A stretch of 64,000 bases of DNA from Gammaproteobacteria bacterium. Its GTDB lineage: Bacteria > Pseudomonadota > Gammaproteobacteria > Ga0077536. Positions 1 through 64,000 of this stretch are shown one piece after another. Both the position numbers and the translations under genes were made by a program. The stretch is taken from the NCBI GenBank assembly GCA_965278995.1, contig OZ257136.1, forward strand, positions 2,874,497 to 2,938,496, read 5' to 3'. How positions within the stretch are numbered: position 1 is the first letter of the stretch; each line of letters begins with the position of its first letter. Below the pieces are notes generated by a model. The model was not told the origin of the DNA. It was given only the letters and a program-made list of their open reading frames with translations, and made no database searches.

Positions 1-112
1 GTTCGGGTCGCGCTCCTCGCACAACACCTGGTGAATCACGCAGCGTCGAACCATGGTCGATCTCCTTCAGTACCGGTAGGTGAAAAGCAGCAGACGAGTA
101 ATTATTCTTAAT

Positions 113-133
113 GAGAATGATTATCATTATAAT
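113..133. promoter_or_regulatory. Fur-box-like operator. Reverse complement reads ATAATGATAATCATTCTC, which I count as 17 of 19 matches to GATAATGATAATCATTATC. It lies between a leftward partial gene (ATG at 54 on the minus strand) and the GST gene.
   Basis: Direct reading of an AT-rich dyad in the sequence; the consensus is from established Fur literature. Confidence 0.5.
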
Positions 134-272
134 TAACTACGAGTGTCAATCCTACTGAACGCCGGGTATCTGCCTGGTTCGACGTCAAGCACCGCCGCGA
201 CAGCACCAGCAAGCAGCTGTGATACGCTCATGCGCCCTTTCGCCACGACACGCTTATTTCGGAGTACGGAAC

Positions 273-1037
273 ATGATTGACGTTTATTACTGGCCCACGC
301 CTAACGGCTGGAAAGTGACCATCATGCTGGAGGAATGCGGCCTTCCGTATACCATCAAGGCCGTTGATATCGGTGGTGGCGACCAGTTCAAAGCCGATTT
401 CCTGCGCCTGTGCCCGAACAATCGGATGCCGGCCATCGTCGATCACGAACCGCTTGGTGGCGGTGCGCCGCTCGGCATATTCGAATCCGGCGCGATCCTC
501 GAATATCTCGGCGACAAAACGGGCATGTTCCTGCCGCGCGCCGGGGCCGAACGCTACAAAGTGCTGCAGTGGGCTTACTGGCAGATGGCCAATCTCGGCC
601 CCATGATGGGCAACGCCAACCACTTCAAGAACTACGCCAAGAACATTACCGACGATGCCACACAACTTGTCTACGGTACCAAGCGCTTCGTCGGTGAAGT
701 CGATCGTCTATGCGGCGTGATGGATGCGCAGCTCTCGGCCAATCGCTATCTCGCCGGCGCCGAGTACAGCATCGCCGACATTCTGAGCTGGTCGTGGGCA
801 ACCTTGCTCGGGCGCCTTATCGACGAGGCGGTGTGGGACAACTTCCCCAACCTGAAACGCTGGCACGATGACATCAACGAGCGACCGGCAGTGCAGCGCG
901 GCCGTTATGTCGCCAAGGAACTCGGTGAGCGCAAGTTGACGGAAGACGAAGAAAAAGCGCGCCGCGAATTGCTGTTCAATCAAACCAACGAGAAAGTTCG
1001 CAAGCTGCGCGAAGCAGCAGCGCGTTCAAATGCATAA
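273..1037 (+). CDS. Glutathione S-transferase, Nu-class (YfcG/YghU-like)
   Basis: The N-terminus MIDVYYWPTPNGWKV and the motifs NRMPAIVDH and FESGAILEYL closely parallel E. coli YfcG. A GGAG ribosome-binding site sits upstream of the ATG at 273. The ORF track starts at 219, but 273 fits the family N-terminus. Confidence 0.85.
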   Translation: MIDVYYWPTPNGWKVTIMLEECGLPYTIKAVDIGGGDQFKADFLRLCPNNRMPAIVDHEPLGGGAPLGIFESGAILEYLGDKTGMFLPRAGAERYKVLQWAYWQMANLGPMMGNANHFKNYAKNITDDATQLVYGTKRFVGEVDRLCGVMDAQLSANRYLAGAEYSIADILSWSWATLLGRLIDEAVWDNFPNLKRWHDDINERPAVQRGRYVAKELGERKLTEDEEKARRELLFNQTNEKVRKLREAAARSNA

Positions 1038-1039
1038 CA

Positions 1040-1125
1040 GACTGACAAAAAAACATAGCGAGTAAAGGCAGGACAAGGCCGCGCGCTCGCGTAACGCCGT
1101 CATTTCGAGCGGAGTCGTTTTTAAC
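1040..1125. repeat. MITE/REP-like palindromic element, copy A (diverged). It lies between the convergent ends of two genes.
   Basis: It shares the core GCGAGTAAAGGCAGGACAAGGC plus an inverted GAAAAA/TTTTTA end structure with the copies at 17684-17764 and 45821-45899. Confidence 0.45.
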
Positions 1126-1924
1126 GATTGTCGCCGTCGAGCACGCCACCGAGTACGCCAAGCAGCGAGCCCTCCTCGCGGGCGCTGCCGCCGGCGCGCG
1201 GCGCGTAAGCGAGTACGCGGCCGGCCAGACGGGAAATCGGCAAGGACTGCAGCCAGACTCGTCCAGGCCCGGTCAGGGTGGCGAAAAACAGTCCTTCGCC
1301 ACCGAATATCGCTGATTTGAGCTTGCCGACGAACTGGATATCGAAGGTGACCGAGGTCTGATATCCGACTACGCAGCCGGTGTCGACGCGCAGGATTTCC
1401 CCCGGTCCGAGCGTTCTTTCAGCGAGCGTCCCACCCGCGTGCACGAAAGCGAGGCCGTCGCCGTCGAGCCTCTGCATGATGAACCCTTCGCCGCCGAATA
1501 GCGCGGTGCCTAACTTGCGTTGAAATGCGATACCGAGAGCAACGCCGCGCGCCGCACACAGAAACGCATCTTTCTGGCAGATGAAGGTGCCACCGAGCTG
1601 TTTCAGATCGATGGCGACGATACGGCCCGGGTAGGGTGCGGCAAAGGCGACGCGTCGTTTCTGCTGCGTCTCGTTGTGATAGACCGTCGTGAAGAGCGAT
1701 TCGCCGGTAACCAGACGCTTGCCGGCGCCGAGCAGCTTGCCCATGAGTCCGCCCTGCTCGGCAGCGCGTGAACCGTCGCCGAACACAGTATCCATTTCGA
1801 TGCCGTCCTGCATCATCATCATGGCGCCTGCTTCGCCGATGGCAGCTTCGCCGGGATCGAGTTCGATTTCGACGAACTGCATATCGTCGCCATGGATTTC
1901 ATAATCGACCTGGTCCATCGACAT
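1121..1924 (-). CDS. AIM24/TIGR00266-family protein (DUF124)
   Basis: Gly-rich repeated beta motifs (GGEGxF, FGGEGLF) begin at [22 protein letters not shown]. The start is taken at an internal Met because the upstream 91 codons are not family-like. Confidence 0.65.
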
Positions 1925-2080
1925 AGGCTGGCTACTCCTGCTGACTGACTGAGGATTACCTTGGGAGGCAGCTCTATAGTGGAACGCCGACTTGCCGCTG
2001 GCAATGGCATGGCGACTGGCGAAATGCCGGCTGATGCACAACAATGCAGCAAGGCGGTCGCACAGCGGGGAGCTTGGCGC

Positions 2081-2944
2081 ATGGTCGAACAGTCGCGGGA
2101 AAATACGCCGACGTACAAGAGCCTGTCGCCGGCGGCGGTCTGGCAGTTCCAGCAGGAAGGCTACTTCGCGCCACTGCGCATCATGCCAAGCACGCATGCC
2201 GCAGCACTACGGGCACAGCTCGAACGTTACGAAAGTAGTGCGGGCGGCCCGCTATCCGGGCACCTGCGGCACAAGTCGCACCTATTGTTCACCTGGCTGT
2301 GGGATCTGGTGTTCGACCCTCGTATTCTCGATGCGGTGGAAGATCTGCTCGGGAAAGATCTGCTGTGCTGGTCGAGTTCGTTTTTCATCAAGGAGGCGCA
2401 CGACCCGGGCTTCGTTTCCTGGCATCAGGACGCCACCTATTGGGGTTTGAGCAGCCCGGACGTCGTAACCGTGTGGGTCGCGCTGTCGCCCAGCACGCTC
2501 GCCTCAGGCGCGATGCGCGTTTTACCTGGCTCACACCGCGAGCAATTTGCCCATCGCGATACGTTCGCCGAACACAATCTGCTGACGCGCGGTCAGGAAG
2601 TCGCTGTCGAAGTCGATGGCACGCGAGCGGTTCCGCTGCTGCTCAGTCCCGGCGAAGTTTCCCTGCATCACGTCCTGATCGTACACGGGTCTGAACCGAA
2701 CCGCGCCGACGACAGGCGCATCGGCTACGCCATTCGCTACGTTCCGACCCATGTGCGGCAGATTGCCGGTGCCTCCGATTCCGCCACGCTGGTGCGCGGC
2801 GAGGACCGCTATCGTCATTTTGCGCAGGAACAGCCACCTGAATACGATATGAGTCCGGCGGCCGTCGAGCGTCATGCCACGATTACCGCGGCGCAGGCAG
2901 CGACGCTCTATCGTGGCACCGGCAAGGCGCGCTTTCGCGCCTGA
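2081..2944 (+). CDS. Phytanoyl-CoA dioxygenase (PhyH) family Fe(II)/2OG oxygenase
   Basis: The HxD motif (SWHQDATYW) and a distal His ([12 protein letters not shown]) are present. The ORF track begins at 1961; the start is assigned to the Met at 2081. Confidence 0.7.
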
Positions 2945-2965
2945 ATACTCGCCGAAGCCGGGCTG

Positions 2966-3952
2966 CTATTGCATCGCTCCGGAGGCGGCAATCTGATCCT
3001 GCTTTGGCGTGAACAATTCGCCGACATCGACGGCATCGAAGCGGTATTGCTGGCCGCAAAAATCGCAACCGACCTCCACCACTTCTCGTTCGGCGATGAT
3101 GTCGTCGATTTCCGCACGACCTAGCGTCAGCAGCATATTGCCAACGCGCTCACGGCCGCAGCTGCAGCGGAAACGCGTCGACGATGGCGCAAACCTCAGC
3201 AGCGGCTCTTCCCAGAACAGGCGACGTAGTATGGTCTCGACGTCCTGTGTCAGCAGTTCATCGCGACCAAGCGTGGCGCCCAGTTGCGCGATGCGATTGA
3301 AGTCTTCGTTGCGGCCGATCTGGTCTTCGTCAAGGCCGCCGCCCAGCTTGCCGCCGGCAGGCATGCGCTGCAGCAACAGTCCCGCTGCGACGTCATCATT
3401 GGCGGCCAGTACGAGACGCGTGTCGAGTTGTTCGGATTGCAGCATGTAATGTTCGATGACCGCTGCCAGCACTGTCAGGGGTTCGCGCTGATCGCCGTGC
3501 AGCGGCACGATACCCTGGTAGGGTTGTGTTCCGGCGGGCCTGTCCGTTGCATCCAGCGTAATCGCGCAACGACCGTGGCCGCCGACATTGACCATTGCCT
3601 GCAGTCCAGCGTCGTCCGCTATCGGGCCGACCACGGTGGCGGTGGCCCGATAACTGAGATCAGAACGGACTTCGGCGACGGCAAGTTTGACCGGACCATC
3701 GCCATGCACCTGCAGCACCAGCGCGCCGTCGAATTTGATGTTGGATTGCATGAGAATCCCGGCCGCCGTCATTTCGCCAATCAGAGCGCGGACCGGCGCT
3801 GGAAACGCGCCGACCGTTGCACGCCTGGCCAGCGCTTCGCGCCAGCCATGCGTAAGGCGCACGAGCGCGCCACGCACCGGCAGGCCGTCAAATAAAAAAC
3901 GATGCAGATCGGGTGATTCCACGCGGGTCTCCAGCTTGGCGCAGTGACTCAA
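2966..3952 (-). CDS. hslO: Hsp33 redox-regulated chaperone
   Basis: The N-terminal region HRFLFDGLPVRGALVRL is Hsp33-like. The C-terminal zinc centre has CSCGRERV and CDFCGQQY (CxC...CxxC). Confidence 0.85.
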   Translation of the reverse strand: MSHCAKLETRVESPDLHRFLFDGLPVRGALVRLTHGWREALARRATVGAFPAPVRALIGEMTAAGILMQSNIKFDGALVLQVHGDGPVKLAVAEVRSDLSYRATATVVGPIADDAGLQAMVNVGGHGRCAITLDATDRPAGTQPYQGIVPLHGDQREPLTVLAAVIEHYMLQSEQLDTRLVLAANDDVAAGLLLQRMPAGGKLGGGLDEDQIGRNEDFNRIAQLGATLGRDELLTQDVETILRRLFWEEPLLRFAPSSTRFRCSCGRERVGNMLLTLGRAEIDDIIAEREVVEVGCDFCGQQYRFDAVDVGELFTPKQDQIAASGAMQ

Positions 3953-4030
3953 GCGAGCACGACCCGATTATCGCGCGAGATGGCGGTGCCCGCCATGCCG
4001 AGGGCGTAGCGAGCGATAGTCGTCAGGCGA

Positions 4031-4636
4031 TCAGACCGCCAACTTGCGGCGCGATGACCACAGGCCGACGATGGCAAGCGCCAGCAGACCAGCGGAGCCA
4101 GGCACCGGCACAACGCTGGTCTCGTTCAAACGCAGGTCGTCAACCAGAAAATGATTGCCGAAACCGAGCAGCAACTCGTCGATCGCGCCGCTCTGCGCCG
4201 CGAAGAATTTGAACGAACCGTTCAGCCCGGTGGCCACACTCCATACTTCCACGCCGTTATTGAAACCGCTCAACGTACCGAACAACTGATCCGGCCCACC
4301 CGACTCCGGTGGCAGGCTCCATACTTTCGCCCACAAGCCGTCAAACGTGAAGTCGGCACCGCCGTCGGCAGTGATGATGCCGATACCGCCATAGTTGTTC
4401 AGCAGCGTGAACTCGCCACTATGAGCGCCGAAAGGCCAGCTGGAGGAGCTGACCGTGTCAATCCAGTCGAGCCGGTTTTCGCCGCATGGACTGCAGGCGA
4501 AATTGAATCCGTAGTAGGAAGCCGGTATCGGCCCGACGGTGTTCGGACCTGATCCGGGAACGTCATCGAACGTGAGTATTGCAGCCTGCGTGTTGAGGGT
4601 CACGGCAGCAACTGCCAGCAGGAGTAAACGCTTCAT
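4031..4636 (-). CDS. Secreted protein with a PEP-CTERM-like (VPVP variant) C-terminal sorting domain
   Basis: There is a signal peptide MKRLLLLAVAAVTLNTQA. The C-terminus is VPVPGSAGLLALAIVGLWSSRRK, i.e. motif, transmembrane helix, then a basic cluster. Confidence 0.75.
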   Translation of the reverse strand: MKRLLLLAVAAVTLNTQAAILTFDDVPGSGPNTVGPIPASYYGFNFACSPCGENRLDWIDTVSSSSWPFGAHSGEFTLLNNYGGIGIITADGGADFTFDGLWAKVWSLPPESGGPDQLFGTLSGFNNGVEVWSVATGLNGSFKFFAAQSGAIDELLLGFGNHFLVDDLRLNETSVVPVPGSAGLLALAIVGLWSSRRKLAV

Positions 4637-4728
4637 CAGTGTCGGGCTCCATCAAAACTGCTTCCAGAAAAACTGGATGGGAGCAGTTTAGCGCAAGTAA
4701 AACCCGATAGAATTACAGGCCACAAACG

Positions 4729-7287
4729 TTAACACTCAGGCCCGCAAGCACTGTTCGCGGCGGTGGCGGATCGACAGCTGTCGCGCGCGCTGACACTGCG
4801 CGCCCCCCGCCGCCGAACCAACAGGCCGGCGGCGCTCAGCAACAGCCACGCAGCCCCTGGCAACGGCACTGCCTGCACACTCAAGCGCAGACTGGTACCG
4901 TCCTGATTGAGCAGAAAGTTCAAGCCGTCGATGTCGGGCAGTACGACGGCAGTGAAACTGCCGAGCAGACTACCCGCTTCGAACAACAGGAAATCCTGGC
5001 CCGACAACGCCGAAAAGCCGTCGATGAAGACGATGCTGAGTGTACCGCCCAGCGTCAGTTGTCCACCGACAGCCAAGCTGTCGTATTCGCTTCCGCGCGT
5101 AAGACCGGCGATCTCGAGGATGGTCTCATTGCTCGCCTCGAGCACGGCGTCCCCGGCTATCTCCAGCAAGACCGGACTGCTGCCTGGCGACAGTCCGCCT
5201 GCAAACAGACTCACACCGTTACCGTTGATACTGCCGTCGCCGGAATACTGACCGGCAAAGCGGATGTGGGCGGCGGCCTCGACCACGACCTCAGAACGAT
5301 TGACGAAGTTTCCGTTGACATCGAGCGCCTGCCCCGGCGTCACTTGCACCAGCCCATGGTTCTCGATATTGCCGGACAGCGTACCGCCACCTTCGAGGAG
5401 GCCGTTGTCGCCGACGTGCAGCCCTTCGATCGTGCCGAGGACGCCTGCGCCGAGCAGCAGGCGGACCTCGCCGTCACCGGTCCCAAGAGCCAGGGATTTC
5501 ACGGTCACATCCGCTGCCGGACCTCGGATGAGCGTATCGTTCAGAGGGCTCAGTGTGACGTCATGGACAGCGCCCGGGTCCAGCCCGAAACGCCAGTTGG
5601 CGTTGTCATTCCATTCGTGTTCGAGAGCAGGGTCCGGGATAGTCTCACGCCAGAACAATTCCGGTGACCACGCATTGATTGCATGAATACCGCTTTCGTA
5701 AGTCACTTCATAGGCGACGAGCCCGCTGTCGCTGAAACCGTTGGTTTGACCCTCCGGATCGTTGTTGAACGTAATATCGAAGACAATTTCGCCATTCAGA
5801 ATATCGCCTTCGCGGACGACCGTTGCGCGCTCGTTGCCGTCGGAGACCATCAGGATTTTTTGCAGCAGCGGGATCTCGCCTTCTTCCGTCTGTACGGTGC
5901 CGATATTGAGCTCGGCGATGAAAGCGGCCATGGCCGCATTGTTCAGCGCAGGATGCTCGAAAGACGCGAATATTCCGCTCTCGTAACTCTCACCGGTGCG
6001 GGCGACATGCTCGACGGAATCAGGCGAGGCGACAAAGATGCCGAATGGGTTCTCGTCGTCGGTATCGAACAGTTCGACGCGAAACGCGACCTGCTCGTTG
6101 TCGTTCAGTGCCGGGCGCGGCATGGCGCCGTTGTTGTTCTCGGCAAAGCGACCGTAGCGGGCGTCACCGGACGGGACCAGATCACCTTCGCGGACCAGCG
6201 CCATCAAATCGCCACCGGCACGCTTGAGAAAAATCGCGCTGTCATCGAGCGCGCTGCTGCCGGCGAGCGGGGTATCCGGCAGACCGTCCGTGTTACGGAG
6301 CAGTGCGCTGAACGCGACATCGCCATCGTTGTTGATGCGGAGCTGCGAAAACACGGCGAAATCTCCATCGCCGCCGGGGACATCATCGCCCTCCTCGGCC
6401 ACCTGCGAAATCGCGGTGCTGTTATCGGCAACACGATAGACCGCAGTATCCGACAGCGCCGGCGCACCGGCGAGCGTAGCGGAAAAGACCATGCCACCGT
6501 CGTTGTTCATATGCGGCGAGAACACGCCACTCAAGTTGCTGCCGTTGACATTATCTCCTTCGCGCACGATTTCGACCGTGCCGTTCTGACTATCGCGACG
6601 AAAGATGGCAGTGTCGTTTGCGGTACCGGCGGTGGTGTCGCTCAGCGCGGAAAAAAAGCCGACTTCGCCATGGGTCCCGACCCCGAACAGATTGATGCCA
6701 CCGAGATCGCGATATGCGCCGTCGCCGTTCGGCACGTCCTCGCCTTCGGCGCCAGCCAGATGGTAGTTATCGCCGGGCGCGCCGGCATCCTCTTCGACGA
6801 CAATCGCCGTGTTGCCACCGGCCAGCCCGCTGCGCACCGGGAGTTCGAAGGCGACGGTATTGAACGTTCCTGTGACACCCTGCACGACGTCGATCTGCGG
6901 ATCCTCGAGATAGACTGTCGTCAGAAACAAATCGCCGGCGGTCAATCCGGTGCCACTGGCATCGAGCTGGGAATCTTCACGCAGGATTTCCACAATCTGA
7001 TTGACTACCGCGCCAAACAGATCCGTCAGCTGAAAGCGATAGATGCCGCTGTTGTTCGTCGGCGCGACATTGGCACCGCTCTGCCGGGCATTGAACACGA
7101 CTGCGCCGGTGTTGTTGACACTTGGCTCGAGAAAATCGCTGAAGTCGACTCCCACCGACCCGGCAGAATCGCCGAAGCGCGCGATTTCGAACGTGTTGTC
7201 CTCAGCCAGTCCGAGTGCCGGAAGGCTGAGCAGGGCCAGTCCGCAGGCTACCCGACGGCCCCTGATCGAATGCTCGCGGTCGGCCAT
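4729..7287 (-). CDS. Large secreted repeat protein with a PEP-CTERM-like tail (VPLPGAAWLLLSAAGLLVRRRGAR). It contains recurring NN-D/N-G-x-V-AF-x-A-L units.
   Basis: The start is set at MADREHSIRGRRVACGLALLSLPALGLA, which has a signal peptide; the ORF track begins 92 codons upstream. At least nine NNDGxVAF-type repeats are visible. A sorting-domain-like C-terminus is followed by an unusual 22-aa tail. Confidence 0.7.
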   Translation of the reverse strand: MADREHSIRGRRVACGLALLSLPALGLAEDNTFEIARFGDSAGSVGVDFSDFLEPSVNNTGAVVFNARQSGANVAPTNNSGIYRFQLTDLFGAVVNQIVEILREDSQLDASGTGLTAGDLFLTTVYLEDPQIDVVQGVTGTFNTVAFELPVRSGLAGGNTAIVVEEDAGAPGDNYHLAGAEGEDVPNGDGAYRDLGGINLFGVGTHGEVGFFSALSDTTAGTANDTAIFRRDSQNGTVEIVREGDNVNGSNLSGVFSPHMNNDGGMVFSATLAGAPALSDTAVYRVADNSTAISQVAEEGDDVPGGDGDFAVFSQLRINNDGDVAFSALLRNTDGLPDTPLAGSSALDDSAIFLKRAGGDLMALVREGDLVPSGDARYGRFAENNNGAMPRPALNDNEQVAFRVELFDTDDENPFGIFVASPDSVEHVARTGESYESGIFASFEHPALNNAAMAAFIAELNIGTVQTEEGEIPLLQKILMVSDGNERATVVREGDILNGEIVFDITFNNDPEGQTNGFSDSGLVAYEVTYESGIHAINAWSPELFWRETIPDPALEHEWNDNANWRFGLDPGAVHDVTLSPLNDTLIRGPAADVTVKSLALGTGDGEVRLLLGAGVLGTIEGLHVGDNGLLEGGGTLSGNIENHGLVQVTPGQALDVNGNFVNRSEVVVEAAAHIRFAGQYSGDGSINGNGVSLFAGGLSPGSSPVLLEIAGDAVLEASNETILEIAGLTRGSEYDSLAVGGQLTLGGTLSIVFIDGFSALSGQDFLLFEAGSLLGSFTAVVLPDIDGLNFLLNQDGTSLRLSVQAVPLPGAAWLLLSAAGLLVRRRGARSVSARDSCRSATAANSACGPEC

Positions 7288-7501
7288 GGTGCATCCCCTC
7301 AACGCTGCTTTTGTGGTCGATAGCGTACGTCCTGAGGCCGCAACTGCGTAGTTGGAAATGCGGGCATAGCGCGCATTATCGCGCGCCGAAACCGAGGCAG
7401 GACACGGCTGCCAACCCGCCGCTGGCGCCGTTCCCGACAAGGCTCGCGCCCCCGGCCGGCATCGCGCACAATGCCGGTCATTCAGGGCGAGGGGAAAGCA
7501 C

Positions 7502-9139
7502 ATGGTGGCAACGCATTTCGGTGCGATATGGGAGTCGATCGCCAAGGCCGTTCCGGAGGCCATTGCCGTCGCGCAAGGCCAGCGCCGGGTGAACTGGCAC
7601 GATTACGAACAAAATGCCGCACGCATTGCGCAATGCCTGCTCGACGCCGGCCTTGCCCCTCACGCCCGCGTCGGGCTGTACCTCTACAACGGACCGGAGT
7701 ATTGCGAAGCGAATTTCGCGGCGTTGAAGATTCGCGGCGTGCCGATCAATATCAATTATCGTTATCTCGATCAGGAACTGGCTTACCTGCTCGACAACGC
7801 CGATGTCGCGGCGCTGATCTATCACACCTCGCTCAGCGATCGCGTTGCGCGTGTCCGCCATCTCGTACCAGGTATGACCGTCCTGATCGAAGTCGACGAT
7901 GGCCCGGCTGCTGATGGCACACTGCATGTCGACGGCGCGCTCGCCTATGCAACGATACAGACGACGGTCGCGCCGGCCGCACCTATCGCCCCACACGGCG
8001 ATGAGCTCTACATGTTCTACACCGGCGGCACCACTGGAATGCCCAAAGGCGTGACTTACAGCTTGCGTGATTTCACCCATTTCTTCCTCGAATCCTACCC
8101 CACGATGATCGGCCTGCAGCCTTTTGGCGGGCCAGCTGAGCTCGGCGCGAAAGCGCGCGAGATTGTCGATTCCGGCGTGGCCCTGGCGGCAATGTCGGCA
8201 CCACCGCTCATGCACGGCACCGGCAACTGGCTCGGTATGATGGCGCCGATGGCGCTCGGTGGCACCGCTGTATTGCTCGAGGGTCGTGGCCTGGACGCGG
8301 TCGAGCTATGGGATGCCGTTGAACGCGAACGCGTACAGCAGCTCATCATCGTCGGCGACGCTTTTGCGCGGCCGATGTTGCGCGCACTCGACGCCGCCCC
8401 CGGTCGCTGGGATCTCTCCTGTCTGCGCTTGATGTTGTCGTCGGGCGCAATGTGGTCGATGGAAGTGAAACAGGCGCTGCTTGCTCACCTGCCGACGATT
8501 GCGCTTGCCGATGTGCTCGGCTCGACTGAAGGGGGTATGGGCCAATCGATCATGACCCGCGATACACCGCCCGGTGAGACGGCAAAATTTGCTTTGCGAC
8601 CAACCACGCGCGTATTCACCGAGGACGGCCGCGAAGTGCAGCCAGGCTCGGGCGAAATCGGCATGGTCGCAAACGGCGGCCTGGTGCCGCTCTATTATCA
8701 CAAGGATGCGGAAAAATCGGCGCGCACATTTCGCACCGTCGGTGGCCAGCGTTACTCGTTCCCCGGTGACATGGCGACTGTCGAGACGGATGGCTCGATC
8801 ACGCTGCTTGGCCGCGGCTCGAACTGCATCAACACCGGCGGCGAGAAAGTCTTTCCGGAAGAAGTCGAAGAAATTCTGAAACAGCATCCTGCAGTCGAAG
8901 ATGCCCTGGTCTTCGGCGAACCCGACGAGCAGTTCGGCAACCGCGTCGTCGGCGTCGCCTCGCTGGCACCGGGCAGCGTGGCGACTGCCGATGAAGTCAT
9001 TCGATTGGCGCGCGAACGGTTGTCGAGTTACAAATTGCCAAAGCGACTCGCCATCGTCGATCACGTACCCCGCGCGCCGAACGGCAAGGCCGATTATACG
9101 CGGGCGAAACAGTTGTTTGCCGCTGCCCTGGGCGGCTGA
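7502..9139 (+). CDS. AMP-dependent acyl-CoA synthetase/ligase (FadD-like)
   Basis: The AMP-binding motif YTGGTTGMPKG is present, and the C-terminus has PRAPNGKADY. Confidence 0.85.
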   Translation: MVATHFGAIWESIAKAVPEAIAVAQGQRRVNWHDYEQNAARIAQCLLDAGLAPHARVGLYLYNGPEYCEANFAALKIRGVPININYRYLDQELAYLLDNADVAALIYHTSLSDRVARVRHLVPGMTVLIEVDDGPAADGTLHVDGALAYATIQTTVAPAAPIAPHGDELYMFYTGGTTGMPKGVTYSLRDFTHFFLESYPTMIGLQPFGGPAELGAKAREIVDSGVALAAMSAPPLMHGTGNWLGMMAPMALGGTAVLLEGRGLDAVELWDAVERERVQQLIIVGDAFARPMLRALDAAPGRWDLSCLRLMLSSGAMWSMEVKQALLAHLPTIALADVLGSTEGGMGQSIMTRDTPPGETAKFALRPTTRVFTEDGREVQPGSGEIGMVANGGLVPLYYHKDAEKSARTFRTVGGQRYSFPGDMATVETDGSITLLGRGSNCINTGGEKVFPEEVEEILKQHPAVEDALVFGEPDEQFGNRVVGVASLAPGSVATADEVIRLARERLSSYKLPKRLAIVDHVPRAPNGKADYTRAKQLFAAALGG

Positions 9140-9145
9140 GAGCGA

Positions 9146-10312
9146 ATGAAGAAGCAGCGCGCGCCAGCAGGCACGCCGGCATTCGATATACCGCGTTTTT
9201 TGCGTGCCGACTGGCAACGCCGGCCGCGTTTACTCAAGCAGGCCTGGCCGCGCTGGCGCAACCCGCTGACACCCGATGAGCTGGCCGGCCTGGCCTGCGA
9301 ATCCGAGGTCGAATCGCGACTGATCCTGCGCGAGCGTCGACGCTGGCAGCTCGAGCATGGTCCGTTCGCAGCGGCGCGTTTCGATACGCTACCGGCACGC
9401 CGCTGGACATTGCTGGTACAGGCGGTGGACCACTACGTACCCGCGGTTGCCGCGCTGCTCGAAACGTTTCGCTTCATCCCCGACTGGCGCCTCGATGACA
9501 TCATGGTGAGCTACGCCACCGATGGCGGCGGTGTCGGTCCGCATTTCGATCATTACGATGTCTTTCTGCTGCAGGGTCTCGGTCGGCGACGTTGGCGAGT
9601 TGGTCAGCGCTGCACCGGCGCAACGCCACTGCAGCCGCATGCCGATATCCGCCTGCTGGCCGAATTCCAACCTGCAGAGGAGTGGGTCCTCGATCCTGGC
9701 GACATGCTTTATCTGCCACCAGGGTGGGCACACGATGGCGTCGCCATTGGCGATGACTGCATGACGTACTCCATCGGCTTGCGGGCACCGAGTCGGGCCG
9801 AACTCATCGGCCACTGGTGCGACGAAGTCATTGCCGGCCTCGACGAGGATGACCGCTATACAGATGCCGCCGGCCAGGAACACGCACCCCCTGGCGAGCT
9901 GACGCCGGCAACGCTGGCGCGCTTGCGAACGCTGGCCATGTCTGCGCTGAACGATGAAGCACGATTTGCCGACTGGTTCGGGCGCTACACGAGCGAACGC
10001 AAGTATGCCGAAAGTGCCGAGCCTCCGACCCGCCGATTGAGCGCAACCCAGCTGGCGCGTGCATTGGTCCGCGGTGCGGTGCTGGCGCGTGTTGCATCAA
10101 GCCGCTATGCCTTCATTCGCCACGGCCGCGGCTTGGCGCTATACGTCGACGGCGAGCGCTACACCTGCGCCGGCCGGGCCGCCCAGCTTGCTTTGCGACT
10201 CTGCGGCCAGGGCGAGCGCGAGCTGCATGCGGCGGACGTTCCTGCCGGTCCGGCACTCGCGCTTGCCGCGACGCTTCATGCGCGAGGCGCATTGGCGCTG
10301 ATTCGACCCTAG
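9146..10312 (+). CDS. JmjC/cupin-4 family oxygenase (RoxA/YcfD-like ribosomal protein hydroxylase)
   Basis: The cupin core HFDHYDVFLLQGLGRRRWRVG...LPPGWAHDGVAI is present, with a typical length. Confidence 0.65.
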   Translation: MKKQRAPAGTPAFDIPRFLRADWQRRPRLLKQAWPRWRNPLTPDELAGLACESEVESRLILRERRRWQLEHGPFAAARFDTLPARRWTLLVQAVDHYVPAVAALLETFRFIPDWRLDDIMVSYATDGGGVGPHFDHYDVFLLQGLGRRRWRVGQRCTGATPLQPHADIRLLAEFQPAEEWVLDPGDMLYLPPGWAHDGVAIGDDCMTYSIGLRAPSRAELIGHWCDEVIAGLDEDDRYTDAAGQEHAPPGELTPATLARLRTLAMSALNDEARFADWFGRYTSERKYAESAEPPTRRLSATQLARALVRGAVLARVASSRYAFIRHGRGLALYVDGERYTCAGRAAQLALRLCGQGERELHAADVPAGPALALAATLHARGALALIRP

Positions 10313-10392
10313 CAACCTGACGACCGGTCGATTGCACGAGGGCGTCCTCGCATTAGACAATCCTAGTTACGCCATCGGCATAGGGTAATCCC

Positions 10393-10869
10393 ATGAACCA
10401 AGCAACCTCGCCTGTCGCATTCGCGTCCGGCTACAAGACCGACGCCATCCAGTGGCAACGGATTGTCGGTACACCACGCTTCGACTATCCCATCGACTAC
10501 TGGGTTGCCGTGCTAGGAGTACAACCGGAAATCGGCCGCATCGAGTTCCTGAGTAAATGGGAACCGAATTCCTATTGCCACTATCACCGCCATCTCGGCC
10601 CGACCACGGTGCTGGTTCTCGAGGGCGAACATCACGTCATCGAAACCTCGGCCAACGAAACCGTGCACAAAGTGCGTCAGCCGGGTTTCTTTGCCACCAA
10701 CCCGGGCGGCGACGTCCACATGGAATTCGGTGGTCCACAAGGCGCGGTCGTGTTTTTCAGCTGCCAGGCATTGGAAGGCGGCAAACTGTTCGATGTGCTG
10801 GCCAGTAATGGCAAGGTGCTGGTCACGGCGACCATCGACGACTTCGTCAGTGGCAAACTGAAAGGCTGA
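10393..10869 (+). CDS. Cupin-domain protein of unknown function
   Basis: The HYHRHLGPTTVLVLEGEHHV beta-barrel motif is present; there is no further assignment. Confidence 0.45.
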   Translation: MNQATSPVAFASGYKTDAIQWQRIVGTPRFDYPIDYWVAVLGVQPEIGRIEFLSKWEPNSYCHYHRHLGPTTVLVLEGEHHVIETSANETVHKVRQPGFFATNPGGDVHMEFGGPQGAVVFFSCQALEGGKLFDVLASNGKVLVTATIDDFVSGKLKG

Positions 10870-10944
10870 GTCCATCGTCGGCGGCATCGCCGGGGAGCTC
10901 GGTGAGGATAGTTGCGGGGAAATCGTGCGAGGGGAGTACAGCGC

Positions 10945-12096
10945 ATGTCTACCGAAGTCGATACCGCAGGCGCGATTGATGCCGATGGCCACATCCTCGA
11001 ACCACCGGATCTGTGGGAGAAATATCTCGAGCCACAGTATCGCAGTCGTGCCATCCGCATTCGAACGAATGCCGATGGCCTGGAATATCTGGAATACGAC
11101 GGCAAACCGTCGCGCTTGATGCCGCCCGGATTTCCGGGTTCGCTCGGCGGCATGGGCGCACCGGATATCATCCCGTCGGCCGAACGCAGCTATGTTCGTT
11201 CTGCACCTTTCGGCTCGATGGATCCGACTGAGCGCGTGCAGCGACTGGATCAGGAAGGACTGGCTAAAGCCGTGCTTTATCCGACACTCGGCATTCTGTG
11301 GGAGCCCGAAGTGCGCGACCCGGAAATCGCCGCCGCCTACACCCGCGCGTACAACCGCTGGATCATGGATTTCTGCAGCGATTCGGCCGGCCGTCTCGTG
11401 CCGATAGCGCATATTTCGCTGTCGGACCCGGAACTGGCAGCGACAGAAACCGAACGCGCGCTAACGGCCGGCGCAAAGGGAATTTTCTTTCATCCCTTCA
11501 CGTGGACGCGGAAATCCCCGGGCCATGGCGATTACGCGCGCATGTGGGCCATTGCGCAGGAACATGGCGTGCCGGTAGGCCTGCATCCGACCGTGGATCC
11601 GCCGTCACTGGATGTTCATCGACGATTCGATGCGCTGTCCCAGCGCGAGCCTTTCCAATTCACCTGGTATTTCGATGTCCTCGTCGCACAAGGCATGCAG
11701 CAGGCATTCGTGTCCTTGTTTCATTACCGCATTTTCGAGCGTTTCCCGACCATCAAAGTCGTAATACTCGAATCGCAGGCAGGCTGGGTCGGGCAGCTGA
11801 TGGATCGCATGGATGCCGTATCGCAGGGGCCTTTGATGCCGAAAGCGGGAATGAAAGAATTGCCAAGCGTCTATTTCAAGCGTCACTGTTATATATCGAT
11901 CGACCCGGACGAGCGCGCCATCGCCGGCGTGGTGCCGTTCATCGGCGACGACCGTTTTTTCTGGGCCTCGGATTTTCCGCATCCCGACCACACCGCGAAC
12001 TACATGCACGAACTGACCAATATGCTCGCGCCGTTGCCGGAAGTATCGCGCCGGCGAATTCTGTCGGAGAACGTGATCGAGGCATTCAGCCTGTAG
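10945..12096 (+). CDS. Amidohydrolase-2 family (ACMSD-like metal-dependent hydrolase/decarboxylase)
   Basis: Motifs GAIDADGHILEPPDLW and FFWASDFPHPDH are present. A GGGGAG ribosome-binding site precedes the ATG at 10945. Confidence 0.75.
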   Translation: MSTEVDTAGAIDADGHILEPPDLWEKYLEPQYRSRAIRIRTNADGLEYLEYDGKPSRLMPPGFPGSLGGMGAPDIIPSAERSYVRSAPFGSMDPTERVQRLDQEGLAKAVLYPTLGILWEPEVRDPEIAAAYTRAYNRWIMDFCSDSAGRLVPIAHISLSDPELAATETERALTAGAKGIFFHPFTWTRKSPGHGDYARMWAIAQEHGVPVGLHPTVDPPSLDVHRRFDALSQREPFQFTWYFDVLVAQGMQQAFVSLFHYRIFERFPTIKVVILESQAGWVGQLMDRMDAVSQGPLMPKAGMKELPSVYFKRHCYISIDPDERAIAGVVPFIGDDRFFWASDFPHPDHTANYMHELTNMLAPLPEVSRRRILSENVIEAFSL

Positions 12097-12114
12097 CGTC
12101 ACGAGCCGGATGAA

Positions 12115-12552
12115 TTGAACTTGAGCCAACAAAAGCCGATCGAAGTCCGCGCGGCACTGTGGCCGCGTGACGCGCCGGTACTGGCGCACATCCGCCGCGA
12201 GGTATTCGTCCTTGAGCAGGCCGTGCCAGAGGAACTCGAATGGGACGGTGAAGACGACACCGCCCGACACTGGCTCGCGCTGATCGACGGCGTCCCGGCA
12301 GGCACCGTGCGCATGCTGGCGGATGGCCATATCGGCCGCATGGCCGTACTCGCCGCTCACCGCCAACTGGGCATCGGCTCGCGTCTGCTCACTGCCGCGA
12401 TCGCCGATGCGCGGCAGCGTGCATTGATCGAGGTCTACCTGCACGCTCAAGTCCATGCGCTGCGTTTCTATTCTGCCCATGGTTTCGTTGCCGAGGGCGC
12501 CGAGTTCGTGGACGCCGGTATCCCGCATCGGGCGATGCGACTGCGATGCTGA
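12115..12552 (+). CDS. GNAT-family N-acetyltransferase
   Basis: Motif A RMAVLAAHRQLGIGSRLL is present. The ORF track gives a TTG start; the true start is uncertain. Confidence 0.65.
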   Translation: MNLSQQKPIEVRAALWPRDAPVLAHIRREVFVLEQAVPEELEWDGEDDTARHWLALIDGVPAGTVRMLADGHIGRMAVLAAHRQLGIGSRLLTAAIADARQRALIEVYLHAQVHALRFYSAHGFVAEGAEFVDAGIPHRAMRLRC

Positions 12553-12630
12553 AGTTCGCCTGAGCCGATAGCACGCGCGGCTCCTGCTCGCGCTGGTCAT
12601 GACGGCGGCCAGGCTGCTATCGTCGGCTGC

Positions 12631-14946
12631 GTGGAACTCACCGGCCATCAACCGCCCGCTGTCGACGACCCGGTCTTGCGCGATCCGGTCTGCGGCATGA
12701 GCGTGACGGATCAGTCGCCGCATCACCACGTGCATGAGACACGCGCGTTCAATTTCTGCAGTGCCGGCTGCAAAACGCGCTTTATCGCCGATCCATTGCG
12801 CTATCTCGCACCCGAAACGGTAGCGCGGGACGCTGCCGTGCAGCCGCCCGGCACGCGCTATACCTGCCCGATGCATCCGGAAATAATCACTGAGAAACCG
12901 GATGACTGCCCGCTCTGCGGCATGCGCCTCGAGCCGCTGCTGCCGGGTCTGGACGATGCCGCTGATCCCGAACTAGCCGACGTCGAGCGCCGCTTCCTGT
13001 GGAGTCTGCCGTTGACCTTGACCGTGGTCGCGCTGGCCATGTTCGGCCATCGATTCACAGGTATTGCGCCCGCACTGCAGTCCTGGCTCGAAGGACTGCT
13101 GGCTGCGCCGGTGGTGCTGTGGGCAGGTCAGCCGATCTTTACTCGCGCCTGGCGTTCGCTGCTCCAACGCAGCCCCAATATGTGGACCTTGATTGGTACC
13201 GGCACCAGCGCCGCATTCGTCTACAGCGTAGCTGCCACGTTGCGACCGGAGTGGTTCCCGGATATTTACGCCACGATGGGACGTATCGGTGTCTACTACG
13301 AGGCCGCCGCTGCCATCGTTTCGTTGACTCTGCTCGGGCAGATCCTTGAACTGCGCGCACGCGCGCGGACCGGCAGCGCATTGCGCAGCCTGTTAGGCCT
13401 CGCGCCTGAAACAGCAACACGTGTCACCGCCAGTGGAGATGAACTCGAAGTGCCGCTGGCTGAGGTGCAGCGCGGCGATCGATTGCGCGTCCGCCCCGGC
13501 GGCCGTGTGCCGGTCGATGGCCTGGTCATCGAAGGTCGCAGCGCGGTCGATGAATCGATGCTGACAGGCGAACCGCTGCCGGTCGTCAAATGCACCGGCG
13601 ATCGCGTCATTGGCGCGACCATGAACGTGGACGGCACGCTGATCATCGAAGCGACGAGTATCGGCATGGAAACGCTGCTCGCCCGCATCGTTGCCCAGGT
13701 CGCCGAGGCCCAGCGCTCGCGCGCGCCGTTGCAGCGCCTCGCCGATCAGGTCGCGCGTTACTTCGTGTTCGGCGTCGGCACTGTCGCTGTTGCCAGCTTG
13801 CTGGCGTGGGGTCTGTTTGGCCCGGAACCGGCCTGGACTCATGGCTATATCAATGCGATTGCGGTGCTGATCGTAGCCTGCCCCTGCGCTCTCGGTCTGG
13901 CAACGCCGATGTCAGTGATGGTCGCCACCGGGCGTGCGGCCAGCCATGGAATTCTGTTTCGCGATGCAGCGGCGCTCGAGCGTTTGCGCGACGTCGATAC
14001 GCTGGTCATCGACAAAACGGGGACCTTGACTGCGGGTCGCCCAAGCGTCGTACGAGTCGTGGCAATGGTGGGTACTTCAGAGAACGATGTGCTGCGACTC
14101 GCCGCCAGTCTCGAGCAGGGCAGCGAACACCCGCTAGCCGGTGCCATTGTCAACGCGGCGCGTGCGCGCGAACTCATCCTCAGTCGTCCGCTCACCTTCA
14201 CCGTCGAAGCTGGCGCAGGCGTCGAAGGTCGGGTTGGCAACCGGCGTTTGATGCTTGGCAGTCCGACCTACCTGGCTACCGCAGGCGTGGCTATCGATGT
14301 GGCCTCCCTCGATGCGACGACGCGCGTCGAGGGCAGCGAGAGCATCGTCTATCTGGCTGCCGACGGCGTGCTGCTTGGACGTATTGCGCTGGCCGACACT
14401 ATCAAATCCAGCACACCCGCTGCGCTGGCCTCCCTGAAGGCGGCGGGTCTGCGTGTGATTATGGCCAGTGGTGACGCCGAGGTCAGCGCGCAGGCTGTCG
14501 GCAGACAACTCGGTCTCGCCGAGATTCACGGCGGTATGTTGCCGCAACACAAGCGCACGCTCGTACAGCGACTGCAGAACGAAGGGCGCATCGTCGCTGT
14601 CGTCGGCGACGGCATCAACGATGCGCCCGCGCTCGCTCAAGCCGATGTCGGCATCGCCATGGGCACCGGCACCGATGTCGCCATGCACAGTGCTGCCATC
14701 ACCCTCGTTAAAGGCGACCTGCGCGGCATTGCGACCGCACGAGCACTGTCAGTTGCCGCCGTCACCAATATGCGCCAGAACCTCGCTTTCGCGCTGATCT
14801 ACAATGCTATCGGCATCCCTCTCGCCGCCGGCGTGTTGTATCCGTTCACCGGCTGGCTGCTGTCACCGATGTTTGCAGCGGCCGCGATGAGCCTCAGTTC
14901 GGCGTCAGTGATCACGAACGCACTGCGTTTGCGGACTGGACATTGA
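12631..14946 (+). CDS. copA: Copper-translocating P1B-type ATPase with an N-terminal TRASH/YHS-like domain plus a CxxC metal-binding domain
   Basis: Motifs present: [15 protein letters not shown]...CPLCGM, the TGEP actuator motif, the CPC transmembrane motif ([12 protein letters not shown]), DKTGTLT and GDGINDAP. The start codon is GTG. Confidence 0.9.
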
Positions 14947-14955
14947 TTGAGCGCC

Positions 14956-14990
14956 GGATACTGCGCGTTGCGTTTACAAGCGCAGTACCC
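14956..14990. other. Hairpin with a 10-bp stem (GGATACTGCGC / GCGCAGTACC) and a 13-nt loop, immediately after the copA stop. It is a possible terminator or operator but has no U-tract.
   Basis: Inverted repeat read directly in the sequence. Confidence 0.3.
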
Positions 14991-15035
14991 GGCAGTAGTC
15001 TCGGCTGAAGGTTACGGCTGGGGAGGCTCGCACCG

Positions 15036-16271
15036 ATGACCATCGACGACCGCTTGAACAGTCCGGCATTTTTCGCGACCGGAGGTCACTACGCCTTGTT
15101 CGACACGCTCCGTATCGAGGACCCCGTGCATTGGACGATGAGCCCGGACCGTCGTGGCTATTGGTCGATATTCCGTCATGCCGACGTCAAGACCATCTTG
15201 AACGAGCCAGTGCTGTTCAGTTCCGAACGCGAAGGCGTGGCACCTGTCATCGATGCCGAAATGGCGGCTGTCGTCGGCGAAGCCTGGGGTATCGGCGAAA
15301 ATGTCGCGATGATCGATCCGCCGCGTCATGCCGAGTTCCGCCGGGTCATGGCCGCACCGTTTCTACCCAAGGCACTGGCCGACGGCGAGGCACACACCAA
15401 AGCCATGATCGGCGCCATCTTCGATCAGCTGCCAGCACATGGCGAAATCGATCTGGTCAGCGATCTCGCCGTGCGCATTCCAATGGCCGTGATTTGCGAT
15501 ATCCTCAGATTGCCTGACGCCGATCGCGACGACATGTTGCTGTGGGGAAAGATGGCCATAGGCGGTACCGACCCCGAATACCAGCAGGGCAGCGTGGCAG
15601 AGACCGTCAGCCATGGATTCCGCAAGCTCTATGATTACAGCATGGACCGATCGATCGAGCGGCGCGGGTGCCCGTTTTCCGATCCGCTGAGTCTGCTGGT
15701 CAACGCCAAAGTCGACGACCAGGCGTTGACCCCTTCGCAGGTCGCACACAACGCCGTGCAACTGCTGCTGGCCGGATTCGAGACCACTCGCAACGCGTTT
15801 TCCGGCGGCGTGCTCGCGCTGCTCGAACATCCGGCGCAGATGGCGCTGCTGCGCGACGACCCCAAACGCCTGCGCCTGGCTGCAGAAGAATTCGTACGCT
15901 GGTCGGACCCGGTCATTTCACTGATGCGTGTGGCCACTGCCGAGACTGCGATTGGCGGCCAGCGGATCAGGGAAGGTGAGCGCGTGATGCTGTGGTTCCC
16001 GTCAGCCAACCGAGATCCGCAGGTCTTCGACCGGCCGTATGAGTTCGATATCACGCGCCATCCTAATCTGCATCTCGGTTTCGGCGCCGGTCCGCATTTC
16101 TGTCTGGGTGGTCCGCTCGCCAAACTCGAGATCCGTCTGGCCATGGAAGCACTGCTGGAACGTTACGATGGCATTGAGATCACCGGTCCGGTCGAGCGAG
16201 TGCAATCGACGTTTGTCGGCGGTCTCAAACATCTGCCGGTCAAATTGATCCCGCGCCGGTCTGGCACATAG
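15036..16271 (+). CDS. Cytochrome P450
   Basis: The heme-binding motif FGAGPHFCLGGPLA and the EXXR motif (EEFVRW) are present. Confidence 0.9.
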   Translation: MTIDDRLNSPAFFATGGHYALFDTLRIEDPVHWTMSPDRRGYWSIFRHADVKTILNEPVLFSSEREGVAPVIDAEMAAVVGEAWGIGENVAMIDPPRHAEFRRVMAAPFLPKALADGEAHTKAMIGAIFDQLPAHGEIDLVSDLAVRIPMAVICDILRLPDADRDDMLLWGKMAIGGTDPEYQQGSVAETVSHGFRKLYDYSMDRSIERRGCPFSDPLSLLVNAKVDDQALTPSQVAHNAVQLLLAGFETTRNAFSGGVLALLEHPAQMALLRDDPKRLRLAAEEFVRWSDPVISLMRVATAETAIGGQRIREGERVMLWFPSANRDPQVFDRPYEFDITRHPNLHLGFGAGPHFCLGGPLAKLEIRLAMEALLERYDGIEITGPVERVQSTFVGGLKHLPVKLIPRRSGT

Positions 16272-16317
16272 CTGTTCCAGATTCCGGCTCTCGGTGGCAA
16301 TGCTTAATTGCGCTGTC

Positions 16318-17514
16318 TCAAGTGCCGAAAGCACGGGCGAAACGTTCGGCGATATCGTGCAGGCGTGCCAGGGGTTCATTGGCGAATACCAGCCGCAGAT
16401 AATTGGCGGTCTCATCCAGGCCCCAGTTTTCCATCGAAGTCGCGGCGACACTCTCGGCCAGCAGGCGACGCGAAGCTTCAGCGCCGGTCAGTCCAAGACG
16501 GCGAAAATCGATCAGCACCGACCAGCCGCCCTGCGCCGGGATGATGTCGAATTGCATGCGCAGCGCGGCGACCAGGAAGTCGTGCCGTTCCTGCCAGGCC
16601 GCCGTACAATCAGCGATGCCGTCGTCCTGCGCCTCAATTGCGGCGGCAACCGCCTGCTGCGCAATACCCACCGGGCACACCACATTCGAGATGCTGACCC
16701 GGCCGATAACTTCTGCGGCCGACAGCGGGCACACCACCCAGCCAACGCGCCAACCGATCATGCGGTATTCCTTCGACGCGGCACCGACCGTGACCGTCCG
16801 TTCTGTCATGCCTGGAAAGTGCAGTGGATGATGTTGCGGCGTGCCTTGGAATAGCAAACGCTCCATCGCAGTGTCGACGATCATCCAGGCATTGGCTTCC
16901 GTGCAGGCCGCACAGACCGCTCGCCATTCGTCTTTAGTGAACACTGCGCCGCTCGGCATCGACGGACTCATGAGCAGAAACGCTCGCGTTTTTGCCGTGA
17001 CAGCCGAGCGCAGCGTGTCGAGATCCATGCGCCAGCCCTGTGGCCCTGGTGTCATGCGGATATAACGCGGTACACCACCAGCAAGCTTGACGCGATTGAT
17101 CAGCCCGACGTACGTCGGGCTCGTCAGCACCACTTCGTCACCCGGCTCGATCAAAGCGAGCAGGACATTCAATATCCCGTTCAAGCCACCCGCAGAAATA
17201 AAGCACTGCTTGCGCCAGTCATAGTGACCAGAGGCAAGTCCCCCATTGCGTTCGACAAGACCGACGGCGGCACAGCGCAAACGATCGTGGCCGAAGAACG
17301 GCAGATAACTGTTGGCGCTGTCTTCTCGGACCTGCGCTTCGGTCATCGCGAGCGCGACCGGCGGCGGCAGTAAGTCCGTATCGAGATTCTCCAGGCGCAG
17401 CACACGCGGATCGCGCAGCGTATCTGCAGCATCGCCCATACGTTCGACACCGATGGCCGTCATCGCGGCGGTGCGTTGTCCGATGGTTGGAACCGATGGG
17501 GATATCATAATCAC
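16318..17514 (-). CDS. PLP-dependent aminotransferase, class I/II
   Basis: The Schiff-base lysine context SKEYRMIGWRVGW is present, with a typical fold-I length. Confidence 0.8.
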   Translation of the reverse strand: MIMISPSVPTIGQRTAAMTAIGVERMGDAADTLRDPRVLRLENLDTDLLPPPVALAMTEAQVREDSANSYLPFFGHDRLRCAAVGLVERNGGLASGHYDWRKQCFISAGGLNGILNVLLALIEPGDEVVLTSPTYVGLINRVKLAGGVPRYIRMTPGPQGWRMDLDTLRSAVTAKTRAFLLMSPSMPSGAVFTKDEWRAVCAACTEANAWMIVDTAMERLLFQGTPQHHPLHFPGMTERTVTVGAASKEYRMIGWRVGWVVCPLSAAEVIGRVSISNVVCPVGIAQQAVAAAIEAQDDGIADCTAAWQERHDFLVAALRMQFDIIPAQGGWSVLIDFRRLGLTGAEASRRLLAESVAATSMENWGLDETANYLRLVFANEPLARLHDIAERFARAFGT

Positions 17515-17683
17515 CTCCGCGCCGTTATCTTCCCGAGCGGGCCAGTAGGGTGCAAGTCCAGAGCGCTACGGCGTGGAAGATCTGCACCTACATCCGATAG
17601 AACAACGTACTATTCAGAGCAACCTTGCGCATAATGCCTTCAGCTGGTGGCCGTCGAGGAGAATTTTCGATCCTGTTAGCAGG

Positions 17684-17764
17684 GTGGTGAAATAAGTAGG
17701 GAGCGAAGGCAGGACAAGGCGCGCTGGTGCAACGCAGTCATGTCGAGCGCAATAGTTTTTCACC
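17684..17764. repeat. MITE/REP-like palindromic element, copy B (GGTGAAATAAGTAG ... AATAGTTTTTCACC)
   Basis: About 85% identical to the reverse complement of 45821-45899. It has ~12-bp terminal inverted repeats and an internal GCGCTNG/CGAGCGC dyad. Spurious ORFs across copies B and C share the peptide LVKNYCARHD...ARLVLPSL. Confidence 0.6.
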
Positions 17765-17787
17765 AGCCCGTTGGAGCGTAACGACCC

Positions 17788-18075
17788 ATGAACGCTGTCA
17801 TAGTCTTCGTCGCCGCAACCGTCGTCGTCGCACTCTTGGCTTGGATGGCATTCTTGGCTGTACTCGCAGTTATGCGCGATGTGAGTCTTTCCAAGATCCA
17901 GAAAGCTGCCCAAGCCTCGCTGATTATTTTGGTTCCATTTTTCGGGGCATTAATCATTTTGCGGCTCACACATGTCATCTCTCCTGAAGCCATACCACGA
18001 GCATTGGTCCCGTGGCCATTTTCCAGAATAGTGTTCGGGTCGGAGGCCCGCGAAACAAGGACAGACAGAATTTAA
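17788..18075 (+). CDS. Small hypothetical membrane protein (two transmembrane helices) in a low-GC islet
   Basis: The ORF has hydrophobic segments and atypical composition. The call is weak. Confidence 0.3.
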   Translation: MNAVIVFVAATVVVALLAWMAFLAVLAVMRDVSLSKIQKAAQASLIILVPFFGALIILRLTHVISPEAIPRALVPWPFSRIVFGSEARETRTDRI

Positions 18076-18266
18076 TGGGAGAAATAGCTCTAAACGAATA
18101 CGTACAAGGACGCCACGAGCATCTTGACGGTGAGTAAGGTGTAAAGAAAGACCGGGCCAGCCGGGGATGTCCAACTCCGTAACCCAACTGTCGCTAGAAA
18201 ACGGCTAATACTCCTCTGTCCACTCGTAACGCGCCATACATTCGACGCCTACCGTGCTTCCGCCGC

Positions 18267-18584
18267 TCACGCCGCCTGAACTGTATTGATCTCAGCGATT
18301 ATGGCAGCGCATCGTCTCTCCGCGTGCCACAAGTCATAGCGCTGCTGAAGCTGCAGCCAATGATCCGGGCCGTTACCAAAAAGCTTGCCCAACCGCAATG
18401 CCATTTCCGGCGTTACCGGCTGACGCTCTGCAAGTACTGAATGTAGCGAGTGACGTGAGACACCGAGCGCGCGCGCAGCTGCAGACTCCGATAGGCTAAC
18501 GGATGGTAGCGCTTCGTCGCGCAAGACCTCTCCGGGGTGCGTAGGAGCCATCGATGGAACGCTTACCTTGAATGCCTTCACCAT
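18267..18584 (-). CDS. higA: HigA-family antitoxin (XRE-type helix-turn-helix)
   Basis: MAPTHPGEVLRDE...LGVSRHSLHSVLAERQPVTPEMALRLGKLFGNGPDHWLQLQQRYDLW matches the HigA signature. The start may be the Met at 18551. Confidence 0.6.
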   Translation of the reverse strand: MVKAFKVSVPSMAPTHPGEVLRDEALPSVSLSESAAARALGVSRHSLHSVLAERQPVTPEMALRLGKLFGNGPDHWLQLQQRYDLWHAERRCAAIIAEINTVQAA

Positions 18585-18781
18585 CGTTGAACCCTCGAAT
18601 CGGGAAACTGTGGATCGCGAACAATTGTAGATAGCGGCATCAGTCGTGTAAACCAAAAATCGACAGTTATCGACGACTGATCCGACCCTACCAAACTAAT
18701 CAACACGTTCTGTCGACATGTTCGAAGTTTACTTCGCATGCTGAACTGCACAAGGACTGGTCGAGAAAACGAAACGGCCAA
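18585..18781 (-). pseudogene. Putative frameshifted remnant of a higB (RelE/ParE-fold) toxin upstream of higA
   Basis: Two minus-strand frames give HigB-like C-terminal fragments: SITVDFWFTRL, then after a frameshift RFLVYTTDAAIYNC. Compare the WSIRVNDQWRLIFRW...DAYDVDYVDYH-type C-terminus. There is no intact toxin ORF. Confidence 0.3.
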
Positions 18782-18818
18782 TCTGACGTGTACCGATGCA
18801 GATGGCTACAGTCTGTGA

Positions 18819-21407
18819 TCAGTCATTGTCAGGCGCCTGCAGATTGATTTGCCTTAGTGCTTGCTCCGCTTCTGGGCGCGTCGGCTGAATGTGCACCAAT
18901 TCGGTCAACAGTGCGCGGCCACTGTGAGCATCAATGTGAGCAAGGCTCATTGCCATGCGTACAAGTGGGTCGTAAGCAGGGCGGAAATCCGGACTTATCC
19001 GTAACACGGCCAGCAGGGGTTCCCGTACTTGCGCCAGCATGTCCCGTACGTCCGATGACGGTTGCACATTGAGACCAGATTCGATGAATCGATATCGTGC
19101 CTCCCGATACGCAGCGAGGCGGCGATGCCAAGTGTCGCTGGATGAGGCAGTTACCATTTCGTGCGGCCCGATGGAGAATTCCTGCAGCAGCTCGAATAGC
19201 CGCTCGCGCGGGAGCGCATCGGGCACGTACGTAATGCGTGGCGCACGATACGCTACGATCGGACGGTCGTCGGTATTGGCAGGTGCATTGCCGGCGAAGT
19301 GTCTCAGCGCTTTAGGCCCAGCGACGAAACTGCCGAGCAGGGCAAATTCATCGTCTATTCCGAAGTCGGCCATTTCCTGCTGGCGCGCGCCAGCCAGGCG
19401 GGCACGCACTTGACCGACATCGAAGCGACCATCGTCACCGCGTGCAATGAGCCCCAATACCGGCGTCTCGAGGCTGTTACTCGCGAGCAGCGCCCCGCCG
19501 TACGGATACACCGCGATAAATGATTGGACGATGCTGCGCAGCGTATTCAGGTCGAGTTGATGCAGTGGCAACCATTGGCAGAAGAGCCCTTCCTGTGCCA
19601 GCCGCCCGCGAACGGCCGCAAAATGTTCCACGGTGTACAGAGAACCAGAACCGCTGCGCGCTGGATGGAAGTTGTCGGATACGATCACATCATAGAGATC
19701 CGTACTCGTTCGGGTAAATCGCCGGGCGTCTGCCGCAATCAAATGGAGCCGTGGATTAGGGACACCAGCAGAAAATGCGCGGGTGAAATAGCGGGATGCT
19801 TCGATCACTTCCGGTAACAGTTCGACGGCGTCTACTTGCAAGCTCAAGTCTTCTGCCGCCGCCGACGCTGTCATCCCTGTACCAAGGCCCAGAAACAGCG
19901 CCCGTCTGGGTCCGGGGTGCAATAGCAGCGGCAGCAACGCTTGCCGCCCATCGACTCGACGAGTCGCGCTGCTGCCTTCTTGCTGCCGATTATTGATACG
20001 CAAGCGCGCGACACCATCGCGATCTTCGACCACGCTTACCGCAGCCAGGATCCCTTCTTGATAGCTGACGACGTGACCGCCGCTGGGAATTTCGACGAAA
20101 GCCAAAGCCGGCGCCAAAATAGCCAGTGACAGCACCGCTACTGTGGGCATCCATACCATAGGTGTGTACCACGCGCGCGCTGAGGTCACTGCTAAATAAC
20201 TGGCGCTAATCAGCAATAGCGCCAACTTAGGTCCGAAGGCGGGAAACACCAGCAGACCGAAAAGAAGCGGAGCAGCAGTCGCTCCCAGCATGTTCACGCC
20301 GAGTGCACGTCCGAATGTGATGCCAGCCATGCTTGCCTGGGCGCTCAGGTGACTGAACACGGCGCCCATCACCAATGTAGGTAGCCCGAAGGCGAGCAGC
20401 GCCAATATCGCTTCAGCAGCGATGTCCGAGGTCATGCTGGCGCCGAACCCCTGAATCAGCAGCGATTTCACCTGTTCAGCCGCCCATAGACTTGTCGTTC
20501 CTACGAGGCAAGCTGCTGCCAACGCGCACAGCAGTCGATCCCCAAGTAAAGTTGCATCGACGTCTCGCACGTGCCATCGATGATACGCAGTAGCACCGAG
20601 CGCACTACCCACCAGATACACGGCGAGCAACATGGCGAACGTATAAACAGTGTCCTCTGTCACTTGACTCAGCACCCGCACTACGAGCACTTCGTAACCG
20701 ATCCCAAGCAGACCTGTAAGTGTCAGTTGAACAAGGACGCCCCGTCGGACCGTCGGGGACCGTGTCCCCTGGTTCAGTCCTGCGGGCGAACTCTCGCGGA
20801 AGAAAATCAGGCATGCCACAGCGCAAAATACGTTCAGACTTATACAAACGCCTGCGGTACGGGCAAGACCATGATCGGGTATCAACCAGAACGCAGTAGC
20901 GAGTACACCCATCACCGCACCGAATGTGTTGCTGGCATATAGCGCAGCAATAGACCGCGTTTCGATACGCCAATTCGTTGTTAAGCGCTCCATCGCCGGC
21001 AGTGTTGCCCCCATTGCAGCCGTGGCGGGCAGAAGCATGACGAAGGTCCCGCAAAATGCCACTACCCACTGCACCGCCGGCGTCGGTTGTGCGCCAGTGA
21101 TGCCCACCAACCAACCACTGAAGGACGCCATCCCAAACACCAGCACTAAACTCCAGAAGGCGATGATCAGTTCGCATCCCGCGTACCACCACACGGGCCG
21201 ACTGCTGCTTTCGATGCGCTGACCGAGCGCCGAGGCCCCGATAGCCAGGCCACCAAAAAACGCGGTAATCACCGCCAACACGGCCGCGGATTCGTGTCCC
21301 AGCCACAGGGCACACTGCTGCGTCCAGACAATCTGATAGCCAAGCCCGGCAAAGCCGGAGGCAGCCATTAAAAGCAGTGCCGCTCGCGGGCTCAACACAG
21401 GAACCAT
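18819..21407 (-). CDS. Fused polytopic membrane (MFS-like) and spermidine/spermine-synthase-fold protein
   Basis: The N-terminal ~480 aa has many transmembrane helices. The C-terminus has aminopropyltransferase-like motifs (ALFLGLGTGMTA, DVIVSDNFHP). The start is set at MVPVLSPRAALLLMAASG. Confidence 0.7.
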   Translation of the reverse strand: MVPVLSPRAALLLMAASGFAGLGYQIVWTQQCALWLGHESAAVLAVITAFFGGLAIGASALGQRIESSSRPVWWYAGCELIIAFWSLVLVFGMASFSGWLVGITGAQPTPAVQWVVAFCGTFVMLLPATAAMGATLPAMERLTTNWRIETRSIAALYASNTFGAVMGVLATAFWLIPDHGLARTAGVCISLNVFCAVACLIFFRESSPAGLNQGTRSPTVRRGVLVQLTLTGLLGIGYEVLVVRVLSQVTEDTVYTFAMLLAVYLVGSALGATAYHRWHVRDVDATLLGDRLLCALAAACLVGTTSLWAAEQVKSLLIQGFGASMTSDIAAEAILALLAFGLPTLVMGAVFSHLSAQASMAGITFGRALGVNMLGATAAPLLFGLLVFPAFGPKLALLLISASYLAVTSARAWYTPMVWMPTVAVLSLAILAPALAFVEIPSGGHVVSYQEGILAAVSVVEDRDGVARLRINNRQQEGSSATRRVDGRQALLPLLLHPGPRRALFLGLGTGMTASAAAEDLSLQVDAVELLPEVIEASRYFTRAFSAGVPNPRLHLIAADARRFTRTSTDLYDVIVSDNFHPARSGSGSLYTVEHFAAVRGRLAQEGLFCQWLPLHQLDLNTLRSIVQSFIAVYPYGGALLASNSLETPVLGLIARGDDGRFDVGQVRARLAGARQQEMADFGIDDEFALLGSFVAGPKALRHFAGNAPANTDDRPIVAYRAPRITYVPDALPRERLFELLQEFSIGPHEMVTASSSDTWHRRLAAYREARYRFIESGLNVQPSSDVRDMLAQVREPLLAVLRISPDFRPAYDPLVRMAMSLAHIDAHSGRALLTELVHIQPTRPEAEQALRQINLQAPDND

Positions 21408-21438
21408 GATGGAAGTCCGGTAGATAACCGGCCTGGCC

Positions 21439-22086
21439 TCAACCACTGAACTTGATCGTGTAACCCCACGAGTCCAGCTGGGCCGGAATGGCATTGAACG
21501 ACAGCGTGATGCGCTGCTTGCCTTGATTGGGCGGGACCGCGTGCATGAGAAAACTCGGAAACAGTGCAAGGTCGCCGGGGAAAGGCGCTGGACTGATCCA
21601 CTTATCGGCATTGAACTCGTTCGGCGTCATACGTCCGTGGTCATTTTTAAACAGGAAATCCGTGCCGCCTGGAGATTTCATGAAAACGGTCTGCGATCCG
21701 GGATGCGTTGCCGTCAAATACACCACGCCCGAGATGAAACTATTGGCGTGGTTGTGCATGGCCTGCCGACCGCCCGTCTCCAGTACATTGACCCACATCT
21801 CTTTCAGCGACCAACCCATGCGCTCGCCGAAGAGTAAAGCTCCGAAGTCGATAATCTTCGGGGTGATCAGCGCCGCAGCTTTGACGAACAGCGGATTATC
21901 GCTCGGGCGCAGTATCTCGGTGTGGGAAAGATTAGAGGATGAACTGTTGCCACGTGTTGCCAATGTGGAAAAGTGTTCAATCAACCCTTTCACCAGTGAA
22001 TGATCCAACACTGAGGGTGCCCGCATGAAGGGGATGGGGAAGAGCGGGATTACTTCATCCATCTTTTTTTTCATTGGACTTGCCAT
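21439..22086 (-). CDS. Fe(II)/2-oxoglutarate oxygenase-like protein (TIGR02466-like family)
   Basis: The motifs HNHANSFISGVVYL and SFLMHAVPPN give an HxD/H...H arrangement. The assignment is by family resemblance only. Confidence 0.55.
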   Translation of the reverse strand: MASPMKKKMDEVIPLFPIPFMRAPSVLDHSLVKGLIEHFSTLATRGNSSSSNLSHTEILRPSDNPLFVKAAALITPKIIDFGALLFGERMGWSLKEMWVNVLETGGRQAMHNHANSFISGVVYLTATHPGSQTVFMKSPGGTDFLFKNDHGRMTPNEFNADKWISPAPFPGDLALFPSFLMHAVPPNQGKQRITLSFNAIPAQLDSWGYTIKFSG

Positions 22087-22165
22087 TGTCTCTGAATATG
22101 CACCAGTGGCGGGAATAATCGGCAAAACGTTCGTCGATAGTGCAACCCGCAACAGCGTTTGCACG

Positions 22166-23113
22166 CTAGCTTAAAATTGCCGCAACTCGCAGCCACGACC
22201 AGTACGCCGCCAGAGAGCCGATACCGTATAACAACGGAAGGCGGCCGCGCTCGACCAGCGGCCACCGCCGAAGTGCGCGCCAGATTAGCCACGCTGTTGC
22301 TACTGCCAGCAGCTGCCCGATCTCGACACCGATGTTGAAGGTCAGCAATGCGGTTGGCAGATAGTTCTGCGGCAGGCCGACTTCCTTCAGTGCGCCAGCA
22401 AAGCCCAGACCATGCATCAGTCCGAAGAGGAACGCCACTGCGGCGGGCCAGCGTTTCGATAAAGACTGGCGCTGCTGCAAGGCCTCTGCGACGACCAGCA
22501 CTATCGAGAGCGCGATGGTGGCTTCCACCGGGGGCGACCGCAATGTCAGCCAGCCCAGAGCGGCACTTGCGAGCGTAAGGCTATGCGCCGCGGTGAACGC
22601 TGTGATGGTCCACACCAGTTGACGCCGGAAACCGACAAGTACCAACAGGCTGATGACAAACAGCAGGTGGTCGATTCCACCTAAGATATGTTCCACACCT
22701 AATACTGTGTACGCCGAAGCAATCTCACCTCTGCCGCGCCGATCGTCGGCAGAACCGTACAACCGTACCGTCGGCTGGCCCGCCGTCAACGTATAGACGT
22801 GTGATTTTCCGTCCAGCCAGAAGATTTTCACGAGTGCGGCAGAATAACGCTTGCCCACTCCTTTGATTGCCAGCATACCCTGCAGTCCGCCGTCGCCACA
22901 GCGCAGCACATTGGGCTCAGCGCGGCAGCCCTCGGGCCACATCGGCTTCAGATCCGCAATGGCTGCGCCTTTTTCGCTCGCCGTCCATTGCCACACGAAG
23001 GTGCCGTGCGACGTTTCGCGAAGCTGCATCTCGGCCATGCTCATTTCGTGCGCCGCCGCTACGCCGCTCAGCATGAATACCGCCAACAACGCGAAGCGGA
23101 GCAAACCGGTCAC
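22166..23113 (-). CDS. HupE/UreJ-family membrane protein with a ~140-aa N-terminal periplasmic domain
   Basis: There is a signal peptide. The motifs GIDHLLFVISLLVLVGF and LMHGLGFAGAL are typical of HupE/UreJ. Confidence 0.65.
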   Translation of the reverse strand: MTGLLRFALLAVFMLSGVAAAHEMSMAEMQLRETSHGTFVWQWTASEKGAAIADLKPMWPEGCRAEPNVLRCGDGGLQGMLAIKGVGKRYSAALVKIFWLDGKSHVYTLTAGQPTVRLYGSADDRRGRGEIASAYTVLGVEHILGGIDHLLFVISLLVLVGFRRQLVWTITAFTAAHSLTLASAALGWLTLRSPPVEATIALSIVLVVAEALQQRQSLSKRWPAAVAFLFGLMHGLGFAGALKEVGLPQNYLPTALLTFNIGVEIGQLLAVATAWLIWRALRRWPLVERGRLPLLYGIGSLAAYWSWLRVAAILS

Positions 23114-23982
23114 TTCGTGGCGGTCTCGGTTTTCACGTTGTACTTCTTAGCTAACGCGCGCACGGCAGCAGTGCGTTGTTCGGCCATAGTGGCGTCGGTC
23201 CAGTCCTGCAATACCACACCGCGCAGACGCTCGAATACTGCTGGCTTGGATGGAGTCATCAAATCAAGTCGGATCGCGCGCCACCCCTCACGCGTCGAAT
23301 ACGCTCGCCATTCGCCCGTCGGCGATTCTCCGAGCATCTTCGCGAATTCAAGGCCATAGCTCTCAGTGAGGTTCGCCTGCGGTCGCCCCTTGAAGACCCG
23401 CAACCCGGCCTCCGCCTCAGCCGGCGCTCCGGCATTCAGACTTTTGACAAAGGCGCGCACCGTCACTTCAGTGGCGTCGCCGGCGAGCACTGCCTCCTCG
23501 AAATCGTAGCGCGCTGGCTCGTCGTATTGAGTACGGCGTATTTCAAACCATTTGCGTAGGAGTTTGTCGTCGAATGGCGGCAGTTGGACATTCGCATCGA
23601 TGACACTGAGGGCCTTGAAGATTATCCGCTGCCGGATGGCATCATCGCCCTTGTCCACCTGCAGCGCCAACCCTTCACGATAAAGCACCTCATTGTCGAG
23701 CCAGACCTGCCGCAGCGCGTCCAATTCCGCCTTGGTGGGATCCCGGCCGCGCGAAGCCTTGAACACCTGCCTGGATTCCTTGTCGACGTCGGCGCCAATC
23801 ATGATCGTCTGCGGATCATCCACGCTTTCGAGCAAAAAGTGATCGAACGCGAACAGCAAGCCGCCCAGCACGATGAAATGGACGAGCGGCTCGCGCAGCC
23901 AGTTAGGCCAACGCATTTTGCGACGTACCACAGCGGTGTCGTTGAAGAGGGCAGTCGAGAGCGGAGTTGGCATGTTTGTCAT
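23110..23982 (-). CDS. Membrane-anchored hypothetical protein (single N-terminal transmembrane helix; SurA-N/PpiC-like region possible)
   Basis: It is translationally coupled to its neighbours: its stop overlaps the next start, and its start overlaps the upstream stop. The function is not established from sequence. Confidence 0.45.
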   Translation of the reverse strand: MTNMPTPLSTALFNDTAVVRRKMRWPNWLREPLVHFIVLGGLLFAFDHFLLESVDDPQTIMIGADVDKESRQVFKASRGRDPTKAELDALRQVWLDNEVLYREGLALQVDKGDDAIRQRIIFKALSVIDANVQLPPFDDKLLRKWFEIRRTQYDEPARYDFEEAVLAGDATEVTVRAFVKSLNAGAPAEAEAGLRVFKGRPQANLTESYGLEFAKMLGESPTGEWRAYSTREGWRAIRLDLMTPSKPAVFERLRGVVLQDWTDATMAEQRTAAVRALAKKYNVKTETATK

Positions 23983-24708
23983 TCACATCGTAAATGCGAG
24001 CTGGCAGGAAGTCCCGAAGCTGAAAATACCCGTGCGTCTATTCGGAGACGGCAGCAGGCGATCCCGGTCAGCGATCACCATCGCCAAACTGCGCATTCTC
24101 TCCTTGTGCAGCAATCTCAAACCAAAAACGATCAACATCGCCAGCAACGGTGCGGACGGTGCCAGCGGAATCTGACGCGTGCTTGCTCCACTTGCATCAG
24201 CAGTCACCACAAAATCCAGACCGTAGGAGGTCGGGCCGCCGGTCTCCTGCACCCACACGGAATACATACCGCTCGGATGCCCGGCGCCGAAGCCAATGGC
24301 AGGAAGAATGTCGGTACCGACATGCTCATAGCTGTAGTGAGCGAAACCCAGCAGATTCTCGACGCCTGCACCCGAGGGTGACACCGTAATCTGCGGGCCC
24401 GCTTGCAGGGCGATGAACGATGCGCCTCCCGATACGGTCGTGCTGCCCGCAAGAATGAGCGACGTCAGGCTCGATCCAGCAGGCACCGCGAACGTGAAAT
24501 AGTCGCGATCGACTCCCTGCCCGTTATTTCCCGTGGCACCGAGTACGCTATTCACGCCGGGCGTGACGACCAGCGCAGTGGGCGCCAGACCGTTATTGGA
24601 AAAATCACCGTCGCTGTCTTCGTTCCAGACGGTAACGCCGTGTGCCGCAAACGCTCCGCCCACGGCAAGCATCACTGCCAGAAGTTTCGTGCCAGGTCCC
24701 GGTTTCAT
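23983..24708 (-). CDS. Secreted PPC-like-domain protein with an internal PEP-CTERM-like segment (IPLAPSAPLLAMLIVFGLRLLHKER) followed by a ~40-aa extension
   Basis: There is a signal peptide MKPGPGTKLLAVMLAVGGAFAAHG. DRDYFTFAVPAGSSLTSLIL resembles a pre-peptidase C-terminal domain. The sorting-like segment is not at the extreme C-terminus. Confidence 0.5.
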   Translation of the reverse strand: MKPGPGTKLLAVMLAVGGAFAAHGVTVWNEDSDGDFSNNGLAPTALVVTPGVNSVLGATGNNGQGVDRDYFTFAVPAGSSLTSLILAGSTTVSGGASFIALQAGPQITVSPSGAGVENLLGFAHYSYEHVGTDILPAIGFGAGHPSGMYSVWVQETGGPTSYGLDFVVTADASGASTRQIPLAPSAPLLAMLIVFGLRLLHKERMRSLAMVIADRDRLLPSPNRRTGIFSFGTSCQLAFTM

Positions 24709-24780
24709 TGCAGATTGCTCCCAAGAGAAAGGCGCCGCGCGGATTCCGCGCGCCGCCTTTAGTAAGACGCGTGGGAGGGC

Positions 24781-27018
24781 TTACAACGCGCCGAGTATTA
24801 CCGTCCCACCCGTTACCTGGATGTAGATTGGGTTGCTGTAGAACCACAGATCAGCCCAGGCCGCCAGGTCGTTGGCCACATACTTCTGGCCACTGACGGT
24901 TGGCAAGTGTGCGGGGCAACCATCGATCGCTACGCCCGCGTACACCGTGCCGTTGGCGGGGACGGTGGTGCCGGTCACGGTACACGGGATCTTGAGGTTG
25001 GCCGTGTTGCTGGCGTTGGTATAGAGGTCCGGCAACGGGTTGCCGCTGGCATCGGTTTCGAACGGCACGGCAGCAGGCAGGTTAGTGCCGCGCAAGCGAA
25101 CGTACTGGGACGCCGAAACCGCAGGGATGCGGTAAGTCATCTTGAGGTACTGGGTGCCACCCGAACTAACTGCCACCCATGGCGTGGCGCCGTTACCGTT
25201 GAACGTCTTGATAACGGCGGCAGTCGTGTTCTTGGCCGCAGCCGGTACCGTCGCGATATTTGGATTGGCAAGCCAGGTGTTGGGCCAGGCGCCCGAATAA
25301 TCGGCCGTTCCCGGTGTCTTGTAGCCGGTTACCAGGCCCCGAATGACGTCGATGTGATCGAGTACAGGCGCGTTCACGGGCTGATTGACGCCGATTTGAG
25401 CCAACGACGGATTAGCGAAAACGTACGGTGAGTAGTTGGTCCCTGCCGGATCGCGTACGACGACCGACACCACGATTTCTGAACCTGCACGGACGGGGAG
25501 TTTCTCGCCCATCGTCGCGCAGCCGGCTTTATTGTCGATGCCCGTATTACCCGTCGCAGCGGCGATTGCCAGCGCTTCCACTGCCGCATTGGTACGGAAG
25601 GCTGCGCCCGGGTAGGACGCACAAGCAACGAATGCCAGGCGATCGATTAATTGTCCGTTGGCAGTGAAGCTGTTACCTGTGCGCAAGCCATCGACAATTG
25701 TTTGCGGTCTCAGCTTGTCGGCACCGTTGCGCACCATCGCGTAATCACGTTGATACTCACCGGGGTAGAAATCTTGCGTCGATCTGCGATCGTCGGGACT
25801 GAACACCCCGCGGTTGTGCCAGTCGGAACTTGCGAAGAACCAAAAGTTACGCCCTTCTCCGAGCAAGGCATCCCATACGCCACCGACGTAGGCGCCATAG
25901 ACACCGGTACCGCCATAGGTCGTGCCGCCAACGGAATCGACCAGGACGCCGCCTATGTTGTTCCGATTGGGCGAGTACTCGCCTCGATTATCTGAAGCGT
26001 GGTGACCCGGCTGCGTCTCCATGCCGAAAGCGACTTGCGGCGCGGCATTGTTGAAGTTGCGCAGATGCTCAATATTGAAGCCGTTGTTGCCGTCGGGATT
26101 GAACGGCCCGGCGCGTTCGAGGTGGGCAGGGACGTAGTAGCTTCCAGTCGGATGCTTCTCAACCATCCACTTCAATGCTTCGACTGTCTTGTTGTGTCCG
26201 CGCGTGCCGTTACCGGCGCCGCTGGCGGGTACAAGCTTCTTGGCGCTGTCGTTCCAGCTTGGATCGGCCACATTCAGGCTGCCAGTAACAGAGCAATCCC
26301 AGTTGTTGCCTTCACTCGTGCCGGTGGTGTTGCCACGGCTCGTGTCCGTGTCATTGCGGTCGAAGCAGTACTCCCACTGGGCCAATGCCGTAGCATTACC
26401 AAGACCGGTATAGCGAGAGCCGCTCGCGTTCGGTTCGGTCGGCAGAACAGCAGTATCCAGGGCCATCGGAATCTGGCCTGTAATGACAGCCATCGACGTG
26501 TGTTCATGCCCTGGCACAACCGTTTCGACACCGATGAACATCGGCTCGTTCTTCAGTGCGGCCAGATACTCGACGACGGGATACTGGAATTCCTGCACCG
26601 ACTGCCAGCGCCACATATTACGATTCACGCCGCTGCCAGAAACATTGCCCTTGACCGTAACGCCGCTGTTGACCCAGGTCGTTGTCGGCCCTGACCCGGC
26701 GATTAACGGATACGCCGGTGTGTCGAGCGTGGCGTCCTCGGTCAGTGTGCAGTTGCGATTGCCGCTGCCGCCGTGGCCCGCTTGCACGAACCAATCCAGG
26801 CCCCACGGGGTGTCCAACTGGTCGGTCGATTTTTTTATCAGCTTCTGCATCGAAATCGAGCCGTCCGAGCAGGTCGTATGGTTATGAAAGTCGCCCGCTA
26901 CGTATTTGCCTGGCGTCTTACCTGCTGCCTTCGTAACGGTAGGCGCGGTAGCCAGAGCGGTGGTGCCGATAGCCGCGACCGCCGCGAGGGCGATGTGGCG
27001 CTTGAATCCAGTTTTCAT
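24781..27018 (-). CDS. Large secreted PHP-domain metal-dependent phosphoesterase-like protein (745 aa)
   Basis: There is a signal peptide. PHP motifs present: GDFHNHTTCSDGS, PGHEHTS, QPGHHASD and SSDWHNRG. Confidence 0.65.
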   Translation of the reverse strand: MKTGFKRHIALAAVAAIGTTALATAPTVTKAAGKTPGKYVAGDFHNHTTCSDGSISMQKLIKKSTDQLDTPWGLDWFVQAGHGGSGNRNCTLTEDATLDTPAYPLIAGSGPTTTWVNSGVTVKGNVSGSGVNRNMWRWQSVQEFQYPVVEYLAALKNEPMFIGVETVVPGHEHTSMAVITGQIPMALDTAVLPTEPNASGSRYTGLGNATALAQWEYCFDRNDTDTSRGNTTGTSEGNNWDCSVTGSLNVADPSWNDSAKKLVPASGAGNGTRGHNKTVEALKWMVEKHPTGSYYVPAHLERAGPFNPDGNNGFNIEHLRNFNNAAPQVAFGMETQPGHHASDNRGEYSPNRNNIGGVLVDSVGGTTYGGTGVYGAYVGGVWDALLGEGRNFWFFASSDWHNRGVFSPDDRRSTQDFYPGEYQRDYAMVRNGADKLRPQTIVDGLRTGNSFTANGQLIDRLAFVACASYPGAAFRTNAAVEALAIAAATGNTGIDNKAGCATMGEKLPVRAGSEIVVSVVVRDPAGTNYSPYVFANPSLAQIGVNQPVNAPVLDHIDVIRGLVTGYKTPGTADYSGAWPNTWLANPNIATVPAAAKNTTAAVIKTFNGNGATPWVAVSSGGTQYLKMTYRIPAVSASQYVRLRGTNLPAAVPFETDASGNPLPDLYTNASNTANLKIPCTVTGTTVPANGTVYAGVAIDGCPAHLPTVSGQKYVANDLAAWADLWFYSNPIYIQVTGGTVILGAL

Positions 27019-27077
27019 CGAGCCTGCTCCTGTGTGGGTGTTGAGATTGAGAGCGACGAAGAGCCTATCGATTCACG

Positions 27078-27104
27078 GTGACATCGATATGACATATCGG
27101 TGAC
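27078..27104. promoter_or_regulatory. Three direct TGACA repeats spaced 10-12 bp apart (TGACAtcgatATGACAtatcggTGACA), upstream of divergent secreted-protein genes. This is a candidate regulator binding site.
   Basis: Read directly in the sequence; the repeats are phased by about one helical turn. Confidence 0.3.
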
Positions 27105-27260
27105 ACGGCGAGACTGTTTGGCTGGCGACTATCCGATGCAATGGAAGGCCGATGTGTTTCATCGGCTTGTAATACACACGAGAGAATATCCACTCGCACA
27201 CTCGGGCGTCGCGCGTGCGGAATACAAATTATCAATCAGCACTCTGACAGGATACTCACT

Positions 27261-27893
27261 ATGAAACTCAGCCGACTCTTTGCAGTGGCCACTTTGAGCG
27301 CTATGGCTGCCAGCCCAACTTTCGCCGCACAGTTCACTGTTGATTTCGAGAAGAACTGGGACTATCTCGACGGCGACATCAACGGCTACTACAATGGCGG
27401 TACCGCGGCTGACGGAACAACCGGTGCCAATCTCGGCGTTTCATTCGTGGGCGTATCAGGCTTATCCAACGATCTCGACTTCACTTACTACACCGGGGCT
27501 CCATCGCCGCAGGGCACAGCATATGCCCACACGTTCGCGCCTGAAGACCTTGCATTCATGAACGTCGCAGCCGGTGTCGACAACGCGCTCTCGTTCTATT
27601 ATTCGAGCCCGGGCGATGCGCTCGGCGCAGTGAAAGCCTACTCCGGCTTGAATGGCACAGGCACACTGTTGGGCACGCTAGATCTGGCGGCAAATACCAC
27701 TGGTGGCTACGACGTATGGACACTCGTGACGTTCGCGTTCACCGGCACCGCCCTGTCGTTTGATCTCACTGGCAGTGCCAATCTGGTCGGCCTGGACGAT
27801 ATCAGCGCGGTCCCGGTGCCGCCGGCACTGGTCCTGCTGGCTTCTGCCCTGCTCGGCATTCCGGCAGTACGCCAACGGATCAACCGGACGTAG
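27261..27893 (+). CDS. Secreted PEP-CTERM-like (VPVP variant) protein
   Basis: There is a signal peptide MKLSRLFAVATLSAMAASPTFA. The C-terminus is AVPVPPALVLLASALLGIPAVRQRINRT. Confidence 0.75.
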   Translation: MKLSRLFAVATLSAMAASPTFAAQFTVDFEKNWDYLDGDINGYYNGGTAADGTTGANLGVSFVGVSGLSNDLDFTYYTGAPSPQGTAYAHTFAPEDLAFMNVAAGVDNALSFYYSSPGDALGAVKAYSGLNGTGTLLGTLDLAANTTGGYDVWTLVTFAFTGTALSFDLTGSANLVGLDDISAVPVPPALVLLASALLGIPAVRQRINRT

Positions 27894-28016
27894 CCCACCT
27901 ACTCTCAGGCCATGAGAACACCGGCGGAACTGCGGACTGCGTCACCTGCACGTGACGTAGTCCGCAAGTAGCTGCAATTCGGATATTGAATCGGGTGGTA
28001 AATGACGGCGGATGTT

Positions 28017-28982
28017 CTAAACAAACTGCAGCATGACTTCAGCAAGGTGATGAAGCGCGTCGCCCATGACAACAATCTGAATCAGCAAAGCGACCGCAAG
28101 CACGCTCATTGCATGGCTGGTTTTCCAGCTTCGCCATTCCGGTCGTTGCAGGGCGCAGGTTCGCGCGCCAGCATTCAGTGCGTCGAATGTCGCCGAGCCA
28201 ACATTACCTTGAGCCAGCCGCCAACGCGTCATCGCCTCAATCGTAGACACAACCATCCCCACGTCCCCAGTTGCGCGCGAGACCGCATAGTCACACGACT
28301 GTTCGGCGGCAAGGTGCAGTTCGGCGAGCAAGCGCCCACGTCCTGCTGCTGGCCACGTGAGGCTCGCGGTGCTTGCCAGCAGGTTACGTAAATTGTCACC
28401 GCGATAGCAATGCGCGCGTTCATGTAACAGGATGACCTCAACCTGAGCGGGAGTGGCGTGTTCCAGTAACCCGCGCGACAGCAGGATGGTCGGCTTCAAC
28501 ACGCCGATACAGCAAGCGAGCAGGGTATCACTGTCGAGTACCCTGAACGATTTTCCCGTTACAGGTCGCGCCATCCACGTCAGCATGCTGGCGCTACGCG
28601 CACTGCGCCAGATCGCAGCGCTGGTGATTGCAATCGCGGCAAGCAGTAGTGTTGCAACTATCCATGGGATTGCATGCGCCACCGATTCGGAGACTTCCAA
28701 TATCGGCACGTGTCCGCCGCAGGCCTTGCCATGACAATGACTATCGACGATCAGCGTACTCAAGCCCGGCGCAAATACGATGAGCGTAATAACGACAGCA
28801 AGCGTCATTGGATACAGCGCGTAGCAGAACAGATAGAACGACCGTTGAGCAGGGACCAAAGGTCGCATTTTCCTCACGATCCAAGGCACCGCCAGCGCCG
28901 CCAAGCCGCTCAACAGGTACCACAAAGCGAAGAACGCCAGCACGGGTAGTACTACGGGTTCAGCGATCAGCGAGGCGTGCAT
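28017..28982 (-). CDS. BlaR1/MecR1-family M56 peptidase signal transducer (anti-repressor)
   Basis: It has multiple transmembrane helices and the zinc motif HERAHCYRGD (HExxH). Confidence 0.8.
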   Translation of the reverse strand: MHASLIAEPVVLPVLAFFALWYLLSGLAALAVPWIVRKMRPLVPAQRSFYLFCYALYPMTLAVVITLIVFAPGLSTLIVDSHCHGKACGGHVPILEVSESVAHAIPWIVATLLLAAIAITSAAIWRSARSASMLTWMARPVTGKSFRVLDSDTLLACCIGVLKPTILLSRGLLEHATPAQVEVILLHERAHCYRGDNLRNLLASTASLTWPAAGRGRLLAELHLAAEQSCDYAVSRATGDVGMVVSTIEAMTRWRLAQGNVGSATFDALNAGARTCALQRPEWRSWKTSHAMSVLAVALLIQIVVMGDALHHLAEVMLQFV

Positions 28983-28983
28983 A

Positions 28984-29388
28984 TCATTTGACCTCGAGAT
29001 GCGCGCGCAGTGTGTCCAGCATGGCCCGCGCTTTATCGGGTTCGAGTTCGTCGACGAGATTCAGGAACCCGCTGAGCAGCGGCTCGATTCGCCCAGTCGC
29101 AAGGTCCTGCGAAAGATCGTTCATCAAGAGGGTAATTAACGCGGTCCGGTCGAGTTTCGTTACGTACTCAAATGCGCGCCTCTGCTTTTGTCGAGTGAGC
29201 AAATTCTTGCGCGTCAACCGTTCTAACGTCGATTGCACGGTGCTGAGCGTTATATCGCGCGGGTGCAGTGCGTCGAGTACCTCACGCGCAGTCAGTCGTT
29301 CATGGCGCCACGCCAGCTCCATTACCTCGATCTCGAGTTGTCCAAGGCGCGGCGCCCGACTCCGCCGTCGCATCCCTATGAAGTTCAT
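28984..29388 (-). CDS. BlaI/MecI/CopY-family transcriptional repressor
   Basis: It has a winged-helix N-terminus (LGQLEIEVMELAWRHERLTAREVLDAL) and is coupled to the downstream BlaR1-like gene. Confidence 0.8.
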   Translation of the reverse strand: MNFIGMRRRSRAPRLGQLEIEVMELAWRHERLTAREVLDALHPRDITLSTVQSTLERLTRKNLLTRQKQRRAFEYVTKLDRTALITLLMNDLSQDLATGRIEPLLSGFLNLVDELEPDKARAMLDTLRAHLEVK

Positions 29389-29526
29389 GAATTACCGTCT
29401 CGTTACAGTGGCGTTCAAAGTTCGAGGATTAATCGGTTTTCAGGAACGATGCTAAAACAGCACTGTTACAGCAATTACCGCAAGGACCCTGCATGCCTAT
29501 CGCCAACATCATTCGACCGTGTCGCC

Positions 29527-31653
29527 GCATTGCAGTCGCAACTCATGACTAAGGTACGGAAAATCCCGATGCCTGGTACCCAGCATAGAATACATCTGTA
29601 TTTGCAGACTATCCTCTTTGCAGCCGCGTCACCATTGGCGCTGGCCCACGATGCGAGCGATGACGAGATCGTCGTGACCGGGCGCGCGCAGGCTCTGACC
29701 GGCATCGCGAGCAGTGCGGCACAAGGCCTCATCGGTGCGCGCGATCTGGCATCGCGTCCTATCCTGCGCTCGGGCGAGTTGCTTGAAGTGGTGCCCGGTG
29801 CGGCAGTGACTCAACACTCCGGCACCGGCAAGGCAAATCAATATTTTTTGCGCGGCTTCAATCTCGACCATGGTACCGATTTCGCCGGCTTTCTCGATGG
29901 CGTGCCGCTCAACATGCCGACGCATGGCCATGGCCAGGGTTATCTCGATCTGAATCCCATCATTCCCGAGCTGGTCGACGGTATCGCCTATGGCAAAGGA
30001 CCCTACTACGCGGATGTCGGCGATTTCTCCTCGGCCGGTTATGCGCGCTACAGCCTCGCCACACATCTGCATGATCGGCTGCTCGAAGTCGGCGTCGGCG
30101 AGGACGGCTACTATCGCGGAGTCACGGCAGGTTCCAACGCCGTCGCTGCCGGCGAAGTACTGTACGGCTTCGAAGCACAACATTATGACGGGCCGTGGAC
30201 GAAGGAAGAAAATGCGCACAAGCTGAACGGGCTGCTCAAATACGCTCAGGCGTTCGAGGGGCACCTGCTCGACTTGACTCTGATGGCCTACGACGCCAAC
30301 TGGGACGCCACGGATCAGGTGCCCTCGCGCGCGATAGCCGATAAGCGGATTTCCCGTCTCGGCAACATCGACCCGACTCTGGGCGGCAGCAGCACGCGGT
30401 ACAGCGCGAACCTGAGTCTGGCCGGCGGCGACGACGTGCTCGGTTACAAGGCCAATGCCTACGCCGTGTATAGCGACTTCAGCCTGTTCTCGAACTTCAC
30501 GTATTTTCTCGATGATCCGATCAACGGCGATCAGATCACGCAGGCCGATCGGCGCTGGATCACCGGTCTCAATACGGCCTGGACCGGCAGTCACGACATC
30601 CTCGGACTGGCCTCGCGGACAACACTCGGTGCGCAGCTTCGCCACGACCGTATCCTCGATGTCGCGCTGGGTCGGAGCCAGGACCGCCGATTGCTCTCGA
30701 CCGTACGCGACGATCAGGCATCTGAGACCGGCCTCGGCTTTTATCTCTCGAACGAGACCCACCTGACCGATTGGCTGCGCAGCATCGTCGGCCTGCGCGG
30801 CGACCACTACTGGTTCGATGTCACCAGCAGCGCCGCGCAGAATTCAGGCACGGCGACCGACACGCTGGTCAGCCCGAAAGTCAGCGTGGTGCTTGGGCCC
30901 TGGGCCGCCAATGAATTTTATCTCAACTTCGGCCGCGGCTTTCACAGCAACGATGCGCGCGGCACGGTCACGCGCGTCGATCCCGTGACCGGCGATCCGG
31001 CATTACCGGTCTCGCCGCTGGTCCGTTCCGATGGTGCCGAGATCGGCTGGCGCTCGACCGCCATCGCCGGTCTGCAGACGACAGTCGGCGTGTGGTATCT
31101 CGAACTCGATTCGGAGCTTCTGTTCGTCGGTGATGCCGGCAGTACCGAACCTTCGGGTTCGTCGCGCCGCTACGGTGTGGAGTGGAGCAATTTCTATCGC
31201 GCGACCGACTGGCTGACGCTCGATCTGGACGTTGCCTTGACGCAGTCGAAATACCGCAAGGTCGAGGAACACGAAATCCCGAATTCGGTTGGTCGCGTGA
31301 TCACCGCGGGTGCCGTGGTCGATTGGCCGCTGGGATTCTTCGGCTCATTGCGCCTGCGCCATTTCGGCGACAGCCCGCTGATCGAAGACAGTCGCGCCCA
31401 CGCCGAACCGACGACCGTGGTCAATTTACGCGGCGGTTGGCATTGGACGCGGCAGATGGATATCGCGCTCGAAGTGTTCAACCTCTTCGATTCGCACGAT
31501 GCCGATATCAGCTATTTCTTTGCGTCCTGTCTACCGAGCGATCCGGCCGCACAATGTGGCGCCGGCCTGCCGGAACGCGAGGGCGTGGAAGATCTTCACC
31601 TGCATCCCGTCGAACCACGAACTATCCGCGCGACCTTGAGCCTGCGCTTCTGA
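29527..31653 (+). CDS. TonB-dependent outer-membrane receptor
   Basis: It has a signal peptide, a plug domain (DEIVVTGRAQ), barrel motifs and a C-terminal aromatic residue. The start is set at MTKVRKIPMPG. Confidence 0.85.
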   Translation, partial: ALQSQLMTKVRKIPMPGTQHRIHLYLQTILFAAASPLALAHDASDDEIVVTGRAQALTGIASSAAQGLIGARDLASRPILRSGELLEVVPGAAVTQHSGTGKANQYFLRGFNLDHGTDFAGFLDGVPLNMPTHGHGQGYLDLNPIIPELVDGIAYGKGPYYADVGDFSSAGYARYSLATHLHDRLLEVGVGEDGYYRGVTAGSNAVAAGEVLYGFEAQHYDGPWTKEENAHKLNGLLKYAQAFEGHLLDLTLMAYDANWDATDQVPSRAIADKRISRLGNIDPTLGGSSTRYSANLSLAGGDDVLGYKANAYAVYSDFSLFSNFTYFLDDPINGDQITQADRRWITGLNTAWTGSHDILGLASRTTLGAQLRHDRILDVALGRSQDRRLLSTVRDDQASETGLGFYLSNETHLTDWLRSIVGLRGDHYWFDVTSSAAQNSGTATDTLVSPKVSVVLGPWAANEFYLNFGRGFHSNDARGTVTRVDPVTGDPALPVSPLVRSDGAEIGWRSTAIAGLQTTVGVWYLELDSELLFVGDAGSTEPSGSSRRYGVEWSNFYRATDWLTLDLDVALTQSKYRKVEEHEIPNSVGRVITAGAVVDWPLGFFGSLRLRHFGDSPLIEDSRAHAEPTTVVNLRGGWHWTRQMDIALEVFNLFDSHDADISYFFASCLPSDPAAQCGAGLPEREGVEDLHLHPVEPRTIRATLSLRF

Positions 31654-32299
31654 ACGGGCACTGACACAGCGCAGCGAATCCAGTCAGCAACAGGAACCAG
31701 CCACCGGGCACGGGCACGCTCGAAACCGCTTCGTCGACGACAATGTTGTCGAACTGAAGGGCCGCCGACCAGTTCGGCTGAAAGACATCGAGATTGAGTG
31801 CCTGAAAACTGAACGACAACAGACCGACGCGATCAAAGAGCAGGGTTTCCAGCCCCGGCGCACCGTCGGTCAGGGTGACAATCTGCTGCGTTGAACCGCC
31901 GCCGGTGTTGAACGTGAATCGATAACTTGGAAAGATGGGATAACTGAGCCCCTGGTAGTACACCGGTGTGCTGTTCAACACATCAGCTGCATCGAGGCTG
32001 TTCAAGGTGAACGTTCCACCGCCGACTTTGGCAACCGTCGTAATCGCCCCGTTCAATCCCTGTGCGAGCGTATTGTTGCCGGGACCGCCGGCGTTTTCCG
32101 GGTTGTCGTTGGCCCAGATGATATAGAAGCTGCCGGGCTGACCGACGTCAGTGAAGGTGAATCCGCCGTAAGTGAATGGTGACGGACGACTGCCGGTAAA
32201 CGCTGGCAGATGCGGCAGATTTTCGAAATCGATGACGCTCGCGTTAACAGGCGTCACCGCGCAGATTCCGAGTAGCGCCACGAGAGTTGTCAGTCGCAT
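31622..32299 (-). CDS. Secreted PEP-CTERM-like (VPVP variant) protein
   Basis: There is a signal peptide MRLTTLVALLGICAVTPVNA. The C-terminus is SSVPVPGGWFLLLTGFAALCQCPFRSAGSRSRG. Confidence 0.6.
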   Translation of the reverse strand: MRLTTLVALLGICAVTPVNASVIDFENLPHLPAFTGSRPSPFTYGGFTFTDVGQPGSFYIIWANDNPENAGGPGNNTLAQGLNGAITTVAKVGGGTFTLNSLDAADVLNSTPVYYQGLSYPIFPSYRFTFNTGGGSTQQIVTLTDGAPGLETLLFDRVGLLSFSFQALNLDVFQPNWSAALQFDNIVVDEAVSSVPVPGGWFLLLTGFAALCQCPFRSAGSRSRG

Positions 32300-32485
32300 A
32301 TCGTGCACCTGCTGGTTTTCGGATGACCCGAATCGGCACGAACAGTGTAGAGCGCCTGATACAACAGCGCCTACGCCCGAATTGAAAAGTTTTGTGACCA
32401 GCTCGTCCGACGAGTCACTGTTCCGGGTCGCCCTGCAGTGCCCAGGTTGCGGTGTGAGAGCCGCGCTTCGCGACCTTGAAAATAT

Positions 32486-33079
32486 TCAACCTCCGCTCAT
32501 AGCCAACCGATGACTCAGGTGTGCACTGACGGCCGGCCATTCTGACGCGATGATCGAGTACACACAGGTGTCGCGCAAGGTGCCGTTGGCATAGCGCTGG
32601 TGGCTGCGCAATATGCCATCGAGTTTGGCGCCGAGACGTTCGATGGCCCGCCGGCTCTGATGATTGAAAAACGACGTGCGGAATTCGACGGCGATGCACT
32701 CGAGACGCTCGAATGCATCCCGCAGCAACATCCATTTGCATTCCGTATTGAGCGGCGTGCGCTGCACAGCGCCGCGCAGCCAGGTCGATCCGATCTCGAC
32801 GCGCTTATGGTCGGAGTCGATGTTCATATAGGTCGTCATGCCGGCACACCGGCCACCGGCATCGAACACTGTGAACGGCAGCATCCGCCCCTGCGCCTGG
32901 AGGTCCAATCGGCGCGCAATCTCCTGGCTCATCCGCTCCGGCGCCGGCACGCTCGTATACCACAATCGCCACAGCTCGCCGTCTCTCACAGCGTCGATGA
33001 GCCCATCGAGGTGATCGTGAGACAGCGGCTCGAGCCGCGCATGGGTACCACGCAGGTTGATAGATTCAGGCCACGGCAT
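32486..33079 (-). CDS. GNAT-family N-acetyltransferase (RimJ/RimL-like)
   Basis: It has an acetyltransferase fold, with the CoA-binding region around RRAIERLGA. Confidence 0.6.
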   Translation of the reverse strand: MPWPESINLRGTHARLEPLSHDHLDGLIDAVRDGELWRLWYTSVPAPERMSQEIARRLDLQAQGRMLPFTVFDAGGRCAGMTTYMNIDSDHKRVEIGSTWLRGAVQRTPLNTECKWMLLRDAFERLECIAVEFRTSFFNHQSRRAIERLGAKLDGILRSHQRYANGTLRDTCVYSIIASEWPAVSAHLSHRLAMSGG

Positions 33080-33142
33080 ATGGGCGCCTCCCATACTGGC
33101 GCCGAACAATGGCACCACGACCAAACCCAGCAGAAAAATAAT

Positions 33143-33991
33143 TCACTGCATCAACTTGGCATAGCTGTCGAGCAGCGGCAGCACCGTATCGGCTCCTTCG
33201 GACGGCAATGGCAGGATACCGCGCATGGCGCCTTTGTCAGCATGTGCCTTGATCATGTCAGGCTTTACTTCGCGCGCGTAGAACATGCCGAGCGTCAGCG
33301 TCTTCGGGTCGCGACCGATATCGGCGCAGGCTTTGTGGATCGCTTTCAGACCACCGTCGAGATCGTAGGCGCCGCCTATCGGCATCCAGCCATCGCAGAA
33401 TTCAGCGACGTGTTGTGCGGTTTTCGGTCCGGCTGCGCCACCCATCAGTATCGGCGGATGCGGTCGCTGTACCGGCTTCGGCCATGCCCAGCTTTTCTCG
33501 AGTTTGACGAATTCTCCATCGAAACTCGCCTCATCCTTGGTCCACAGTTCCTTCATGACAAGGATGTTCTCGCGCAGGATCTCACGGCGCTTGCTGTAGT
33601 CGAGACCGTGGTTGCGCATTTCCTCGACGCACCAGCCATAGCCGATCCCGAGTTCGAAACGACCGCCTGAAATCATGTCAAGACTGGCAACTTCCTTGGC
33701 CAGCCACAGCGGGTCGCGCTGCGCAACCAGCGTAATGCCGGTGCCTAGACGCAGTTTCGTCGTCACCGCAGCACAGGCCGCGAAAGCGACGAACTGATCG
33801 TGCGAACGCCAGTACTGCTCCGGCAGCGGTGGCGCGCCAGCGCGACCACCCCACGGTGTTTCGCGACTTACTGGAATATGACTGTGCTCGGGAAACCACA
33901 GTGACTCGAATCCACGTGCCTCTACTTCCTTGGCGAGCTCGATGGGCTGGATGGATTTGTCGGTCGGAAAAATCATGACACCGATTTTCAT
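33143..33991 (-). CDS. LLM-class (luciferase-like) flavin/F420-dependent oxidoreductase
   Basis: The TIM-barrel motifs MKIGVMIFPTD and RFELGIGYGW are present. Confidence 0.75.
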   Translation of the reverse strand: MKIGVMIFPTDKSIQPIELAKEVEARGFESLWFPEHSHIPVSRETPWGGRAGAPPLPEQYWRSHDQFVAFAACAAVTTKLRLGTGITLVAQRDPLWLAKEVASLDMISGGRFELGIGYGWCVEEMRNHGLDYSKRREILRENILVMKELWTKDEASFDGEFVKLEKSWAWPKPVQRPHPPILMGGAAGPKTAQHVAEFCDGWMPIGGAYDLDGGLKAIHKACADIGRDPKTLTLGMFYAREVKPDMIKAHADKGAMRGILPLPSEGADTVLPLLDSYAKLMQ

Positions 33992-34075
33992 GGGTTCGCT
34001 CCTGGTTGCGTTCACGTACTTCTCTTCAGGCGAGAAGAGACTCGCCCGTTGCCGCGCCGGCTAGGACCCTGGTCC

Positions 34076-35647
34076 TTAGCGTTTCAAATCCGGCATGACC
34101 TGTTGCGCCAGCATGACTTCGATCAGTTGCGGCCCGCGGTTGGCCATCGCGGCGCCGAACTGGGATTGGAACTCGGCGACCGTCGTTGCGCGAGTCGCCG
34201 GCACATTCATGCCCTTGGCGATACTGCACCAGTCGATGACCGGATTCGAGAGATCGAGCATCGAGAGTGTCTTGGCATTCGGCTCACCGGCTTTCAGGCG
34301 CATCAACTCGACATTCAAAATCGCATAGCTGCTGTTGTTCAACAGCACCACGGTCACGTCAGTCTGTTCGCGCGCCATGCTCCACAGCGCCTGCACGGTA
34401 TACATCGCGCTGCCGTCGGCCTGGAAAGCGACGACTTTGCGCTCCGGGCAGGCGATGCTCGCGCCGAAACTGACCGGCAACCCCTGCCCGATGGAACCGC
34501 CCGTGATCGCGACCCAGTCGTGCGCTGGCGCGCCCTGCGTACGCAGGAAAAGTTCGAGACCGCAGGTGATCCCTTCGTCGGAAATGATGGCGTTTTCGGG
34601 CAGCAGGCTTGCGATGACATCGCCAATCACACCCGGCGTAAGTTCGTTGCCGGAGACCTGCGTTACTATCGGCAACTGTACTGTCGTTTCCGCTGTCGCC
34701 CGCAGGCGATCGGCGACTTCGCCGACAGCCGGCGCAATGTCGTCGTCGATACCGGCCAGTGTCAGCATCGCGCAACTCGGCGGGGCGAGCAGACTGGCGA
34801 CACCCGGATAGGCAAAGAACGCGACCGGCTGCTGCGCGCCGATCAAGATCATCTGTTCGAAATCTTTAAGGAATTCGATGGCCTGTTCGGCAAAGTACGG
34901 AATGCGTGCCAGCGGCACGCGTCCAGCGCCGCGTTCGACCCTGGCGGGGAACGTCTCGCAGAGCAACGTTGCACCGGTTGCACGGGCGATGCGCCCGGCG
35001 CTTTTCAACGCCGCACCGCGCAGCGCGCGTCCACCGAGCAGGATGGCGGTGCGCCGGCCATTGCTGAGCGCGCTGACGACCTGAGCGATTGTCTCCGGTG
35101 CGACGGCATCGAGGCCGATCGGCGTGAGTTTGTCGAAACTCTGATGGGCCGGCTCCCAGGCATGATTGGCCGGTACGATCAGGGTCGCAATCTTGCCGGC
35201 ACCACTGCGTGCCGCCTGCACCGCTTCGGCGCCGGCAGCAGCGAGATCTTCGGCCGATTCCGACGTTCTGATCCAGTTCGACTGCAGTCGCGCGTGACCG
35301 GGTACATCCGACGTCAACGGCGCATTGTACTGATGATGCCAGGTCGCATGATCGCCGACGATGTTGACAACAGCTGAATGCGCCTTGCTCGCGTTATGCA
35401 GGTTGGCCATGCCGTTGGCGTAGCCCGGGCCGAGATGCAGCAGGGTGATGGCCGGTTTGTCGCTCATGCGAGCGTAGCCATCGGCGGCTCCGGTGACGAC
35501 GCCTTCGAACAAGCACAGTATCGGGCGCACTGTGGCGCTCTTGCCGATGGCCGTGACAAGGTGCATTTCGGACGTACCGGGGTTCGCGAAGCAGACTTCG
35601 ATGCCGGCCTCGACCAGCGTATCGAGCAGGGTATGCGCACCGTTCAT
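34076..35647 (-). CDS. Thiamine-diphosphate-dependent enzyme (acetolactate synthase / benzoylformate decarboxylase family)
   Basis: It has an N-terminal pyrimidine-binding domain and a C-terminal GDGS-type motif (FQADGSAMYTVQALW). Confidence 0.85.
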   Translation of the reverse strand: MNGAHTLLDTLVEAGIEVCFANPGTSEMHLVTAIGKSATVRPILCLFEGVVTGAADGYARMSDKPAITLLHLGPGYANGMANLHNASKAHSAVVNIVGDHATWHHQYNAPLTSDVPGHARLQSNWIRTSESAEDLAAAGAEAVQAARSGAGKIATLIVPANHAWEPAHQSFDKLTPIGLDAVAPETIAQVVSALSNGRRTAILLGGRALRGAALKSAGRIARATGATLLCETFPARVERGAGRVPLARIPYFAEQAIEFLKDFEQMILIGAQQPVAFFAYPGVASLLAPPSCAMLTLAGIDDDIAPAVGEVADRLRATAETTVQLPIVTQVSGNELTPGVIGDVIASLLPENAIISDEGITCGLELFLRTQGAPAHDWVAITGGSIGQGLPVSFGASIACPERKVVAFQADGSAMYTVQALWSMAREQTDVTVVLLNNSSYAILNVELMRLKAGEPNAKTLSMLDLSNPVIDWCSIAKGMNVPATRATTVAEFQSQFGAAMANRGPQLIEVMLAQQVMPDLKR

Positions 35648-35658
35648 ATCATTCCTTC

Positions 35659-37644
35659 TCAGCCGCGCAGCTTCTGCGTTGCCACCTCGTCGACAATCAG
35701 GCCCTCGGGATCGAATACCGGATCACCGCTGATGACCACGCCATAGACGTCGCGCGCCGCCGCGAGACTCACGTAACCATCGCGTACGTCCGACACCACG
35801 CGCTCCACCGGTCGCAGCAGCGGGTCGCCCCAGCCACCACCGCCATTGGTGATATAGCGCGAAGTCGCTCCGGCCTGCGTCTTCCATACGGCTTGGCGCG
35901 CAAAGTAGAAATACTCACCGGCGTCGTCGACTGCCAGGGTGGCCGGATCAAGTACGCCGGCTATCGGCGTCGAGCGCGCGTAGACGCTGTCGTCCAGCCC
36001 CAGCAGCGCGTCGGCGCCGCGGACGGCCTCGCCCGAAGGTTCGAACAACCAGGCTGCGCCGGTGCGGCCAGTCTTCCCGCCGTAGACGCCATTACCGGTT
36101 GCCTGCTTGACCCGCAGCAACATGCTGTAGTGTTCGGCGTCGGTTCGCCAGTAGGCATCCTTGATTACGCCCGCGCCGCCGCGATGCAGGCCGGCGCCAC
36201 CGGAATCGATGGCGTATTCCTTGCGCATCATCAGTACCGGCGAATCCTGTTCCATGGCCTCGGTTGCCGGGTCGAGACCGTTGACCATGTAAGTAACGGT
36301 ATAACTGTCGCCGTCGCGTCGCTTGTCGGCGCCCCACGGCCCATGTTCGCCACCGACGGTTGCCACGTTCGCCCAGGCCGATCCATCTGCGCGCCGACCA
36401 TGCGCGTTGTGCACGGCAAGCGAGCCGAAATCGCCGCCGAAAGCGTCTTCGCCGAGCGCACGCCCGAGTTCGCGCAGCATCGCCGAGAGCAGCGTCTGCG
36501 TCGCTTCCCAATACAGCATGATCGCGCCATCCGGCGGCATCGCACTCAAAATGGTGCCAGGCGGTACAACGATATCGATATCGCGGTAAGAGCCAGAACT
36601 GAATGGCGTCTCACGATCGAGCATCAGCTTGAAAGCGGCCCCGATGGCGGTCTTGGCATCCAGCGGTCCTGCGTTGATACAGGTCCGCGCCTGGCGCGAG
36701 GAGCCACTCAGATCGACTTCGACGCGGCTGCCAGCCTTGGTGATGGTGGCGCGCACGACGATGTCTTCATCGTCGCCGATACCGTCGGCGTCGAGTCTGT
36801 CCTCGGCGTGATAGATCCCGTCCGGCAGTCGGGTCAGCGCATCTCGCATCGCTTCGGCCGATACGTCGCAGCAGTAGCGCACCGTGCCGCGAAACGCGGC
36901 TTCCCCATAGCGTTCGATGCTCTCGAGCAGCAAGCGCTCACCGAGCTGAAGCTGCTGGAACATGGTCATGAAATCAGGCTGCAGGACCGACGCGAATCGC
37001 GTGTTGTCGAAGACCAGGCTGAACGTCGACCGGACCGGCTTGTTGTGCTCGAACAGCAGCATCGGCCCGAGCACCAGGCCATTCTCGTAGACATTGGCCT
37101 TGGTGCCGCTGAAACCACCGGGGGCGATGCCACCCATGTCGAGCTGATGTGCACGCACGTTGACGAACGCTATCGGCCGACCATCAAAAAATACCGGGCG
37201 GATGAAACAGACATCGTTGACGTGCGTACCGACCCGATAAGGGTCGTTGCACATCAGGACATCACCCGGCTTCAGGTTCTCGACGCCATATTCCTCGATA
37301 GTGTTGCGAACGGCGTCTTCCATGGTGCCGAGAAAAACGACCAGCGAACTGCTGACCGCGGGCATTGGATAGCCCATATCGGCCGGCCCCGACACCGTGA
37401 TCGCGAAATCGTACCAATCGCGGATGATTGGCGAGAATGCGCTGAACATGAGACCGGTGCTCATGTGGTCGACGGTGTAACGCAGGCGATTGCTGAACAC
37501 CATGGCGGTGAATCGATCGCAGTTGTAGATCGCGCGGAACTGATCTTCAGTCCAGTCGCGCAATCGCGCCGGGCCGCCAGTCGGGGTTTCGCTGAGACGT
37601 TCGGCTGATGTCGTCATGGCTGATCTCGTCGTTTGGGCCGACAA
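35659..37644 (-). CDS. Hydantoinase B / oxoprolinase family protein (acetone-carboxylase alpha-like)
   Basis: It shows a PF02538-type sequence throughout. Its start abuts the stop of the upstream hydantoinase A gene. Confidence 0.85.
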   Translation of the reverse strand: MSAQTTRSAMTTSAERLSETPTGGPARLRDWTEDQFRAIYNCDRFTAMVFSNRLRYTVDHMSTGLMFSAFSPIIRDWYDFAITVSGPADMGYPMPAVSSSLVVFLGTMEDAVRNTIEEYGVENLKPGDVLMCNDPYRVGTHVNDVCFIRPVFFDGRPIAFVNVRAHQLDMGGIAPGGFSGTKANVYENGLVLGPMLLFEHNKPVRSTFSLVFDNTRFASVLQPDFMTMFQQLQLGERLLLESIERYGEAAFRGTVRYCCDVSAEAMRDALTRLPDGIYHAEDRLDADGIGDDEDIVVRATITKAGSRVEVDLSGSSRQARTCINAGPLDAKTAIGAAFKLMLDRETPFSSGSYRDIDIVVPPGTILSAMPPDGAIMLYWEATQTLLSAMLRELGRALGEDAFGGDFGSLAVHNAHGRRADGSAWANVATVGGEHGPWGADKRRDGDSYTVTYMVNGLDPATEAMEQDSPVLMMRKEYAIDSGGAGLHRGGAGVIKDAYWRTDAEHYSMLLRVKQATGNGVYGGKTGRTGAAWLFEPSGEAVRGADALLGLDDSVYARSTPIAGVLDPATLAVDDAGEYFYFARQAVWKTQAGATSRYITNGGGGWGDPLLRPVERVVSDVRDGYVSLAAARDVYGVVISGDPVFDPEGLIVDEVATQKLRG

Positions 37645-39672
37645 TTACTGCTGGCTGCGTTCAATGCTGATTTCACCATAGCGGCCGATGCGGCCGGTCT
37701 GGTGCTGCGTGATGTAGGTCGTCGACAGCGCCTCACGGACGATGGCTGGCCCGACTATTGTGTCGCCGGCGCGGAGATCATTCCGCGCATAGACCTGCAC
37801 TATCTGCTCGGCGTCGCTGACATAGCGCAGCACGCTGGTACCGACGCTGCGCAGGGGTGCGCCCTCACGCGGGGCCAGTTCCGCGTAACGCACCTTGTCG
37901 GTCTTGACCACGGCGCGCACACGGTACGTTACGCCCTGTACGGGAATCGACTCGAAGCGATTACCGTTGCGCTCGAAATAAGCGTCGTGAAAATTCGCGA
38001 TCATGGCCGCAATCACCTGCGCATCGATGCGGCCTTGCGGTACGGCGATGAACGGCGTTTCCCAAGTCTGCCCGACGAGCTGGCCGTCAAACGAGCGGAC
38101 GAACTCGATGCCAGGCTTGTCACCGACACGCTGACGGAGTTTGTCCTCGAGACTGTCGAAGACTTCGCTGATCGCGGCAGCCGAGTCCACGCTCAGTACC
38201 GTGTAGGCGCTCTGGCTGATGGAATAAGCTTGATCGGCGCTCAACAGACCAAGCGCTGAGAACAGCCCCGGATGCGGCGGTACGATCACGCGACGAACAT
38301 GGATCAGGTCAGCGATGGCCGGCAGCAGCAACGGCCCTGCAGCACCGTAAGCGACCAGCGTGTAGTCACGCGGATCGATGCCGTTCCTGATCGCGATGTT
38401 GAAGATGCCTTCGGCAATGTTGTTCAAGCCGATGTCATAGGCATACCGCACGCGCTGTTCGAAAGTCAGCGGCGTATCGAGGCGCTCGAAAGCGCGGCGA
38501 GCCAGTTCGACGTCAAGGGCCATGCGGCCGCCCGCGAAACCGGCCGGGTCGATGATGCCGGCCAGCACACAGACATCTGACATCGTTGGCTGCAGTCCGC
38601 CGCGACCATAGCAGGCCGGGCCTGGATCGGCACCGGCGCTTTGCGGGCCGACGGTGATGTCGCCGCTGGGCGCAATCGCAATGATGCTGCCACCACCGGC
38701 ACCGATGCTCGAAATATCATTGGACAGCGCGTTGACGACGAGATCGTGCTCGAGTTCGAAAGTCGTGTTGACGAACGGTTTACCGTCAGTGACGAGGCTG
38801 ATATCGCACGACGTTCCGCCGATATCCGCACACAGCAGATTACCCTCGTCGATCATGGCGCCAAAGTGCGCGCAACCGACAGTACCGGCAGCCGGCCCGG
38901 CAAACACGATGCGGAACGGTGCCGCCATTGCATCCGCGGCCGGCACCAGGTTGGCGGTGCAATCGGCGAAATTGAGCTGGCCGGCAAAACCGAGATCGCG
39001 CAGACCGGCATCAAGTCGATGCGAGTAGTCGTCGTAGATGATCTTCATGAAGACATCGACCAGGCTGGTCGACGCGCGAGCATATTCCTTCGCCAACGGA
39101 GAAATTTCGCTCGAAACCGAGCACGGAATATCGCCGAGCTCTTCGCGTACGAGTTCGCGCAGGCGCCGCTCGTGGCTGTCGTTGATATAGGCGTTCAACA
39201 GACAGATGGCGACGCCTTGGACCTGGCAGCGACCGAGCACGCGGATCTCGGCGCGCGCCTGCGCTTCATCAAGCGGCGTAAAGACATCGCCCTCGGTGGT
39301 CATGCGTTCGAGCACCCCACGACGCAGGTAGCGCGGCACCAGCGGCCGCGCGGCATCGCCGAAAGAACGGCGCCAGCTCGGGTCGGTCAGCGCCGCGGCC
39401 GGTCGCCAGGTACGCCCGATATCGGGAATATCCCGATGACCAATGGTGGTCAGAAATCCGATCTTCGGTAATTTGCGCGTGATGATCGCATTCAAGCCGT
39501 GGGTGCTTGCATGGTTGAACACGCGCGCGCTGTGCACACCGAGTTCGGCTGCCCCTTCGATGACGCTGCGATCGACTTCGCGCACATTGGTCGAGACTTT
39601 GGCAGTGCGAATCTCGCCGTTCTGGAACGACACCACGTCGGTGAACGTGCCACCTACATCGACTGCCATCAT
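37645..39672 (-). CDS. Hydantoinase A / oxoprolinase family protein (acetone-carboxylase beta-like)
   Basis: The N-terminus MMAVDVGGTFTDVV has an ASKHA-fold ATPase motif, and the length is typical. Confidence 0.85.
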   Translation of the reverse strand: MMAVDVGGTFTDVVSFQNGEIRTAKVSTNVREVDRSVIEGAAELGVHSARVFNHASTHGLNAIITRKLPKIGFLTTIGHRDIPDIGRTWRPAAALTDPSWRRSFGDAARPLVPRYLRRGVLERMTTEGDVFTPLDEAQARAEIRVLGRCQVQGVAICLLNAYINDSHERRLRELVREELGDIPCSVSSEISPLAKEYARASTSLVDVFMKIIYDDYSHRLDAGLRDLGFAGQLNFADCTANLVPAADAMAAPFRIVFAGPAAGTVGCAHFGAMIDEGNLLCADIGGTSCDISLVTDGKPFVNTTFELEHDLVVNALSNDISSIGAGGGSIIAIAPSGDITVGPQSAGADPGPACYGRGGLQPTMSDVCVLAGIIDPAGFAGGRMALDVELARRAFERLDTPLTFEQRVRYAYDIGLNNIAEGIFNIAIRNGIDPRDYTLVAYGAAGPLLLPAIADLIHVRRVIVPPHPGLFSALGLLSADQAYSISQSAYTVLSVDSAAAISEVFDSLEDKLRQRVGDKPGIEFVRSFDGQLVGQTWETPFIAVPQGRIDAQVIAAMIANFHDAYFERNGNRFESIPVQGVTYRVRAVVKTDKVRYAELAPREGAPLRSVGTSVLRYVSDAEQIVQVYARNDLRAGDTIVGPAIVREALSTTYITQHQTGRIGRYGEISIERSQQ

Positions 39673-39697
39673 GCTCGTACTGCTCCTGGTGCAGGAT

Positions 39698-39928
39698 TCA
39701 TCGGATGGAATCAGTCATCAGACGGACGTGCCCCAATCGATGCCACTTCTCACGGCTCATCGAGTGCAGACACTTGCCGCATTTGACGACCATGTACCAG
39801 CCGCCTTCGGACAACACCGGATAGCGCTGGAGGGCCTCTGCGCCGCAGGCCGCACAGGGGCCCGCAATCGCTTCGCGCGTCTGCACCGGCGCCAGTTCCA
39901 CAGGCCGGGGAAACGAAAAATTGCTCAT
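39698..39928 (-). CDS. Small zinc-ribbon protein (CxxC...CxxC). It may be a small subunit of the hydantoinase-type complex, reminiscent of acetone carboxylase gamma.
   Basis: MSNFSF...GPCAACGAEAL...VVKCGKCLHSM gives two CxxC pairs. An AGGAG ribosome-binding site is present, and the gene sits 25 bp upstream of hydantoinase A. It is too short (76 aa) for the ORF track threshold from its true start. Confidence 0.45.
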   Translation of the reverse strand: MSNFSFPRPVELAPVQTREAIAGPCAACGAEALQRYPVLSEGGWYMVVKCGKCLHSMSREKWHRLGHVRLMTDSIR

Positions 39929-40216
39929 CGATGAAACTCCTGAAGCGCGGCGCGAGAAGCCTGGAGCGCCACACAATCGAACGGAACCGAGCGGACTCTG
40001 CGCCCCGACGGCTATGCCGGGTGATATCGACAGGCATTCTTGCATATGCCTTCGCGGGCCGACAACCTGCAGCACCACGCAGGAGCCCGCGCTGCAGCGA
40101 CCGCTGACCGGTGGAAATAAACGTGCTGAGCAGGGACAATTGACCGTGTCCCCGTGAGTGTCGCCACGACGTCTGCGCCGGGTTCATCGAAGACTACATA
40201 GGGGGAGCCTGCATTC

Positions 40217-41503
40217 ATGAAGTTTCATTGGTTCAATCTGATGCCGTGGCCGCATCTGCCGGACGATTTCACCGCCAAGCATCGCAGCGTCTGGGTCGAT
40301 GTCGATTCGCGCCTGTTCGATCCGGTCAAAGCGAATCGCATCTACAACGATTACCTCGACCTGCTCGAACTGGCCGAGGATGTCGGCTTCGACGGCCTCG
40401 GCATCAACGAACATCATCAGAATGCCTACGGCCTGATGCCCTCGCCGCAGCTCATGGCGGCGACTCTGTCGCGCCGCACCAGCAGGGCCGCCATCCTGCT
40501 GCTGGGGCAGTCACTGGCGCTTTACGATCCGCCGACGCGCGTCGCCGAAGAAATGGCGATGATCGACTGCATGTCCGGTGGTCGGTTGATCTCCGGCTTT
40601 CCGGTCGGCAGCTCGATGGACGACAACTACGCCTGCGGCGTCAATCCCGCCACGTTGCGCGAGAAATATCACGAAGCGCACGACCTCGTGCGTCGCGCGT
40701 GGTCCGATCCGGATGTCTTCGCCTGGAACGGTAAACATTACAAGCTGCGCTACGTGAATCTGTGGCCACGACCGATACAGAGTCCACCGCCGATCTGGAT
40801 CCCCGGCGGCGGTTCGCTCGAGACGTTCGATTTCTGCGCAGCCAATCACTATAACTACAGCTACCTGTCGTTCTCCGGTTATATCCGCGGCGCCCAGTTG
40901 ATGGACGGCTTCTGGCAACGCATGGAACAACTCGGTGCCGAATTTAATCCTTTCCAGGGAGCTTTCGCCCAGCAGATCTGCGTCGCCGAAACCGATGCCG
41001 AAGCGCAGCGGTTATATGAAAAACACGCGCGCTACTTTTTCTCACGTTGTCTGCATGTGCATCCGGGTTTCGCCGATGCGCCCGGCTATCGCACCGAGCC
41101 GACCATCCGCGCCGGCCTCGCGTCGCAAATGGCCGGCCAGTCGTCCGCGTTGAATCAGGCGGCGTCGCTGTCATGGCGCGAAATGATCGACAAAGGCTAT
41201 ATCGTCGCCGGCAGTCCGGACAGCGTGACCGAACAGCTCGACAAGCTGGTGACGACCTTGAAAGTGGGACATCTGGTCTGTCTGCTGCACTTCGGCGACA
41301 TGCCAAATGATCTCTGCCGTCACTCGACTGAAATGTTCGCAGCCCGCGTCATGCCGTCAATGAAATCACGCTGGAGCGAGTACACCGATCACTGGTATCC
41401 GAAACCGATGCCGGCCGCCGACAGGGCGGTGCCGCGCACCGTCACGTCACCGGCGACAGCACTTCAGGGCGCGCGCACGCCACGCATCGCGGAGGCCGGC
41501 TGA
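40217..41503 (+). CDS. LLM-class flavin-dependent oxidoreductase (luciferase-like monooxygenase)
   Basis: It has the bacterial luciferase fold. It is divergent from the hydantoinase operon. Confidence 0.8.
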   Translation: MKFHWFNLMPWPHLPDDFTAKHRSVWVDVDSRLFDPVKANRIYNDYLDLLELAEDVGFDGLGINEHHQNAYGLMPSPQLMAATLSRRTSRAAILLLGQSLALYDPPTRVAEEMAMIDCMSGGRLISGFPVGSSMDDNYACGVNPATLREKYHEAHDLVRRAWSDPDVFAWNGKHYKLRYVNLWPRPIQSPPPIWIPGGGSLETFDFCAANHYNYSYLSFSGYIRGAQLMDGFWQRMEQLGAEFNPFQGAFAQQICVAETDAEAQRLYEKHARYFFSRCLHVHPGFADAPGYRTEPTIRAGLASQMAGQSSALNQAASLSWREMIDKGYIVAGSPDSVTEQLDKLVTTLKVGHLVCLLHFGDMPNDLCRHSTEMFAARVMPSMKSRWSEYTDHWYPKPMPAADRAVPRTVTSPATALQGARTPRIAEAG

Positions 41504-42300
41504 TGGAACTCGAGACTCTGCAGGCCGGCCCGCAGCGGCACACGGTCTGGTATTACCGTGCCGGTACTGGCAAACCGCTGCTGTATCTGCATCATCTGCT
41601 CGGCATCGCGGGCTACGAACCCGCGCTGGCGCGGCTGGCCAGCCAGTTCGACGTGATTGCCCCGATACTTCCGGGCTGGGGACCCGCCAAGGATCAACTG
41701 CCCGATTTCGATGACGGCCCGCTCGACCTGACGCTTCATCTCAGCGACGTTCTCACAGCACTCGCACTGCCTTCGGCGAATGTGGTCGGCATCAGTATCG
41801 GCGCCTGGCTGGCGGCAGAACTGGCAGCCATCATGCCCGGCCGCGTTCAGCGCCTCGTCCTGGTCAACCCGCTGGGACTGTGGCTGGATGGCGTCGGTGG
41901 CGAGGATCCCTTTGCTCAGCATCCCGGCTTCCCGTCGCAGGTCCTGTTTTCCGAGCCGGACATGCGCAAACGTTTTCTGATCGACGGTCGCGACAAGATG
42001 GATGCGCACGTCGATGAGCTGCTCGCACTGCGCGCCAGCGCCAGATTCCTGTGGCCGATACCGGATACCGGCGTCAACCGCCGGCTGGCGCGCATTCAGG
42101 CGCCAACGCTGGTGGTCACCAGCGGCAAGGATCCGATAGTTCCGCCGGCCTATGGTCCGGCCTGGCGCGATGCCATCGCCGGTGCACGCTTGACGACACT
42201 GCCAGGCGCAGGGCACCTTGCCGAACTTGAGCAACCCGAGGCCTTTGCAGCATTGGTGAGCGATTTCGTTTACAACGAAAGCGTCGCTGCAGTGGCCTGA
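41503..42300 (+). CDS. Alpha/beta-fold hydrolase
   Basis: The nucleophile elbow GISIGAW and oxyanion HHLLG are present. Its start overlaps the upstream stop. Confidence 0.8.
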   Translation: MELETLQAGPQRHTVWYYRAGTGKPLLYLHHLLGIAGYEPALARLASQFDVIAPILPGWGPAKDQLPDFDDGPLDLTLHLSDVLTALALPSANVVGISIGAWLAAELAAIMPGRVQRLVLVNPLGLWLDGVGGEDPFAQHPGFPSQVLFSEPDMRKRFLIDGRDKMDAHVDELLALRASARFLWPIPDTGVNRRLARIQAPTLVVTSGKDPIVPPAYGPAWRDAIAGARLTTLPGAGHLAELEQPEAFAALVSDFVYNESVAAVA

Positions 42301-42326
42301 ATACTGTCAATCCGAGGGGAAATGAG

Positions 42327-42755
42327 ATGAGTGAGACCTACAAGGGCAGCTGCTTTTGCGGCGCCGTACAGATTGAAGTCACGGGCGCGCCGGCGGCCAT
42401 GGGCTATTGCCATTGCGAATCGTGCCGGCACTGGTCGGCAGGCCCGATCAATGCGTTTTCGCTGTGGGCCCCGGAGGGCGTCAAGGTAACCCAGGGCGCG
42501 GACCAGATTGGCACTTATGCGAAAACCGACACCAGCCATCGCCAGTGGTGCAAAGCCTGTGGGGGTCACTTGATGACCAAGCATCCGGGCATGGGTCTGA
42601 TTGACGTCTATGCGGCCATTTTGCCGAGCTTGAAATTCGAGCCGATGGTGCATGTGTTCTACGGCGAAAAAGTCGTCAGCATCAAGGATGGTCTGCCCAA
42701 AATGGCCGATGTCCCGGCTGAGATGGGCGGCTCGGGCAACACTTTGCCGGAGTGA
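42327..42755 (+). CDS. GFA-family (glutathione-dependent formaldehyde-activating / CENP-V-like) zinc protein
   Basis: CFCGAV...CHCESCRHWS...CKACGGHL gives the Cys pattern of the GFA family. Confidence 0.75.
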   Translation: MSETYKGSCFCGAVQIEVTGAPAAMGYCHCESCRHWSAGPINAFSLWAPEGVKVTQGADQIGTYAKTDTSHRQWCKACGGHLMTKHPGMGLIDVYAAILPSLKFEPMVHVFYGEKVVSIKDGLPKMADVPAEMGGSGNTLPE

Positions 42756-42780
42756 TCGCAACAGGTGGCGCGCAGAGTTC

Positions 42781-44859
42781 TCAGGCCACCTGGCGCGTGC
42801 CGACATTGGCGCGTACGCCGTAGCCGCCGGTAACGGTTGCTGCGGCCATCTGTGGCAGCTCGGCGAGCGGGCGTGGGCGCCCGACGCCGTAGCCTTGTGC
42901 GAAATCGACGCCGACTTCGGCCAGACGACGGAGGATGGCGTCGTTTTCGACGAATTCTCCGATAGTCAGCATGCCCATGGCGTGACCGACCTCATTGATC
43001 GAGCGCACGATGGCCAGATCCATCGCGTCGTCCAACATATCGCGCACGAAAATGCCGTCGATCTTCAGGTAATCGACCGGCAGATTTTTCAGGTACGCGA
43101 AGGATGACAACCCGCTGCCAAAATCATCCAGTGCAAATCGACAACCGAGCGCTTTCAGCGCATGGATGAACACGGTTGCCCGCTCGAGATTGGCGATCGC
43201 GGCCGTTTCTGTCACTTCAAAACAGATTTTGGACGGCGGCACACCGGATTGCATGAACTGCTCGATGATGTAGTCGCGACTGTCGTCATCACACAAGGTC
43301 AAGGCAGAGAGATTGATGCAGCACATGTTGAGTTCAGCGAGGCTGGCGGGATGGCTGGCCAGCCACGCGAAAGCCGTTCGCATCACCCAGCGGTCGATCT
43401 GAGGTGAAAGATTGTAGCGTTCCGCCGCCGGCAGGAACGCACCCGGCGCAACAATACTGCCATCGGCTTCGCGCAGACGGATCAGGATTTCATAGTGAAC
43501 GCCATGCCCACCGCTGGCACCGGTGCTGACGATAGGCTGGGCATAGAGTTCGAATTCGTTCCGCTCCAGCGCCTGCGTGATGCGCGATACCCATTGCATC
43601 TCGCCGCGCCGGCGGGCGAGATCGGCGTCCCCTTCGTGATAACAATGGATGCGATTGCGACCGGCATCCTTGGCCGCGTAACAGGCCGCGTCGGCGCGCC
43701 GGAATACTTCGGAAATATCATTCACATCGGCGCCCACAGGAACGAGCCCGATGCTGATCCCGAGCTTGAAGGTTTTGTCTTCCCACGCGTAACGAAACTC
43801 GGCGACCCGCTGGCGAAGCCGTTCCATGACGACCTGCGCCTGCGGCATCGAACAGCGTTCCATGAGAATACCGAACTCGTCACCGCCCAGGCGCGCCAGG
43901 GTGTCGCTGCGCCGCAGCTGTGTTTCGATCAACCGCGCGAGCTGACGCAATAACTCATCGCCGGCAATGTGTCCGCAGGTGTCGTTGATGACTTTGAACT
44001 GATCGAGGTCGACATAGGCGAGCACATGCTCGGCGTCCATCGTAGAGCCAGTCGCCAGTACCTCGGCAACGCGCTGCTCGAAATCGCGACGGTTGAACAG
44101 GCCGGTCAGATGATCATGACGGGCCTGGTGTTCGAGCGCGGTTTCTGCCATTACCCTTTCGGTCACATCGACAATCAAGCCGTTGAAACGCAGCGTGCCG
44201 TCGCCAGCCTGCGGCTCGGGCGCCGAACGCCCGCTCAGCCATTTTTGATTGCCGGATTGTGTCGCGACTCGGAACTCATGCGACCATTCGCTACGCGTCG
44301 AAACAGCCATCGCAATACTGCGCTGCAGTTCAGGCAGGTCTTCCGGCACCACGTGTCCGAGCAGATATTCAAGACTGACATTGCCGTAATCCGGATCACC
44401 ATCGACCAGCGCCATGACGCCGCGACTGACGAACGTGAACCCCGCAGTGCCATCGGCTGCACTCTCGTACTGGAACACTGCGCCCGGAACGGCATCGGTT
44501 ATCGATTGCAGATTCGCTTCGCGCCCTCGCAGCGCCAACGTCGTACGCATATGACCGAGAAAATACCAGCTGACCAGTGCAATGGCGGACCAAGTCGCGA
44601 AAAGTCCGAGCAGGCCGGATGCCGAACCCGAACCAGCCGGTGCCAGGGCGACACCGAGTAGCGCGAGCGCACTGACCCCGGCGCCAACGCGCAGGATCAA
44701 TCTGCGGGAATCGGAGCGGGCAACCAGGCACAGTGGCACGAGGTATAGCGGTGCCAGCGCTGCCTCCTGGCCGGTGGCGAGCGCGAGCACGAACACCGCG
44801 GCGCCGGTGGCTGTGGCCCACCGCGCCTCACCAGATAGACCGGCCAGGATGGCCCGCAT
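42781..44859 (-). CDS. Membrane-anchored PAS-GGDEF-EAL cyclic-di-GMP signalling protein
   Basis: The GGDEF motif is RLGGDEFGILM. The EAL motifs are EVTETAAIAN and FALDDFGSGLSSFAYL. There are N-terminal transmembrane helices. Confidence 0.85.
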   Translation of the reverse strand: MRAILAGLSGEARWATATGAAVFVLALATGQEAALAPLYLVPLCLVARSDSRRLILRVGAGVSALALLGVALAPAGSGSASGLLGLFATWSAIALVSWYFLGHMRTTLALRGREANLQSITDAVPGAVFQYESAADGTAGFTFVSRGVMALVDGDPDYGNVSLEYLLGHVVPEDLPELQRSIAMAVSTRSEWSHEFRVATQSGNQKWLSGRSAPEPQAGDGTLRFNGLIVDVTERVMAETALEHQARHDHLTGLFNRRDFEQRVAEVLATGSTMDAEHVLAYVDLDQFKVINDTCGHIAGDELLRQLARLIETQLRRSDTLARLGGDEFGILMERCSMPQAQVVMERLRQRVAEFRYAWEDKTFKLGISIGLVPVGADVNDISEVFRRADAACYAAKDAGRNRIHCYHEGDADLARRRGEMQWVSRITQALERNEFELYAQPIVSTGASGGHGVHYEILIRLREADGSIVAPGAFLPAAERYNLSPQIDRWVMRTAFAWLASHPASLAELNMCCINLSALTLCDDDSRDYIIEQFMQSGVPPSKICFEVTETAAIANLERATVFIHALKALGCRFALDDFGSGLSSFAYLKNLPVDYLKIDGIFVRDMLDDAMDLAIVRSINEVGHAMGMLTIGEFVENDAILRRLAEVGVDFAQGYGVGRPRPLAELPQMAAATVTGGYGVRANVGTRQVA

Positions 44860-45009
44860 GATTCTTCGCCCCGCCTATCGCTGATGATGCATCGGCGCCG
44901 ACCATTGTGCGTCCGATGTCCCCTTGCTCATCGATAGCGACTTGAGCGCTCCAATCTTGAGCAGACCTCACGCACGACAATCACGCGGCCGCACGATTGT
45001 GGCCCGGAT

Positions 45010-45786
45010 TCAGCTTCCTCCGAACAACCCGCCGTCTACCGGGAGGACAACGCCGGTGACATAGGCTGCTGCGCGCGAAGCGAGAAAAATCGCCGGGCCG
45101 GCCGCGTCATCCTGGCCGCCCATGCGCTTCAGAGGCACATTCGAGACTACGGTGTCCTGACCCATGGATGACACCATCGGTTTCATCATGTCGGTCAGAA
45201 ATGGTCCCGGCGCAATTGCATTGACAGCAATATGCCGAGCGGCGAGACGCGCGGCGAGCATGCGGGTCAAGTGATGCAGAGCGGCTTTCGACGCCGCATA
45301 GGAGAAGTTTTCGAATAATGGCGTATGCAGACCATCGACCGAGCCGATGTTGATCACGCGAGCCGGATCCTCAGCGCTGGCCGCACGCTCCATCGCCGGC
45401 AACAATTTCTGCAGTAGAAAGAAAGGGGATTTGAGGTTAAGCGCCATGACCTTGTCCCAGCCTGATTCCGGAAACGCATCAACAGTCGCACCCCACGTGG
45501 TGCCTGCGTTGTTGACCAGCACATGCAGGCGCTCCTCGCGCCCCAGCAACGTTGCTGCCAAGCGCTCGACTTCGCTCATCTGGGCGAGATCCGCAGGCAG
45601 TGAAATACAGTCGCCGAAAGCGGCGAGCTCTACCGCAGCAGCGTCGCAGGCCGCGGCTTTTCGCGAACTGATATATACCCGCGCACCGGCCTCGAGATAA
45701 CCGCGCGCAATCATGTAACCGATGCCGCGCGAGCCGCCGGTGATCAGCGCCACTTTACCGGCCAGTGAAAATAGTGCCGTACTCAT
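45010..45786 (-). CDS. SDR-family oxidoreductase (3-oxoacyl-ACP-reductase-like)
   Basis: The motifs TGGSRGIG, NAG and YAASKAAL (YxxxK) are present. Confidence 0.85.
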   Translation of the reverse strand: MSTALFSLAGKVALITGGSRGIGYMIARGYLEAGARVYISSRKAAACDAAAVELAAFGDCISLPADLAQMSEVERLAATLLGREERLHVLVNNAGTTWGATVDAFPESGWDKVMALNLKSPFFLLQKLLPAMERAASAEDPARVINIGSVDGLHTPLFENFSYAASKAALHHLTRMLAARLAARHIAVNAIAPGPFLTDMMKPMVSSMGQDTVVSNVPLKRMGGQDDAAGPAIFLASRAAAYVTGVVLPVDGGLFGGS

Positions 45787-45820
45787 ATCGCGAGATCCTC
45801 AATCAATCGAAAAGCAGGTT

Positions 45821-45899
45821 GGTGAAAAACTACTGCGCTCGGCATGACGGCATTGCACGAGCGCGCCTTGTCCTGCCTTCGCTCGCTACGTTTTTCACC
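45821..45899. repeat. MITE/REP-like palindromic element, copy C (GGTGAAAAACTAC ... TACGTTTTTCACC), directly abutting the terminal attC of the cassette array
   Basis: Its reverse complement is ~85% identical to copy B, and the core CCTTGTCCTGCC is shared with copy A. Confidence 0.6.
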
Positions 45900-45902
45900 A
45901 GC

Positions 45903-45972
45903 CTGCTAACGCGTCGAAGAGCGGCGTTGGAGCGCGCAGCGCGGAAGCGGCCGCTCGATTGGCGGGTTAAGT
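45903..45972. other. Integron attC site 1. It is the most diverged member of the attC family, with an inverse core TAAC and a core GTTAAG.
   Basis: It runs from GCCTGCTAAC to CCGCTCGATTGGCGGGTTAAG and is aligned to four other copies. Confidence 0.6.
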
Positions 45973-46612
45973 GCCGCGGTCTGCCAAACTAAGTGCAACA
46001 CCCTCATCGATCGCGGGTGGAGAACCGGCGTTACTGTCGGCTTCCTCGTCCGCCAAGACGGGGTTGTAAACATGACATACCACCAGCTCTCCGATAATGA
46101 ACAATACGTCATCGGCAGGCTTTGCCGCCAGCGGCGCAGCCTACGCTAAATCGCCTTTGCAGCGGGCCGTGCATCATCAGCCGCATACTCAAGCGGAACG
46201 CCACCCAGCACGACGGCCACTACCGGCCTGAAAAGGCCCACCAATATGCTGTCGCCAGGCGTCGTCGCAGCCGCCGTAATCGACACCATGGTCCATGTGA
46301 CTGGAAGCCCCATGGCCCGCGCGCTGCCCAGCCAATCGCGGCAGATTGCTCGGCAAGCGCCATATCAGCGAGCGTTCTAAACGCGTCGAGCGCGTGACCG
46401 GCTTCCTCGTCATCAAAAAGCGCAAAGCCCGCACCATGGCGCAAGCGGCCCGCGCCCTCACTCGCGCTATCCCACAACTCGATGCACGCTTCACGACCGT
46501 CACGCTCGACAACTTGACAACCGACCGCGCGAGCGGCTCGGATTTAAAACACCCGCCGAAGTATTCTTCGGCCCGTCCTAACGGTGCTGCACTTCAAAGT
46601 GGAATTCAAGCC

Positions 46613-46819
46613 TCAGTGCGAGGCCAGTTCTTCACGGACAATTTTGCGCACCAATTCTGGGGAGAGAACCTCTTCGCCCGAGCTGACGTGCGCTTTAAGT
46701 GCCTCGTTGATCAATGTCTGGTAGCCCTTACCAGACTTCTCCGACCGCAGTTTGAACTGTTGGAGAATTTCGTCATCAAGATAAATTGTGATACGAGTCT
46801 TTCCAAGCGGCGAGATCAC
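46613..46819 (-). CDS. BrnA-like ribbon-helix-helix antitoxin (COG3514 type) in a gene cassette
   Basis: It is a small protein (KGYQTLINEALKAHV) encoded downstream of a BrnT-like toxin, in the toxin-first order typical of BrnTA. Confidence 0.55.
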   Translation of the reverse strand: MISPLGKTRITIYLDDEILQQFKLRSEKSGKGYQTLINEALKAHVSSGEEVLSPELVRKIVREELASH

Positions 46820-46889
46820 TGCACCACGCTTGGCCTTCGAAAAGTCATATTCCTTTTTTTTAGTTCCGTCGCTCTTTCGGCTCGGCCAT

Positions 46890-47117
46890 TCAAACGGAGA
46901 TCAATCTGATATTTGCGCCACGGGGCGCCCATTTCACGACCATTAACGAATTAAAGAAGTTCATTCCTAAACTAACGAAACGCCGCTCGCCTTCGACGAA
47001 GGCGTCTTCCATTGTCAGGGCGTGGGGATCAATTAACACTCCGTCTCGTTTCGCGAGAGAAACCCCATGCTTCTGACGATTCGCTTCGTCCTTGGTCGGG
47101 TCATACTCGACGCTCAT
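46890..47117 (-). CDS. BrnT-like (DUF497/COG2929) ribonuclease toxin in a gene cassette
   Basis: MSVEYDPTKDEANRQKHGVSL...ERRFVSLG matches the BrnT family pattern. The start is internal to a longer ORF in the track. Confidence 0.55.
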   Translation of the reverse strand: MSVEYDPTKDEANRQKHGVSLAKRDGVLIDPHALTMEDAFVEGERRFVSLGMNFFNSLMVVKWAPRGANIRLISV

Positions 47118-47175
47118 TGAGTATGCACATTGTGCATATGGCGGAACAGAGGAGACGTTGAGAGGGTCAGTCTGA

Positions 47176-47244
47176 GGCCTAACGCGCCGATGATTGGCGG
47201 AGGAGTGCGCAGCACGAAGGCGTCCGCTCCATGGCTGGTTAGCC
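47176..47244. other. Integron attC site 2 (GGCCTAAC ... CGTCCGCTCCATGGCTGGTTAGC)
   Basis: It belongs to the same ~68-bp family as attC sites 3-5, with an imperfect internal dyad and unpaired bases. Confidence 0.7.
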
Positions 47245-47248
47245 ATCG

Positions 47249-48034
47249 CTACGGGAGTAGACCCAGGGATTGCAGACATGACCGACTGAGCTTCTCTCGC
47301 GTTGGACCCATTTCTGCATTCTTCATGTCCATGTTCAGGGCGAAGGGATAATTTATCCCACCGGAATTTACCCACCCGACCCACCAGCCGACACCTTCGT
47401 TCGGATAGTTCTGCCACCCAGACTTCGCCCAAAGGCCCCAGCCTTTGCCCTTGTCTTTGAGAAGGATTTCCTGGGTTTGAGTTTGCACCGTTTCGCTCAC
47501 CGGGAGACGATGAGCTACAAGCTTCGCAATGAAGCTGACCTGTTCGATTGCGCTGATCTGCAGTGGACCATCTAACCAGAATCGGTCTACTGCTTGGCCA
47601 ATCGTTTTATTCCCATAGTCGAAATACTCTAGCGCTTCGGCCATCCGGTTCAATCCGATTCGTCGGGCAAGCGTTTGGTATATCGCTACATTGGATAACA
47701 CGATTGCTTCGCGGAGGCTCATGTTCCGCTCCCATTCCTTGACTGGTTGCGGTTGCCCTCCGTATTCGAGAACCTCGTCAACGTCTTTGACGGCACCTAC
47801 GGTGAGTCCTATAAGCGTATTCGCGATCTTGAAGGTCGAGGCTGGGACGAACTGAGTGGTTGCGCGCTCTTGGTTGTAGCCAGTCATCTCTCCGGTTCGT
47901 GGGTCGAGGACAACAAAGGTGCCTGCTACGTTCGCTAGCCGAAACTGCTCGGCGAGATCGAGGTTCTCGGTCCACTGCGCCAAACACCGCAGCGGCACCA
48001 AGACCAACAAGAGAGCGGAAAGTGCTCTAATCAT
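47249..48034 (-). CDS. Class D (OXA-type) beta-lactamase gene cassette
   Basis: Motifs present: STFK, YGN, a KSG element, WWVGW and the omega-loop element QISAIEQVSF. A signal peptide is present. The stop lies 5 bp from attC site 2, and the start is 12 bp from the split attC site 3. Confidence 0.8.
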   Translation of the reverse strand: MIRALSALLLVLVPLRCLAQWTENLDLAEQFRLANVAGTFVVLDPRTGEMTGYNQERATTQFVPASTFKIANTLIGLTVGAVKDVDEVLEYGGQPQPVKEWERNMSLREAIVLSNVAIYQTLARRIGLNRMAEALEYFDYGNKTIGQAVDRFWLDGPLQISAIEQVSFIAKLVAHRLPVSETVQTQTQEILLKDKGKGWGLWAKSGWQNYPNEGVGWWVGWVNSGGINYPFALNMDMKNAEMGPTREKLSRSCLQSLGLLP

Positions 48035-48045
48035 TTTGATTGCGA

Positions 48046-48104
48046 TGCTTAACGTGCCGATGAGCGGCGTTGGAGTGCGAAGCACGGAAACGTCCGCTCG
48101 ATTG
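48046..48104. other. Integron attC site 3, left portion, interrupted by the IS insertion
   Basis: GCTTAACGTGCCGATGAGCGGCGTTGGAGTGCGAAGCACGGAAACGTCCGCTCGATTG matches the family, then diverges abruptly at about 48105. Confidence 0.65.
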
Positions 48105-49483
48105 ATGAAATGGACTCCTCCCGCACTTTTTGCGCCGGCATCAGTGTGCCAAAGTAGGGTTGTAACACGTCTACTTGCTCAGCTCAGGAGGAGTCCACCC
48201 ATGAAGTCTAAGATTATTGCTGTCGACCTGGCAAAGGATGTCTTCGAAGTCGCCGTCGCCGATCTCGATCACCACATCGTCGAGCGTCAGCGCTTGTCGC
48301 GCACGGCCTTCAGTCGCTTCATCTCGACACAACCGGCCGCGTTGGTGCTGGTCGAGTCGTGCGGCACCGCCCACTACTGGGCACGCCATGCCCAGGCCGC
48401 CGGACATCAGACCAAAATTATCCCGGCCCACTATGTCAAACCGTATCGCCGTCGCGGCAAGACCGACCGCGCTGACACCGAAGCCCTGCTTGAAGCCCAC
48501 CGTTGCCAAGGCATCAAGCCGGTCCCGCTGCGCTCCGTCGAGCAACAACAAATTCAACAACTCCACCGGGTGCGTGAGCAATGGAAGCGCACGCGCACCC
48601 AGCGTCTCAACGGACTGCGTGGGTTCTTACGTGAACTCGGCTTGGTTATTCCCGAAGGCGCCAAGCTCGCGCAACGGCGAGCTCATGCGTTCCTCAACGA
48701 CGACGCCATTCCGCCGCCCTTGAAGAGTGTCTTCACGCGCCTGCTCGAAGAAATCAAAACCCTCGAGAGCGACATCGCCGCCGTCGAACGACAGCTCAAG
48801 GCCCTGACCCAAGCCAATGCCGGCGTACAACGGTTACAGACCGTCGCCGGTGTCGGTCTGTTGACCAGTACCGCCATGGTCGCCGCCGCTGGCTCACCGC
48901 ATCATTTCCCCGACGGGCGTCATTTTGCCAGTTGGCTTGGCCTGACCCCACGCGAGTACAGCTCTGGTAATCAGCCGGTCCTCGGGCGGATCTCCAAGCA
49001 GGGCGACTGGGATCTGCGCATGCTGCTCACCCATGGCGCGCGCTCAGTGCTCACCAGGGCCAAGCAACTGCAACGCGTCGGAAAGACCCTGACCCGTCTG
49101 CAACAATGGGCCTGCACGCTCGAACGGCGGGTCGGTCATAACAAGGCGACCTGCGCCATCGCCAACAAGCTCGCTCGGATCTGTTGGGCCGTATGGAAAT
49201 CTGAAACCGACTTCGACGCTAACCGCGCCGCCGCTTAACCCCTCAACCCGTTTGCGTAGAGACTATCGCGTTCATGACATTTTGGTTGGACCAGTACCGA
49301 TGAAAGCCGATAACCAGCTTGCTCAGCCAAGAGCATTTCGATCGATTGGCACTCGGTGCGCGGATCTTCATGATGGCCCGGCCTCGACCAACGAGAGCCA
49401 CAGCGAGGCCGGATACACGACTGCAAACGACACCAACCGTCAGCAACGCACCTTCGTCTCTACTTGTGGGAGGAGTCCATACA
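48105..49483 (+). mobile_element. IS110-family insertion sequence of the attC-targeting IS1111 group (about 1.38 kb), inserted in attC site 3
   Basis: It carries a DEDD transposase ORF. Subterminal repeats CTACTTG-N-GGAGGAGTCCA lie near both ends (48171-48200 and 49457-49480). The flanks reconstitute an attC site. Confidence 0.65.
48201..49238 (+). CDS. IS110-family (DEDD) transposase
   Basis: The N-terminus MKSKIIAVDLAKDVFEVAV is present. The C-terminal Transposase_20-like region has VAGVGLLTSTAMVAAAG. An AGGAGG ribosome-binding site is present. Confidence 0.85.
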   Translation: MKSKIIAVDLAKDVFEVAVADLDHHIVERQRLSRTAFSRFISTQPAALVLVESCGTAHYWARHAQAAGHQTKIIPAHYVKPYRRRGKTDRADTEALLEAHRCQGIKPVPLRSVEQQQIQQLHRVREQWKRTRTQRLNGLRGFLRELGLVIPEGAKLAQRRAHAFLNDDAIPPPLKSVFTRLLEEIKTLESDIAAVERQLKALTQANAGVQRLQTVAGVGLLTSTAMVAAAGSPHHFPDGRHFASWLGLTPREYSSGNQPVLGRISKQGDWDLRMLLTHGARSVLTRAKQLQRVGKTLTRLQQWACTLERRVGHNKATCAIANKLARICWAVWKSETDFDANRAAA

Positions 49484-49510
49484 GGCTGGTTAGGCATCGC
49501 GTAGGTTAGC
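49484..49510. other. Integron attC site 3, right portion (GGCTGGTTAGG, with a second GTTAGCC copy)
   Basis: It matches the 3-prime ends of the other attC copies immediately after the IS right end. Confidence 0.5.
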
Positions 49511-49955
49511 CCCGGCGTACGGCCAAGAACGCCCCGGCCGACATTAAAACCAGGCCGACAAGTCTTTGTAAAGATAGCGTGTGCACCTGTGCGCCCAGTA
49601 GCCCAAATTGGTCTATGGCGGCCATTGAGATGAGCTGTCCGAGCAGGACAAATGCCACAGCATTGCCGACACCGAATTGTGGAGCTACCCAGGTAACGCT
49701 TAAAACGTAGAAGGCGACGAAGACACCCCCTAAATAGAAATAGAACGGGATTGATGCTTTGGGCGAAAGTCTCAGGCCACCTCCTACGGTGAACAGGAAA
49801 GCGAGCGAAACGCATAATGCCACCAGAAACAATACGGAGGCGGCGAAAGACGGGCTACCGTACGTAGAACCTAATTTGGAACTAAGCGCGGCCATAACAG
49901 GAATGCCTATACCCGTAGTAACCATAAGACAAGCAAAGAATAGTTGGTTTGCCAT
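49506..49955 (-). CDS. Small DMT-superfamily (EamA/DUF606-like) membrane protein cassette
   Basis: It is 149 aa with 4-5 transmembrane helices. Its stop lies within the attC core. Confidence 0.55.
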   Translation of the reverse strand: MANQLFFACLMVTTGIGIPVMAALSSKLGSTYGSPSFAASVLFLVALCVSLAFLFTVGGGLRLSPKASIPFYFYLGGVFVAFYVLSVTWVAPQFGVGNAVAFVLLGQLISMAAIDQFGLLGAQVHTLSLQRLVGLVLMSAGAFLAVRRG

Positions 49956-50080
49956 AGGTCGAACTCATCTAGTTATTCAAGGTGTAGGACGACAAGTTGA
50001 GGCGCGCGGACATTCAATGCAGCTCTTTGTAAATCTACTCGCGCCTTGAGAATGCGGCAACACCAACTATGCAGCGCGAT

Positions 50081-50150
50081 GCCTCAACGCGCCGATGAGC
50101 GGCGTTGGAGCGCGAAGCACGGAGGCGTCCGCTCGATTGGCTGGTTAGCT
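50081..50150. other. Integron attC site 4 (GCCTCAACGCGCCGATGAGCGGCGTTGGAGCGCGAAGCACGGAGGCGTCCGCTCGATTGGCTGGTTAGC)
   Basis: Family alignment. Confidence 0.7.
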
Positions 50151-50474
50151 GTCACTTCGTATTGCAACTTCGATATAGCTGCCGTTCGTGGCCGACGCAA
50201 TTGCGTCAACTACTGAGGCGATGGACGTTTGGATCCGCGGCCAGCTTGTCGTAGTTAACACGACGATCGAGATTTGGCGGGTATCGAGGTTCTGCTGGTA
50301 CTTCAGGTTCTGGTCTGTTGTTACCAACACATCGAATCCGTTCGCTTCGGCTTGACTCAAAAGGTCGCCATTCTGCAGAGAACCCCAGCCTCGCTCATAG
50401 GCCGTTTCAATTTCATGGGAACCGAGGTGCTTGCGAAGAGGAACTGGTGTTCCCTGATCAAACAGGATCCGCAC
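50145..50474 (-). CDS. DUF5615-type PIN-like putative toxin
   Basis: MRILFDQGTPVPL...DVLVTTDQNL matches the family. It is coupled to an upstream DUF433 partner. Confidence 0.5.
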   Translation of the reverse strand: MRILFDQGTPVPLRKHLGSHEIETAYERGWGSLQNGDLLSQAEANGFDVLVTTDQNLKYQQNLDTRQISIVVLTTTSWPRIQTSIASVVDAIASATNGSYIEVAIRSDS

Positions 50475-50693
50475 TCACGCGACTTCCAGGGATCGAGCTG
50501 CGTGTTCAAGGACTTTTCGAGCTTGGTCTAGGGTAACTCCGGGAAACCACTCCAGAAATTCTGAGATCTGGGCGCCGTCCTCAAGGTTTTCGAATAGCGC
50601 AGATACCGGAACCCGTGTGCCCCGAAACACCCACGCGCCGCTCACCATGTCTGGATCGCGATGGACAGCAGCGCATGTGGACCAATCAATCAT
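50475..50693 (-). CDS. DUF433 (COG2442) putative antitoxin
   Basis: GAWVFRGTRVPVSALFENLEDG is the DUF433 signature. Its stop overlaps the DUF5615 start. Confidence 0.5.
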   Translation of the reverse strand: MIDWSTCAAVHRDPDMVSGAWVFRGTRVPVSALFENLEDGAQISEFLEWFPGVTLDQARKVLEHAARSLEVA

Positions 50694-50733
50694 GAGTTGA
50701 TGCTACGCCAGGTCTGCACGGGGTTCAACGTGA

Positions 50734-50803
50734 CAGCTAACGTGCCGATGAGCGGCCTTGGAGCGCGAAGCGCGGAAACGTCCGCTCGATTGGCTGGTTA
50801 GAG
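50734..50803. other. Integron attC site 5 (AGCTAACGTGCCGATGAGCGGCCTTGGAGCGCGAAGCGCGGAAACGTCCGCTCGATTGGCTGGTTAGAG)
   Basis: Family alignment. The BrnA-like gene stop lies in its core. Confidence 0.7.
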
Positions 50804-51076
50804 CGAGGCTTCTTTGAACGCACGAAGCACCGCATTGATGCGAGTCTGATAGCCTGGACCTTGAGATCTAAACCACTCAAGAACATCCGCGTCTACGCGC
50901 AGCGCGATTGATGCCTTTGGCGGGATTGGCTTTAGACCCCTGCGGACTATACCGCCGACGATATGCTTGACCTTCGCCTCGGGATGCTCAGGAGATAGCT
51001 TAATGTCGCGGCCGCTTTGCGCACGTACCCGCGCCCAATCAGTTTTGGAGGTTTTCGAAGAGGATGCTTTCTTCAT
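50798..51076 (-). CDS. BrnA-like antitoxin, second copy
   Basis: GPGYQTRINAVLRAFKEA is present. It overlaps the upstream BrnT-like gene. Confidence 0.5.
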   Translation of the reverse strand: MKKASSSKTSKTDWARVRAQSGRDIKLSPEHPEAKVKHIVGGIVRRGLKPIPPKASIALRVDADVLEWFRSQGPGYQTRINAVLRAFKEASL

Positions 51077-51314
51077 TTCGGGTAGCCTTACGGGATGAGA
51101 TGACGTGGATTTCGGTTGAAGTCTCGGTATGAATTATTGATGTTGTTACCCCACCGAGGAAGCCAAGCGTTACAAAACGCTGCTCTCGGTACACAAAGCG
51201 ATTATCTTCGAAGGTAAACGTTGGCCCTTCAAAAACCCGCGGGGTGTCAACGAAATCAAAGCCATGTTCTTTAAGGTTAGTGCGGCGCTTTGGTTCGTCC
51301 CATGTGAATCGCAT
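51039..51314 (-). CDS. BrnT-like (DUF497) toxin, second copy
   Basis: MRFTWDEPKRRTNLKEHGFDF...QRFVTLG is present. Confidence 0.55.
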   Translation of the reverse strand: MRFTWDEPKRRTNLKEHGFDFVDTPRVFEGPTFTFEDNRFVYREQRFVTLGFLGGVTTSIIHTETSTEIHVISSRKATRNEESILFENLQN

Positions 51315-51365
51315 GCATCTAATGTATATACACTATGTAGATTCGTCAATCCACGACTGCGCCTC

Positions 51366-51452
51366 GCTCTAACATTCAGTAGCCATCATCCCAACCTTAT
51401 TACGCTCGTCAATCTGACGTTGAATTCCAGGTCGGAGTTAAGGCTACAGTCG
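51366..51452. other. Possible degenerate sixth attC site (CTCTAAC ... GGAGTTAAGG)
   Basis: It has an inverse-core-like TAAC and a core-like GTTAAG about 80 bp apart, with short internal inverted repeats. The call is weak. Confidence 0.25.
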
Positions 51453-52020
51453 AGTGCGAATCGGTGCGAGTGAGATGTTCAATTTTTACATCAGCAATTT
51501 GTAGTATGAGGTTGCCAGCGCCGCCAGTCATTGGCGGGAGTAGAACGCGATGATATACGTCAAACTGAAGTGATCGAAGCTACGTCCGGCCTTGCTGGAG
51601 CGCAGGTTGGCGTTCGTTGCCCGGCACGATTGTGATCGCGTATCCGGTGAATGGTTCGGAGCTACCAGGAGCTGGCTTTTTGGTTGCCTTCTATCGATCG
51701 TGTGGGTTCGGCTGTCCGAGTGCGTTAGTACCGCATTCGCACGGAGCGGGCTTACCTGTATTGGAACTGCGGCCGCGACTACGAACACCAGGAGGTGCCG
51801 CTTTACGGCATTTCAATGGCAGTGAACAGCGCCAGTACTATTATCCATATGACAGCACTGACCAGGAGGGGAGTTCTTCCGACACCCACCGCCATGCGCC
51901 ATTACTGCCGCACTGATGATCAGGAATATCGTTACGGCGAATAGAAACTTGATCACACTGTGATTGAGGATATGGTCGTGCAGGGTACGCAGAATCAAGC
52001 GTTGTATGCGCCGCACTATC

Positions 52021-52992
52021 TCATGTCCCGCCGTCGCTGAATTCAGGCTCCATCGGCACCACACAAGGTGCGGGCTGCTGATTGAACATCAGTCGCAGCA
52101 CGTCGGGGCGCGAATAATGGCCAACGGGGTCGGCCGCAGCTTTGGCAAACATGATAGCGCCCAAGTCGATGTCAGCGATGACGAGGCCTTCGACATCCGG
52201 CGCGAGTGGTGCGCACAAAGGGGCGCCATCCGGCCCGAACAGCCGTGAATGGCCACCGCCGACTCGCAACAGTTCACGCTTCGGCTGCGTATCGCATAGC
52301 AATTCGACTATCGCCGGCGATACCACGGCGCACGCGGCCAGCACGAAACATTGCCCTTCGGCAGCATAGATCTGGCTGGCAGCGACATTGAGTTCCGGGC
52401 CGAGCGCGTAAGCGGCGCCGACATACAGACTGAAGCTCGGCCAGCAGGCGATGTGAATTTGTTCGTGCTGCGCATACATCGCGTACTTGGTCAGCGGCTG
52501 CAGATGTTCCCAGCAGCACAATTGACCGATGCGCCCGAGCGGCGTGGCGCAGACTTTGAGATGGCTGCCATCGCTCTCGCCGAACAGCGTCCGTTCGACA
52601 TGTGTAGGCTTCAGCTTGCGTCGACGGATAATCAATTCGCCGTCCGCGCCATACAGCCACTGCCCCATGTACAGACTCCCGCCATCGCGTTCAGCGACGC
52701 CGACCGAGACCGTCATGCCGTTGCGCCTCGCTGCAGCGCCGAGTGCGAGGTCGTGCCGACTGCCCGCTACGATCGAATTGGCGTGATAACGCCCGACCAG
52801 CGGCATCGTCCAGGCCGGTGCATCCAGCCACAGAAAGAACGGGTAGCCTGGTATCCACGTTTCCGGAAATGCGAGCAGTTCGACACCGGCCCGCCCAGCT
52901 TCGTCGATCAGTGCGATGGTCTTCTCGACACTTGCTTCAAGATCGAGATACGCCGGCGCTGCCTGCACTGCGGCGACCTTGATGGTGCTCAT
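52021..52992 (-). CDS. Nitrilase / carbon-nitrogen hydrolase family
   Basis: The catalytic motifs FPETWIPGY and GQLCCWEH give the Glu-Lys-Cys triad context. Confidence 0.85.
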   Translation of the reverse strand: MSTIKVAAVQAAPAYLDLEASVEKTIALIDEAGRAGVELLAFPETWIPGYPFFLWLDAPAWTMPLVGRYHANSIVAGSRHDLALGAAARRNGMTVSVGVAERDGGSLYMGQWLYGADGELIIRRRKLKPTHVERTLFGESDGSHLKVCATPLGRIGQLCCWEHLQPLTKYAMYAQHEQIHIACWPSFSLYVGAAYALGPELNVAASQIYAAEGQCFVLAACAVVSPAIVELLCDTQPKRELLRVGGGHSRLFGPDGAPLCAPLAPDVEGLVIADIDLGAIMFAKAAADPVGHYSRPDVLRLMFNQQPAPCVVPMEPEFSDGGT

Positions 52993-53026
52993 TGTCTGCT
53001 CCCCGTGCGTGCGCGAGCGGCGGCGA

Positions 53027-53821
53027 TCAACCGCACTGTCCGGCGCAGAATGTATCGAGTACCGGATCGGATTGCATGCGCATCACGGCCTGGGAATAGA
53101 TGGGTATGCCGAAACGATAGTGGCCCGCAGGCAGCCGATCAGGCAGTTCCGGTGCGCAGGCTGCACCGAAGGACGCGGCCGGTTTACCGACAGAAGCGAA
53201 AGTCGTGATGATGCGATTGACGAACGGCACCACGAGTTCGTAGCAGATACCGACATGAACCTTGATCAGATTGGCATCCTGTACCGATTGCTGAGAAGTC
53301 GGATCGGTCGCCGAACTGCGATACATGAGGTTGTCGTTGGGGATACGCGTGGTACCGGCGACAGTGACGCCGTGCTGTCCGAGAAAAGATTCCTCACGCG
53401 GGTTGATCAGCAGAATGCGTGCGTAGCCGTCGCTCAACATATCGCGGACGCGCTGCCGCGCGCATTTAACATCATCGAGATCCGGTTCGCCGTCGTGGCC
53501 GGTAATGTCGTCGAGGCTCGCAGGCCCGGTGCAGACTTCGCCGGCCATGGTGACGTAAGGCGTCGTATAGAGCGGCGCGAGCGAACGCGCAAACGCGAGC
53601 TCCATGGCCCACATGCGTGCATTGTTCAGTGCACCGGCGCGTGCAGTTTCGAATGCGGCGTAGTTCAGCGTCGTCTTCGCCTGGTAGATCAGCCCGAACT
53701 GAACCGCCCCAAGGATCAGCATCAACAGTACCGGCATGACGTAGATAAACTCGACCATCGCCTGCCCACCAGCATGACCCCGTGCCTGGGCGCCGCCCCG
53801 ATTGCGGGCAACGCTAGCCAT
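53027..53821 (-). CDS. TadE/TadG-like pilus assembly protein
   Basis: The N-terminus has AMVEFIYVMPVLLMLILGAVQFG (TadE-like domain). The true start may be internal. Confidence 0.55.
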   Translation of the reverse strand: MASVARNRGGAQARGHAGGQAMVEFIYVMPVLLMLILGAVQFGLIYQAKTTLNYAAFETARAGALNNARMWAMELAFARSLAPLYTTPYVTMAGEVCTGPASLDDITGHDGEPDLDDVKCARQRVRDMLSDGYARILLINPREESFLGQHGVTVAGTTRIPNDNLMYRSSATDPTSQQSVQDANLIKVHVGICYELVVPFVNRIITTFASVGKPAASFGAACAPELPDRLPAGHYRFGIPIYSQAVMRMQSDPVLDTFCAGQCG

Positions 53822-54431
53822 CTTCCGGGACTACCGCTGGCACAGCAGCCGGCGCGGATGCTTTGGGCACGGCGGGTACCGGCGCCACCGCAGGACCAGC
53901 GACCTGCCCTTTGCCATCGTCGTCGAGGATTTCCAGGATGGCGGCATAAGCATCCGCAGCTTGGCGACGCGTCGGATCGTCACCAGTCACGTGCACTTCC
54001 ATCTTGTGAAAGCTGTTCGCTGCCTGGCGCAATTGCACGATGCCCATGTTGAACCAGGCTTTCGCAAGCTCGGGTTCGCGCACCAGCGCTTCGCGGTAGG
54101 AAGCGACCGCGAGATCGGGACGGTCGGTACGCGCGTAGATATTACCGAGCTTGAACCAGTGATCGGCTTCCTGCGGGATCTCGCGGACCAGCGCGACATA
54201 ATGCGTTTCTGCCGCCGCCCAATCGCCCGCCGTATAGCTCTGCTGGGCGCGTTCGCGGATGACCTTGATATCGACTGCCGTGTCGTCCACCACGGGATCC
54301 GACGCGTTTCGCTGCGGCGCGTTCTGACAGGCGGCCAGCAGCAGCGTAAGTATGGCTGCGGCAACTCGCGCGCTTACGCTCTGCACCACGCGCCTGCGCT
54401 CGTCCGGGCCATGCAGATTCTCGCTGGCCAT
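53814..54431 (-). CDS. TPR-repeat lipoprotein (TadD-like)
   Basis: It has a lipobox LLLAACQ and TPR-like helices (WFKLGNIYARTDRPDLAVASYREAL). Confidence 0.5.
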   Translation of the reverse strand: MASENLHGPDERRRVVQSVSARVAAAILTLLLAACQNAPQRNASDPVVDDTAVDIKVIRERAQQSYTAGDWAAAETHYVALVREIPQEADHWFKLGNIYARTDRPDLAVASYREALVREPELAKAWFNMGIVQLRQAANSFHKMEVHVTGDDPTRRQAADAYAAILEILDDDGKGQVAGPAVAPVPAVPKASAPAAVPAVVPEDG

Positions 54432-54434
54432 ACT

Positions 54435-55322
54435 TCAGCTCTGGGCCAGGAACTTCATCACTATCGGGAACGCGAGCACGATGAAGGTGACAGGGAAAAT
54501 GAACAGGATGAGCGGGCCGACGAGCTTGATCGGCGCTTCCATGGCCAGTTTTTCGGCGCGCTGGAAACGTTCGTTGCGCCGCTGCTCGGCTTGAACGCGG
54601 AGCACGGTGGCTAGACTGGCGCCCATCTTTTCCGCCTGCACGACCGCGCTGACGAAGCTGGTGACTTCAGTGATATCGAGCCTGTCGGCCATGCGGCGCA
54701 ATGCGTCGGCGCGCGTCAGTCCAGAACGCAGGTCGCGCAGCACGATGGCGAATTCGTTCCGCAACGGTCCGGGCGGGGCCTTTTCCATCGACTGCGCCAG
54801 CGCACCCGACAGGTTGAGGCCCGCTTCGACGCACATCGTGATGAAATCAAGGTAGATAGGCATGCTGCGGATGACAGCAAGTTCGCGGCGTTTGCGCGTG
54901 TCCGCCAGCCATACGTTGGGAAACAGAAATCCGAGCAGCGGCGCAAGCAGGATGGCAAGCGGGAACGACTTGCCCATCACCATCAGACAGACCCAGATGA
55001 TCGGCGGCAAAATGAGCGCCATGAAGAATTGCAGCGCAACGAATTGTTCGGCGGTCAGCAGATAACTGACGCCGGTACGTTGCAGCCGCTTCTCGGTATG
55101 TTCCATGTAATCGTAGGGCAGGAACGGGCAGACGAAATTGGCGATGATGCGGATGAACGGCCAGATCAGTTTCAGCAGCGGCGGCAGCGGATCCATGTAG
55201 GACCGATCTTCCTCCTCGACCAGTGTATTGATCCACGACACCAGCAACCAGAAACAGACTGCCGACAGCGCCCACCCGCTGATACTGAGCCAGGGCAGGG
55301 TTCCATCGAGTGATTGATCCAT
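54435..55322 (-). CDS. tadC: Type II secretion system F-domain pilus platform protein (TadC-like)
   Basis: It has GspF-like helices and a position within the tad-like locus. Confidence 0.7.
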   Translation of the reverse strand: MDQSLDGTLPWLSISGWALSAVCFWLLVSWINTLVEEEDRSYMDPLPPLLKLIWPFIRIIANFVCPFLPYDYMEHTEKRLQRTGVSYLLTAEQFVALQFFMALILPPIIWVCLMVMGKSFPLAILLAPLLGFLFPNVWLADTRKRRELAVIRSMPIYLDFITMCVEAGLNLSGALAQSMEKAPPGPLRNEFAIVLRDLRSGLTRADALRRMADRLDITEVTSFVSAVVQAEKMGASLATVLRVQAEQRRNERFQRAEKLAMEAPIKLVGPLILFIFPVTFIVLAFPIVMKFLAQS

Positions 55323-55334
55323 CGTGAAGCCTGC

Positions 55335-56215
55335 TCAGACGTCAATCGAAGTGATTTTCGTGATCATCAGGTAGCCGAGTATTTCCATCACCACGATGAT
55401 GGACAGTACAGCCCAGCCGATACCCGTCGTCCACAGTTTGCTCATCGCTTCGGGTTCGAGGAAATTGAGCAGTACACCGAGCAGCACGGGCAACCCGGTC
55501 ATGACGATACCCTGCAGCTTGCCCTGCGCGGTTAAACTGCGGATCTTGCCTTCCATCGTCGACTTGCGACGCAATGTATCGGCCAGCGATTCGACCGTCT
55601 CGGCCAGGTTACCGCCGACTTCGCGGTTGATGCGGAGTGCTGTCGTCAGCATTCGGAAATCCTGCATCGGGATACGCTTTTCCATGTTCTTCAGCGAGAC
55701 ATCGAATTCGACGCCGAGGCGCTGTTCCTGAGTCAGGATCTCGAACTCCTGACTAATCGGCACCGGCTGCTCATTGACCAGATTGTCGAGCGCTATCGAC
55801 AGACTGGCGCCGGCCCTCAAGGCACCTGAGACCATCGCCAGCGCATCGGGTAACTGGGCTTCGATGCGGGCCAGCCGCTTGTTACGCATCGAGCGATAGA
55901 CATACGTTGGCAGCACCAGAATCAGCACGAACACAGCGAGCGTCGAGACCAGGTCGCCGAGCAGTATCCACACCAGCAGCGGAAGCACGCCGAGCGCAAT
56001 CAGGTTCATGCGGAACAAGCGGTTGGGATCGACGAACATGAACATGTCAGCCATGTTCGACGAGGCCGAAGCGGTGAAATCTTCGCGATACTTGACCATC
56101 TTGGACTGCGCTTTCACGCCGAGAATGATCCAGGCGGTGGTGGCGCACAGAAACATCGCGGCCAGCGCCGCGGGAAACGCGAACGTCGCGACCAGTCTGT
56201 AGAAACTCTCAGCCA

Positions 56216-56216
<1 letters not shown>
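55335..56216 (-). CDS. tadB: Type II secretion system F-domain pilus platform protein (TadB-like)
   Basis: It has a GspF-like domain and is coupled to the cpaF stop. Confidence 0.7.
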
Positions 56217-57961
<1,745 letters not shown>

Positions 57962-57973
57962 ACTGAATCCGCC

Positions 57974-59512
57974 TCAATCAAGCAACTTGAATGCATTACC
58001 GCGCATCGATTCGACGAATTCGCCGAGCTGCTTCTGCTCACGCTGGACGGCATCGACGTTCTCCTGATGTGCGGCGTCGTAGACCTGCGGCGTGACGAAT
58101 ATCACGAGATCGGTCTTGGAATCGCGAAACGCCCGCGACTTGAACAGGTGGCCGATGATCGGGATCGCGCTCAACCCTTTTAGTCCAGTCGTGTCGCGGC
58201 CGAGTTCGCGGTCGACCAGCCCCGACATGACCAATGTCTCGCCGGACTGGATCAGGATGTCGGCGTTCGTACGGCGGGTCAGGAAGCCAGGCGTATTGCC
58301 GACTGCGACGGACTGATCGACGGCGCTGATCTCGGTCTCGACCTTGGCCCGAATGTTGTCCTGCTTGTCGACCTCGGGCTTGATGTTGAGCAGGATACCG
58401 AACTGCTTGAACTCGATGGCAGCGCTGGTCGGCGTGACAATCTCGATCGGCACTTCGCCGCCGGCGAGGAAGCTCGCCTCACCGCCGCTCCGGGCGACCA
58501 GGCGCGGTTCGGCCAGGATCAGGGCATCGCCGGAACTGACCGCCAGATTGATCCGCGACGTGATTTCGGTGGCGATACCGAAATAGCCGAAGCTGGTGTC
58601 GGTTACTGCCGGATCGAGCACGGACAGCGAGTCCGGCGCATTGGCCCCGCCCAGCACGGTCACACCGTTGGTCCGCGAGCCACCGAAACCGGTTTCCGAT
58701 GACAGCGCCGCTGCCGGTCCGGCAAAACTGTTGCTCCAGTTGATGCCGAGATTGTCTGCCGCGCTTTTGTTGAATTCAGTGATCTTGATATGCATCAGGA
58801 CCATCTTGTCGTCGGGCAGATCGACGATGTCCTTACGGGTCAAATCCATCACTTCCTGATAGGCGCCCATGATCGTCGTGATGTTGTCGGCATAGGTGTT
58901 ATCGATAGTGCCAGTCAGCACGATACGGCTGCCGACAAGACGCACTTCAATGCCCTGGATATGCTGGACGAGCTGCTGGACCTCTGAAAGCTTCGTCGAC
59001 AATGACAGATCGAGAATTTCCGCATAGCCCGCTTTGACCTGCGCGACCAGCGCGCTGTAGCGTCCGTCGTACTGACCGGAAACGACTATCTTGTCACCGA
59101 CCACTGCGAGATCGATGCCGGGCACATGGCCAAGCAGTTTCTGCACCTGAGCGAATTTCTGCTGCAGTACCGCGCTGTTGACGGCCAGCGCATAGTCGGT
59201 CGGCTCGACGGTGAACTCGAGTTCACTCTCCTGACCGTTCTTCAACCATAGATGCAATTCGGTGACACCCGGTGCCTCGCCGAAAACCAGCAGCTGGCCG
59301 TTTTTCAGCAGCGATGTACTGATGACGGCGGCATTGCCGACAGCAACCCGATCGACATCGCCAGGTTGCAGGATGCGGATCTCGCCGACTTTCAAATTGG
59401 CCGCCAGGGCGTTCGCCCCGCACACCAGCAATATCGTTGCCCAGAGTATGGTCCGCAGCAGCGCGTTTCGCGTGCGATGACGCAAGTTCAGAGTATCCCT
59501 GGTGACCGCCAT
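57974..59512 (-). CDS. cpaC: Secretin (CpaC/RcpA family) with N-terminal BON-like repeats
   Basis: The secretin C-domain has AEPRLVARSGGEASFLAGGEVPI and GLSAIPIIGHLFKS. There is a signal peptide. Confidence 0.8.
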   Translation of the reverse strand: MAVTRDTLNLRHRTRNALLRTILWATILLVCGANALAANLKVGEIRILQPGDVDRVAVGNAAVISTSLLKNGQLLVFGEAPGVTELHLWLKNGQESELEFTVEPTDYALAVNSAVLQQKFAQVQKLLGHVPGIDLAVVGDKIVVSGQYDGRYSALVAQVKAGYAEILDLSLSTKLSEVQQLVQHIQGIEVRLVGSRIVLTGTIDNTYADNITTIMGAYQEVMDLTRKDIVDLPDDKMVLMHIKITEFNKSAADNLGINWSNSFAGPAAALSSETGFGGSRTNGVTVLGGANAPDSLSVLDPAVTDTSFGYFGIATEITSRINLAVSSGDALILAEPRLVARSGGEASFLAGGEVPIEIVTPTSAAIEFKQFGILLNIKPEVDKQDNIRAKVETEISAVDQSVAVGNTPGFLTRRTNADILIQSGETLVMSGLVDRELGRDTTGLKGLSAIPIIGHLFKSRAFRDSKTDLVIFVTPQVYDAAHQENVDAVQREQKQLGEFVESMRGNAFKLLD

Positions 59513-59547
59513 GTACTGATCCCCTCGCGTGCCGTGTTGTTTGTTGT

Positions 59548-59874
59548 TCATTGCAGTATCGGCAGACGGCCAACTTTGGCCGCACCATCCGCGCTGTTCC
59601 CGCCGGTAATCATCTCGATTGACGGTCCGGCCCGTACCCGCGGTGCCGGCGCAGTGCCGTCCGTCGGTGTGATGATGGCACCGCCGCTCGCAGACTCAGT
59701 GCCCGTGTCGGTGGCCGGCGACTGCGGCAGTTCCGCCGGGCTGGCCGCCGGTGCTTCATCGACTTTTCCGGCCGCCCCTGCGGACAACGCCATCGACCAG
59801 ACGCAGCCAAGCACAGCCCAGCGACACAGCGTCGATATCCGCCGCCGTGATCGATGAATTGCCATCGACTGCAT
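59548..59874 (-). CDS. Small secreted Pro/Ala-rich hypothetical protein between the cpaB-like and cpaC genes
   Basis: It is an ORF with a signal-peptide-like N-terminus; the call is weak. Confidence 0.3.
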   Translation of the reverse strand: MQSMAIHRSRRRISTLCRWAVLGCVWSMALSAGAAGKVDEAPAASPAELPQSPATDTGTESASGGAIITPTDGTAPAPRVRAGPSIEMITGGNSADGAAKVGRLPILQ

Positions 59875-59876
59875 CT

Positions 59877-61826
59877 TCAGTCGCTCGTCTTCAACGTCGT
59901 CGACTTGGCAACGCCATCGGTTGGCGAACCGCCGATGATGAGGTCAATCTTGCGCGCGCCGCCACCTATCGGCGTGCTAGCGGCGACGCTTGCAACCTGC
60001 GCTGCCGTCAGCGTGTGACCACTGCTGTCGACGACATTGCCGGCGGCATCGACTTTCAGTCCGGCCGAGGCGAGCTGTGCTTCACTCAGTACACCGTTCT
60101 TGGTCATGACCAGCGTTGCCGGGTTGACCACATTGCCGGCTTCGTCGACGACTTCACCATTGGCGTTCAAGGTCAAGCCCGCCGCCGCGAGCTGCTCCGC
60201 GTTGATCACTTTGCCGCTGGCATCGGTGACCAGAGTGGTGGGGTCGACGACCTTACCGCTGGCATCGACCAGTTCGCCTTTTTCGTTCATCGTCAGCCCG
60301 GCAGCCGCCAGCTGCGCGGGTGTCAGCAGTTCTCCGTTGGCAGTGACGACCAGCTTGTCGGGGTCGACGACATTGCCGGCTGCATCGACTATCTCGCCCT
60401 TGTCGTTGACGGTGAGGCCCGCTGCAGCGAGCTGTTCAGCCGTCAACAATCGGCCGTCGGCCGTCTTGATGAGCTTCGCCGTGTCGATGACCCTGCCGCT
60501 GGCATCGACGACTTCGCCGCGTTCGTTCACGCTCAATCCCGCCGCAGCCAGTTGCTGGCGAGTGACGATGTCGCCGTTTGCCGTCACGATGACATCTTCG
60601 GCCGAGACGATGTTGCCGTCCTTGTCGACGATTTGTCCGCTGGCATTGACGGTAAGGCCGGCTTTGGCCAGTTGTGCGCGATCGAGCACGCGACCATCGG
60701 CGGCGATGACGAGATTGGCCGGGTCGACAACCTTGCCATCCTTGTCGACAAGTTGCCCTTTGTCGTTGACCGTGAGGCCGGCTTTGGCCAGCTGCTCGCG
60801 GCTCATGATGCGATTGCCGTCGGCGTCGACGAGATTGCCGGCCTGGTCGACGCCGCTCGCAACGGCGACCCGGGTGCGGCGTTCGCCCTCGGCCTGGGCC
60901 ATGGTGAACGCATTACTGAAAAGATCCTGCGCAGACAGCGTCGAAAAGTCAGACAAGCCTTCGTCATTGCGATTGCGCAATAGTGCCAGCAAGTCGCCTT
61001 TGTCGAGTGCTGCGGTAACGAGTGCAGCCTCGCGCGGGCTGACGTCGAGTGTGATGGTGTTGTAGTTGCGTTCGGCACGCGGCTGCGGATAGTTCAGCGC
61101 ATCGAGTTCCTCGCGGTAAGGGTCACGCCCGGTGGCCAGCACACGCACACTCTGAAGCACCGGCAGAATGACATCCTTCGGCAGGGCATTCGCGACGAGC
61201 TGCTGGATCTCGGTATCGCCGGTATTGGCCCCGCGCGCCGCATCGAGCAGTGCACGTGGAATGGCATCACGTAGCTGGCTCGGGATCGCATCGACGAGAT
61301 CGGCGGTGATGAAGCCGGCCGAGAAGCCGGAGAAACCTGAGGGAATATTGACGAACAGATCGATGCGATTGCCGGGACGAATGAAGCCGGCGACGGAATT
61401 GATGTCATCGACCTGGACTGTCATCGCGCGTCGCCCGACCGGCACCGTATCGGAGAAATCGACCGGGAACCCGGTATCGAGATAGCTCTTCAGTATCGGT
61501 TTGCCCGCGCTGACATCAGCCTCGATGACCCGGCCGAGGTACTTTTCGAAATCGCCGGCAGGAACTGCATCGTTGGAGACGAATCCAGCCGGGATCTTGC
61601 GCTGAGACAGGACTTCGCGGCGCAACACGCTGCCTTTCGGGAGGTCGGTGCCGGCAACCAGTACGGTGACCTGCTTGCGGTCGGCACCGGCATATTTTTC
61701 GATCAACGCCGCTTTTTCGCTCTTCAAATAGACATACGAGAGCGCGGCCGCAACCAGCCCGAAAACGATAGCGCCAATCAGTAGCGGAATACCCAGTACG
61801 CTGCTGTTGTCTCGCGGCTCGGCCAT
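59877..61826 (-). CDS. cpaB: CpaB/RcpC-like pilus assembly protein (SAF domain) fused to about seven C-terminal ~40-aa tandem repeats
   Basis: The N-terminus has a transmembrane helix plus a CpaB-like region (RKQVTVLVAGTDLPKGSVL). The C-terminus has repeats of the form AEQLAAAGLTVNDKGEIVDAAGNVVDPDKLVVTANGELLT. Confidence 0.75.
   Translation of the reverse strand: MAEPRDNSSVLGIPLLIGAIVFGLVAAALSYVYLKSEKAALIEKYAGADRKQVTVLVAGTDLPKGSVLRREVLSQRKIPAGFVSNDAVPAGDFEKYLGRVIEADVSAGKPILKSYLDTGFPVDFSDTVPVGRRAMTVQVDDINSVAGFIRPGNRIDLFVNIPSGFSGFSAGFITADLVDAIPSQLRDAIPRALLDAARGANTGDTEIQQLVANALPKDVILPVLQSVRVLATGRDPYREELDALNYPQPRAERNYNTITLDVSPREAALVTAALDKGDLLALLRNRNDEGLSDFSTLSAQDLFSNAFTMAQAEGERRTRVAVASGVDQAGNLVDADGNRIMSREQLAKAGLTVNDKGQLVDKDGKVVDPANLVIAADGRVLDRAQLAKAGLTVNASGQIVDKDGNIVSAEDVIVTANGDIVTRQQLAAAGLSVNERGEVVDASGRVIDTAKLIKTADGRLLTAEQLAAAGLTVNDKGEIVDAAGNVVDPDKLVVTANGELLTPAQLAAAGLTMNEKGELVDASGKVVDPTTLVTDASGKVINAEQLAAAGLTLNANGEVVDEAGNVVNPATLVMTKNGVLSEAQLASAGLKVDAAGNVVDSSGHTLTAAQVASVAASTPIGGGARKIDLIIGGSPTDGVAKSTTLKTSD
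59990..60850. repeat. Imperfect 120-bp tandem repeat (about 7 units) inside the cpaB-like gene
   Basis: The motifs GGGTCGACGAC and GCCGCCAGCTG recur with a 120-bp period (e.g. 60121, 60241, 60361, 60481, 60601, 60721). Confidence 0.7.
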
Positions 61827-61914
61827 GCGTGATGCCCCCTGTCTAGCTGCATTTGTCTTTATTCATCATGGCGGTTATTCACACCGCCGGCGGCTCGTGC
61901 CGCACTATCCCTAT

Positions 61915-62313
61915 TCAGAATGGCGAGATTGCGTCCTGCGCCATCTGTGCGGCGATGTCCCCAAGATCTTCGAAACCGCCGAGCAATGAATCGATATCGC
62001 TGAATGCACTTTGCGCTGAAGTCAGCGGACTCAGCGCAGACGTCACCGCTTCCTGTACCGGGTCGACCGTCAGTCGCGCGAGAGTCTCCTCGTCGACTTC
62101 CGGATCGAGCGCGACATCGTTGATGTATTCGCGCAGTTCGGGCCCGGTATCGAAATCAGGCAGCGGCGACATCGAGAGCGAGTAGGAATAGCTGCGGTAA
62201 TTGTTCTTCAGGACGTCGGCCAGGGCCGCGATGACATCGCCACCCGGACCGAGCAGCGTCATCAGCCCGAAAGCGAGAATGACGGTGTACTCGACCATGG
62301 CCTGGCCGCGCAT
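61915..62313 (-). CDS. TadE-like/pilin-like protein
   Basis: The N-terminus AMVEYTVILAFGLMTLLG is TadE-like. Confidence 0.45.
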   Translation of the reverse strand: MRGQAMVEYTVILAFGLMTLLGPGGDVIAALADVLKNNYRSYSYSLSMSPLPDFDTGPELREYINDVALDPEVDEETLARLTVDPVQEAVTSALSPLTSAQSAFSDIDSLLGGFEDLGDIAAQMAQDAISPF

Positions 62314-62363
62314 GTTGCGCGCTCGATTGCTGTCAGCTGTAGCTCGTGTGGCCGTCACTTTGA

Positions 62364-63083
62364 TCACAGCAGGTCGTGTTCGATGGAGTTTACCACTATC
62401 TGCGAGCCACCACGATCCATCGATTGGATGGTGATGATGACCTGCTCGCGACCACGCGTAAAACTCAACGCGTGCAACTTCCCGTGGCCCATCGCCTGAT
62501 CGATATCTTTACGCCAGGCGGCATAGTGATTGCGATAGAACGTCACGTTGCTGTCGATCGAATTCGCATTGCTGAGCATCGCGGTGCTGGCCGACTTGCC
62601 CGGATCTTCACTCAGGACATTCGATTCGACAGTGGTATCACCCATCGATGGTGGTACCGGCGGTGTGGCCGGAGGCTCGCCCGGTTCAGGTAATCGGCCG
62701 AGCGCAAGATAACCGAAGCTGCCGCTACCTTTCGCAGGCTGCACCTGCACGGTCATCACGTAAGCGTCTTCGACACGCGTCAGCAGATGCCAGGGCGCAA
62801 TCGCGTCAGGTTCATAAGCGACACCGGGCGCACCGGGCACCGGCGGGTCTTTCCAGAGATCCTGATAGAACTGCACGACGTCATCGACGGAATCCTCGGT
62901 CACGAAACCGCGCACTGCCATCTGCCGGCCGAGGATGGTCATCGAATCGGAGATCTGACTCACAGTCGCGCCGTCCGGTGCCGGAAATTCAGGCGGACGT
63001 GCCTCGCTGCCGCCAGCAAAACAGCTTGCCAGCAGACTGAGAAACACGCCGGCGCGGCGACCACGTCGACGGCGTAACGGCAT
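62364..63083 (-). CDS. Hypothetical lipoprotein (lipobox LLASCFAG)
   Basis: It is an ORF with a signal peptide and a lipobox; the function is not assignable. Confidence 0.4.
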   Translation of the reverse strand: MPLRRRRGRRAGVFLSLLASCFAGGSEARPPEFPAPDGATVSQISDSMTILGRQMAVRGFVTEDSVDDVVQFYQDLWKDPPVPGAPGVAYEPDAIAPWHLLTRVEDAYVMTVQVQPAKGSGSFGYLALGRLPEPGEPPATPPVPPSMGDTTVESNVLSEDPGKSASTAMLSNANSIDSNVTFYRNHYAAWRKDIDQAMGHGKLHALSFTRGREQVIITIQSMDRGGSQIVVNSIEHDLL

Positions 63084-63088
63084 TGCGG

Positions 63089-64000
63089 TCACAGCGTACA
63101 CGGCGAATGCGACATCGGCGGGTCGAGTTCCTGCACGGCTTCTTCCCACACGCAGCGTCCGCTGTCATCGCAGACATGGTTGCCGAGGCGCGCTTCGGGA
63201 TCTTCGCCTTCGACCGAGAGCCGGTCGGGATGCACGACGTCGCCGTCGACATATCCCAGCCACAGATGACCTTCCGGTGCCGCCAGCGGCGATTTGACCA
63301 GCGGATCGGGTGGACCAGGCGGATCGCAGCGCGAAAGTTCCGGCGCGATGAAGCTGATCAGATCCCAGATCTCGCTCAAACCCGGCAGATTGAGCAGTTC
63401 GTTGACCAGGGTCGACGGCGTCGTGCCACCGACCTGCAAATAGGTATGCGCGGTGCCGCCAGCGTTCCAGCCGTCGGCGACGACGCCGGCCTTGGCGCCG
63501 AAAGCGAGCAGACTCTCGGTGGTATCGGGGCGCGTTGCCAGTGCATCGCGCAGCACCACGCCACCTTTGTAGACCGTTGCCATGGCGTCGAAATCGACGT
63601 GACTGTAGCCGTCGGTGTTCATCGCGCTGAACCCGGCACTGCCGGCGAACGGGTCGCCCGCGCCAGGCAGCGTCGAGCCGTCTGACTGGTTATTGCGCGA
63701 GAACGAATCGAGCAGATTGATGATGGCGCCGACTGCGTCGAAACCGATCTGCACGATATCGACAATCGTATTCAACCACGACCCGACATCGACGCCGAAA
63801 ATGGTGATGGTCGGCGTGTCGTCGTCGGTTTCGACGACCGTCATATCGAGCGAACCATCGAAAAACGGCAGACCACGATGATCGACCCAGCTTGCCCGCG
63901 GAACGTAAGGCGTGCCGGCATCCGTGGCCAGCAACACCGGGATCGCCGACGGCGAGCCGCTGCCGTCGTCGACTTCATTGCCGACATCGGACATCAAACG
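63089..64000 (-). CDS. Hypothetical protein, partial (it continues beyond the window end)
   Basis: The ORF runs off the window; it is Gly/Asp-rich with no recognised domain. Confidence 0.35.
   Translation of the reverse strand, partial: RLMSDVGNEVDDGSGSPSAIPVLLATDAGTPYVPRASWVDHRGLPFFDGSLDMTVVETDDDTPTITIFGVDVGSWLNTIVDIVQIGFDAVGAIINLLDSFSRNNQSDGSTLPGAGDPFAGSAGFSAMNTDGYSHVDFDAMATVYKGGVVLRDALATRPDTTESLLAFGAKAGVVADGWNAGGTAHTYLQVGGTTPSTLVNELLNLPGLSEIWDLISFIAPELSRCDPPGPPDPLVKSPLAAPEGHLWLGYVDGDVVHPDRLSVEGEDPEARLGNHVCDDSGRCVWEEAVQELDPPMSHSPCTL

Follow-up and report, generated by a model that had tools for sequence, protein, structure and literature searches.

The question raised by this locus is whether the similar C-termini of five secreted proteins (P1 to P5), encoded within 32 kb of the window (the whole stretch of 64 kb analysed here), represent a protein sorting signal, and if so, what kind of signal it is and which enzyme would process it. 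As a C-terminal feature, the five tags are confirmed. The bodies of P1 to P5 do not align with one another and the tags alone do, as expected for a modular sorting signal attached to unrelated proteins.

The gene for P1 (4031..4636, minus strand; 201 aa, secreted) ends in the tag VPVPGSAGLLALAIVGLWSSRRK at 4043-4111 and 3 further residues. Directly upstream on the same strand is P2 (4729..7287, minus strand; 852 aa), an NxxGxxAF 'choice-of-anchor' repeat protein with the tag VPLPGAAWLLLSAAGLLVRRRGAR at 4798-4869; its database copy also has 852 aa, with the N-terminus MADREH. P3 (23983..24708, minus strand; 241 aa, secreted) carries the degenerate tag IPLAPSAPLLAMLIVFGLRLLHKER at 24097-24171. 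In P4 (27261..27893, plus strand; 210 aa, secreted) the tag VPVPPALVLLASALLGIPAVRQR lies at 27810-27878, 4 residues before the end, and in P5 (31622..32299, minus strand; 225 aa, secreted) the tag VPVPGGWFLLLTGFAALCQCPFRSAGSRSRG at 31625-31717 is itself the end of the protein. The first-pass annotation had quoted the five C-termini, and our re-reading of the translations returned all of them as written. Of the positions that it gave, 27261 marks the P4 start codon and not the C-terminus, P4 being on the plus strand. Its description of the proteins as secreted agrees with the Sec signal peptides, plausible in all five on direct reading (in order, MKRLLLLAVAAVTLNTQAA, ...RGRRVACGLALLSLPALGLAED, MKPGPGTKLLAVMLAVGGAFAAHG, MKLSRLFAVATLSAMAASPTFAAQ and MRLTTLVALLGICAVTPVNASV).

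The motifs read from the translations are, in order, VPVP, VPLP, IPLAP, VPVP and VPVP. The Glu of PEP, near-invariant in that signal, is thus absent from all five tags, and the annotation was right that none has the canonical tripeptide; the VP[VL]P form that it ascribed to all is shared by four, P3 being the exception. A motif, a helix of about 14 residues and a basic cluster stand at the C-terminus of P1, P4 and P5, although the cluster of P5 (RSAGSRSRG) is dilute. P2 has the same architecture followed by a tail of 22 residues. P3 has it in a degenerate state, with IPLAP as the motif, an Arg interrupting the helix, HKER as a weak basic cluster and a tail of 37 residues. As a correction to the annotation, the tags of P2 and P3 do not stand at the extreme end of the protein.

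The annotation had proposed a check with the PEP-CTERM and VPLPA-CTERM models, and this check largely fails. PEP-CTERM (TIGR02595, cutoff 16) gives 15.2 bits on the whole P1 and 20.3 bits on its isolated tag, which is the sole pass; Pfam PF07589 gives 15.2 bits on the whole P1 against a cutoff of 20.7. Neither model matches whole P2 to P5, and among the isolated tags P1 alone passes. VPLPA-CTERM (TIGR03370, cutoff 25.35) gives 11.3 bits on P5 and 14.8 bits on its isolated tag; the isolated P4 tag scores 12.8 bits with it and 22.6 bits with the PepA tail, and P1, P2 and P3 have no match to VPLPA-CTERM. The P2 and P3 tags are without a usable match to either kind of model, and P3 matches nothing. 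Four of the five tags are under every curated cutoff. The best-scoring tag models are always models of exosortase substrates, i.e., PEP-CTERM, VPLPA-CTERM or a PEP-CTERM family tail. For P4 and P5 the tag model that comes closest is VPLPA-CTERM, in agreement with the suggested resemblance to VPLPA-type variants; no tag reaches 25.35. Two textbook members of the P1 family, used as positive controls, score 38.2 (VPVPAAVWLFGSGL...) and 33.7 bits with this model; the former score means that the P[VLI]P class is already recognised.

The P1 family comprises 204 representatives, in which the equivalent position is occupied by PEP or by P[VLI]P; PE(P/x) occurs in 82 of the 126 tagged ones and P[VLI]P in 28. 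P2 belongs to TIGR05002 (142.5 bits, cutoff 50, six repeats) and matches PF24251 at 148.7 bits; the NCBIfam name 'choice-of-anchor' implies that C-terminal anchors differ among the members. Among the P2 homologues examined, the C-terminus is VP[LVI]P, VPEP or a dockerin domain, and distant ones (at most 30% identity) carry VPEP tags, one with a PF07589 match. In the 12-13 P2 orthologues (39-70% identity), V807, P808 and P810 are invariant and the helix is variable, with just two nearly invariant columns; the alignment indicates that the V-P-x-P motif is under constraint. Several of these orthologues carry VPLPA, most of them lack the 22-residue tail, and seven of nine tags are below the curated cutoff. 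A metagenome scan with the P2 alignment returned one uninformative locus of 1.7 kb.

P4 has orthologues in nine genomes (53-72% identity), eight of them with an intact C-terminus. Seven of these eight have VPEA or VPEP, the form seen in Burkholderiales, and the eighth, from Methylomonas, has VPVPAAFWLLGSGL, i.e., the VPVP type. One relative of the P4 island encodes an XrtB exosortase, together with EpsD/F/G, at a distance of 6.4 kb from the P4 orthologue. Both P3 orthologues (loci L008 and L010) have a canonical SAVPEP, a helix and RR. P3 itself has an insertion of 10 residues, and its 37-residue read-through tail extends as far as the start codon of the following gene; this tag is probably impaired or only an anchor. 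The possibility that a canonical tag of P3 or P2 is concealed by a frameshift was rejected, as the other frames contain none.

The P5 body aligns with NF038120 (PEP_CTERM_QFxxD) at 29.5 bits and E = 6e-7, over residues 21-215 against positions 2-210 of the 215 in the model; this covers nearly the whole model and remains below its cutoff of 80, which makes P5 a distant relative outside the family. QFDN is retained in P5 immediately before the tag, and the two P5 orthologues end in VPLPA, a helix and RR. The P2 and P5 orthologues come from a poorly sampled lineage that is represented by metagenome assemblies only.

Considering that the P3 and P4 orthologues and most of the P1 family have VPEP or VPEA at the equivalent place, the homology of the tags to PEP-CTERM signals in position and architecture is supported at the level of sequence comparison; the choice-of-anchor membership of P2 and the relation of the P5 body to NF038120 also agree with the kinship that the annotation had proposed. 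The tags of the betaproteobacterial loci are all [VA]PE[PA]. Those of the window (the degenerate P3 tag excluded), the Methylomonas locus and contig L011 of a relative are all VP[VL]P, and on L011 this form is also found on an unrelated protein of 218 aa. The flavour of the tag tracks the genome and not the protein family; the window is a clean example of this. The P4 tag is VPE[AP] in Burkholderiales; here and in the Methylomonas MAG it is VPVP, as would be expected if the substrates co-evolve with the sortase.

The annotation had noted that the window contains no exosortase, and this was confirmed: a profile of 120 XrtB sequences, run unfiltered against all six-frame ORFs of the 64 kb, gave a best E of 3.7, and the control XrtB of L002 was recovered at 7e-155. 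The Pfam and NCBIfam scans of the submitted window genes, which omitted several genes, e.g., the putative TadB/TadC ORFs at 54435-56216, also returned no exosortase match. EPS genes and a PrsK/PrsR-type regulator were not found in the 64-kb window, and no exosortase was found within 10 kb of the P2 orthologues on long contigs. A search of 5.8 billion proteins seeded with the XrtB of L002 did not have the source contig among the best 120 of 5,655 matches; all of these have at least 64% identity, and the search is uninformative below that. Most proteobacterial PEP-CTERM genes have a sigma-54 site / PEP-CTERM box upstream (PMC1569441). Within 300 nt upstream of each of the five genes, the sigma-54 -24/-12 search gave no GG-N10-GC site that agreed with the consensus at more than 6 of 12 positions.

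We consider it probable that the tags are a Glu-less, VPLPA-like flavour of PEP-CTERM processed by an exosortase encoded outside the window. By analogy with PEP-CTERM/exosortase systems, we infer that the source genome has such an enzyme and that the tags are cleaved. The five proteins would be exported via Sec and retained in the inner membrane by the tripartite signal, with VP[VL]P on the periplasmic face, a helix of about 14-18 residues and the basic cluster in the cytoplasm. The exosortase-family transpeptidase would recognise the motif and cut there, and the mature protein would then be released or re-anchored at the cell surface.

A less conventional version, which we find unlikely, is that the organism and its relatives use a distinct unmodelled signal, V-P-[VLI]-P-[GAP], often with W at +3/+4, followed by a Leu-rich helix and RRR, with its own exosortase subtype, neither XrtA/B nor XrtD; foreign PEP-CTERM proteins gained by transfer (P4 and P3) would then have been retuned to it. 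Still less likely in our opinion are orphan or decaying tags: the genome would have no exosortase, and the C-termini, possibly acquired by horizontal transfer from exosortase-bearing bacteria, would be anchors only or would be in the course of loss. The sub-threshold scores on all models are compatible with this, as are the insertion, the charged helix residue and the read-through tail of P3, the P2 tail lacking in most orthologues, and the position of P3 and P4 in a lower-GC block 57-75% identical to Burkholderiales loci; the exosortase, moreover, was seen neither with the window profile nor in the best 120 of the 5,655 XrtB-seeded matches. However, four unrelated proteins whose nearest homologues have VPE[APT] in other genomes would not have converged on VP[VL]P by random decay; V-P-x-P is also invariant throughout the 13 P2 orthologues, and the unrelated protein of L011 shows the same flavour.

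Processing of a genuine signal by an enzyme other than an exosortase appears very improbable. Such an enzyme might be a rhombosortase, a CPBP/CAAX-type protease or a myxosortase-like enzyme; another candidate is the M56/M48-like membrane peptidase encoded at 28017-28982, between P4 and P5. P1, P2 and some P2 orthologues do match MYXO-CTERM weakly (15.5-19.8 bits, cutoff 20), and Synerg-CTERM also below threshold; these matches span the helix and the Arg cluster only. MYXO-CTERM needs an invariant Cys (PMC11980579), and the motif region of the window tags lacks this residue. The orthologues, moreover, bear bona fide PEP-CTERM at the equivalent position. An M56 peptidase and a BlaI/CopY-type repressor are the usual signalling pair. 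The peptidase at 28017-28982 is paired with such a repressor and was rejected as the sorting enzyme for this reason; the pair is also absent from the orthologous loci, which keep the tagged proteins. Finally, Pro-rich, hydrophobic and basic C-termini might arise by chance in a GC-rich genome, an explanation that we practically dismiss. A relaxed tripartite pattern, applied to all 553 stop-to-stop ORFs (60 aa or longer, six frames) of the window, matched exactly P1 to P5, every one a real secreted protein, with no match among about 500 spurious ORFs and none in the half from 32.3 to 64 kb. When the 70 C-terminal residues of each ORF were shuffled (200 shuffles), the mean was 0.88 matches per window and the maximum 4, so one weak case, e.g., P3, could be due to chance; for P1, P2, P4 and P5, chance is refuted by the conservation of the tags in orthologues.

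Compared with known systems, the preferred reading of an exosortase-processed, VPLPA-like tag is closest to VPLPA-CTERM and its enzyme, which NCBIfam lists as 'VPLPA-CTERM-specific exosortase XrtD' (TIGR04152); no mention of XrtD was found in the literature searched. In both, V-P-[LVI]-P replaces PEP and precedes a helix and an Arg cluster, and Trp often stands 3-4 residues past the motif (GAAW in P2, GGW in P5). The window tags differ in that the four with V-P-[VL]-P have G, G, P and G as the fifth residue instead of Ala, in the lack of the WLFGSGLxGL pattern in their helices, and in scores of about 10-15 bits against the cutoff of 25.35. With PEP-CTERM and XrtA/XrtB (the EpsH family) they share the tripartite structure, the signal peptide, the occurrence in multiple copies on unrelated, mostly domain-poor carriers, the canonical tags of the P3 and P4 orthologues and of most P1 homologues, and a P1 score less than 1 bit from the cutoff; unlike PEP-CTERM, they lack Glu in the motif, score below the cutoff in four of five cases and are followed by long tails in two, and the genes have no sigma-54 sites upstream. 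In LPXTG/sortase A, GlyGly-CTERM/rhombosortase and MYXO-CTERM/myxosortase, too, a dedicated membrane enzyme removes a short signature together with its helix and basic cluster, but the motifs and enzymes are different, and their models are all below cutoff here. A zinc exoprotein of the ZepA type (PMC10957091) was considered as well and rejected, since its H-X2-9-H-[FY]-H motif is absent from all five proteins.

The tags do not point to a new mechanism, as Glu-less VPLPA-type signals and the dedicated XrtD are already catalogued; the system is of a known kind, in a flavour that is specific to the lineage and mostly missed by current models. Pipelines that rely on the curated cutoffs would assign no sorting-domain label to four of the five proteins and to most P2 orthologues, so that the surface proteins of the lineage are under-called; a model tuned to the lineage would repair this.

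The surroundings of P3 are context outside the sorting signal. Scanning the window for Rfam families and tRNA genes gave no matches. A palindrome between the gene for a 745-aa protein and P4, CGATATGACATATCG, was rejected as a conserved operator because it is missing from all related loci; a PDB sequence search with the 745-aa protein gave no match. This protein, secreted and of unknown function, belongs to a conserved block around P3 and facing P4 (18819..27018, minus strand), together with P3, a PPIase-like protein, HupE_UreJ_2, a TIGR02466 2OG-Fe(II) oxygenase and a 930-aa multi-TM protein with a spermidine-synthase-like domain. The block is collinear in L002-L010 at 57-75% amino-acid identity.

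Five genes of the window encode secreted proteins with a tag composed of a VPxP motif, a helix and a basic cluster: P1 (4031-4636, minus strand, tag VPVPGSAGLLALAIVGLWSSRRK), P2 (4729-7287, minus, VPLPGAAWLLLSAAGLLVRRRGAR), P3 (23983-24708, minus, IPLAPSAPLLAMLIVFGLRLLHKER), P4 (27261-27893, plus, VPVPPALVLLASALLGIPAVRQR) and P5 (31622-32299, minus, VPVPGGWFLLLTGFAALCQCPFRSAGSRSRG). A plausible Sec signal peptide can be read directly from the sequence at the N-terminus of each of them. P1 and P2 are neighbouring genes in the same orientation, and the five tagged genes are confined to 4.0-32.3 kb of the window. A relaxed tripartite pattern, run over all 553 six-frame ORFs of 60 aa or more, matches exactly these five and gives no match in the 32.3-64 kb half; since shuffled ORF tails give a mean of only 0.88 matches, we consider the observation confirmed and not due to chance. 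The first-pass annotation described VP[VL]P variants of a PEP-CTERM-like tag and proposed an exosortase encoded elsewhere; the tags are real and were read correctly in outline, the exosortase is putative, and the translations reproduce the annotated C-termini for all five genes. It slips in some details: position 27261, taken for the C-terminus of P4, is its start codon; the placement of the tags at the C-termini is correct for P1, P4 and P5 but not for P2 and P3, where 22 and 37 more residues follow; and P3 is not a “VP[VL]P” case, considering that its motif lies outside this pattern, its helix includes an Arg and its basic cluster is weak.

The suggested check against the PEP-CTERM and VPLPA-CTERM models mostly fails on thresholds. 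The whole P1 protein scores 15.2 bits with both TIGR02595 and PF07589 (cutoffs 16 and 20.7, respectively), the whole P5 protein scores 11.3 bits with the VPLPA-CTERM model TIGR03370 (cutoff 25.35), and whole P2, P3 and P4 match no tag model. Taken in isolation, the P1 tag reaches 20.3 bits, which is above the PEP-CTERM cutoff; the best tag model for P4 and P5 is VPLPA-CTERM (12.8 and 14.8 bits); P2 gives only weak MYXO-CTERM and PepA-tail matches, and P3 matches no model. Below all cutoffs are four of the five window tags and seven of the nine tags of P2 orthologues. As to the protein bodies, TIGR05002 (142.5 bits) identifies P2 as a “choice-of-anchor” NxxGxxAF repeat protein, and the body of P5 spans nearly the whole of NF038120 (PEP-CTERM QFxxD family; 29.5 bits, E = 6e-7, the cutoff of 80 not being reached).

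The nature of the tags is settled by comparative evidence. The P2 orthologues (39-70% identity) have a VP[LVI]P ending in 12 cases out of 12, and in their alignment V807, P808 and P810 are invariant, while just two helix columns are nearly so; remoter homologues end in VPEP or other anchors, e.g., dockerin. Both P5 orthologues have C-terminal VPLPA followed by a helix and RR. The P1 family comprises 204 representatives (E <= 0.001); a recognisable tag is found in 126 of the best 150, among them 73 PEP, 9 PEx and 28 P[VLI]P. A frequent form of the latter is VP[VLI]PAAxWLFGSGL, and a textbook tag of this kind scores 38.2 bits on VPLPA-CTERM. P4 has orthologues in nine genomes (53-72% identity), eight of them with an intact C-terminus: seven end in SAVPEA or SAVPEP, a helix and RRR, the sole exception being the Methylomonas MAG, which ends in SSVPVPAAFWLLGSGL...RR. 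Both P3 orthologues (Uliginosibacterium and Roseateles) have canonical SAVPEP, a helix and RR straight after a conserved YGLD motif, whereas P3 carries a 10-residue insertion followed by IPLAP.

The tag flavour tracks the genome: all tags found in the betaproteobacterial loci are [VA]PE[PA], and all those in the window, the Methylomonas locus and a 352-kb contig of a relative (L011) are VP[VL]P. L011 also encodes a 218-aa secreted protein (18491-19147) that ends in VPVPAAIWLMLGGLVTFIKIATRPQR with a VPVPAAIWLML... tag; it has no family match, and its tag is of the window type on a body unrelated to the window proteins. The P2 orthologue of this contig originates from ENA sample ERZ25072999. The bodies of P1, P4 and P5 cannot be aligned with each other; only the tags can. 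Such convergence of unrelated proteins within a genome, together with an invariant motif over a drifting helix, is predicted by recognition by a genome-specific sorting enzyme and is not predicted by decay or chance.

P3 and P4 belong to a seven-gene block (18819-27893), in which P4 lies on the opposite strand, facing the other six genes: a 745-aa secreted protein, P3, a PPIase-like protein, HupE_UreJ_2, a TIGR02466 2OG-Fe(II) oxygenase and a 930-aa multi-TM protein with a spermidine-synthase-like domain. Nine loci of other genomes (Rhizobacter, Roseateles, Paucibacter and other Burkholderiales MAGs, Uliginosibacterium and one Methylomonas MAG) are collinear with it, the proteins being 57-75% identical, and the GC content of the window block is 0.58-0.59 versus 0.61-0.63 on both flanks. 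This collinearity and the slightly lower GC suggest that the block moved horizontally and its tag was retuned to the host flavour. The 745-aa protein has only a weak CehA/McbA PHP-like match, and no relative of it was found in PDB; the function of the block is possibly metal-related. The divergent promoter region of the 745-aa gene and P4 includes a perfect palindrome, CGATATG-A-CATATCG (27085-27099), which is absent from the corresponding regions of the nine loci and is not significantly repeated within the window. In P3, the frame runs on 37 codons beyond the basic cluster (23983-24096), and its TGA stop (23983-23985) directly abuts the start codon (ATG, 23982) of the PPIase-like gene. The tail looks like a one-time intergenic spacer that is now read through; neither of the two alternative frames of this region includes a canonical tag. 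The P3 tag appears degenerate and is possibly non-functional.

The statement that the window lacks an exosortase is borne out: a profile built from 120 exosortase B (XrtB) sequences gave a best E of 3.7 when run unfiltered, and family scans of the window genes covered revealed no exosortase, EPS genes or PrsK/PrsR-type regulator. As a positive control, the profile recovers XrtB of the Rhizobacter locus at 7e-155. Among the best 120 of 5,655 matches of an XrtB-seeded protein search, all with at least 64% identity, none comes from the 5,706,739-bp source contig. In that locus, genes for an EpsD-type PPIase, a fused EpsF/EpsG (chain-length determinant/tyrosine kinase) and exosortase B (353 bits) occupy 12796-17255, 3-7 kb downstream of the P4 orthologue (6.4 kb for XrtB); another PEP-CTERM protein is encoded at 9675-10802. 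PEP-CTERM domains co-occur with EpsH homologues (Haft et al. 2006, PMC1569441), from which we infer the presence and the subtype of a putative exosortase in the source genome. NCBIfam includes TIGR04152, the “VPLPA-CTERM-specific exosortase XrtD”; thus, VPLPA signals that lack Glu are already catalogued, together with a dedicated exosortase.

The window system works like PEP-CTERM and VPLPA-CTERM; however, by curated criteria its tags are formal members of neither model, the Glu of the PEP-CTERM motif is missing, and the long tails after the basic cluster in P2 and P3 count against simple filing. No sigma-54 site was found upstream of any of the five tagged genes. With the missing Glu, the sub-cutoff scores, these tails and the lack of sigma-54 sites also weighed, we consider it likely that P1, P2, P4 and P5 serve as substrates for an enzyme of the exosortase family whose specificity is VPLPA-like. 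We regard the window tags as the lineage's own flavour of an already known sorting system.

Between P4 and P5 lie an M56/M48-like membrane peptidase (28017-28982) and a BlaI/CopY-type repressor (28984-29388); a TonB-dependent receptor (29233-31653) adjoins this pair and P5, and a 48%-identical receptor also follows the P4 orthologue in two of the nine loci (L007 and L009). An IS110-family transposase (47919-49238) falls where the GC content of the window is lowest (0.555, 48-52 kb). A Tad/Flp pilus locus (53027-62367, minus strand) includes a TadE-like protein, a TPR protein, two multi-TM genes (probably TadB/TadC), an FHA-CpaF ATPase, a secretin and an unusually long RcpC/CpaB (649 aa) with DUF3659 repeats. 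A 7.8-kb metagenome contig (ENA ERZ25074310) carries an SDR identical to that of the window (45010-45786) and keeps its neighbours from 42.3-45.8 kb, a GGDEF/EAL protein and GFA; that sample therefore contains this organism or one very closely related to it.

Follow-up and report, generated by a model that had tools for sequence, protein, structure and literature searches.

Five adjacent genes on the minus strand of a gammaproteobacterial contig, encoding a combination of proteins that the initial annotation recognized as no known pathway, raise the question of whether they form one functional system and, if so, what this system does. They had been treated as a single operon occupying positions 18819–24708 of the window, that is, of the whole 64-kb stretch of DNA analyzed. 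We observe five minus-strand ORFs as described, with junctions of 0 bp, a 4-bp overlap (of the g3 start with the g2 stop), 79 bp and 31 bp, and detect no excess of promoters or terminators within this span. A strong terminator-like hairpin is located outside it, between g1 and one more gene, g0, which lies 72 bp upstream of g1, belongs to the conserved unit and was overlooked previously (Table 1). The searched literature contains no paper describing this gene cluster.

Table 1. Genes and candidate regulatory elements of the locus (positions in the window).
Feature	Position	Strand	Description
g5	18819..21407 (or 21611)	-	862-aa MFS/SpeE-like fusion: 12-TM MFS fold, 13th TM helix, SpeE-fold domain, C-terminal helical (TPR-like) domain; module A
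g4	21439..22086 (or 22164)	-	Cytoplasmic PF13759/TIGR02466 oxygenase-like protein; module A
g3	22166..23113	-	HupE/UreJ_2 membrane protein with periplasmic N-domain; module B
g2	23110..23982	-	PpiC/parvulin-like periplasmic protein anchored in the membrane by a single pass; module B
g1	23983..24708	-	241-aa secreted protein; accessory passenger, not a core member
Hairpin	24728..24760	-	Intrinsic-terminator-like, GC-rich: AAAGGCGGCGCGCGG-AAU-CCGCGCGGCGCCUUU, then CUCUU; between g0 and g1
g0	24781..27018	-	745-aa secreted PHP-like protein; core of module B
-10-like hexamer	27062..27067	-	TAGGCT, exactly 10 nt past the last Pho-box repeat
Pho-box-like operator	27078..27105	-	Three TGTCAY hexamers with 11-bp spacing (TGTCACcgataTGTCATatcgaTGTCAC), 60-87 nt ahead of the g0 start codon (ATG)
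u250	27261..27893	+	PEP-CTERM/VPLPA-CTERM-type secreted protein, divergent from g0; frequent accessory
TonB-dependent receptor	29233..31653	+	Same family near the cluster in ~26 loci

Comparison of 85 loci (Beta-, Gamma- and Alphaproteobacteria, Myxococcota) shows that the conserved unit consists of two modules, with g0 included and g1 excluded, rather than of a single five-gene operon. Module A is formed by g4, encoding the 2OG-oxygenase-like protein, followed by the MFS/SpeE-like fusion gene g5 (in 75 of 77 loci, g4 immediately precedes g5), and module B, by g0, then PpiC-like g2, then HupE-like g3. Each module is rigid, and the two are neighbors in every locus, in four arrangements: A followed by B (25 loci), B followed by A (18), divergent (17) and convergent (3). 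Out of 41 loci flanked by 9 kb or more on each side, 37 contain the complete partner set, the five core genes staying together in four bacterial classes despite the rearrangement of the modules. In Alphaproteobacteria the cluster recurs at 35–40% identity, adjoining type II secretion genes. Hence g0 together with g2–g5 is an uncharacterized cluster conserved across several bacterial phyla, and the conserved synteny comprises four of the five genes grouped initially, g1 being the exception. The hairpin between g0 and g1 and the 79-bp gap between g3 and g4 might suggest adjacent genes merely sharing a strand, with no functional unit at all, but such chance neighborhood is effectively refuted by the synteny, and the separate transcription units have a common promoter motif; we assign it practically no probability.

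The predicted secretion of g1 is retained, while the PPC domain and the sorting tag ascribed to it are less well supported than proposed, as family search yields no match and even its best orthologue is sub-threshold (PPC, E 0.13; PEP-CTERM, E 0.017). A degenerate PEP-CTERM-like segment (IPLAPSAPLLAMLIVFGLRLLHKERMRS) is present, but about 35–41 residues follow, so the tag-like segment is not C-terminal. Homologues of g1 occur in 6 of 82 loci, and in most loci the slot between g0 and g2 holds no gene. As a non-conserved protein, g1 cannot fill the role of an anchored substrate that the system always requires; it is a sporadic passenger of the PEP-CTERM type. Another such protein, u250, adjoins g0 in ~35 of 83 loci; a separate Pho-box-like promoter precedes the u250 gene in 15 of 31 loci, and the Methylomonas orthologue of u250 passes TIGR03370. 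Between the TonB-dependent receptor and the cluster, a BlaR1/BlaI-like pair is located here.

As defined previously (PMC4415409), the PHO box consists of direct 11-nt repeats whose core is CTGTCAT. The operator-like element upstream of g0 comprises exact TGTCAY-N5-TGTCAY matches, which occur nowhere else in the window. With at most two mismatches allowed, 36 of 67 loci have the motif upstream of g0, compared to 5.3 ± 2.4 (maximum 13) for shuffles and to 4% of random segments; at this threshold it is absent in all 10 Myxococcota loci and in about one third of the proteobacterial ones. It is also found upstream of g4 (21 of 76 loci; shuffles, 4.6 ± 1.9), including many of those in which g4 is the first gene of a separate, divergent transcription unit. 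Moreover, the logo of the 36 aligned sites features a TAnnnT box (T 91%, A 88%, T 77%) at a fixed distance from the motif and outside the search pattern. As TGTCAY direct repeats with 11-bp spacing in place of the –35 element represent the PhoB layout, the promoter upstream of g0 is apparently of the classic PhoB (Pho box) type, and we infer control by PhoB. Downstream of g0, the 81-nt stretch with the hairpin folds at –36.3 kcal/mol (z = –3.2); a hairpin with a T-tail, defined strictly, is present after g0 in 37 of 71 loci, after g3 in 0 of 71 and after g5 in 0 of 73. The gaps between g0 and g2 go down to 20–90 nt, leaving no room for a second promoter.

The g0 protein has a signal peptide, a PHP-type motif (GDFHNHTTCSDGS) and eight invariant cysteines, and its homologues in 64 loci are 58–74% identical. 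Its N-terminal DxHxHTxxSDG motif, together with an invariant His/Asp/Glu set in which the later His, Glu and DxH motifs stand in the PHP order, is shared with the PHP-superfamily phosphoesterases (YcdX, TrpH/RNase AM, histidinol phosphatase, CpsB) and CehA/McbA. It differs from them in its length, secretion, four predicted disulfides and lack of a significant Pfam or PDB sequence match: g0 belongs to no Pfam family, the Pfam PHP model matches only 6 of 37 members with E of at least 0.25, sequence search of the PDB found no relative, and the AF2 model (pLDDT 51.6) is too poor for structure search. The motifs and a weak, sub-threshold match to the CehA/McbA metallohydrolase NCBIfam (38 vs. 80 bits) suggest that g0 is a PHP-like metallohydrolase. 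Distant relatives are also secreted, some with T9SS tails. The gene is duplicated in some loci and missing in two, which fits a payload and not machinery.

The other two genes of module B agree with their initial assignments to a varying degree. For g2, the Rotamase_2 match of this copy is sub-threshold (25.1 bits, gathering score 27), while its orthologues carry PF13145; the protein has one TM segment (33–51) and is found in 70 loci at 56–70% identity. The g3 protein is HupE/UreJ-like with an extra periplasmic domain, as proposed (HupE_UreJ_2, PF13795, 157.6 bits). With the HupE/UreJ nickel/cobalt permeases it shares HxxxGxDH in TM1 and a histidine at the mature N-terminus, and it differs from them in belonging to the PF13795 subfamily, in the periplasmic N-domain of ~120 aa beginning with the invariant AHEMxMAEM, in two invariant cysteines, and in the constant translational coupling to the parvulin-like gene. 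The motifs G.EHIL.G.DHL.F and HGLGFA are invariant as well.

In module A, the assignment of g4 to Fe(II)/2OG oxygenases holds, with both cut-offs passed (2OG-FeII_Oxy_5, 81.4 bits; TIGR02466, 62.7 bits at the cut-off of 62.5); the true start is probably at 22062–22086. The protein has the HxH...H and RI(S/T) motifs of TIGR02466/PF13759 proteins (structural-genomics entries 3BVC and 2RG4), from which it differs in the fixed position of its gene beside the MFS–SpeE fusion. The constant coupling of a cytoplasmic oxygenase-like protein to g5 is not accounted for by the model proposed below. The fusion itself was correctly identified: MFS and SpeE folds are found, Spermine_synth scores 38.7 bits, and the cut-off of 40 bits for NF037959 “fused MFS/spermidine synthase” is exceeded (60.2 bits, covering residues 312–703 of the 930-aa ORF scanned). 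The name of this family is descriptive, and the searched literature contains no paper on it. As in NF037959 and the membrane-bound PRK03612 SpeE-like proteins, a SpeE-like domain comes after a membrane domain in g5; unlike them, g5 combines a complete duplicated MFS domain (12 TM) with a helical domain at the C-terminus.

In the model based on the initial annotation, a single operon would make a polyamine-like or aminopropylated product, with g5 acting as the aminopropyltransferase, and this product would be modified by g4, exported by the MFS domain and attached to the secreted, tag-bearing g1. Both folds are genuine, and g5 retains the Gly-rich loop as well as E529 and D560, the residues for ribose and adenine contacts. 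The genes g4 and g5 adjoin each other throughout, and PEP-CTERM proteins are often near. However, the dcSAM-discriminating and the catalytic Asp are replaced family-wide, including the 40%-identical alphaproteobacterial copies (GGGDG by GLGTG, and the catalytic Asp of DSTDP by a nearly invariant His, SDNFHP), the scores fall far short of all speE equivalog cut-offs, identity to SpeE (PDB 1UIR, 1INL/1JQ3, 2O06) is 17–20%, and g1 is absent from most loci. Moreover, in contrast to SpeE, the domain stands behind a 12-TM MFS plus an extra helix and in front of a TPR-like tail, and this 13th helix predicts its location in the periplasm, a compartment not expected to supply dcSAM. Given the loss of both signature aspartates, we read the domain as not a spermidine synthase, so that g5 probably does not make polyamines, and the explanation as a whole is quite unlikely. 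The substitutions, along with a retained binding loop of the nucleotide type, suggest a domain that is coupled to the transporter and either binds a ligand or acts as a non-canonical transferase; the retained loop, E529, D560 and the only invariant Cys would also suit a cytoplasmic SAM-binding domain. Overall, the gene set and the four-gene synteny of the initial annotation stand, some domain calls are weakened, and the limits of the unit, the polyamine chemistry and the substrate role of g1 find no support.

Two further explanations concern metals and lipids. The cluster might handle copper or nickel/cobalt, with g3 importing or exporting the metal, g0 being a metal-dependent oxidoreductase or hydrolase not related to phosphate, and another OmpR-family regulator binding the TGTCA repeats. 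This agrees with the HupE/UreJ membership of g3 and its invariant N-terminal His and MxM motifs, with the PCuAC-like gene (PF04314) that separates g0 from g2 in Aquabacterium and Caldimonas loci, with two extra HupE_UreJ genes in alphaproteobacterial loci, with the frequent TonB-dependent receptors, and with a heavy-metal P-type ATPase 4 kb away in the window. The His/Met-rich N-terminus of g3 and the PCuAC-like insertion point to copper, an unusual metal for PHP proteins, which counts against the preferred reading given below. Yet the ATPase is not conserved beside the cluster, a search for Fur-, Zur-, NikR- and CueR-type sites found none, and direct repeats with the TGTCAY core, 11-bp spacing and the replaced –35 element have the layout of PhoB sites, whereas the CusR/CopR box is an inverted repeat, and we consider metal handling unlikely. 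The Pho-box evidence (36 of 57 proteobacterial loci and the TAnnnT box) is also compatible with envelope or lipid remodeling upon phosphate starvation, where g5 would flip a lipid or its precursor by means of the MFS domain and modify it at the periplasmic face, g4 would tailor the precursor in the cytoplasm, and g0 would remove phosphate head groups. Among the structural neighbors of the MFS domain are SPNS2 and Spns1, both of them lipid transporters, and a putative transporter of triacylglycerides, and the combination of MFS with a periplasmic transferase fold is suited to the outer leaflet, MprF and LtaA-type flippases being analogues of such architecture; still, we give this possibility a low probability.

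Our preferred reading, with the probability of roughly 0.5, is a widely conserved envelope system, apparently induced by phosphate starvation and composed of two co-regulated modules. It resembles PhoB-controlled secreted phosphatase systems (PhoA, PhoX, PhoD; in Pseudomonas aeruginosa, LapA with the type II secretion system Hxc, which is Pho-regulated) in the 11-nt TGTCAY direct repeats replacing the –35 element, the secreted metallohydrolase payload, the TonB-dependent receptors and, in Alphaproteobacteria, the type II secretion genes. It differs from them in that the payload is Pfam-less, PHP-like and in no known alkaline phosphatase family, and its four fixed partners (parvulin-like, HupE-like, PF13759 and the MFS–SpeE fusion) are part of none of the described Pho systems. 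Under this reading, a PhoB-type promoter with the Pho box in place of the –35 element would drive module B, and the hairpin right behind the g0 stop codon would attenuate transcription, so that the helpers g2 and g3 would be made in smaller amounts than the abundant payload, g0, a putative Sec-exported, disulfide-rich PHP-like metallohydrolase. In module A, the cytoplasmic 3-His oxygenase-like g4 would accompany g5, an MFS transporter whose 13th helix may place the SpeE-fold and TPR-like domains in the periplasm, and PEP-CTERM surface proteins and a TonB-dependent receptor would frequently be recruited alongside. The membrane-anchored parvulin-like periplasmic chaperone g2 and the HupE-type metal transporter g3 with its His/Met-rich periplasmic domain would most likely fold and metallate g0, which, in turn, would most likely free phosphate from an organophosphate.

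Six consecutive minus-strand ORFs, g0 to g5, span positions 18819–27018 of the window. The initial annotation took the last five of them for an operon of short gaps and overlaps, and the spacing is as claimed: g1 and g2 abut (0 bp), g2 and g3 overlap by 4 bp, and 79 and 31 bp separate g3 from g4 and g4 from g5, respectively. Shared strand, short gaps and the outcome of consensus scans, which found no excess of promoter- or terminator-like sites over shuffles inside 18819–24708, agree with joint transcription, but the start of the unit likely lies upstream, at the g0 promoter. The proposed operon begins directly past a terminator-like element that had been overlooked, and transcription of g1–g5, most likely initiated at the g0 promoter, has to pass through this hairpin. 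Comparison with orthologues suggests that translation of g4 starts at 22062–22086, and the 862-aa g5 sequence is present in identical form as a protein in a public collection. Rfam yielded no RNA family in 17000–32000.

Genes and sites of the cluster, its surroundings in the window, and selected loci of other genomes
Feature	Position	Strand	Description
g0	24781-27018	-	secreted PHP-like protein, 745 aa
g1	23983-24708	-	PEP-CTERM-like passenger, 241 aa
g2	23110-23982	-	PpiC/parvulin-like protein, 290 aa
g3	22166-23113	-	HupE/UreJ_2 protein, 315 aa
g4	21439-22086	-	PF13759/TIGR02466 oxygenase-like protein, 215 aa counted from the first ATG
g5	18819-21407	-	MFS/SpeE-like fusion, 862 aa, with Met69 of the long ORF as start
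u250	27261-27893	+	PEP-CTERM/VPLPA-CTERM-type secreted protein, divergent from g0; FTVDFEKNWDY...VPVPPALVLL...RQR
Pho-box-like operator	27105 down to 27078	-	TGTCACcgataTGTCATatcgaTGTCAC; three exact TGTCAY units upstream of g0
Terminator-like hairpin	24760 down to 24728	-	AAAGGCGGCGCGCGG-AAU-CCGCGCGGCGCCUUU then CUCUU, right after the g0 stop
Heavy-metal P-type ATPase	12631-14946	+	YHS and HMBD domains
Cytochrome P450	15036-16271	+	
Aminotransferase	16318-17514	-	class I/II
Small HTH protein	18267-18656	-	
BlaR1/M56-peptidase-like gene and BlaI/CopY-like repressor	28017-29388	-	beside the TonB-dependent receptor gene
TonB-dependent receptor	29233-31653	+	
DUF7453 protein	4729-7563	-	944 aa, three DUF7453 repeats
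Tad/Flp-pilus-like genes	56216-61826	-	FHA-domain T2SSE ATPase; RcpC/CpaB-like protein with DUF3659 repeats
PCuAC/LpqE-like (PF04314) slot gene	L002 7120-7566		about 147 aa, between g0 and g2; recorded family
Rhodovastum cluster	L086 29-6338		
Bradyrhizobium cluster	L087 1895-7718		

Conservation of the cluster was assessed by a g5 profile search, which found relatives in 507 of the species genomes scanned, and 80 loci were fetched; further loci were added via exact-protein look-ups, and all were compared by tblastn with the six window proteins. The g5 relatives belong to Beta- and Gammaproteobacteria of freshwater, soil, groundwater and wastewater, methanotrophs, Competibacter, Bradyrhizobium-type Alphaproteobacteria, and Polyangia. 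Two rigid modules emerge from this comparison. In module A, 75 of 77 loci have g4 immediately 5' of g5 and on its strand, and in module B the order g0–g2–g3 is invariable. The modules are invariably adjacent: A precedes B in 25 loci, 18 share the B-before-A order of the window, and 17 and 3 are arranged divergently and convergently, respectively. Out of 41 loci with at least 9 kb on each side of g5, 37 contain all of g0, g2, g3 and g4, the four exceptions being two loci lacking only g0 and two with a truncated g2 or g3. Protein identities are 50–76% across Betaproteobacteria (Aquabacterium, Rhizobacter, Rubrivivax, Variovorax, Rhodoferax, Uliginosibacterium), Gammaproteobacteria (Methylococcaceae, Steroidobacteraceae, Competibacter, Spongiibacteraceae) and Myxococcota (Polyangiaceae). 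Thus, of the genes grouped by the initial annotation, g2, g3, g4 and g5 are indeed conserved together, but g1, with homologues restricted to 6 of 82 loci, is outside the conserved unit.

The copy number of g0 varies while the other four genes stay fixed: two Polyangiaceae loci (L029, L060) have g4–g5–g2–g3 and no g0 within the locus, L027 carries two complete g0 copies in tandem, and extra g0-family ORFs are seen in a few others, e.g., L048, L051 and L059. Use of a distant g0 relative as a new query, followed by inspection of gene context, revealed the whole set also in the Alphaproteobacteria Rhodovastum and Bradyrhizobium, comprising a g0-like protein (35–40% identical), Rotamase_2, HupE_UreJ_2 and g5-like proteins, and, in Bradyrhizobium, PF13759. 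Two short HupE_UreJ (PF04955) genes are present in both clusters as extra members, and type II secretion genes (GspD/E/F/H) adjoin them, which hints at a dedicated export route for the g0-like protein; a TonB-dependent receptor also adjoins the cluster in Bradyrhizobium. No partner genes were found around a relative in Desulfobacca. Recurrence of the partners in Alphaproteobacteria and their absence at the Desulfobacca relative indicate that the five-gene association is old and specific.

Apart from the families of u250, the PEP-CTERM-type gene divergent from g0, and of the TonB-dependent receptor, no further neighbor is conserved around the cluster in the compared loci. The receptor family recurs nearby in about 26 loci. 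In the window, TTACAG...CTGTTACAG motifs upstream of the receptor gene have the look of a BlaI-type operator. The P-type ATPase, P450, aminotransferase and HTH genes just downstream of g5 are not conserved beside the cluster in other genomes.

The region upstream of g0 points to phosphate control. In PhoB-dependent promoters, such as those of the E. coli pho genes, the Pho box replaces the –35 element, and the –10 hexamer follows approximately 10 nt further on. The same arrangement is seen here, where a TAGGCT hexamer starts 10 nt past the last repeat of the Pho-box-like operator, with the g0 ATG at 27018. The three exact TGTCAY units of the operator agree with the PHO box as defined in PMC4415409, two or more direct repeats of 11 nt whose core resembles CTGTCAT, and the only exact TGTCAY-N5-TGTCAY matches in the 64-kb window are those upstream of g0.

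A k-mer search for common upstream motifs was swamped by the coding sequence of neighboring genes. The loci were scanned with the pattern TGTCA-N6-TGTCA, allowing for at most two mismatches within 200 nt upstream of g0. The motif is present in 36 of 67 loci, compared to 5.3 ± 2.4 (maximum 13) in dinucleotide shuffles and a rate of 4% in random segments of the same loci. All 36 matches are proteobacterial (36 of 57 proteobacterial loci), and none of the ten Myxococcota loci has a match at this mismatch level. Alignment of the 36 sites shows a TAnnnT element, outside the search pattern used, at a fixed distance past the second repeat (T 91%, A 88%, T 77%). The motif is also overrepresented upstream of g4 (21 of 76 loci, 4.6 ± 1.9 expected), where many of the top matches come from loci with g4 heading its own divergently transcribed unit, and it precedes 15 of 31 separately transcribed u250 genes. 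Based on these candidate sites, we assign a probability of roughly three in four to both modules and the frequent PEP-CTERM accessory belonging to the Pho regulon of Proteobacteria.

The terminator-like hairpin past g0 is also a recurrent feature. The 81-nt stretch that holds it folds at –36.3 kcal/mol (z = –3.2), and a strict test, demanding a perfect GC-rich stem of at least 8 bp followed by a T-tail, detects a hairpin after g0 in 37 of 71 loci, after g2 in 1 of 70, after g3 in 0 of 71 and after g5 in 0 of 73; imperfect stems like that of the window occur in additional loci. Loci of different phyla share the stem core GGCGCCGCGCG, some with compensatory changes, as in GACACCGCG/CGCGGTGTC, and a near-identical stem (GGCGCCGCGCG...CGCGCGGCGCC then a T-run) is found in Beta- and Gammaproteobacteria and in Myxococcota (L003–L082). 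Such cross-phylum conservation of a terminator stem sequence is unusual, and could mean that the cluster spread horizontally in recent times, or that the stem has a further function, for example as a protein-binding palindrome or an mRNA-stabilizing element. The gap between g0 and g2 is just 20–100 nt in many loci, and therefore g2 and g3 must be reached by read-through from the g0 promoter. A putative attenuator in this position is what one would expect of a unit whose first product is abundant and whose subsequent accessory genes are expressed at a low level. A terminator-like hairpin is also found in the short g4–g5 gap in 8 of 81 loci (L003–L082).

The first product of the cluster, g0, begins with a signal peptide and contains the motif GDFHNHTTCSDGS as well as eight invariant cysteines. 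The metal ligands of PHP domains come in the order DxHxH, H, E, H, H, DxH, and the invariant residues of g0 (D43, H45, H47, D52, H82, E165, H171, H173, H275, H299, D399, H401) include this series in the same order. Profile similarity is weak: 6 of 37 members matched Pfam PHP, with a best E-value of 0.25 and no significant match, and the score against NF038032 (CehA/McbA metallohydrolase) is 38.2 bits at a cut-off of 80. Sequence and profile searches of PDB retrieved no match for g0, and a Pfam scan at E-values up to 5–10 gave nothing usable, leaving g0 without a Pfam family. The AF2 model, built with 37 close homologues, has a mean pLDDT of 51.6, too low for a fold search. A g0 profile run against 1.84 billion cluster representatives yielded only 907 relatives, and among the distant ones no Pfam domain was found beyond T9SS secretion tails. 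Signal peptide, cysteines and candidate ligands fit a disulfide-bonded extracytoplasmic metallohydrolase.

The slot between g0 and g2, where g1 resides in the window, is variable. It has no gene in about two thirds of loci, and, where there is an occupant, this is either PCuAC-like (PF04314) or a PEP-CTERM protein, of which two unrelated types occur. The PPC domain and sorting tag earlier ascribed to g1 were not recovered: it matches neither PF07589, TIGR02595, TIGR03370 nor any other family, in its best orthologue the hits to PEP-CTERM (E = 0.017) and PPC (E = 0.13) stay below threshold, and the PLAP-helix-HKERMR pattern, while present, is followed by about 35–41 more residues and hence is not C-terminal, as it would be in a sorting signal made up of a PEP-like motif, a TM helix and a basic cluster at the very end of the protein. 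The g1 orthologue in L033 has a canonical PEP-CTERM-type end, yet scores below the cut-off. The u250 family is found beside g0 in about 35 of 83 loci; it occupies the g0–g2 slot in Methylococcaceae, is divergent from or beside the cluster elsewhere, and has its own Pho-box-like promoter in several genomes. Pfam scans of g1 and u250 at E-values up to 5–10 gave nothing usable. In Aquabacterium/Caldimonas-type loci (L002, L009, L012, L018, L021, L062, L071), the PEP-CTERM gene is replaced by the slot gene of about 147 aa, its PF04314 record being that of the L002 copy.

Domain assignments made initially for g3, g4 and g5 are confirmed by scores above cut-offs, but g2 falls below threshold and g1 has no match. 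The g2 protein reaches 25.1 bits for Rotamase_2 (gathering score 27) in the window, and its orthologues are recorded with PF13145, some of them weakly; it has one TM helix near the N-terminus, a large portion of it being periplasmic, and sequence and profile searches found no PDB match. The g3 protein scores 157.6 bits for HupE_UreJ_2 (PF13795, gathering score 24.5) and has the invariant motifs G.EHIL.G.DHL.F, which includes HxxxGxDH, and HGLGFA, an invariant mature N-terminus A|HEMxMAEM, and two invariant cysteines. The g4 protein scores 81.4 bits for PF13759 (cut-off 27) and 62.7 for TIGR02466 (cut-off 62.5), lacks a signal peptide, and resembles the uncharacterized structures 3BVC and 2RG4. 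In place of the canonical HxD/E...H facial triad, which was not found in g4, it has a three-histidine variant, H-N-H...H, invariant in 80 orthologues and common to 3BVC and 2RG4, as well as an RIT motif at the usual RxS position.

The g5 protein combines an MFS fold with a subsequent SpeE-like domain, scoring 60.2 bits for NF037959, "fused MFS/spermidine synthase" (cut-off 40), and 38.7 bits for Spermine_synth (PF01564). Its AF2 model is good (pLDDT 84.8, pTM 0.87) and shows the SpeE fold, an N-terminal beta domain followed by a Rossmann domain. MFS transporters have 12 helices with both termini in the cytoplasm, and the membrane part of g5 has these 12 plus a thirteenth hydrophobic helix (421–439). 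Over 44 homologues, the N-terminus and even loops carry 15.4 K+R compared to 1.5 in odd loops; the loop before TM13 has 1.8 K/R and 0.05 D/E, and the 25 residues after it, 0.7 K/R and 4.7 D/E. Because of the additional helix, the K+R bias and the acidic stretch after TM13, the SpeE-like and helical domains of g5 are probably periplasmic, in a compartment in which access to dcSAM is not to be expected. Alignment with T. maritima SpeE places GLGTG opposite GGGDG, and SDNFHP opposite DSTDP. Hence, g5 lacks the acidic residue of GGG(D/E)G responsible for the preference for dcSAM over SAM, and retains D578, while the second, catalytic Asp (D173 of T. maritima SpeE) is replaced by H581. The latter shows at least 90% conservation over 44 close homologues and is also present in two alphaproteobacterial copies of 40% identity, and G507, G509, G511 and T513 of GLGTG are invariant in both sets. 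All equivalog scores are below the cut-offs: 44.9 for TIGR00417 (249.55), 54.3 for PRK00811 (260) and 66.8 for PRK03612 (472). The retained Gly-rich loop, E529 and D560 indicate that g5 may still bind some adenosine-type ligand.

Among possible accounts of the cluster, chance adjacency of the genes is the only one excluded outright. The polyamine model of the initial annotation, in which an aminopropylated product would be made, exported and coupled to an anchored substrate, has in its favor the SpeE fold of g5 and its fusion to a transporter, but depends on g5 being an aminopropyltransferase; with both signature aspartates replaced, scores far under the cut-offs and the domain predicted to be periplasmic, g5 as a spermidine synthase is not credible, and this label is probably wrong for the whole family. 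Synthesis of a nicotianamine- or mugineic-acid-like metallophore by a SpeE/NAS-like enzyme and a 2OG oxygenase with an exporter was rejected given the predicted periplasmic location of the SpeE-like domain and the lack of conserved importer or dehydrogenase partners.

A metal-homeostasis system is another candidate; the PCuAC-like slot gene together with the His/Met-rich N-terminus of g3 raises the possibility of copper as the handled metal. Boxes of Fur, Zur (two consensus forms), NikR and CueR/MerR type upstream of g0 and g4 occur only at background counts. A phosphate-sparing system of lipid or envelope remodeling is a further rival. Best supported among the accounts is an envelope system induced by phosphate starvation, in which the secreted PHP-like hydrolase g0 would be the payload, g2 its folding helper and g3 the metal supplier, with PEP-CTERM surface proteins and the TonB-dependent receptor as optional additions. 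The cytoplasmic oxygenase-like g4 and the MFS transporter g5 with its predicted periplasmic SpeE-fold/TPR domain would form the second obligatory module. An extension of this account, speculative and in our estimate unlikely, is a new Pho-starvation pathway where the g5 transporter would pass a cytoplasmic compound shaped by g4 to its own periplasmic SpeE-fold domain for a group transfer not involving dcSAM, or for a capture step, needed by g0 or the cell surface. If true, this would give the aminopropyltransferase fold its first functional representative outside the cytoplasm, and the Pho regulon a new type of machinery, common to at least four bacterial classes.

The superfamily of each component has been named previously, and secreted hydrolases under the control of PhoB are familiar. 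Literature searches retrieved neither a paper describing the cluster nor any report of its Pho regulation, and, as far as the searchable literature goes, the five-gene combination, the payload family lacking a Pfam model, the conserved attenuator and the predicted extracytoplasmic SpeE fold are undescribed. If the Pho-box reading holds, the cluster would be a widely distributed component of the response of bacteria to phosphate starvation that has so far gone unstudied, g0 would be a candidate for a new family of secreted enzymes that release phosphate, and the many genes annotated as "fused MFS/spermidine synthase", "HupE/UreJ family protein" and "TIGR02466 family protein" would acquire a testable role. 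Such enzymes bear on phosphorus cycling and on the interpretation of metagenomes, including those of enhanced-phosphorus-removal sludge, the habitat of Competibacter.

Follow-up and report, generated by a model that had tools for sequence, protein, structure and literature searches.

A probable IS5-type MITE at gene boundaries and in the terminal attC core of a gammaproteobacterial cassette array

The window, by which we mean the whole 64-kb stretch of gammaproteobacterial DNA that was analysed, contains exactly three significant copies of a short repeat, here called A, B and C. When the window was searched with nhmmer, using a profile built from all three, copy C matched at 45812-45909 on the minus strand (E = 2e-32), copy B at 17675-17772 on the plus strand (E = 1e-30) and copy A at 1034-1131, also on the plus strand (E = 1e-26); no fourth copy was found in the 64 kb, the next profile match having E > 0.04. 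The original prediction had placed a repeat of about 80 bp at these three positions, and the alignment and the profile (E from 1e-26 to 2e-32) confirmed the places but not the length. The copies align over ~95 nt and, with limits set from the ends of related insertion sequences, the element measures 91-95 bp, occupying 1038-1132 as copy A (plus strand; 95 bp, decayed), 17680-17770 as copy B (plus strand; 91 bp) and 45815-45905 as copy C (minus strand in its canonical orientation; 91 bp), the best preserved of the three. The conserved core proposed as common to the copies was borne out, as the 12-mer GGCAGGACAAGG has three exact occurrences in the window and shuffled sequences would be expected to give 0.25 with up to one mismatch.

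Terminal inverted repeats of about 12 bp, as predicted, were present in copies B and C, but they proved longer, with a 16-bp core CAGGCTGGTGAAAAAC that extends to 18 bp when flanking bases are included. The ends of copy C are CAGGCTGGTGAAAAAC and GTTTTTCACCAACCTG, and its inverted repeat runs over 18 nt with 94% complementarity (arms at 45813-45830 and 45890-45907), while that of copy B runs over 16 nt with a few mismatches. Copy A departs from the prediction, its ends having decayed to CAGACTGACAAAAAAAC and GTTTTTAACGATTGTC, and it is clearly older than B and C. Between the 16-bp ends lies a self-folding interior of 59 bp. Over the 91 bp of the element, copies B and C have 13 differences (~86% identity), and over a 99-nt span including the flanks they have 14. 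All copies are non-coding, and the only open reading frames crossing them are spurious.

Copy C lies 28 nt upstream of the start codon (45786) of an SDR gene, and its other side adjoins the distal end of a cassette array at 45904-51372. The array has five attC sites of one family and carries its cassette genes on the minus strand, encoding two BrnT/BrnA pairs, a DUF5615 protein and a class D beta-lactamase-like protein; an attC profile built from the array found only the five array sites, at 45.9-50.8 kb. The first cassette starts at G|TTAGAGCGAGG (51372), and the inverse core CTCTAAC in its own attC matches this start and so validates the boundaries of the cassettes. No integrase gene was found between the array and the conserved CN-hydrolase gene beyond it, and as far as that gene the array is thus an attC cluster lacking an integrase. 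At its distal end, the terminal attC (45904-45972, minus strand) has the core GTTAGCA, which overlaps the first two bases of copy C. The junction on the minus strand reads G (45910), TTAG (45909-45906), CA (45905-45904), and the claim that copy C directly abuts the terminal attC thus held in a stricter form, with the start of the element lying within the 7-bp core.

The array region showed several further features. One cassette gene (47249-48034, minus strand) encodes a class D (OXA-like) beta-lactamase-type protein with an STFK motif, and its product has a Pfam Transpeptidase match among the annotations precomputed for the identical ENA contig. An IS110/IS1111-type element (48105-49484) interrupts the third attC, which resumes at 49485; the transposase of this element matches Pfam DEDD_Tnp_IS110 and Transposase_20, and subterminal inverted repeats are located at 48110-48125 and 49465-49480. 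The IS1111-attC group comprises IS110/IS1111-family elements with a dedicated specificity for attC, and the element at 48105-49484 looks like a member of this group. Between the first cassette (51372) and the CN-hydrolase gene are ~650 bp of low-GC DNA with no recognisable gene, bringing the whole region to 45904-52020. Within this DNA, ~90-100 nt at 51811-51910 match unannotated stretches of Sinorhizobium, Pseudomonas and Rhizobium plasmids at 74-77% and overlap an ORF for 30 hydrophobic residues (51803-51895, minus strand), and this stretch may encode a small toxin or a small RNA.

The same loci were compared in a relative represented by short Logan contigs of SRR34292212, with ~80% nucleotide identity over shared genes, and all four comparable sites were found to differ between the two. 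Upstream of the SDR gene, where the window has the array and copy C, the relative has a gene for a luciferase-like monooxygenase abutting the SDR gene (contig L170). The interval between an aminotransferase gene and a TonB-dependent receptor gene measures ~12 kb in the window and 278 nt in the relative (L183), with copy B at the left edge of the 12-kb segment that is absent at this locus in the relative. Conversely, the gap between a TPR gene and tadE is 55 nt long and free of the element in the window, whereas in the relative (L170) it is 125 nt long and includes a 67-nt copy in which both ends are kept and the core is missing. At the start of the secretin gene, the relative has 33 nt that match the left end of the element at 31 of 33 positions, a stretch that the window lacks. 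The relative thus contributes two further copies in ~18 kb, at sites other than the three of the window, and since its copies lie elsewhere and none is found at the window's B and C sites, the element family has moved. Two further relatives (75-78% SDR identity) had no copy in 20 kb each. An empty site for copy A was not found, the homologues of the adjoining GST-like gene occurring too widely and the surroundings in the best contig being different.

Two of these loci have features of their own. The 33-nt fragment in the relative (L182, 3686-3718) falls within the 5' part of the annotated coding sequence of the Tad secretin gene, where it would encode residues 5-15 of the called protein, and the N-terminus of the window ortholog differs. 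The ~12-kb segment of the window (17515-29600) includes a gene for a HigA-like HTH protein and a gene for a membrane protein of 930 aa.

Wider searches returned little. The core motif is absent from 185,579 species-representative genomes, where a scan with AAGGCAGGACAAGG..GCGCGCT gave a single chance match in Nitratireductor that lacks an inverted repeat; in viral contigs, neither the core nor a paired-TIR pattern gave anything beyond chance or coding matches, copy C had no blastn match among plasmids, and the motifs were met in literature full text only as unrelated primer matches. A looser form of the core found 67 loci in JGI metagenomes, all of them chance matches except one. This related element (L007; contig Ga0222713_10004769, 7572-7694, minus strand) is situated between genes for a NifU-like protein and a Rieske ferredoxin in a suf cluster, and has the same interior blocks as the window element, CGAGCG-AGGCAGGACAAGGCGCGC and GTCATGCC, together with a 49-nt insertion and different ends (TTCAAAAATG and CATTTTTGAA). 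An interior shared despite different ends is unusual for MITEs, but the comparison is biased because L007 was found by searching with the interior. The 67-nt copy of the relative has the opposite pattern, with its ends conserved and its core deleted. With the core absent from species-representative genomes and a single related copy in the JGI metagenomes, the element family may be small.

The predicted fold of the copies varied with their state of preservation. A hairpin, anticipated for the element as a whole, was very stable in copy C (-46.8 kcal/mol, z = -5.7) and weaker in copy B (z = -2.9), but copy A folded no better than shuffled sequence. A stable fold of this kind could also belong to a structured RNA, non-coding or cis-regulatory, acting on the gene downstream, and this would suit the position of three of the five copies (B, C and that of the relative at the TPR gene), each of which is oriented like the gene that follows and precedes its start codon by 17-58 nt, as well as the retention of the interior blocks AGGCAGGACAAGGCGCGC and GTCATGCC by L007 in an unrelated context. 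We nevertheless regard such a function as highly improbable. The downstream genes are unrelated to each other; copy A points towards the end of a convergent gene, in L007 the element runs antisense to the operon that contains it, and every copy lacks a promoter or terminator consensus. No pair of differences between copies B and C is compensatory, and six to seven predicted pairs are broken, which is the pattern expected of neutral decay, and the oldest copy folds like shuffled sequence. The whole window gave no matches to Rfam at gathering thresholds; in E-value mode copy B gave none and copy C only weak ones, to mir-548 and mir-6132, at 22-23 bits where the gathering thresholds are 90-112. 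The match to mir-548, at 23 bits where its threshold is 90, was set aside, as it reflects an accidental resemblance between the arms and the human Made1/Hsmar1 mariner repeat.

The hairpin of copy C is also of attC-like size and starts exactly after the G of an attC core, as might be expected if the repeat were a variant attC or an integron cassette that carries no gene. That it is either of these, as a relation of the array, can scarcely be credited: the right end has no GTTRRRY core and the left arm no RYYYAAC inverse core, copies A and B are 28-45 kb away from any part of it, and the profile of the array attC sites finds nothing at A, at B or inside C. An attC-like nature was accordingly rejected, the profile matching the five array sites only.

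The identity of the repeat was decided by a scan of viral contigs with the end sequence CAGGNTGGTGAAAAAC. One viral contig carries the 16-mer as an inverted pair 1.34 kb apart, enclosing a single ORF of 365 aa. Full-length insertion sequences that have these ends (L246, 9424-10786, and L275) measure 1.36 kb and carry one 365-aa ORF, which matches Pfam DUF772 and DDE_Tnp_1 and, as a DDE transposase, scores 269.6 bits against the NCBIfam model transpos_IS5_4 (NF033581; E = 3e-80; cut-off 140 bits). The left end of copy C is identical at 16 of 16 positions to the ends of the insertion sequences in L246, L304 and L305. The same insertion sequence, at 95% identity, was found in plasmids of Methylomonas sp. 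DH-1 and M. koyamae, where RefSeq annotates the Methylomonas plasmid gene as ‘IS5 family transposase’; a 69%-identical relative in a plasmid of Ca. Methylocalor cossyra has identical 16-bp ends, and a close variant of the end, CAGGCCGTTGAAAAA, is present in ISPst12 and in an IS5 element of Azotobacter. These full-length insertion sequences are flanked by 4-bp duplications of the YTAR type (TTAA/TTAA at L275, CTAG/CTAG at L304, CTAG/CTAG for ISPst12 and TTAA/TTAA for the Azotobacter copy), in keeping with the published IS5 target, 5'-YTAR-3' (PMC5009759).

The similarity of the repeat to these insertion sequences is confined to 19-24 nt at each end, with nothing inside, and a comparison with five IS5 relatives found no interior similarity. 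The ends of an insertion sequence placed around a short non-coding filler give the anatomy of a MITE, which is defined in these terms as an element on which the transposase of its parent acts in trans (PMC3852290). We therefore read the repeat as an IS5-type MITE, a non-coding element of 91-95 bp with the ends of an ISPst12/Methylomonas-type IS5-family insertion sequence, and put the probability of this reading at roughly 0.85. It shares with the ISPst12/Methylomonas-type elements the 16-bp terminal inverted repeat CAGGCTGGTGAAAAAC, which is identical in the Methylomonas and Ca. Methylocalor insertion sequences, and insertion beside YTAR-type tetranucleotides. Unlike those elements, which are 1.36 kb long, the MITE has no transposase gene and an unrelated interior at 91-95 bp, and none of its duplications is intact. 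Prokaryotic MITEs catalogued earlier as derivatives of IS5 and other IS families (PMC3852290) are likewise small and free of ORFs, with inverted ends of 15-17 bp that match autonomous insertion sequences and with several copies per genome; the family of the window differs from them in being new and in having an autonomous partner that is known here from other organisms. Autonomous insertion sequences with matching ends were indeed found in other organisms only, and tblastn detected no IS5 transposase in the window or in ~60 kb of DNA of the relatives. For its movement, the element would depend on an IS5-type DDE transposase whose gene lies at another place in the genome, or once did; the enzyme would bind both ends and carry the element into a YTAR tetranucleotide, duplicating those 4 bp. 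An origin from the IS630/mariner group was also considered and was dropped, there being no TA duplication and an IS5 partner having been found.

The original prediction had left the repeat between a MITE and a REP-like element, and of the two the MITE stood, on the strength of ends that are the terminal repeats of autonomous IS5-family elements, the lack of coding capacity and a presence that varies between relatives. REPINs are hairpins of ~90 bp made of two inverted REPs (PMC3337134), moved by a RAYT tyrosine transposase and not by a DDE transposase, and the window element resembles REPs and REPINs (PMC3337134, PMC3479197) in being extragenic and hairpin-forming, at about the same length, with no clean duplications. 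The imperfect palindrome inside the element, GGCAGGACAAGGCG...TGCCGTCATGCC, agrees with the E. coli REP GTAGGACGGATAAGGCG (PMC3479197) at 11 of 14 positions, a likeness that we judged to be chance, and copies B and C have GTAG 8 nt upstream of this palindrome. This GTAG, however, lies away from the foot of the hairpin, where a REPIN has it, and is missing in copy A and in L007; the 16-bp ends are not REP-like palindromes but are identical to the terminal repeats of IS5 elements of the DDE type, and no RAYT gene was seen within the 64 kb. A repeat of the REP/REPIN type is for these reasons very unlikely.

The flanks of the copies agree with the MITE reading on one side. On the left, WTAR is present in all five full or near-full members of the family: TTAG in copies B and C and in L007, ATAG in the copy of the relative at the TPR gene, of which the TAG is the stop codon, and ATAA in copy A, of which the TAA is the stop codon (1035-1037) of the GST-like gene. 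On the right, copy B comes closest to a duplication, with TTGG (17771-17774) matching its left TTAG (17676-17679) at three of four bases; copy C has CTTT (45811-45814), which does not duplicate the TTAG (45906-45909, minus strand) that serves both as YTAR target and as the TTAG of the attC core G|TTAGC, and the right flanks of copy A and of the copy at the TPR gene, GCCG and CGGG, do not match their left flanks either. Target-site duplications, a check raised with the prediction, were seen in intact 4-bp form at none of copies A, B and C or the copy at the TPR gene. For copy C, with its nearly perfect ends, the missing duplication is awkward for a MITE. Several catalogued IS5-type MITEs have direct repeats of 0 bp (PMC3852290), and duplications can be lost through adjacent deletions or recombination between copies (PMC11708052). 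A deletion on the right side of copy C is plausible, since the gene that the relative has there is absent.

Each of the three copies had been predicted to sit at a boundary, and this was upheld for all of them: copy A lies between convergent genes, copy B at the edge of the 12-kb segment, 17 nt upstream of a 95-aa ORF, and copy C at the end of the array. Copy A fills the gap between its two neighbours, and its right end (1121-1132) supplies the stop and the last three codons of the convergent gene at 1121-2197; with these codons inside the element, the insertion may have reshaped the C-terminus of the gene product. The choice of such positions is likely to reflect the target preference of the element together with the scarcity of its target. 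YTAR is depleted about five-fold in the window, with 124 sites against ~640 expected from base composition, and nine of the 124 fall in attC cores, which make up less than 1% of the sequence. As YTAR is scarce in GC-rich DNA, an IS5-type element finds few harmless landing places, and the sites at which it is tolerated would mostly be stop codons (TAA/TAG) and the TTAG/CTAA of attC cores. Insertions would thus come to lie just beyond the end of a gene, in the gap between convergent genes or within the core of the terminal attC, and the rarity of YTAR and its concentration at stop codons and attC cores would account for the boundary positions.

At copy C, the order of events can be read in two ways. 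Most likely, the element hopped into the TTAG of the attC core GTTAGC, and a later rearrangement to its right would have removed the second TTAG, probably together with the luciferase-like gene, which the relative has at this position. Alternatively, the MITE may have come first, with G-TTAG as its left flank upstream of the SDR gene, and an integrase then inserted the array at the GTT of this pseudo-core, so that the end of the MITE would have been the landing pad of an array lacking an integrase. The junction falls exactly at the integron crossover point G|TT, the 7-mer GTTAGCA matches the other attC cores (GTTAGCT, GTTAGGC and GTTAAGC), and G-TTAG likewise stands to the left of copy B, which no attC adjoins; an array that has no integrase gene and begins at a GTT outside any attC, at a locus where the relative has neither array nor MITE, would fit this order too. 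It requires, however, a rare event at a secondary site and a chance G before the TTAG, when the simpler model needs only the target choice of an IS5-type element, with 9/124 YTAR sites in attC cores. No second MITE or terminal inverted repeat is present at the other end of the array, and the missing right-hand TTAG is left unexplained by this order as much as by insertion of the MITE into the attC. We hold arrival of the array after the MITE to be unlikely.

The link between the MITE and the array has parallels in other systems. In the integrons flanked by MITEs, namely those with the 439-bp MITE of Acinetobacter and the IMU (PMC3575428), a MITE is likewise linked to a cassette array; there, the entire integron lies between two copies and is mobilised by them as a composite (PMC3575428), whereas this array has a single copy, lodged in the core of its last attC, and none at its other end. 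Elements of the IS1111-attC group, like copy C, are mobile elements that land inside attC, but unlike them the MITE would enter attC only because the core holds a generic YTAR. The end of the MITE and its TTAG flank may together rebuild a working core site, GTTAGCA, and it is conceivable, if rather a long shot, that such ends serve as anchors or landing pads for arrays lacking an integrase, or turn neighbouring chromosomal DNA into the next ‘cassette’. If this were true, it would tie the spread of the MITE to the way in which CALINs arise and move.

The repeat is a new sequence family of an ordinary kind of selfish DNA, the MITE kind itself being already known, and the current understanding of MITEs and of integrons is unchanged by the result. 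For the genome at hand, a formerly unexplained repeat becomes an annotated mobile element with a parent family and a target rule, and this rule accounts for its presence at stop codons, in the gap between two convergent genes and within an attC core. It also carries a caution for the reading of integrons: in GC-rich genomes, where YTAR is scarce elsewhere, integron cores of the GTTAG type are natural targets for IS5-type elements. Two copies of the MITE border, respectively, an indel of 12 kb and a 6-kb cassette array that replaces a gene, and the element is thus a marker of recent rearrangements in this lineage.

Follow-up and report, generated by a model that had tools for sequence, protein, structure and literature searches.

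Sedentary chromosomal integrons with an inactivated integrase gene (intI) have been described, for example in Xanthomonas, and clusters of attC sites lacking an integron integrase form a category of their own, the CALINs of IntegronFinder (PMC12444791). Insertion sequences of the IS1111-attC group include ISKpn4, ISPst6, ISPa25 and ISPa62 (Tetu & Holmes 2008 and Post & Hall 2009, both cited in PMC11187229). We analyzed a window of 64 kb (the whole stretch of DNA under study) and read positions 45787-52020 as a sedentary chromosomal integron whose integrase has been lost, with a probability of roughly 0.9.

Like the Xanthomonas-type integrons, the locus is a co-oriented chromosomal array with one host-specific attC family, an intI truncated or interrupted by a stop at the array head, cargo that is mainly of unknown function or toxin-antitoxin, and associated IS elements (PMC12444791). 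It differs in lying between nitrilase and SDR genes instead of downstream of ilvD, in the reduction of intI to about 27 codons, and in its host, an uncultured gammaproteobacterium. As in a CALIN, at least two attC sites lie close together with no functional intI nearby, and an IntegronFinder-like tool would probably still report the locus as one. It differs from a CALIN (PMC12444791) in still having a putative intI relic and an attI-side junction, which would make it the decayed end-state of a complete integron and not an orphan array fragment.

An inserted island between the nitrilase and SDR genes

In five related Gammaproteobacteria MAGs (L001-L005), only 15-90 bp separate the stop codon of the nitrilase gene from the SDR start codon, which defines an empty site. 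The corresponding stretch of the window is therefore an inserted, lower-GC island, a 6.2 kb cassette block that encodes a membrane protein and a class D beta-lactamase besides three toxin-antitoxin pairs.

45787-52020, minus strand: whole inserted island (decayed integron), from the SDR start codon to the nitrilase stop codon
51813-51956, minus strand: small ORF of 47 aa between the intI relic and the nitrilase gene, part of the island

The GC content of the island is 0.544 with the IS left out (cassettes 0.505-0.544) against 0.60-0.62 in the flanks, in line with the lower GC noted in a preliminary description of this DNA. The 47-aa ORF has a signal-peptide-like N-terminus and a Cys/His-rich C-terminus. 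Its weak YHYH_alt match (E 0.083) is below the cut-off, and the ORF was not found in the empty site of the relatives.

A family of attC sites confined to the island

A repeat family of five copies, 63-69 nt long and 75-92% identical, occupies the plus strand between 45.9 and 50.8 kb. Repeat copies are given in brackets.

50735-50803 (50739-50801, plus strand): attC_a, 92.3 bits with the covariance model; the minimum-energy fold is the canonical hairpin
50082-50150 (50086-50148, plus strand): attC_b, 91.8 bits
48047-48104 and 49485-49495 (48051-48104, continuing at 49485-49500, plus strand): attC_c, split by an IS
47177-47244 (47181-47243, plus strand): attC_d, 80.5 bits; L-box stem degenerate and weakened
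45904-45972 (45908-45970, plus strand): attC_e, 87.9 bits

A covariance model built from these five repeats matches only the same five in the 64-kb window, at 65-92 bits, and the next-best match on the plus strand reaches 16 bits. No copy was found in the empty-site loci of the relatives. The family is thus far beyond chance and confined to the island; the preliminary description had proposed one family of about 68 bp with five members, and the five copies of about 69 nt bear this out.

The repeats are attC sites, and the plus strand of the window is the recombinogenic bottom strand. Each site has an AAC/GTT R box (CTAAC/GTTAG) and a loop that varies, and six base pairs separate its extrahelical bases G16 and T23. 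The AAC triplet lies on the bottom strand's 5' arm and the extrahelical bases on the opposite arm with a 6-bp spacer, a geometry that agrees with the description in PMC5027507, and the strand that carries it is the one predicted from gene orientation. The TAAC and GTTAG ends, imperfect dyad and unpaired bases reported earlier were likewise all found. G16 and T23 are extrahelical at the canonical positions. When the bottom strands were folded, as suggested there, a structure other than the canonical hairpin had the lowest energy at two of the five sites. At 5/5 sites the bottom strand gives the more stable fold of the two strands, and fold z-scores against shuffles are unremarkable. When the IS is taken out of attC_c, the site is restored with a canonical fold (-20.4 kcal/mol).

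Across 29 distinct sites, 95% of cells are paired and compensatory changes occur at 7 pairs, counts that come from an alignment fitted to the model and therefore favor the structure. None of 500 shuffles reached the covariation score of these sites, and slid controls were 24-43% paired. The window model also finds attC_aadA1 of class 1 integrons on the correct strand (29.4 bits). This site has the same architecture as those of the island (R box, G16, T23, short loop, about 60-70 nt) and differs from them in sequence outside the R box and stem core. The repeats have no match in Rfam, and the family has none in the PLSDB plasmid collection. Arrays of 2-5 sites of the same family, with unrelated cargo, occur in more than 20 metagenome contigs.

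Cassettes and their cargo

50741-51372, minus strand: cassette 1, BrnT (51314-51039) and BrnA (51076-50798); Pfam BrnT 3.9e-21, BrnA 2.7e-18; ends in attC_a
50088-50740, minus strand: cassette 2, DUF433 (50693-50475) and DUF5615 PIN-like protein (50474-50145); Pfam; ends in attC_b
48053-50087, minus strand: cassette 3, DMT_YdcZ membrane protein (49955-49506); Pfam 1.2e-30; ends in IS-split attC_c
47183-48052, minus strand: cassette 4, class D (OXA-type) beta-lactamase (48037-47249); NCBIfam; ends in attC_d
46613-47182, minus strand: cassette 5, BrnT (47117-46890) and BrnA (46819-46613); Pfam; own attC lost
45910-46104, minus strand: 3' part of a sixth cassette, a remnant with the ORF end at 46104-45967; ends in attC_e, with the ORF stop inside R''
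45813-45909, minus strand: terminal stub without an ORF; cassette start TTAGCAGGCTGGTGAAAAAC, followed 59 nt later by its inverted complement

Pfam and NCBIfam confirmed the cargo named in the preliminary description (two BrnT/BrnA pairs, DUF433/DUF5615, DMT_YdcZ and the class D beta-lactamase), all of it on the minus strand and typical of chromosomal integrons. The stop codon had been placed in or near the attC core, and in four cassettes it lies in R'' or at most 13 nt from it. Two claims about the gaps between sites needed amendment. The range of 0.55-1.2 kb is exceeded by one gap of 2035 bp, because an IS of 1380 bp sits inside its attC. One gene or one toxin-antitoxin pair per gap does not describe the last gap (45971-47180), which is a composite of a toxin-antitoxin pair, an IS30-like relic and a truncated ORF.

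The start of a cassette is complementary to the R'' flank of the attC in the same cassette, but not to the R'' flanks elsewhere in the array: 12/14 positions for cassette 1 (start TTAGAGCGAGGC), 12/14 for cassette 2, and 12/13 (allowing one single-base gap in a hand alignment) and 10/14 for two others. The sixth-cassette remnant fails this test, as expected because it is 5'-truncated. In cassette 5, the N-terminus of BrnA is frameshifted at an A8 run (46854-46861), only 7 nt of the R'' flank of the attC are left (46606-46612), and the GCCTCAG after the stop codon matches the cassette start TTAGGCCTCAG. The terminal stub contains an 18-nt inverted repeat (I10, 94% complementary), and the array would stop just where one would expect the beginning of the R'' AAC of another attC.

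The beta-lactamase of cassette 4 is 262 aa long, counted from ATG. Like OXA-50-family and other class D enzymes, it passes the general class D model of NCBIfam (bla_class_D_main, 269 bits against a cut-off of 250) and has all catalytic motifs (STFK, SNV, YGN and KSG). It differs from them in falling far under the cut-off of every named OXA family among the NCBIfam models; the best, OXA-50, scores 250-252 against a cut-off of 580-600. The nearest proteins are unnamed metagenomic sequences with 74-86% identity, and at least two of these (L075 and L077) come from cassette-like arrays whose repeats are of other types. The predicted product is a new, unnamed OXA-family class D beta-lactamase.

Insertion sequences in the array

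48105-49484, plus strand: IS of the IS1111-attC group (IS110 family), 1380 bp; splits attC_c, with no target duplication
46100-46612, plus strand: decayed and frameshifted relic of an IS30-family transposase with an internal deletion; took the place of the cassette 5 attC

Both elements were missed in the preliminary description. The first consists of a transposase gene (48201-49238; NCBIfam IS110 RNA-guided transposase, 3.8e-88) and a guide-bearing non-coding region (49239-49484). Its closest relatives, at 48-50% identity, are ISPa62, ISPpu24 and, in a K. pneumoniae plasmid, an unnamed IS110-family element (L035). They are inserted into class 1 integron attC sites, oriented as here, and have the subterminal inverted repeats and attC arm in common with the island IS.

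With the IS1111-attC group (PMC11187229), the island IS shares its DEDD IS110-family transposase, its subterminal inverted repeats (AATGGACTC..CCC.CAC / CTTGTGGG..GAGTCCATA), insertion in the R''/L'' arm without duplication and with tnp opposite to the cassette genes, and a downstream non-coding region with two short target-matching segments. It differs from the group in its predicted guides, which are TAACCAGC and TCGATTGGC instead of TAACAAT and TTGAACG and match its own target, this attC family, and in an insertion point shifted by about 2 nt relative to G16. A further difference is that its transposase is only 48-50% identical to the nearest plasmid-borne members.

The IS30 relic gives colinear partial matches to NCBIfam transpos_IS30 (E 0.011 and 0.0078, both below cut-off), retains the C-terminal motif LDNRPRERLGFKTPAEVF and has no DNA match in plasmids.

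A putative integrase relic and a probable attI-side junction

51684-51764, plus strand: putative intI relic, N-terminal SAM-like domain, about 27-30 codons; LPSIDRVGSAVRVR and YRIRTERAYLYW separated by an in-frame stop
51373-51450, minus strand: probable attI-side junction region; first cassette boundary G/TT at 51373/51372

The preliminary description recognised no intI; this holds for a working integrase, but a stop-interrupted relic appears to lie where one is expected, the rest of the gene being missing. Each single statistic is weak. The relic is the best IntI1 tblastn match in the whole window (aa 17-40, E 0.36), and its only Pfam match, PF13495, is below cut-off (E 0.038). In a tblastn search of the relic peptide against 7.3 Gb of plasmids, 21 records match; 14 of them bear the annotation 'integron integrase', and these include the best E-values (E 0.6 at best). 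The relic is in the canonical place and orientation, and the locus is therefore best read as a degenerate integron.

The sixth family member considered possible earlier was rejected: nothing scores with the attC-family model at 51370-51450 or 46580. The former is probably the attI-side junction, and it carries a promoter-like TTGACG-16-GATGAT at 51412-51385 (a consensus match only).

It is conceivable, and compatible with the loss of the local integrase, that the array is still active and that its cassettes are shuffled in trans by an integrase from another part of the genome. The structure of four attC sites is intact, and CALINs have been described as mobilisable in trans (PMC12444791). However, no intact intI lies within the 64-kb window, and the IS damage and the truncated cassette have persisted. 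We consider current activity rather unlikely.

It is more doubtful still that the locus is a true CALIN, an array fragment that moved in otherwise and never had an integrase here, with the apparent relic a chance similarity. The weakness of each statistic would fit this, as would a similarity of only about 27 codons, the 250 bp past the relic, which show no resemblance to IntI and have a small ORF on the other strand, and a word-based protein search that found nothing. Against it, the top IntI1 match of the 64 kb falls in the spot of about 0.6 kb and on the strand predicted beforehand, the plasmid matches favor integron integrases, no Pfam family other than PF13495 is returned, and the sequence next to the first cassette boundary (51373) is not attC, as it would be at an attI.

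Discussion

The core of the preliminary description, a minus-strand integron-type cassette array without a working integrase, is supported. That the repeats are instead a REP or MITE-like palindromic family bracketing genes by chance is hardly credible: they are GC-rich imperfect palindromes with minimum-energy folds no better than shuffles and no Rfam match, but they are absent from the other 58 kb of the window and from the relatives' empty-site loci, have strand-asymmetric extrahelical bases at canonical positions, a variable central loop and covariation, adjoin cassette starts complementary to the flank of their own site, yield a model that cross-detects attC_aadA1, and include one site with an attC-targeting IS at the group-typical position.

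For the sedentary integron, we infer the following order of events. Cassettes would have been captured singly at the predicted attI near 51373, each when IntI recombined attI with the folded bottom strand (plus strand of the window) of the cassette attC, and successive captures would have produced the co-oriented minus-strand array. The integrase gene probably decayed to the stop-interrupted relic of about 27 codons at 51684-51764, which would leave the array mobile only if an integrase acts on it in trans. The third attC received an RNA-guided IS of the IS1111-attC group in its R''/L'' arm. The fifth was destroyed by an IS30-like element, and a later deletion probably cut short this element together with the cassette that follows. 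The three cassettes that carry toxin-antitoxin pairs probably stabilise the array, and cassettes are probably expressed from an attI-side promoter and from the toxin-antitoxin cassettes' own promoters.

The island belongs to a known kind of element, the decayed chromosomal integrons, and is an ordinary one. What modest interest it has comes from the OXA-family cassette, which is unnamed, and from the retargeted IS.

An insertion carrying a confined repeat family

The window is part of a 5.7-Mb contig from an uncultured gammaproteobacterium. In five related Gammaproteobacteria MAGs with ~75% identical flanks, the distance from the nitrilase stop to the SDR start is 15-90 bp. Because the two genes nearly abut there, all of 45787-52020 is inserted DNA when compared with these MAGs, and no member of the repeat family described below occurs in their fetched flanks. 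Outside this island, rightward of the nitrilase gene, an ORF run at 53000-62000 resembles a Flp/Tad-pilus-type assembly cluster when judged by eye. These ORFs, conserved in one relative (L005), appear to be ordinary chromosomal context.

A repeat search of 43-55 kb returned one dominant family, with five + strand copies of ~63 nt that are 75-92% identical and start at 45908, 47181, 48051, 50086 and 50739. The third copy matches for 54 nt, and its final 16 nt are found again at 49485-49500; excising 48105-49484 regains the complete site exactly, with zero duplicated bases. We trained a covariance model on the five sites and ran it unfiltered across all 64 kb. The sites score 65-92 bits and the rest of the + strand reaches at most 16 bits. 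Because the five sites far outscore everything else, the family is real, well above chance and limited to the island.

Features of the island, from left to right

45813-45830 and 45890-45907, 18-nt inverted repeat, 94% complementary, 59-nt spacer; adjoins the last attC
45904-45972 (+), attC_e
46100-46612 (+), IS30-family transposase relic, frameshifted and internally deleted; abuts the second BrnA stop codon
47177-47244 (+), attC_d
48047-48104 and 49485-49495 (+), the two parts of attC_c
48105-49484 (+), 1380-bp IS inside attC_c; transposase at 48201-49238
50082-50150 (+), attC_b
50735-50803 (+), attC_a
51684-51764 (+), intI relic

The preliminary description had proposed this repeat family, and both the repeat search and the model bear it out. 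It had also described cargo genes lying entirely on the minus strand and a GC content below that of the flanks. The cargo is as described: BrnT/BrnA (cassette 1), DUF433/DUF5615 (cassette 2), DMT_YdcZ (cassette 3), a transpeptidase-fold protein that is the class D beta-lactamase (cassette 4) and a second BrnT/BrnA pair (cassette 5). The cassettes have a GC fraction of 0.505-0.544, compared with 0.60-0.62 for the flanking DNA.

The repeats have attC architecture

On the bottom strand of an attC site, 5'-RYYYAAC-3' (R') is complementary to 5'-GTTRRRY-3' (R''). Since the cassette genes lie on the minus strand, we expect the recombinogenic bottom strand to be the + strand of the window. On that strand all five sites start with CTAAC (R', with the AAC triplet) and end with GTTAG (R''). 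The AAC/GTT pairs are kept in 26-27 of 28 scored distinct family members, and the outer R-box bases match the purine/pyrimidine pattern approximately only. On the 3' arm of the + strand, the 6-bp stem GAGCGG/CCGCTC lies between an unpaired G (26 of 33 sites; the other 7 have C) and an unpaired T (28 of 33); counted from R'', these are positions 16 and 23. The described attC geometry comprises G16, T23/24, a 6-bp spacer and extrahelical bases opposite the AAC arm (PMC5027507). The geometry of the window sites is exactly this one, with G16 and T23 on the arm opposite AAC.

The sites are 68-69 nt long in the window and 59-101 nt among metagenomic members (attC range 57-141 nt). Their central loop varies in length and sequence with constant ends, and it covaries (for instance, one pair occurs as CG/UA/GC). 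In the spacer that separates the R and L boxes, usually ~5-6 unpaired nt, each arm has just 2 clearly unpaired nt (GY / TG) and the next three are pairable (GCC/GGC), so that this spacer is shorter or partly paired. For three of the five sites, the DNA fold of lowest energy is the canonical hairpin. All five are more stable when folded as the + strand (-15.1 to -20.4 versus -12.2 to -15.4 kcal/mol for the - strand), but the energies are no better than those of shuffles, so folding energy by itself proves little.

Covariation was assessed on a wider set. Scanning metagenome contigs with a 19-nt core pattern gave 37 loci, in which the covariance model found 28 further sites; these often form arrays of 2-5 members at intervals of 0.5-1 kb. 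In an alignment of 29 distinct sequences that was itself fitted to the covariance model, paired cells make up 95% and compensatory changes occur at seven pairs. The observed covariation score was not attained in any of 500 shuffles, and slid controls are 24-43% paired. The window-trained model also detects, with 29.4 bits and on the correct strand, the aadA1 attC of a class 1 integron from Klebsiella. Rfam at permissive thresholds gave no match in 44-54 kb, and neither did a plasmid DNA search with an attC of the window family. In attC_d, the site of the beta-lactamase cassette, the 6-bp stem between the extrahelical bases has two mismatches (GATTGG instead of GAGCGG), and the site also carries a 1-nt deletion; it may recombine poorly.

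Cassette boundaries

An integron cassette consists of a gene or operon with its own attC, has G|TT boundaries, and its first bases complete the R' of that attC. Each cassette start should therefore show complementarity to the R'' flank of the site that follows it downstream. The own-site complementarity of cassettes 1-4 is 12/14, 12/14, 12/13 and 10/14, the value for cassette 3 coming from a hand alignment with one single-base gap allowed. Against the other sites it is mostly 3-9/14, with the exception of cassette 4 against attC_c (10/14). REP-like repeats would not produce such own-site complementarity. The cassette stop codons lie inside R'' or at most 13 nt from it.

This complementarity test sets the array head at a G|TT boundary, 51373|51372. 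The sequence upstream of 51373 is better read as the attI side, because it does not belong to the family and has no partner cassette start. A promoter-like TTGACG-16-GATGAT lies at 51412-51385, identified by consensus match only. The possible sixth site of the preliminary description, at 51370-51450, has no model score, no canonical fold and no complementary upstream cassette start. The same holds for a candidate after the second BrnA gene (~46580), and both were rejected.

A relic of the integrase gene

A complete integron has a functional intI, encoding a tyrosine recombinase with an IntI-specific insertion, beside attI and a Pc promoter. The top tblastn match of IntI1 in the whole window covers residues 17-40 at 51693-51764 (+), with E 0.36; an integrase catalytic domain was found nowhere in the 64 kb by this search. 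The peptide contains an in-frame stop (IDRVGSAVRVR*YRIRTERAYLYW), and its position and strand are those predicted by integron geometry. The sole Pfam family on the relic is PF13495 (E 0.038, below cut-off), the N-terminal SAM-like domain typical of integron integrases. We compared the 42-aa relic peptide with 7.3 Gb of plasmid DNA (E up to 10): 21 records matched, 14 of them annotated as "integron integrase", including the best record (E 0.6). A word-indexed protein search with the relic returned no candidates. Although each of these statistics is weak singly, chance does not plausibly explain the concentration of matches on one rare gene family.

What is left of the integrase gene is a stop-containing relic of ~27 codons. 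The preliminary description had recognised no intI; an intact gene is indeed absent from the window, but the decayed one is there. A CALIN is defined by at least two attC sites without intI nearby. Here, four intact attC and one split attC occur with no intact intI within 64 kb, although CALIN membership is operational only because the relic exists. The element is a decayed sedentary chromosomal integron, operationally a CALIN, and a new example of a known element type. The earlier reading of a cassette array without a working integrase stands at its core, with four corrections: there is an intI relic, the family has no sixth member, an IS splits one attC, and an IS30-like relic destroyed another.

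None of the 37 metagenome loci has an intact intI beside the same attC family. Two metagenome contigs with this family carry decayed intI fragments only, one internally deleted and the other C-terminal only (L060, 12691-13203 (-); L059, 5966-6187 (-)). These fragments are co-directional with the cassettes, unlike the usual divergent layout. In the window, the remaining 250 bp between the intI relic and the nitrilase stop hold a 47-aa Cys/His-rich ORF (51813-51956 (-)) with a signal-peptide-like start, an HGGG...CCH...HCH end and a weak YHYH_alt match (E 0.083). It is missing from the empty site of the relatives.

The array tail

Cassette 5 retains just 7 nt (GCCTCAG) of its R'' flank, next to the IS30-family relic. 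The relic was recognised from colinear partial NCBIfam matches (E ~0.01, below cut-off) and a C-terminal motif, LDNRPRERLGFKTPAEVF; a plasmid DNA search with 45971-46620 gave no match. To its left, the terminal part of an ORF (45 codons) precedes attC_e. The cassette of attC_e fails the start/flank complementarity test, as expected if it is 5'-truncated. A 97-nt stub follows, whose initial 18 nt recur inverted 59 nt on, and the array stops at the point where another R'' AAC would start. We infer that the stub is a truncated last cassette; the inverted repeat looks like a cassette start together with the flank of a missing attC, and it marks the distal end of the array.

In the second BrnA gene, an A8 run (46854-46861, minus strand) splits a short ORF directly after the BrnT stop (MAEPKERRN*) from the remaining BrnA frame. 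Either the frame is truly shifted here or the run reflects a homopolymer error in the sequencing.

An IS of the RNA-guided IS110 family inside attC_c

The transposase of the IS belongs to the RNA-guided IS110 family (NF033542, 3.8e-88; also PF01548 and PF02371). Its closest plasmid-borne relatives, at 48-50% identity, are ISPa62, ISPpu24 and an unnamed IS110-family element of a K. pneumoniae plasmid (L035). The elements at the two class 1 integron loci inspected (L035 and L036) lie within the cassette array, with a cassette gene on one side and either the following cassette or qacEdelta1 on the other, and in both, as in the window, the transposase gene is antiparallel to the cassette genes. 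The IS shares its ends with these relatives (AATGGACTCCTCCCGCAC / CTTGTGGGAGGAGTCCATA versus AATGGACTCTCCCCGCAC / CTTGTGGGGAGAGTCCATA), and subterminal inverted repeats are common to the window IS, ISPa62 and the L035 element. The insertion point on the bottom strand is CGATTG^GCTGGTTAG, without target duplication. This is the same attC arm as in attC_aadA1, where the insertion reads GGCTTGAA^CGAATTGTTAG. The IS combines a DEDD-type transposase and subterminal repeats with oriented, duplication-free insertion at one attC end, as does the IS1111-attC group; for this group we rely on PMC11187229 and on comparing the IS directly with its plasmid-borne relatives.

ISs of this type encode a seekRNA downstream of tnp in which two segments match the two target strands (PMC11187229), the top-strand-matching segment lying 5' of the bottom-strand-matching one. 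The non-coding region downstream of tnp in the window IS is 246 nt long (49239-49484). Its predicted guide segments are TAACCAGC (the reverse complement of GCTGGTTA) and, 3' of it, TCGATTGGC (TCGATTG|GC), which spans the insertion point. They match both sides of the element's own insertion site, 48097-48104 and 49485-49492, and align with TAACAAT and TTGAACG (TTGAA|CG) of the class 1 integron elements. Aligning the non-coding regions reveals a conserved scaffold, whereas both segments differ in step with the target. Judged by these comparisons, the IS is a divergent and new IS1111-attC group member. With predicted guides that differ from those of the class 1 elements, it has apparently been retargeted to this attC family.

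A class D beta-lactamase outside the named OXA families

The protein of cassette 4 scores 269 bits against the general class D model NF012161 (cut-off 250), and its translation contains all of the STFK, SNV, YGN and KSG motifs. By family model and motifs it qualifies as a class D beta-lactamase. No named OXA family reaches its cut-off, the best being OXA-50 (250-252 versus 580-600 bits), and all of its 74-86% identical relatives are metagenomic proteins without a name. We inspected three homologue loci (L075, L077 and L079). Each homologue lies in a co-oriented run of small genes, and none is flanked by the window attC family. Longer attC-like repeats of a different family occur in L075 and L077, and none were found in L079. 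In L077 (1166-8330) and L075 (3928-9984), the homologues (74-76% identity) sit in long co-oriented arrays bounded by these attC-like repeats of ~110-130 nt (GCCTAACAA...GCGTTAGGC). In L077 a filamentous-phage-like block (Zot, RepSA) comes after the array.

Implications

The locus is a worked example of chromosomal integron decay, in which the integrase erodes to a relic, toxin-antitoxin cassettes persist and attC sites turn into landing pads for ISs. We consider it fairly probable (roughly 70%) that the IS is a naturally retargeted IS1111-group member, its RNA scaffold and ends conserved with those of the clinical class 1 integron elements and both guides rewritten to the host attC family, and that cassette 4 represents an unnamed lineage of class D beta-lactamases. 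Neither the unnamed OXA cassette nor the apparent retargeting of the IS changes the present understanding of integrons.

If this reading is true, the beta-lactamase would belong to an environmental, cassette-borne OXA reservoir whose relatives also occur in cassette-like arrays with other repeats. The gene itself is apparently intact, lies outside the named OXA families and is held in ready-to-mobilise cassette form by an environmental gammaproteobacterium. RNA-guided ISs would, on the same reading, track and co-evolve with the lineage-specific attC families of chromosomal integrons. Natural retargeting of the guides in an attC-specific RNA-guided IS would bear on the experimentally shown programmability of IS1111/IS110 elements.
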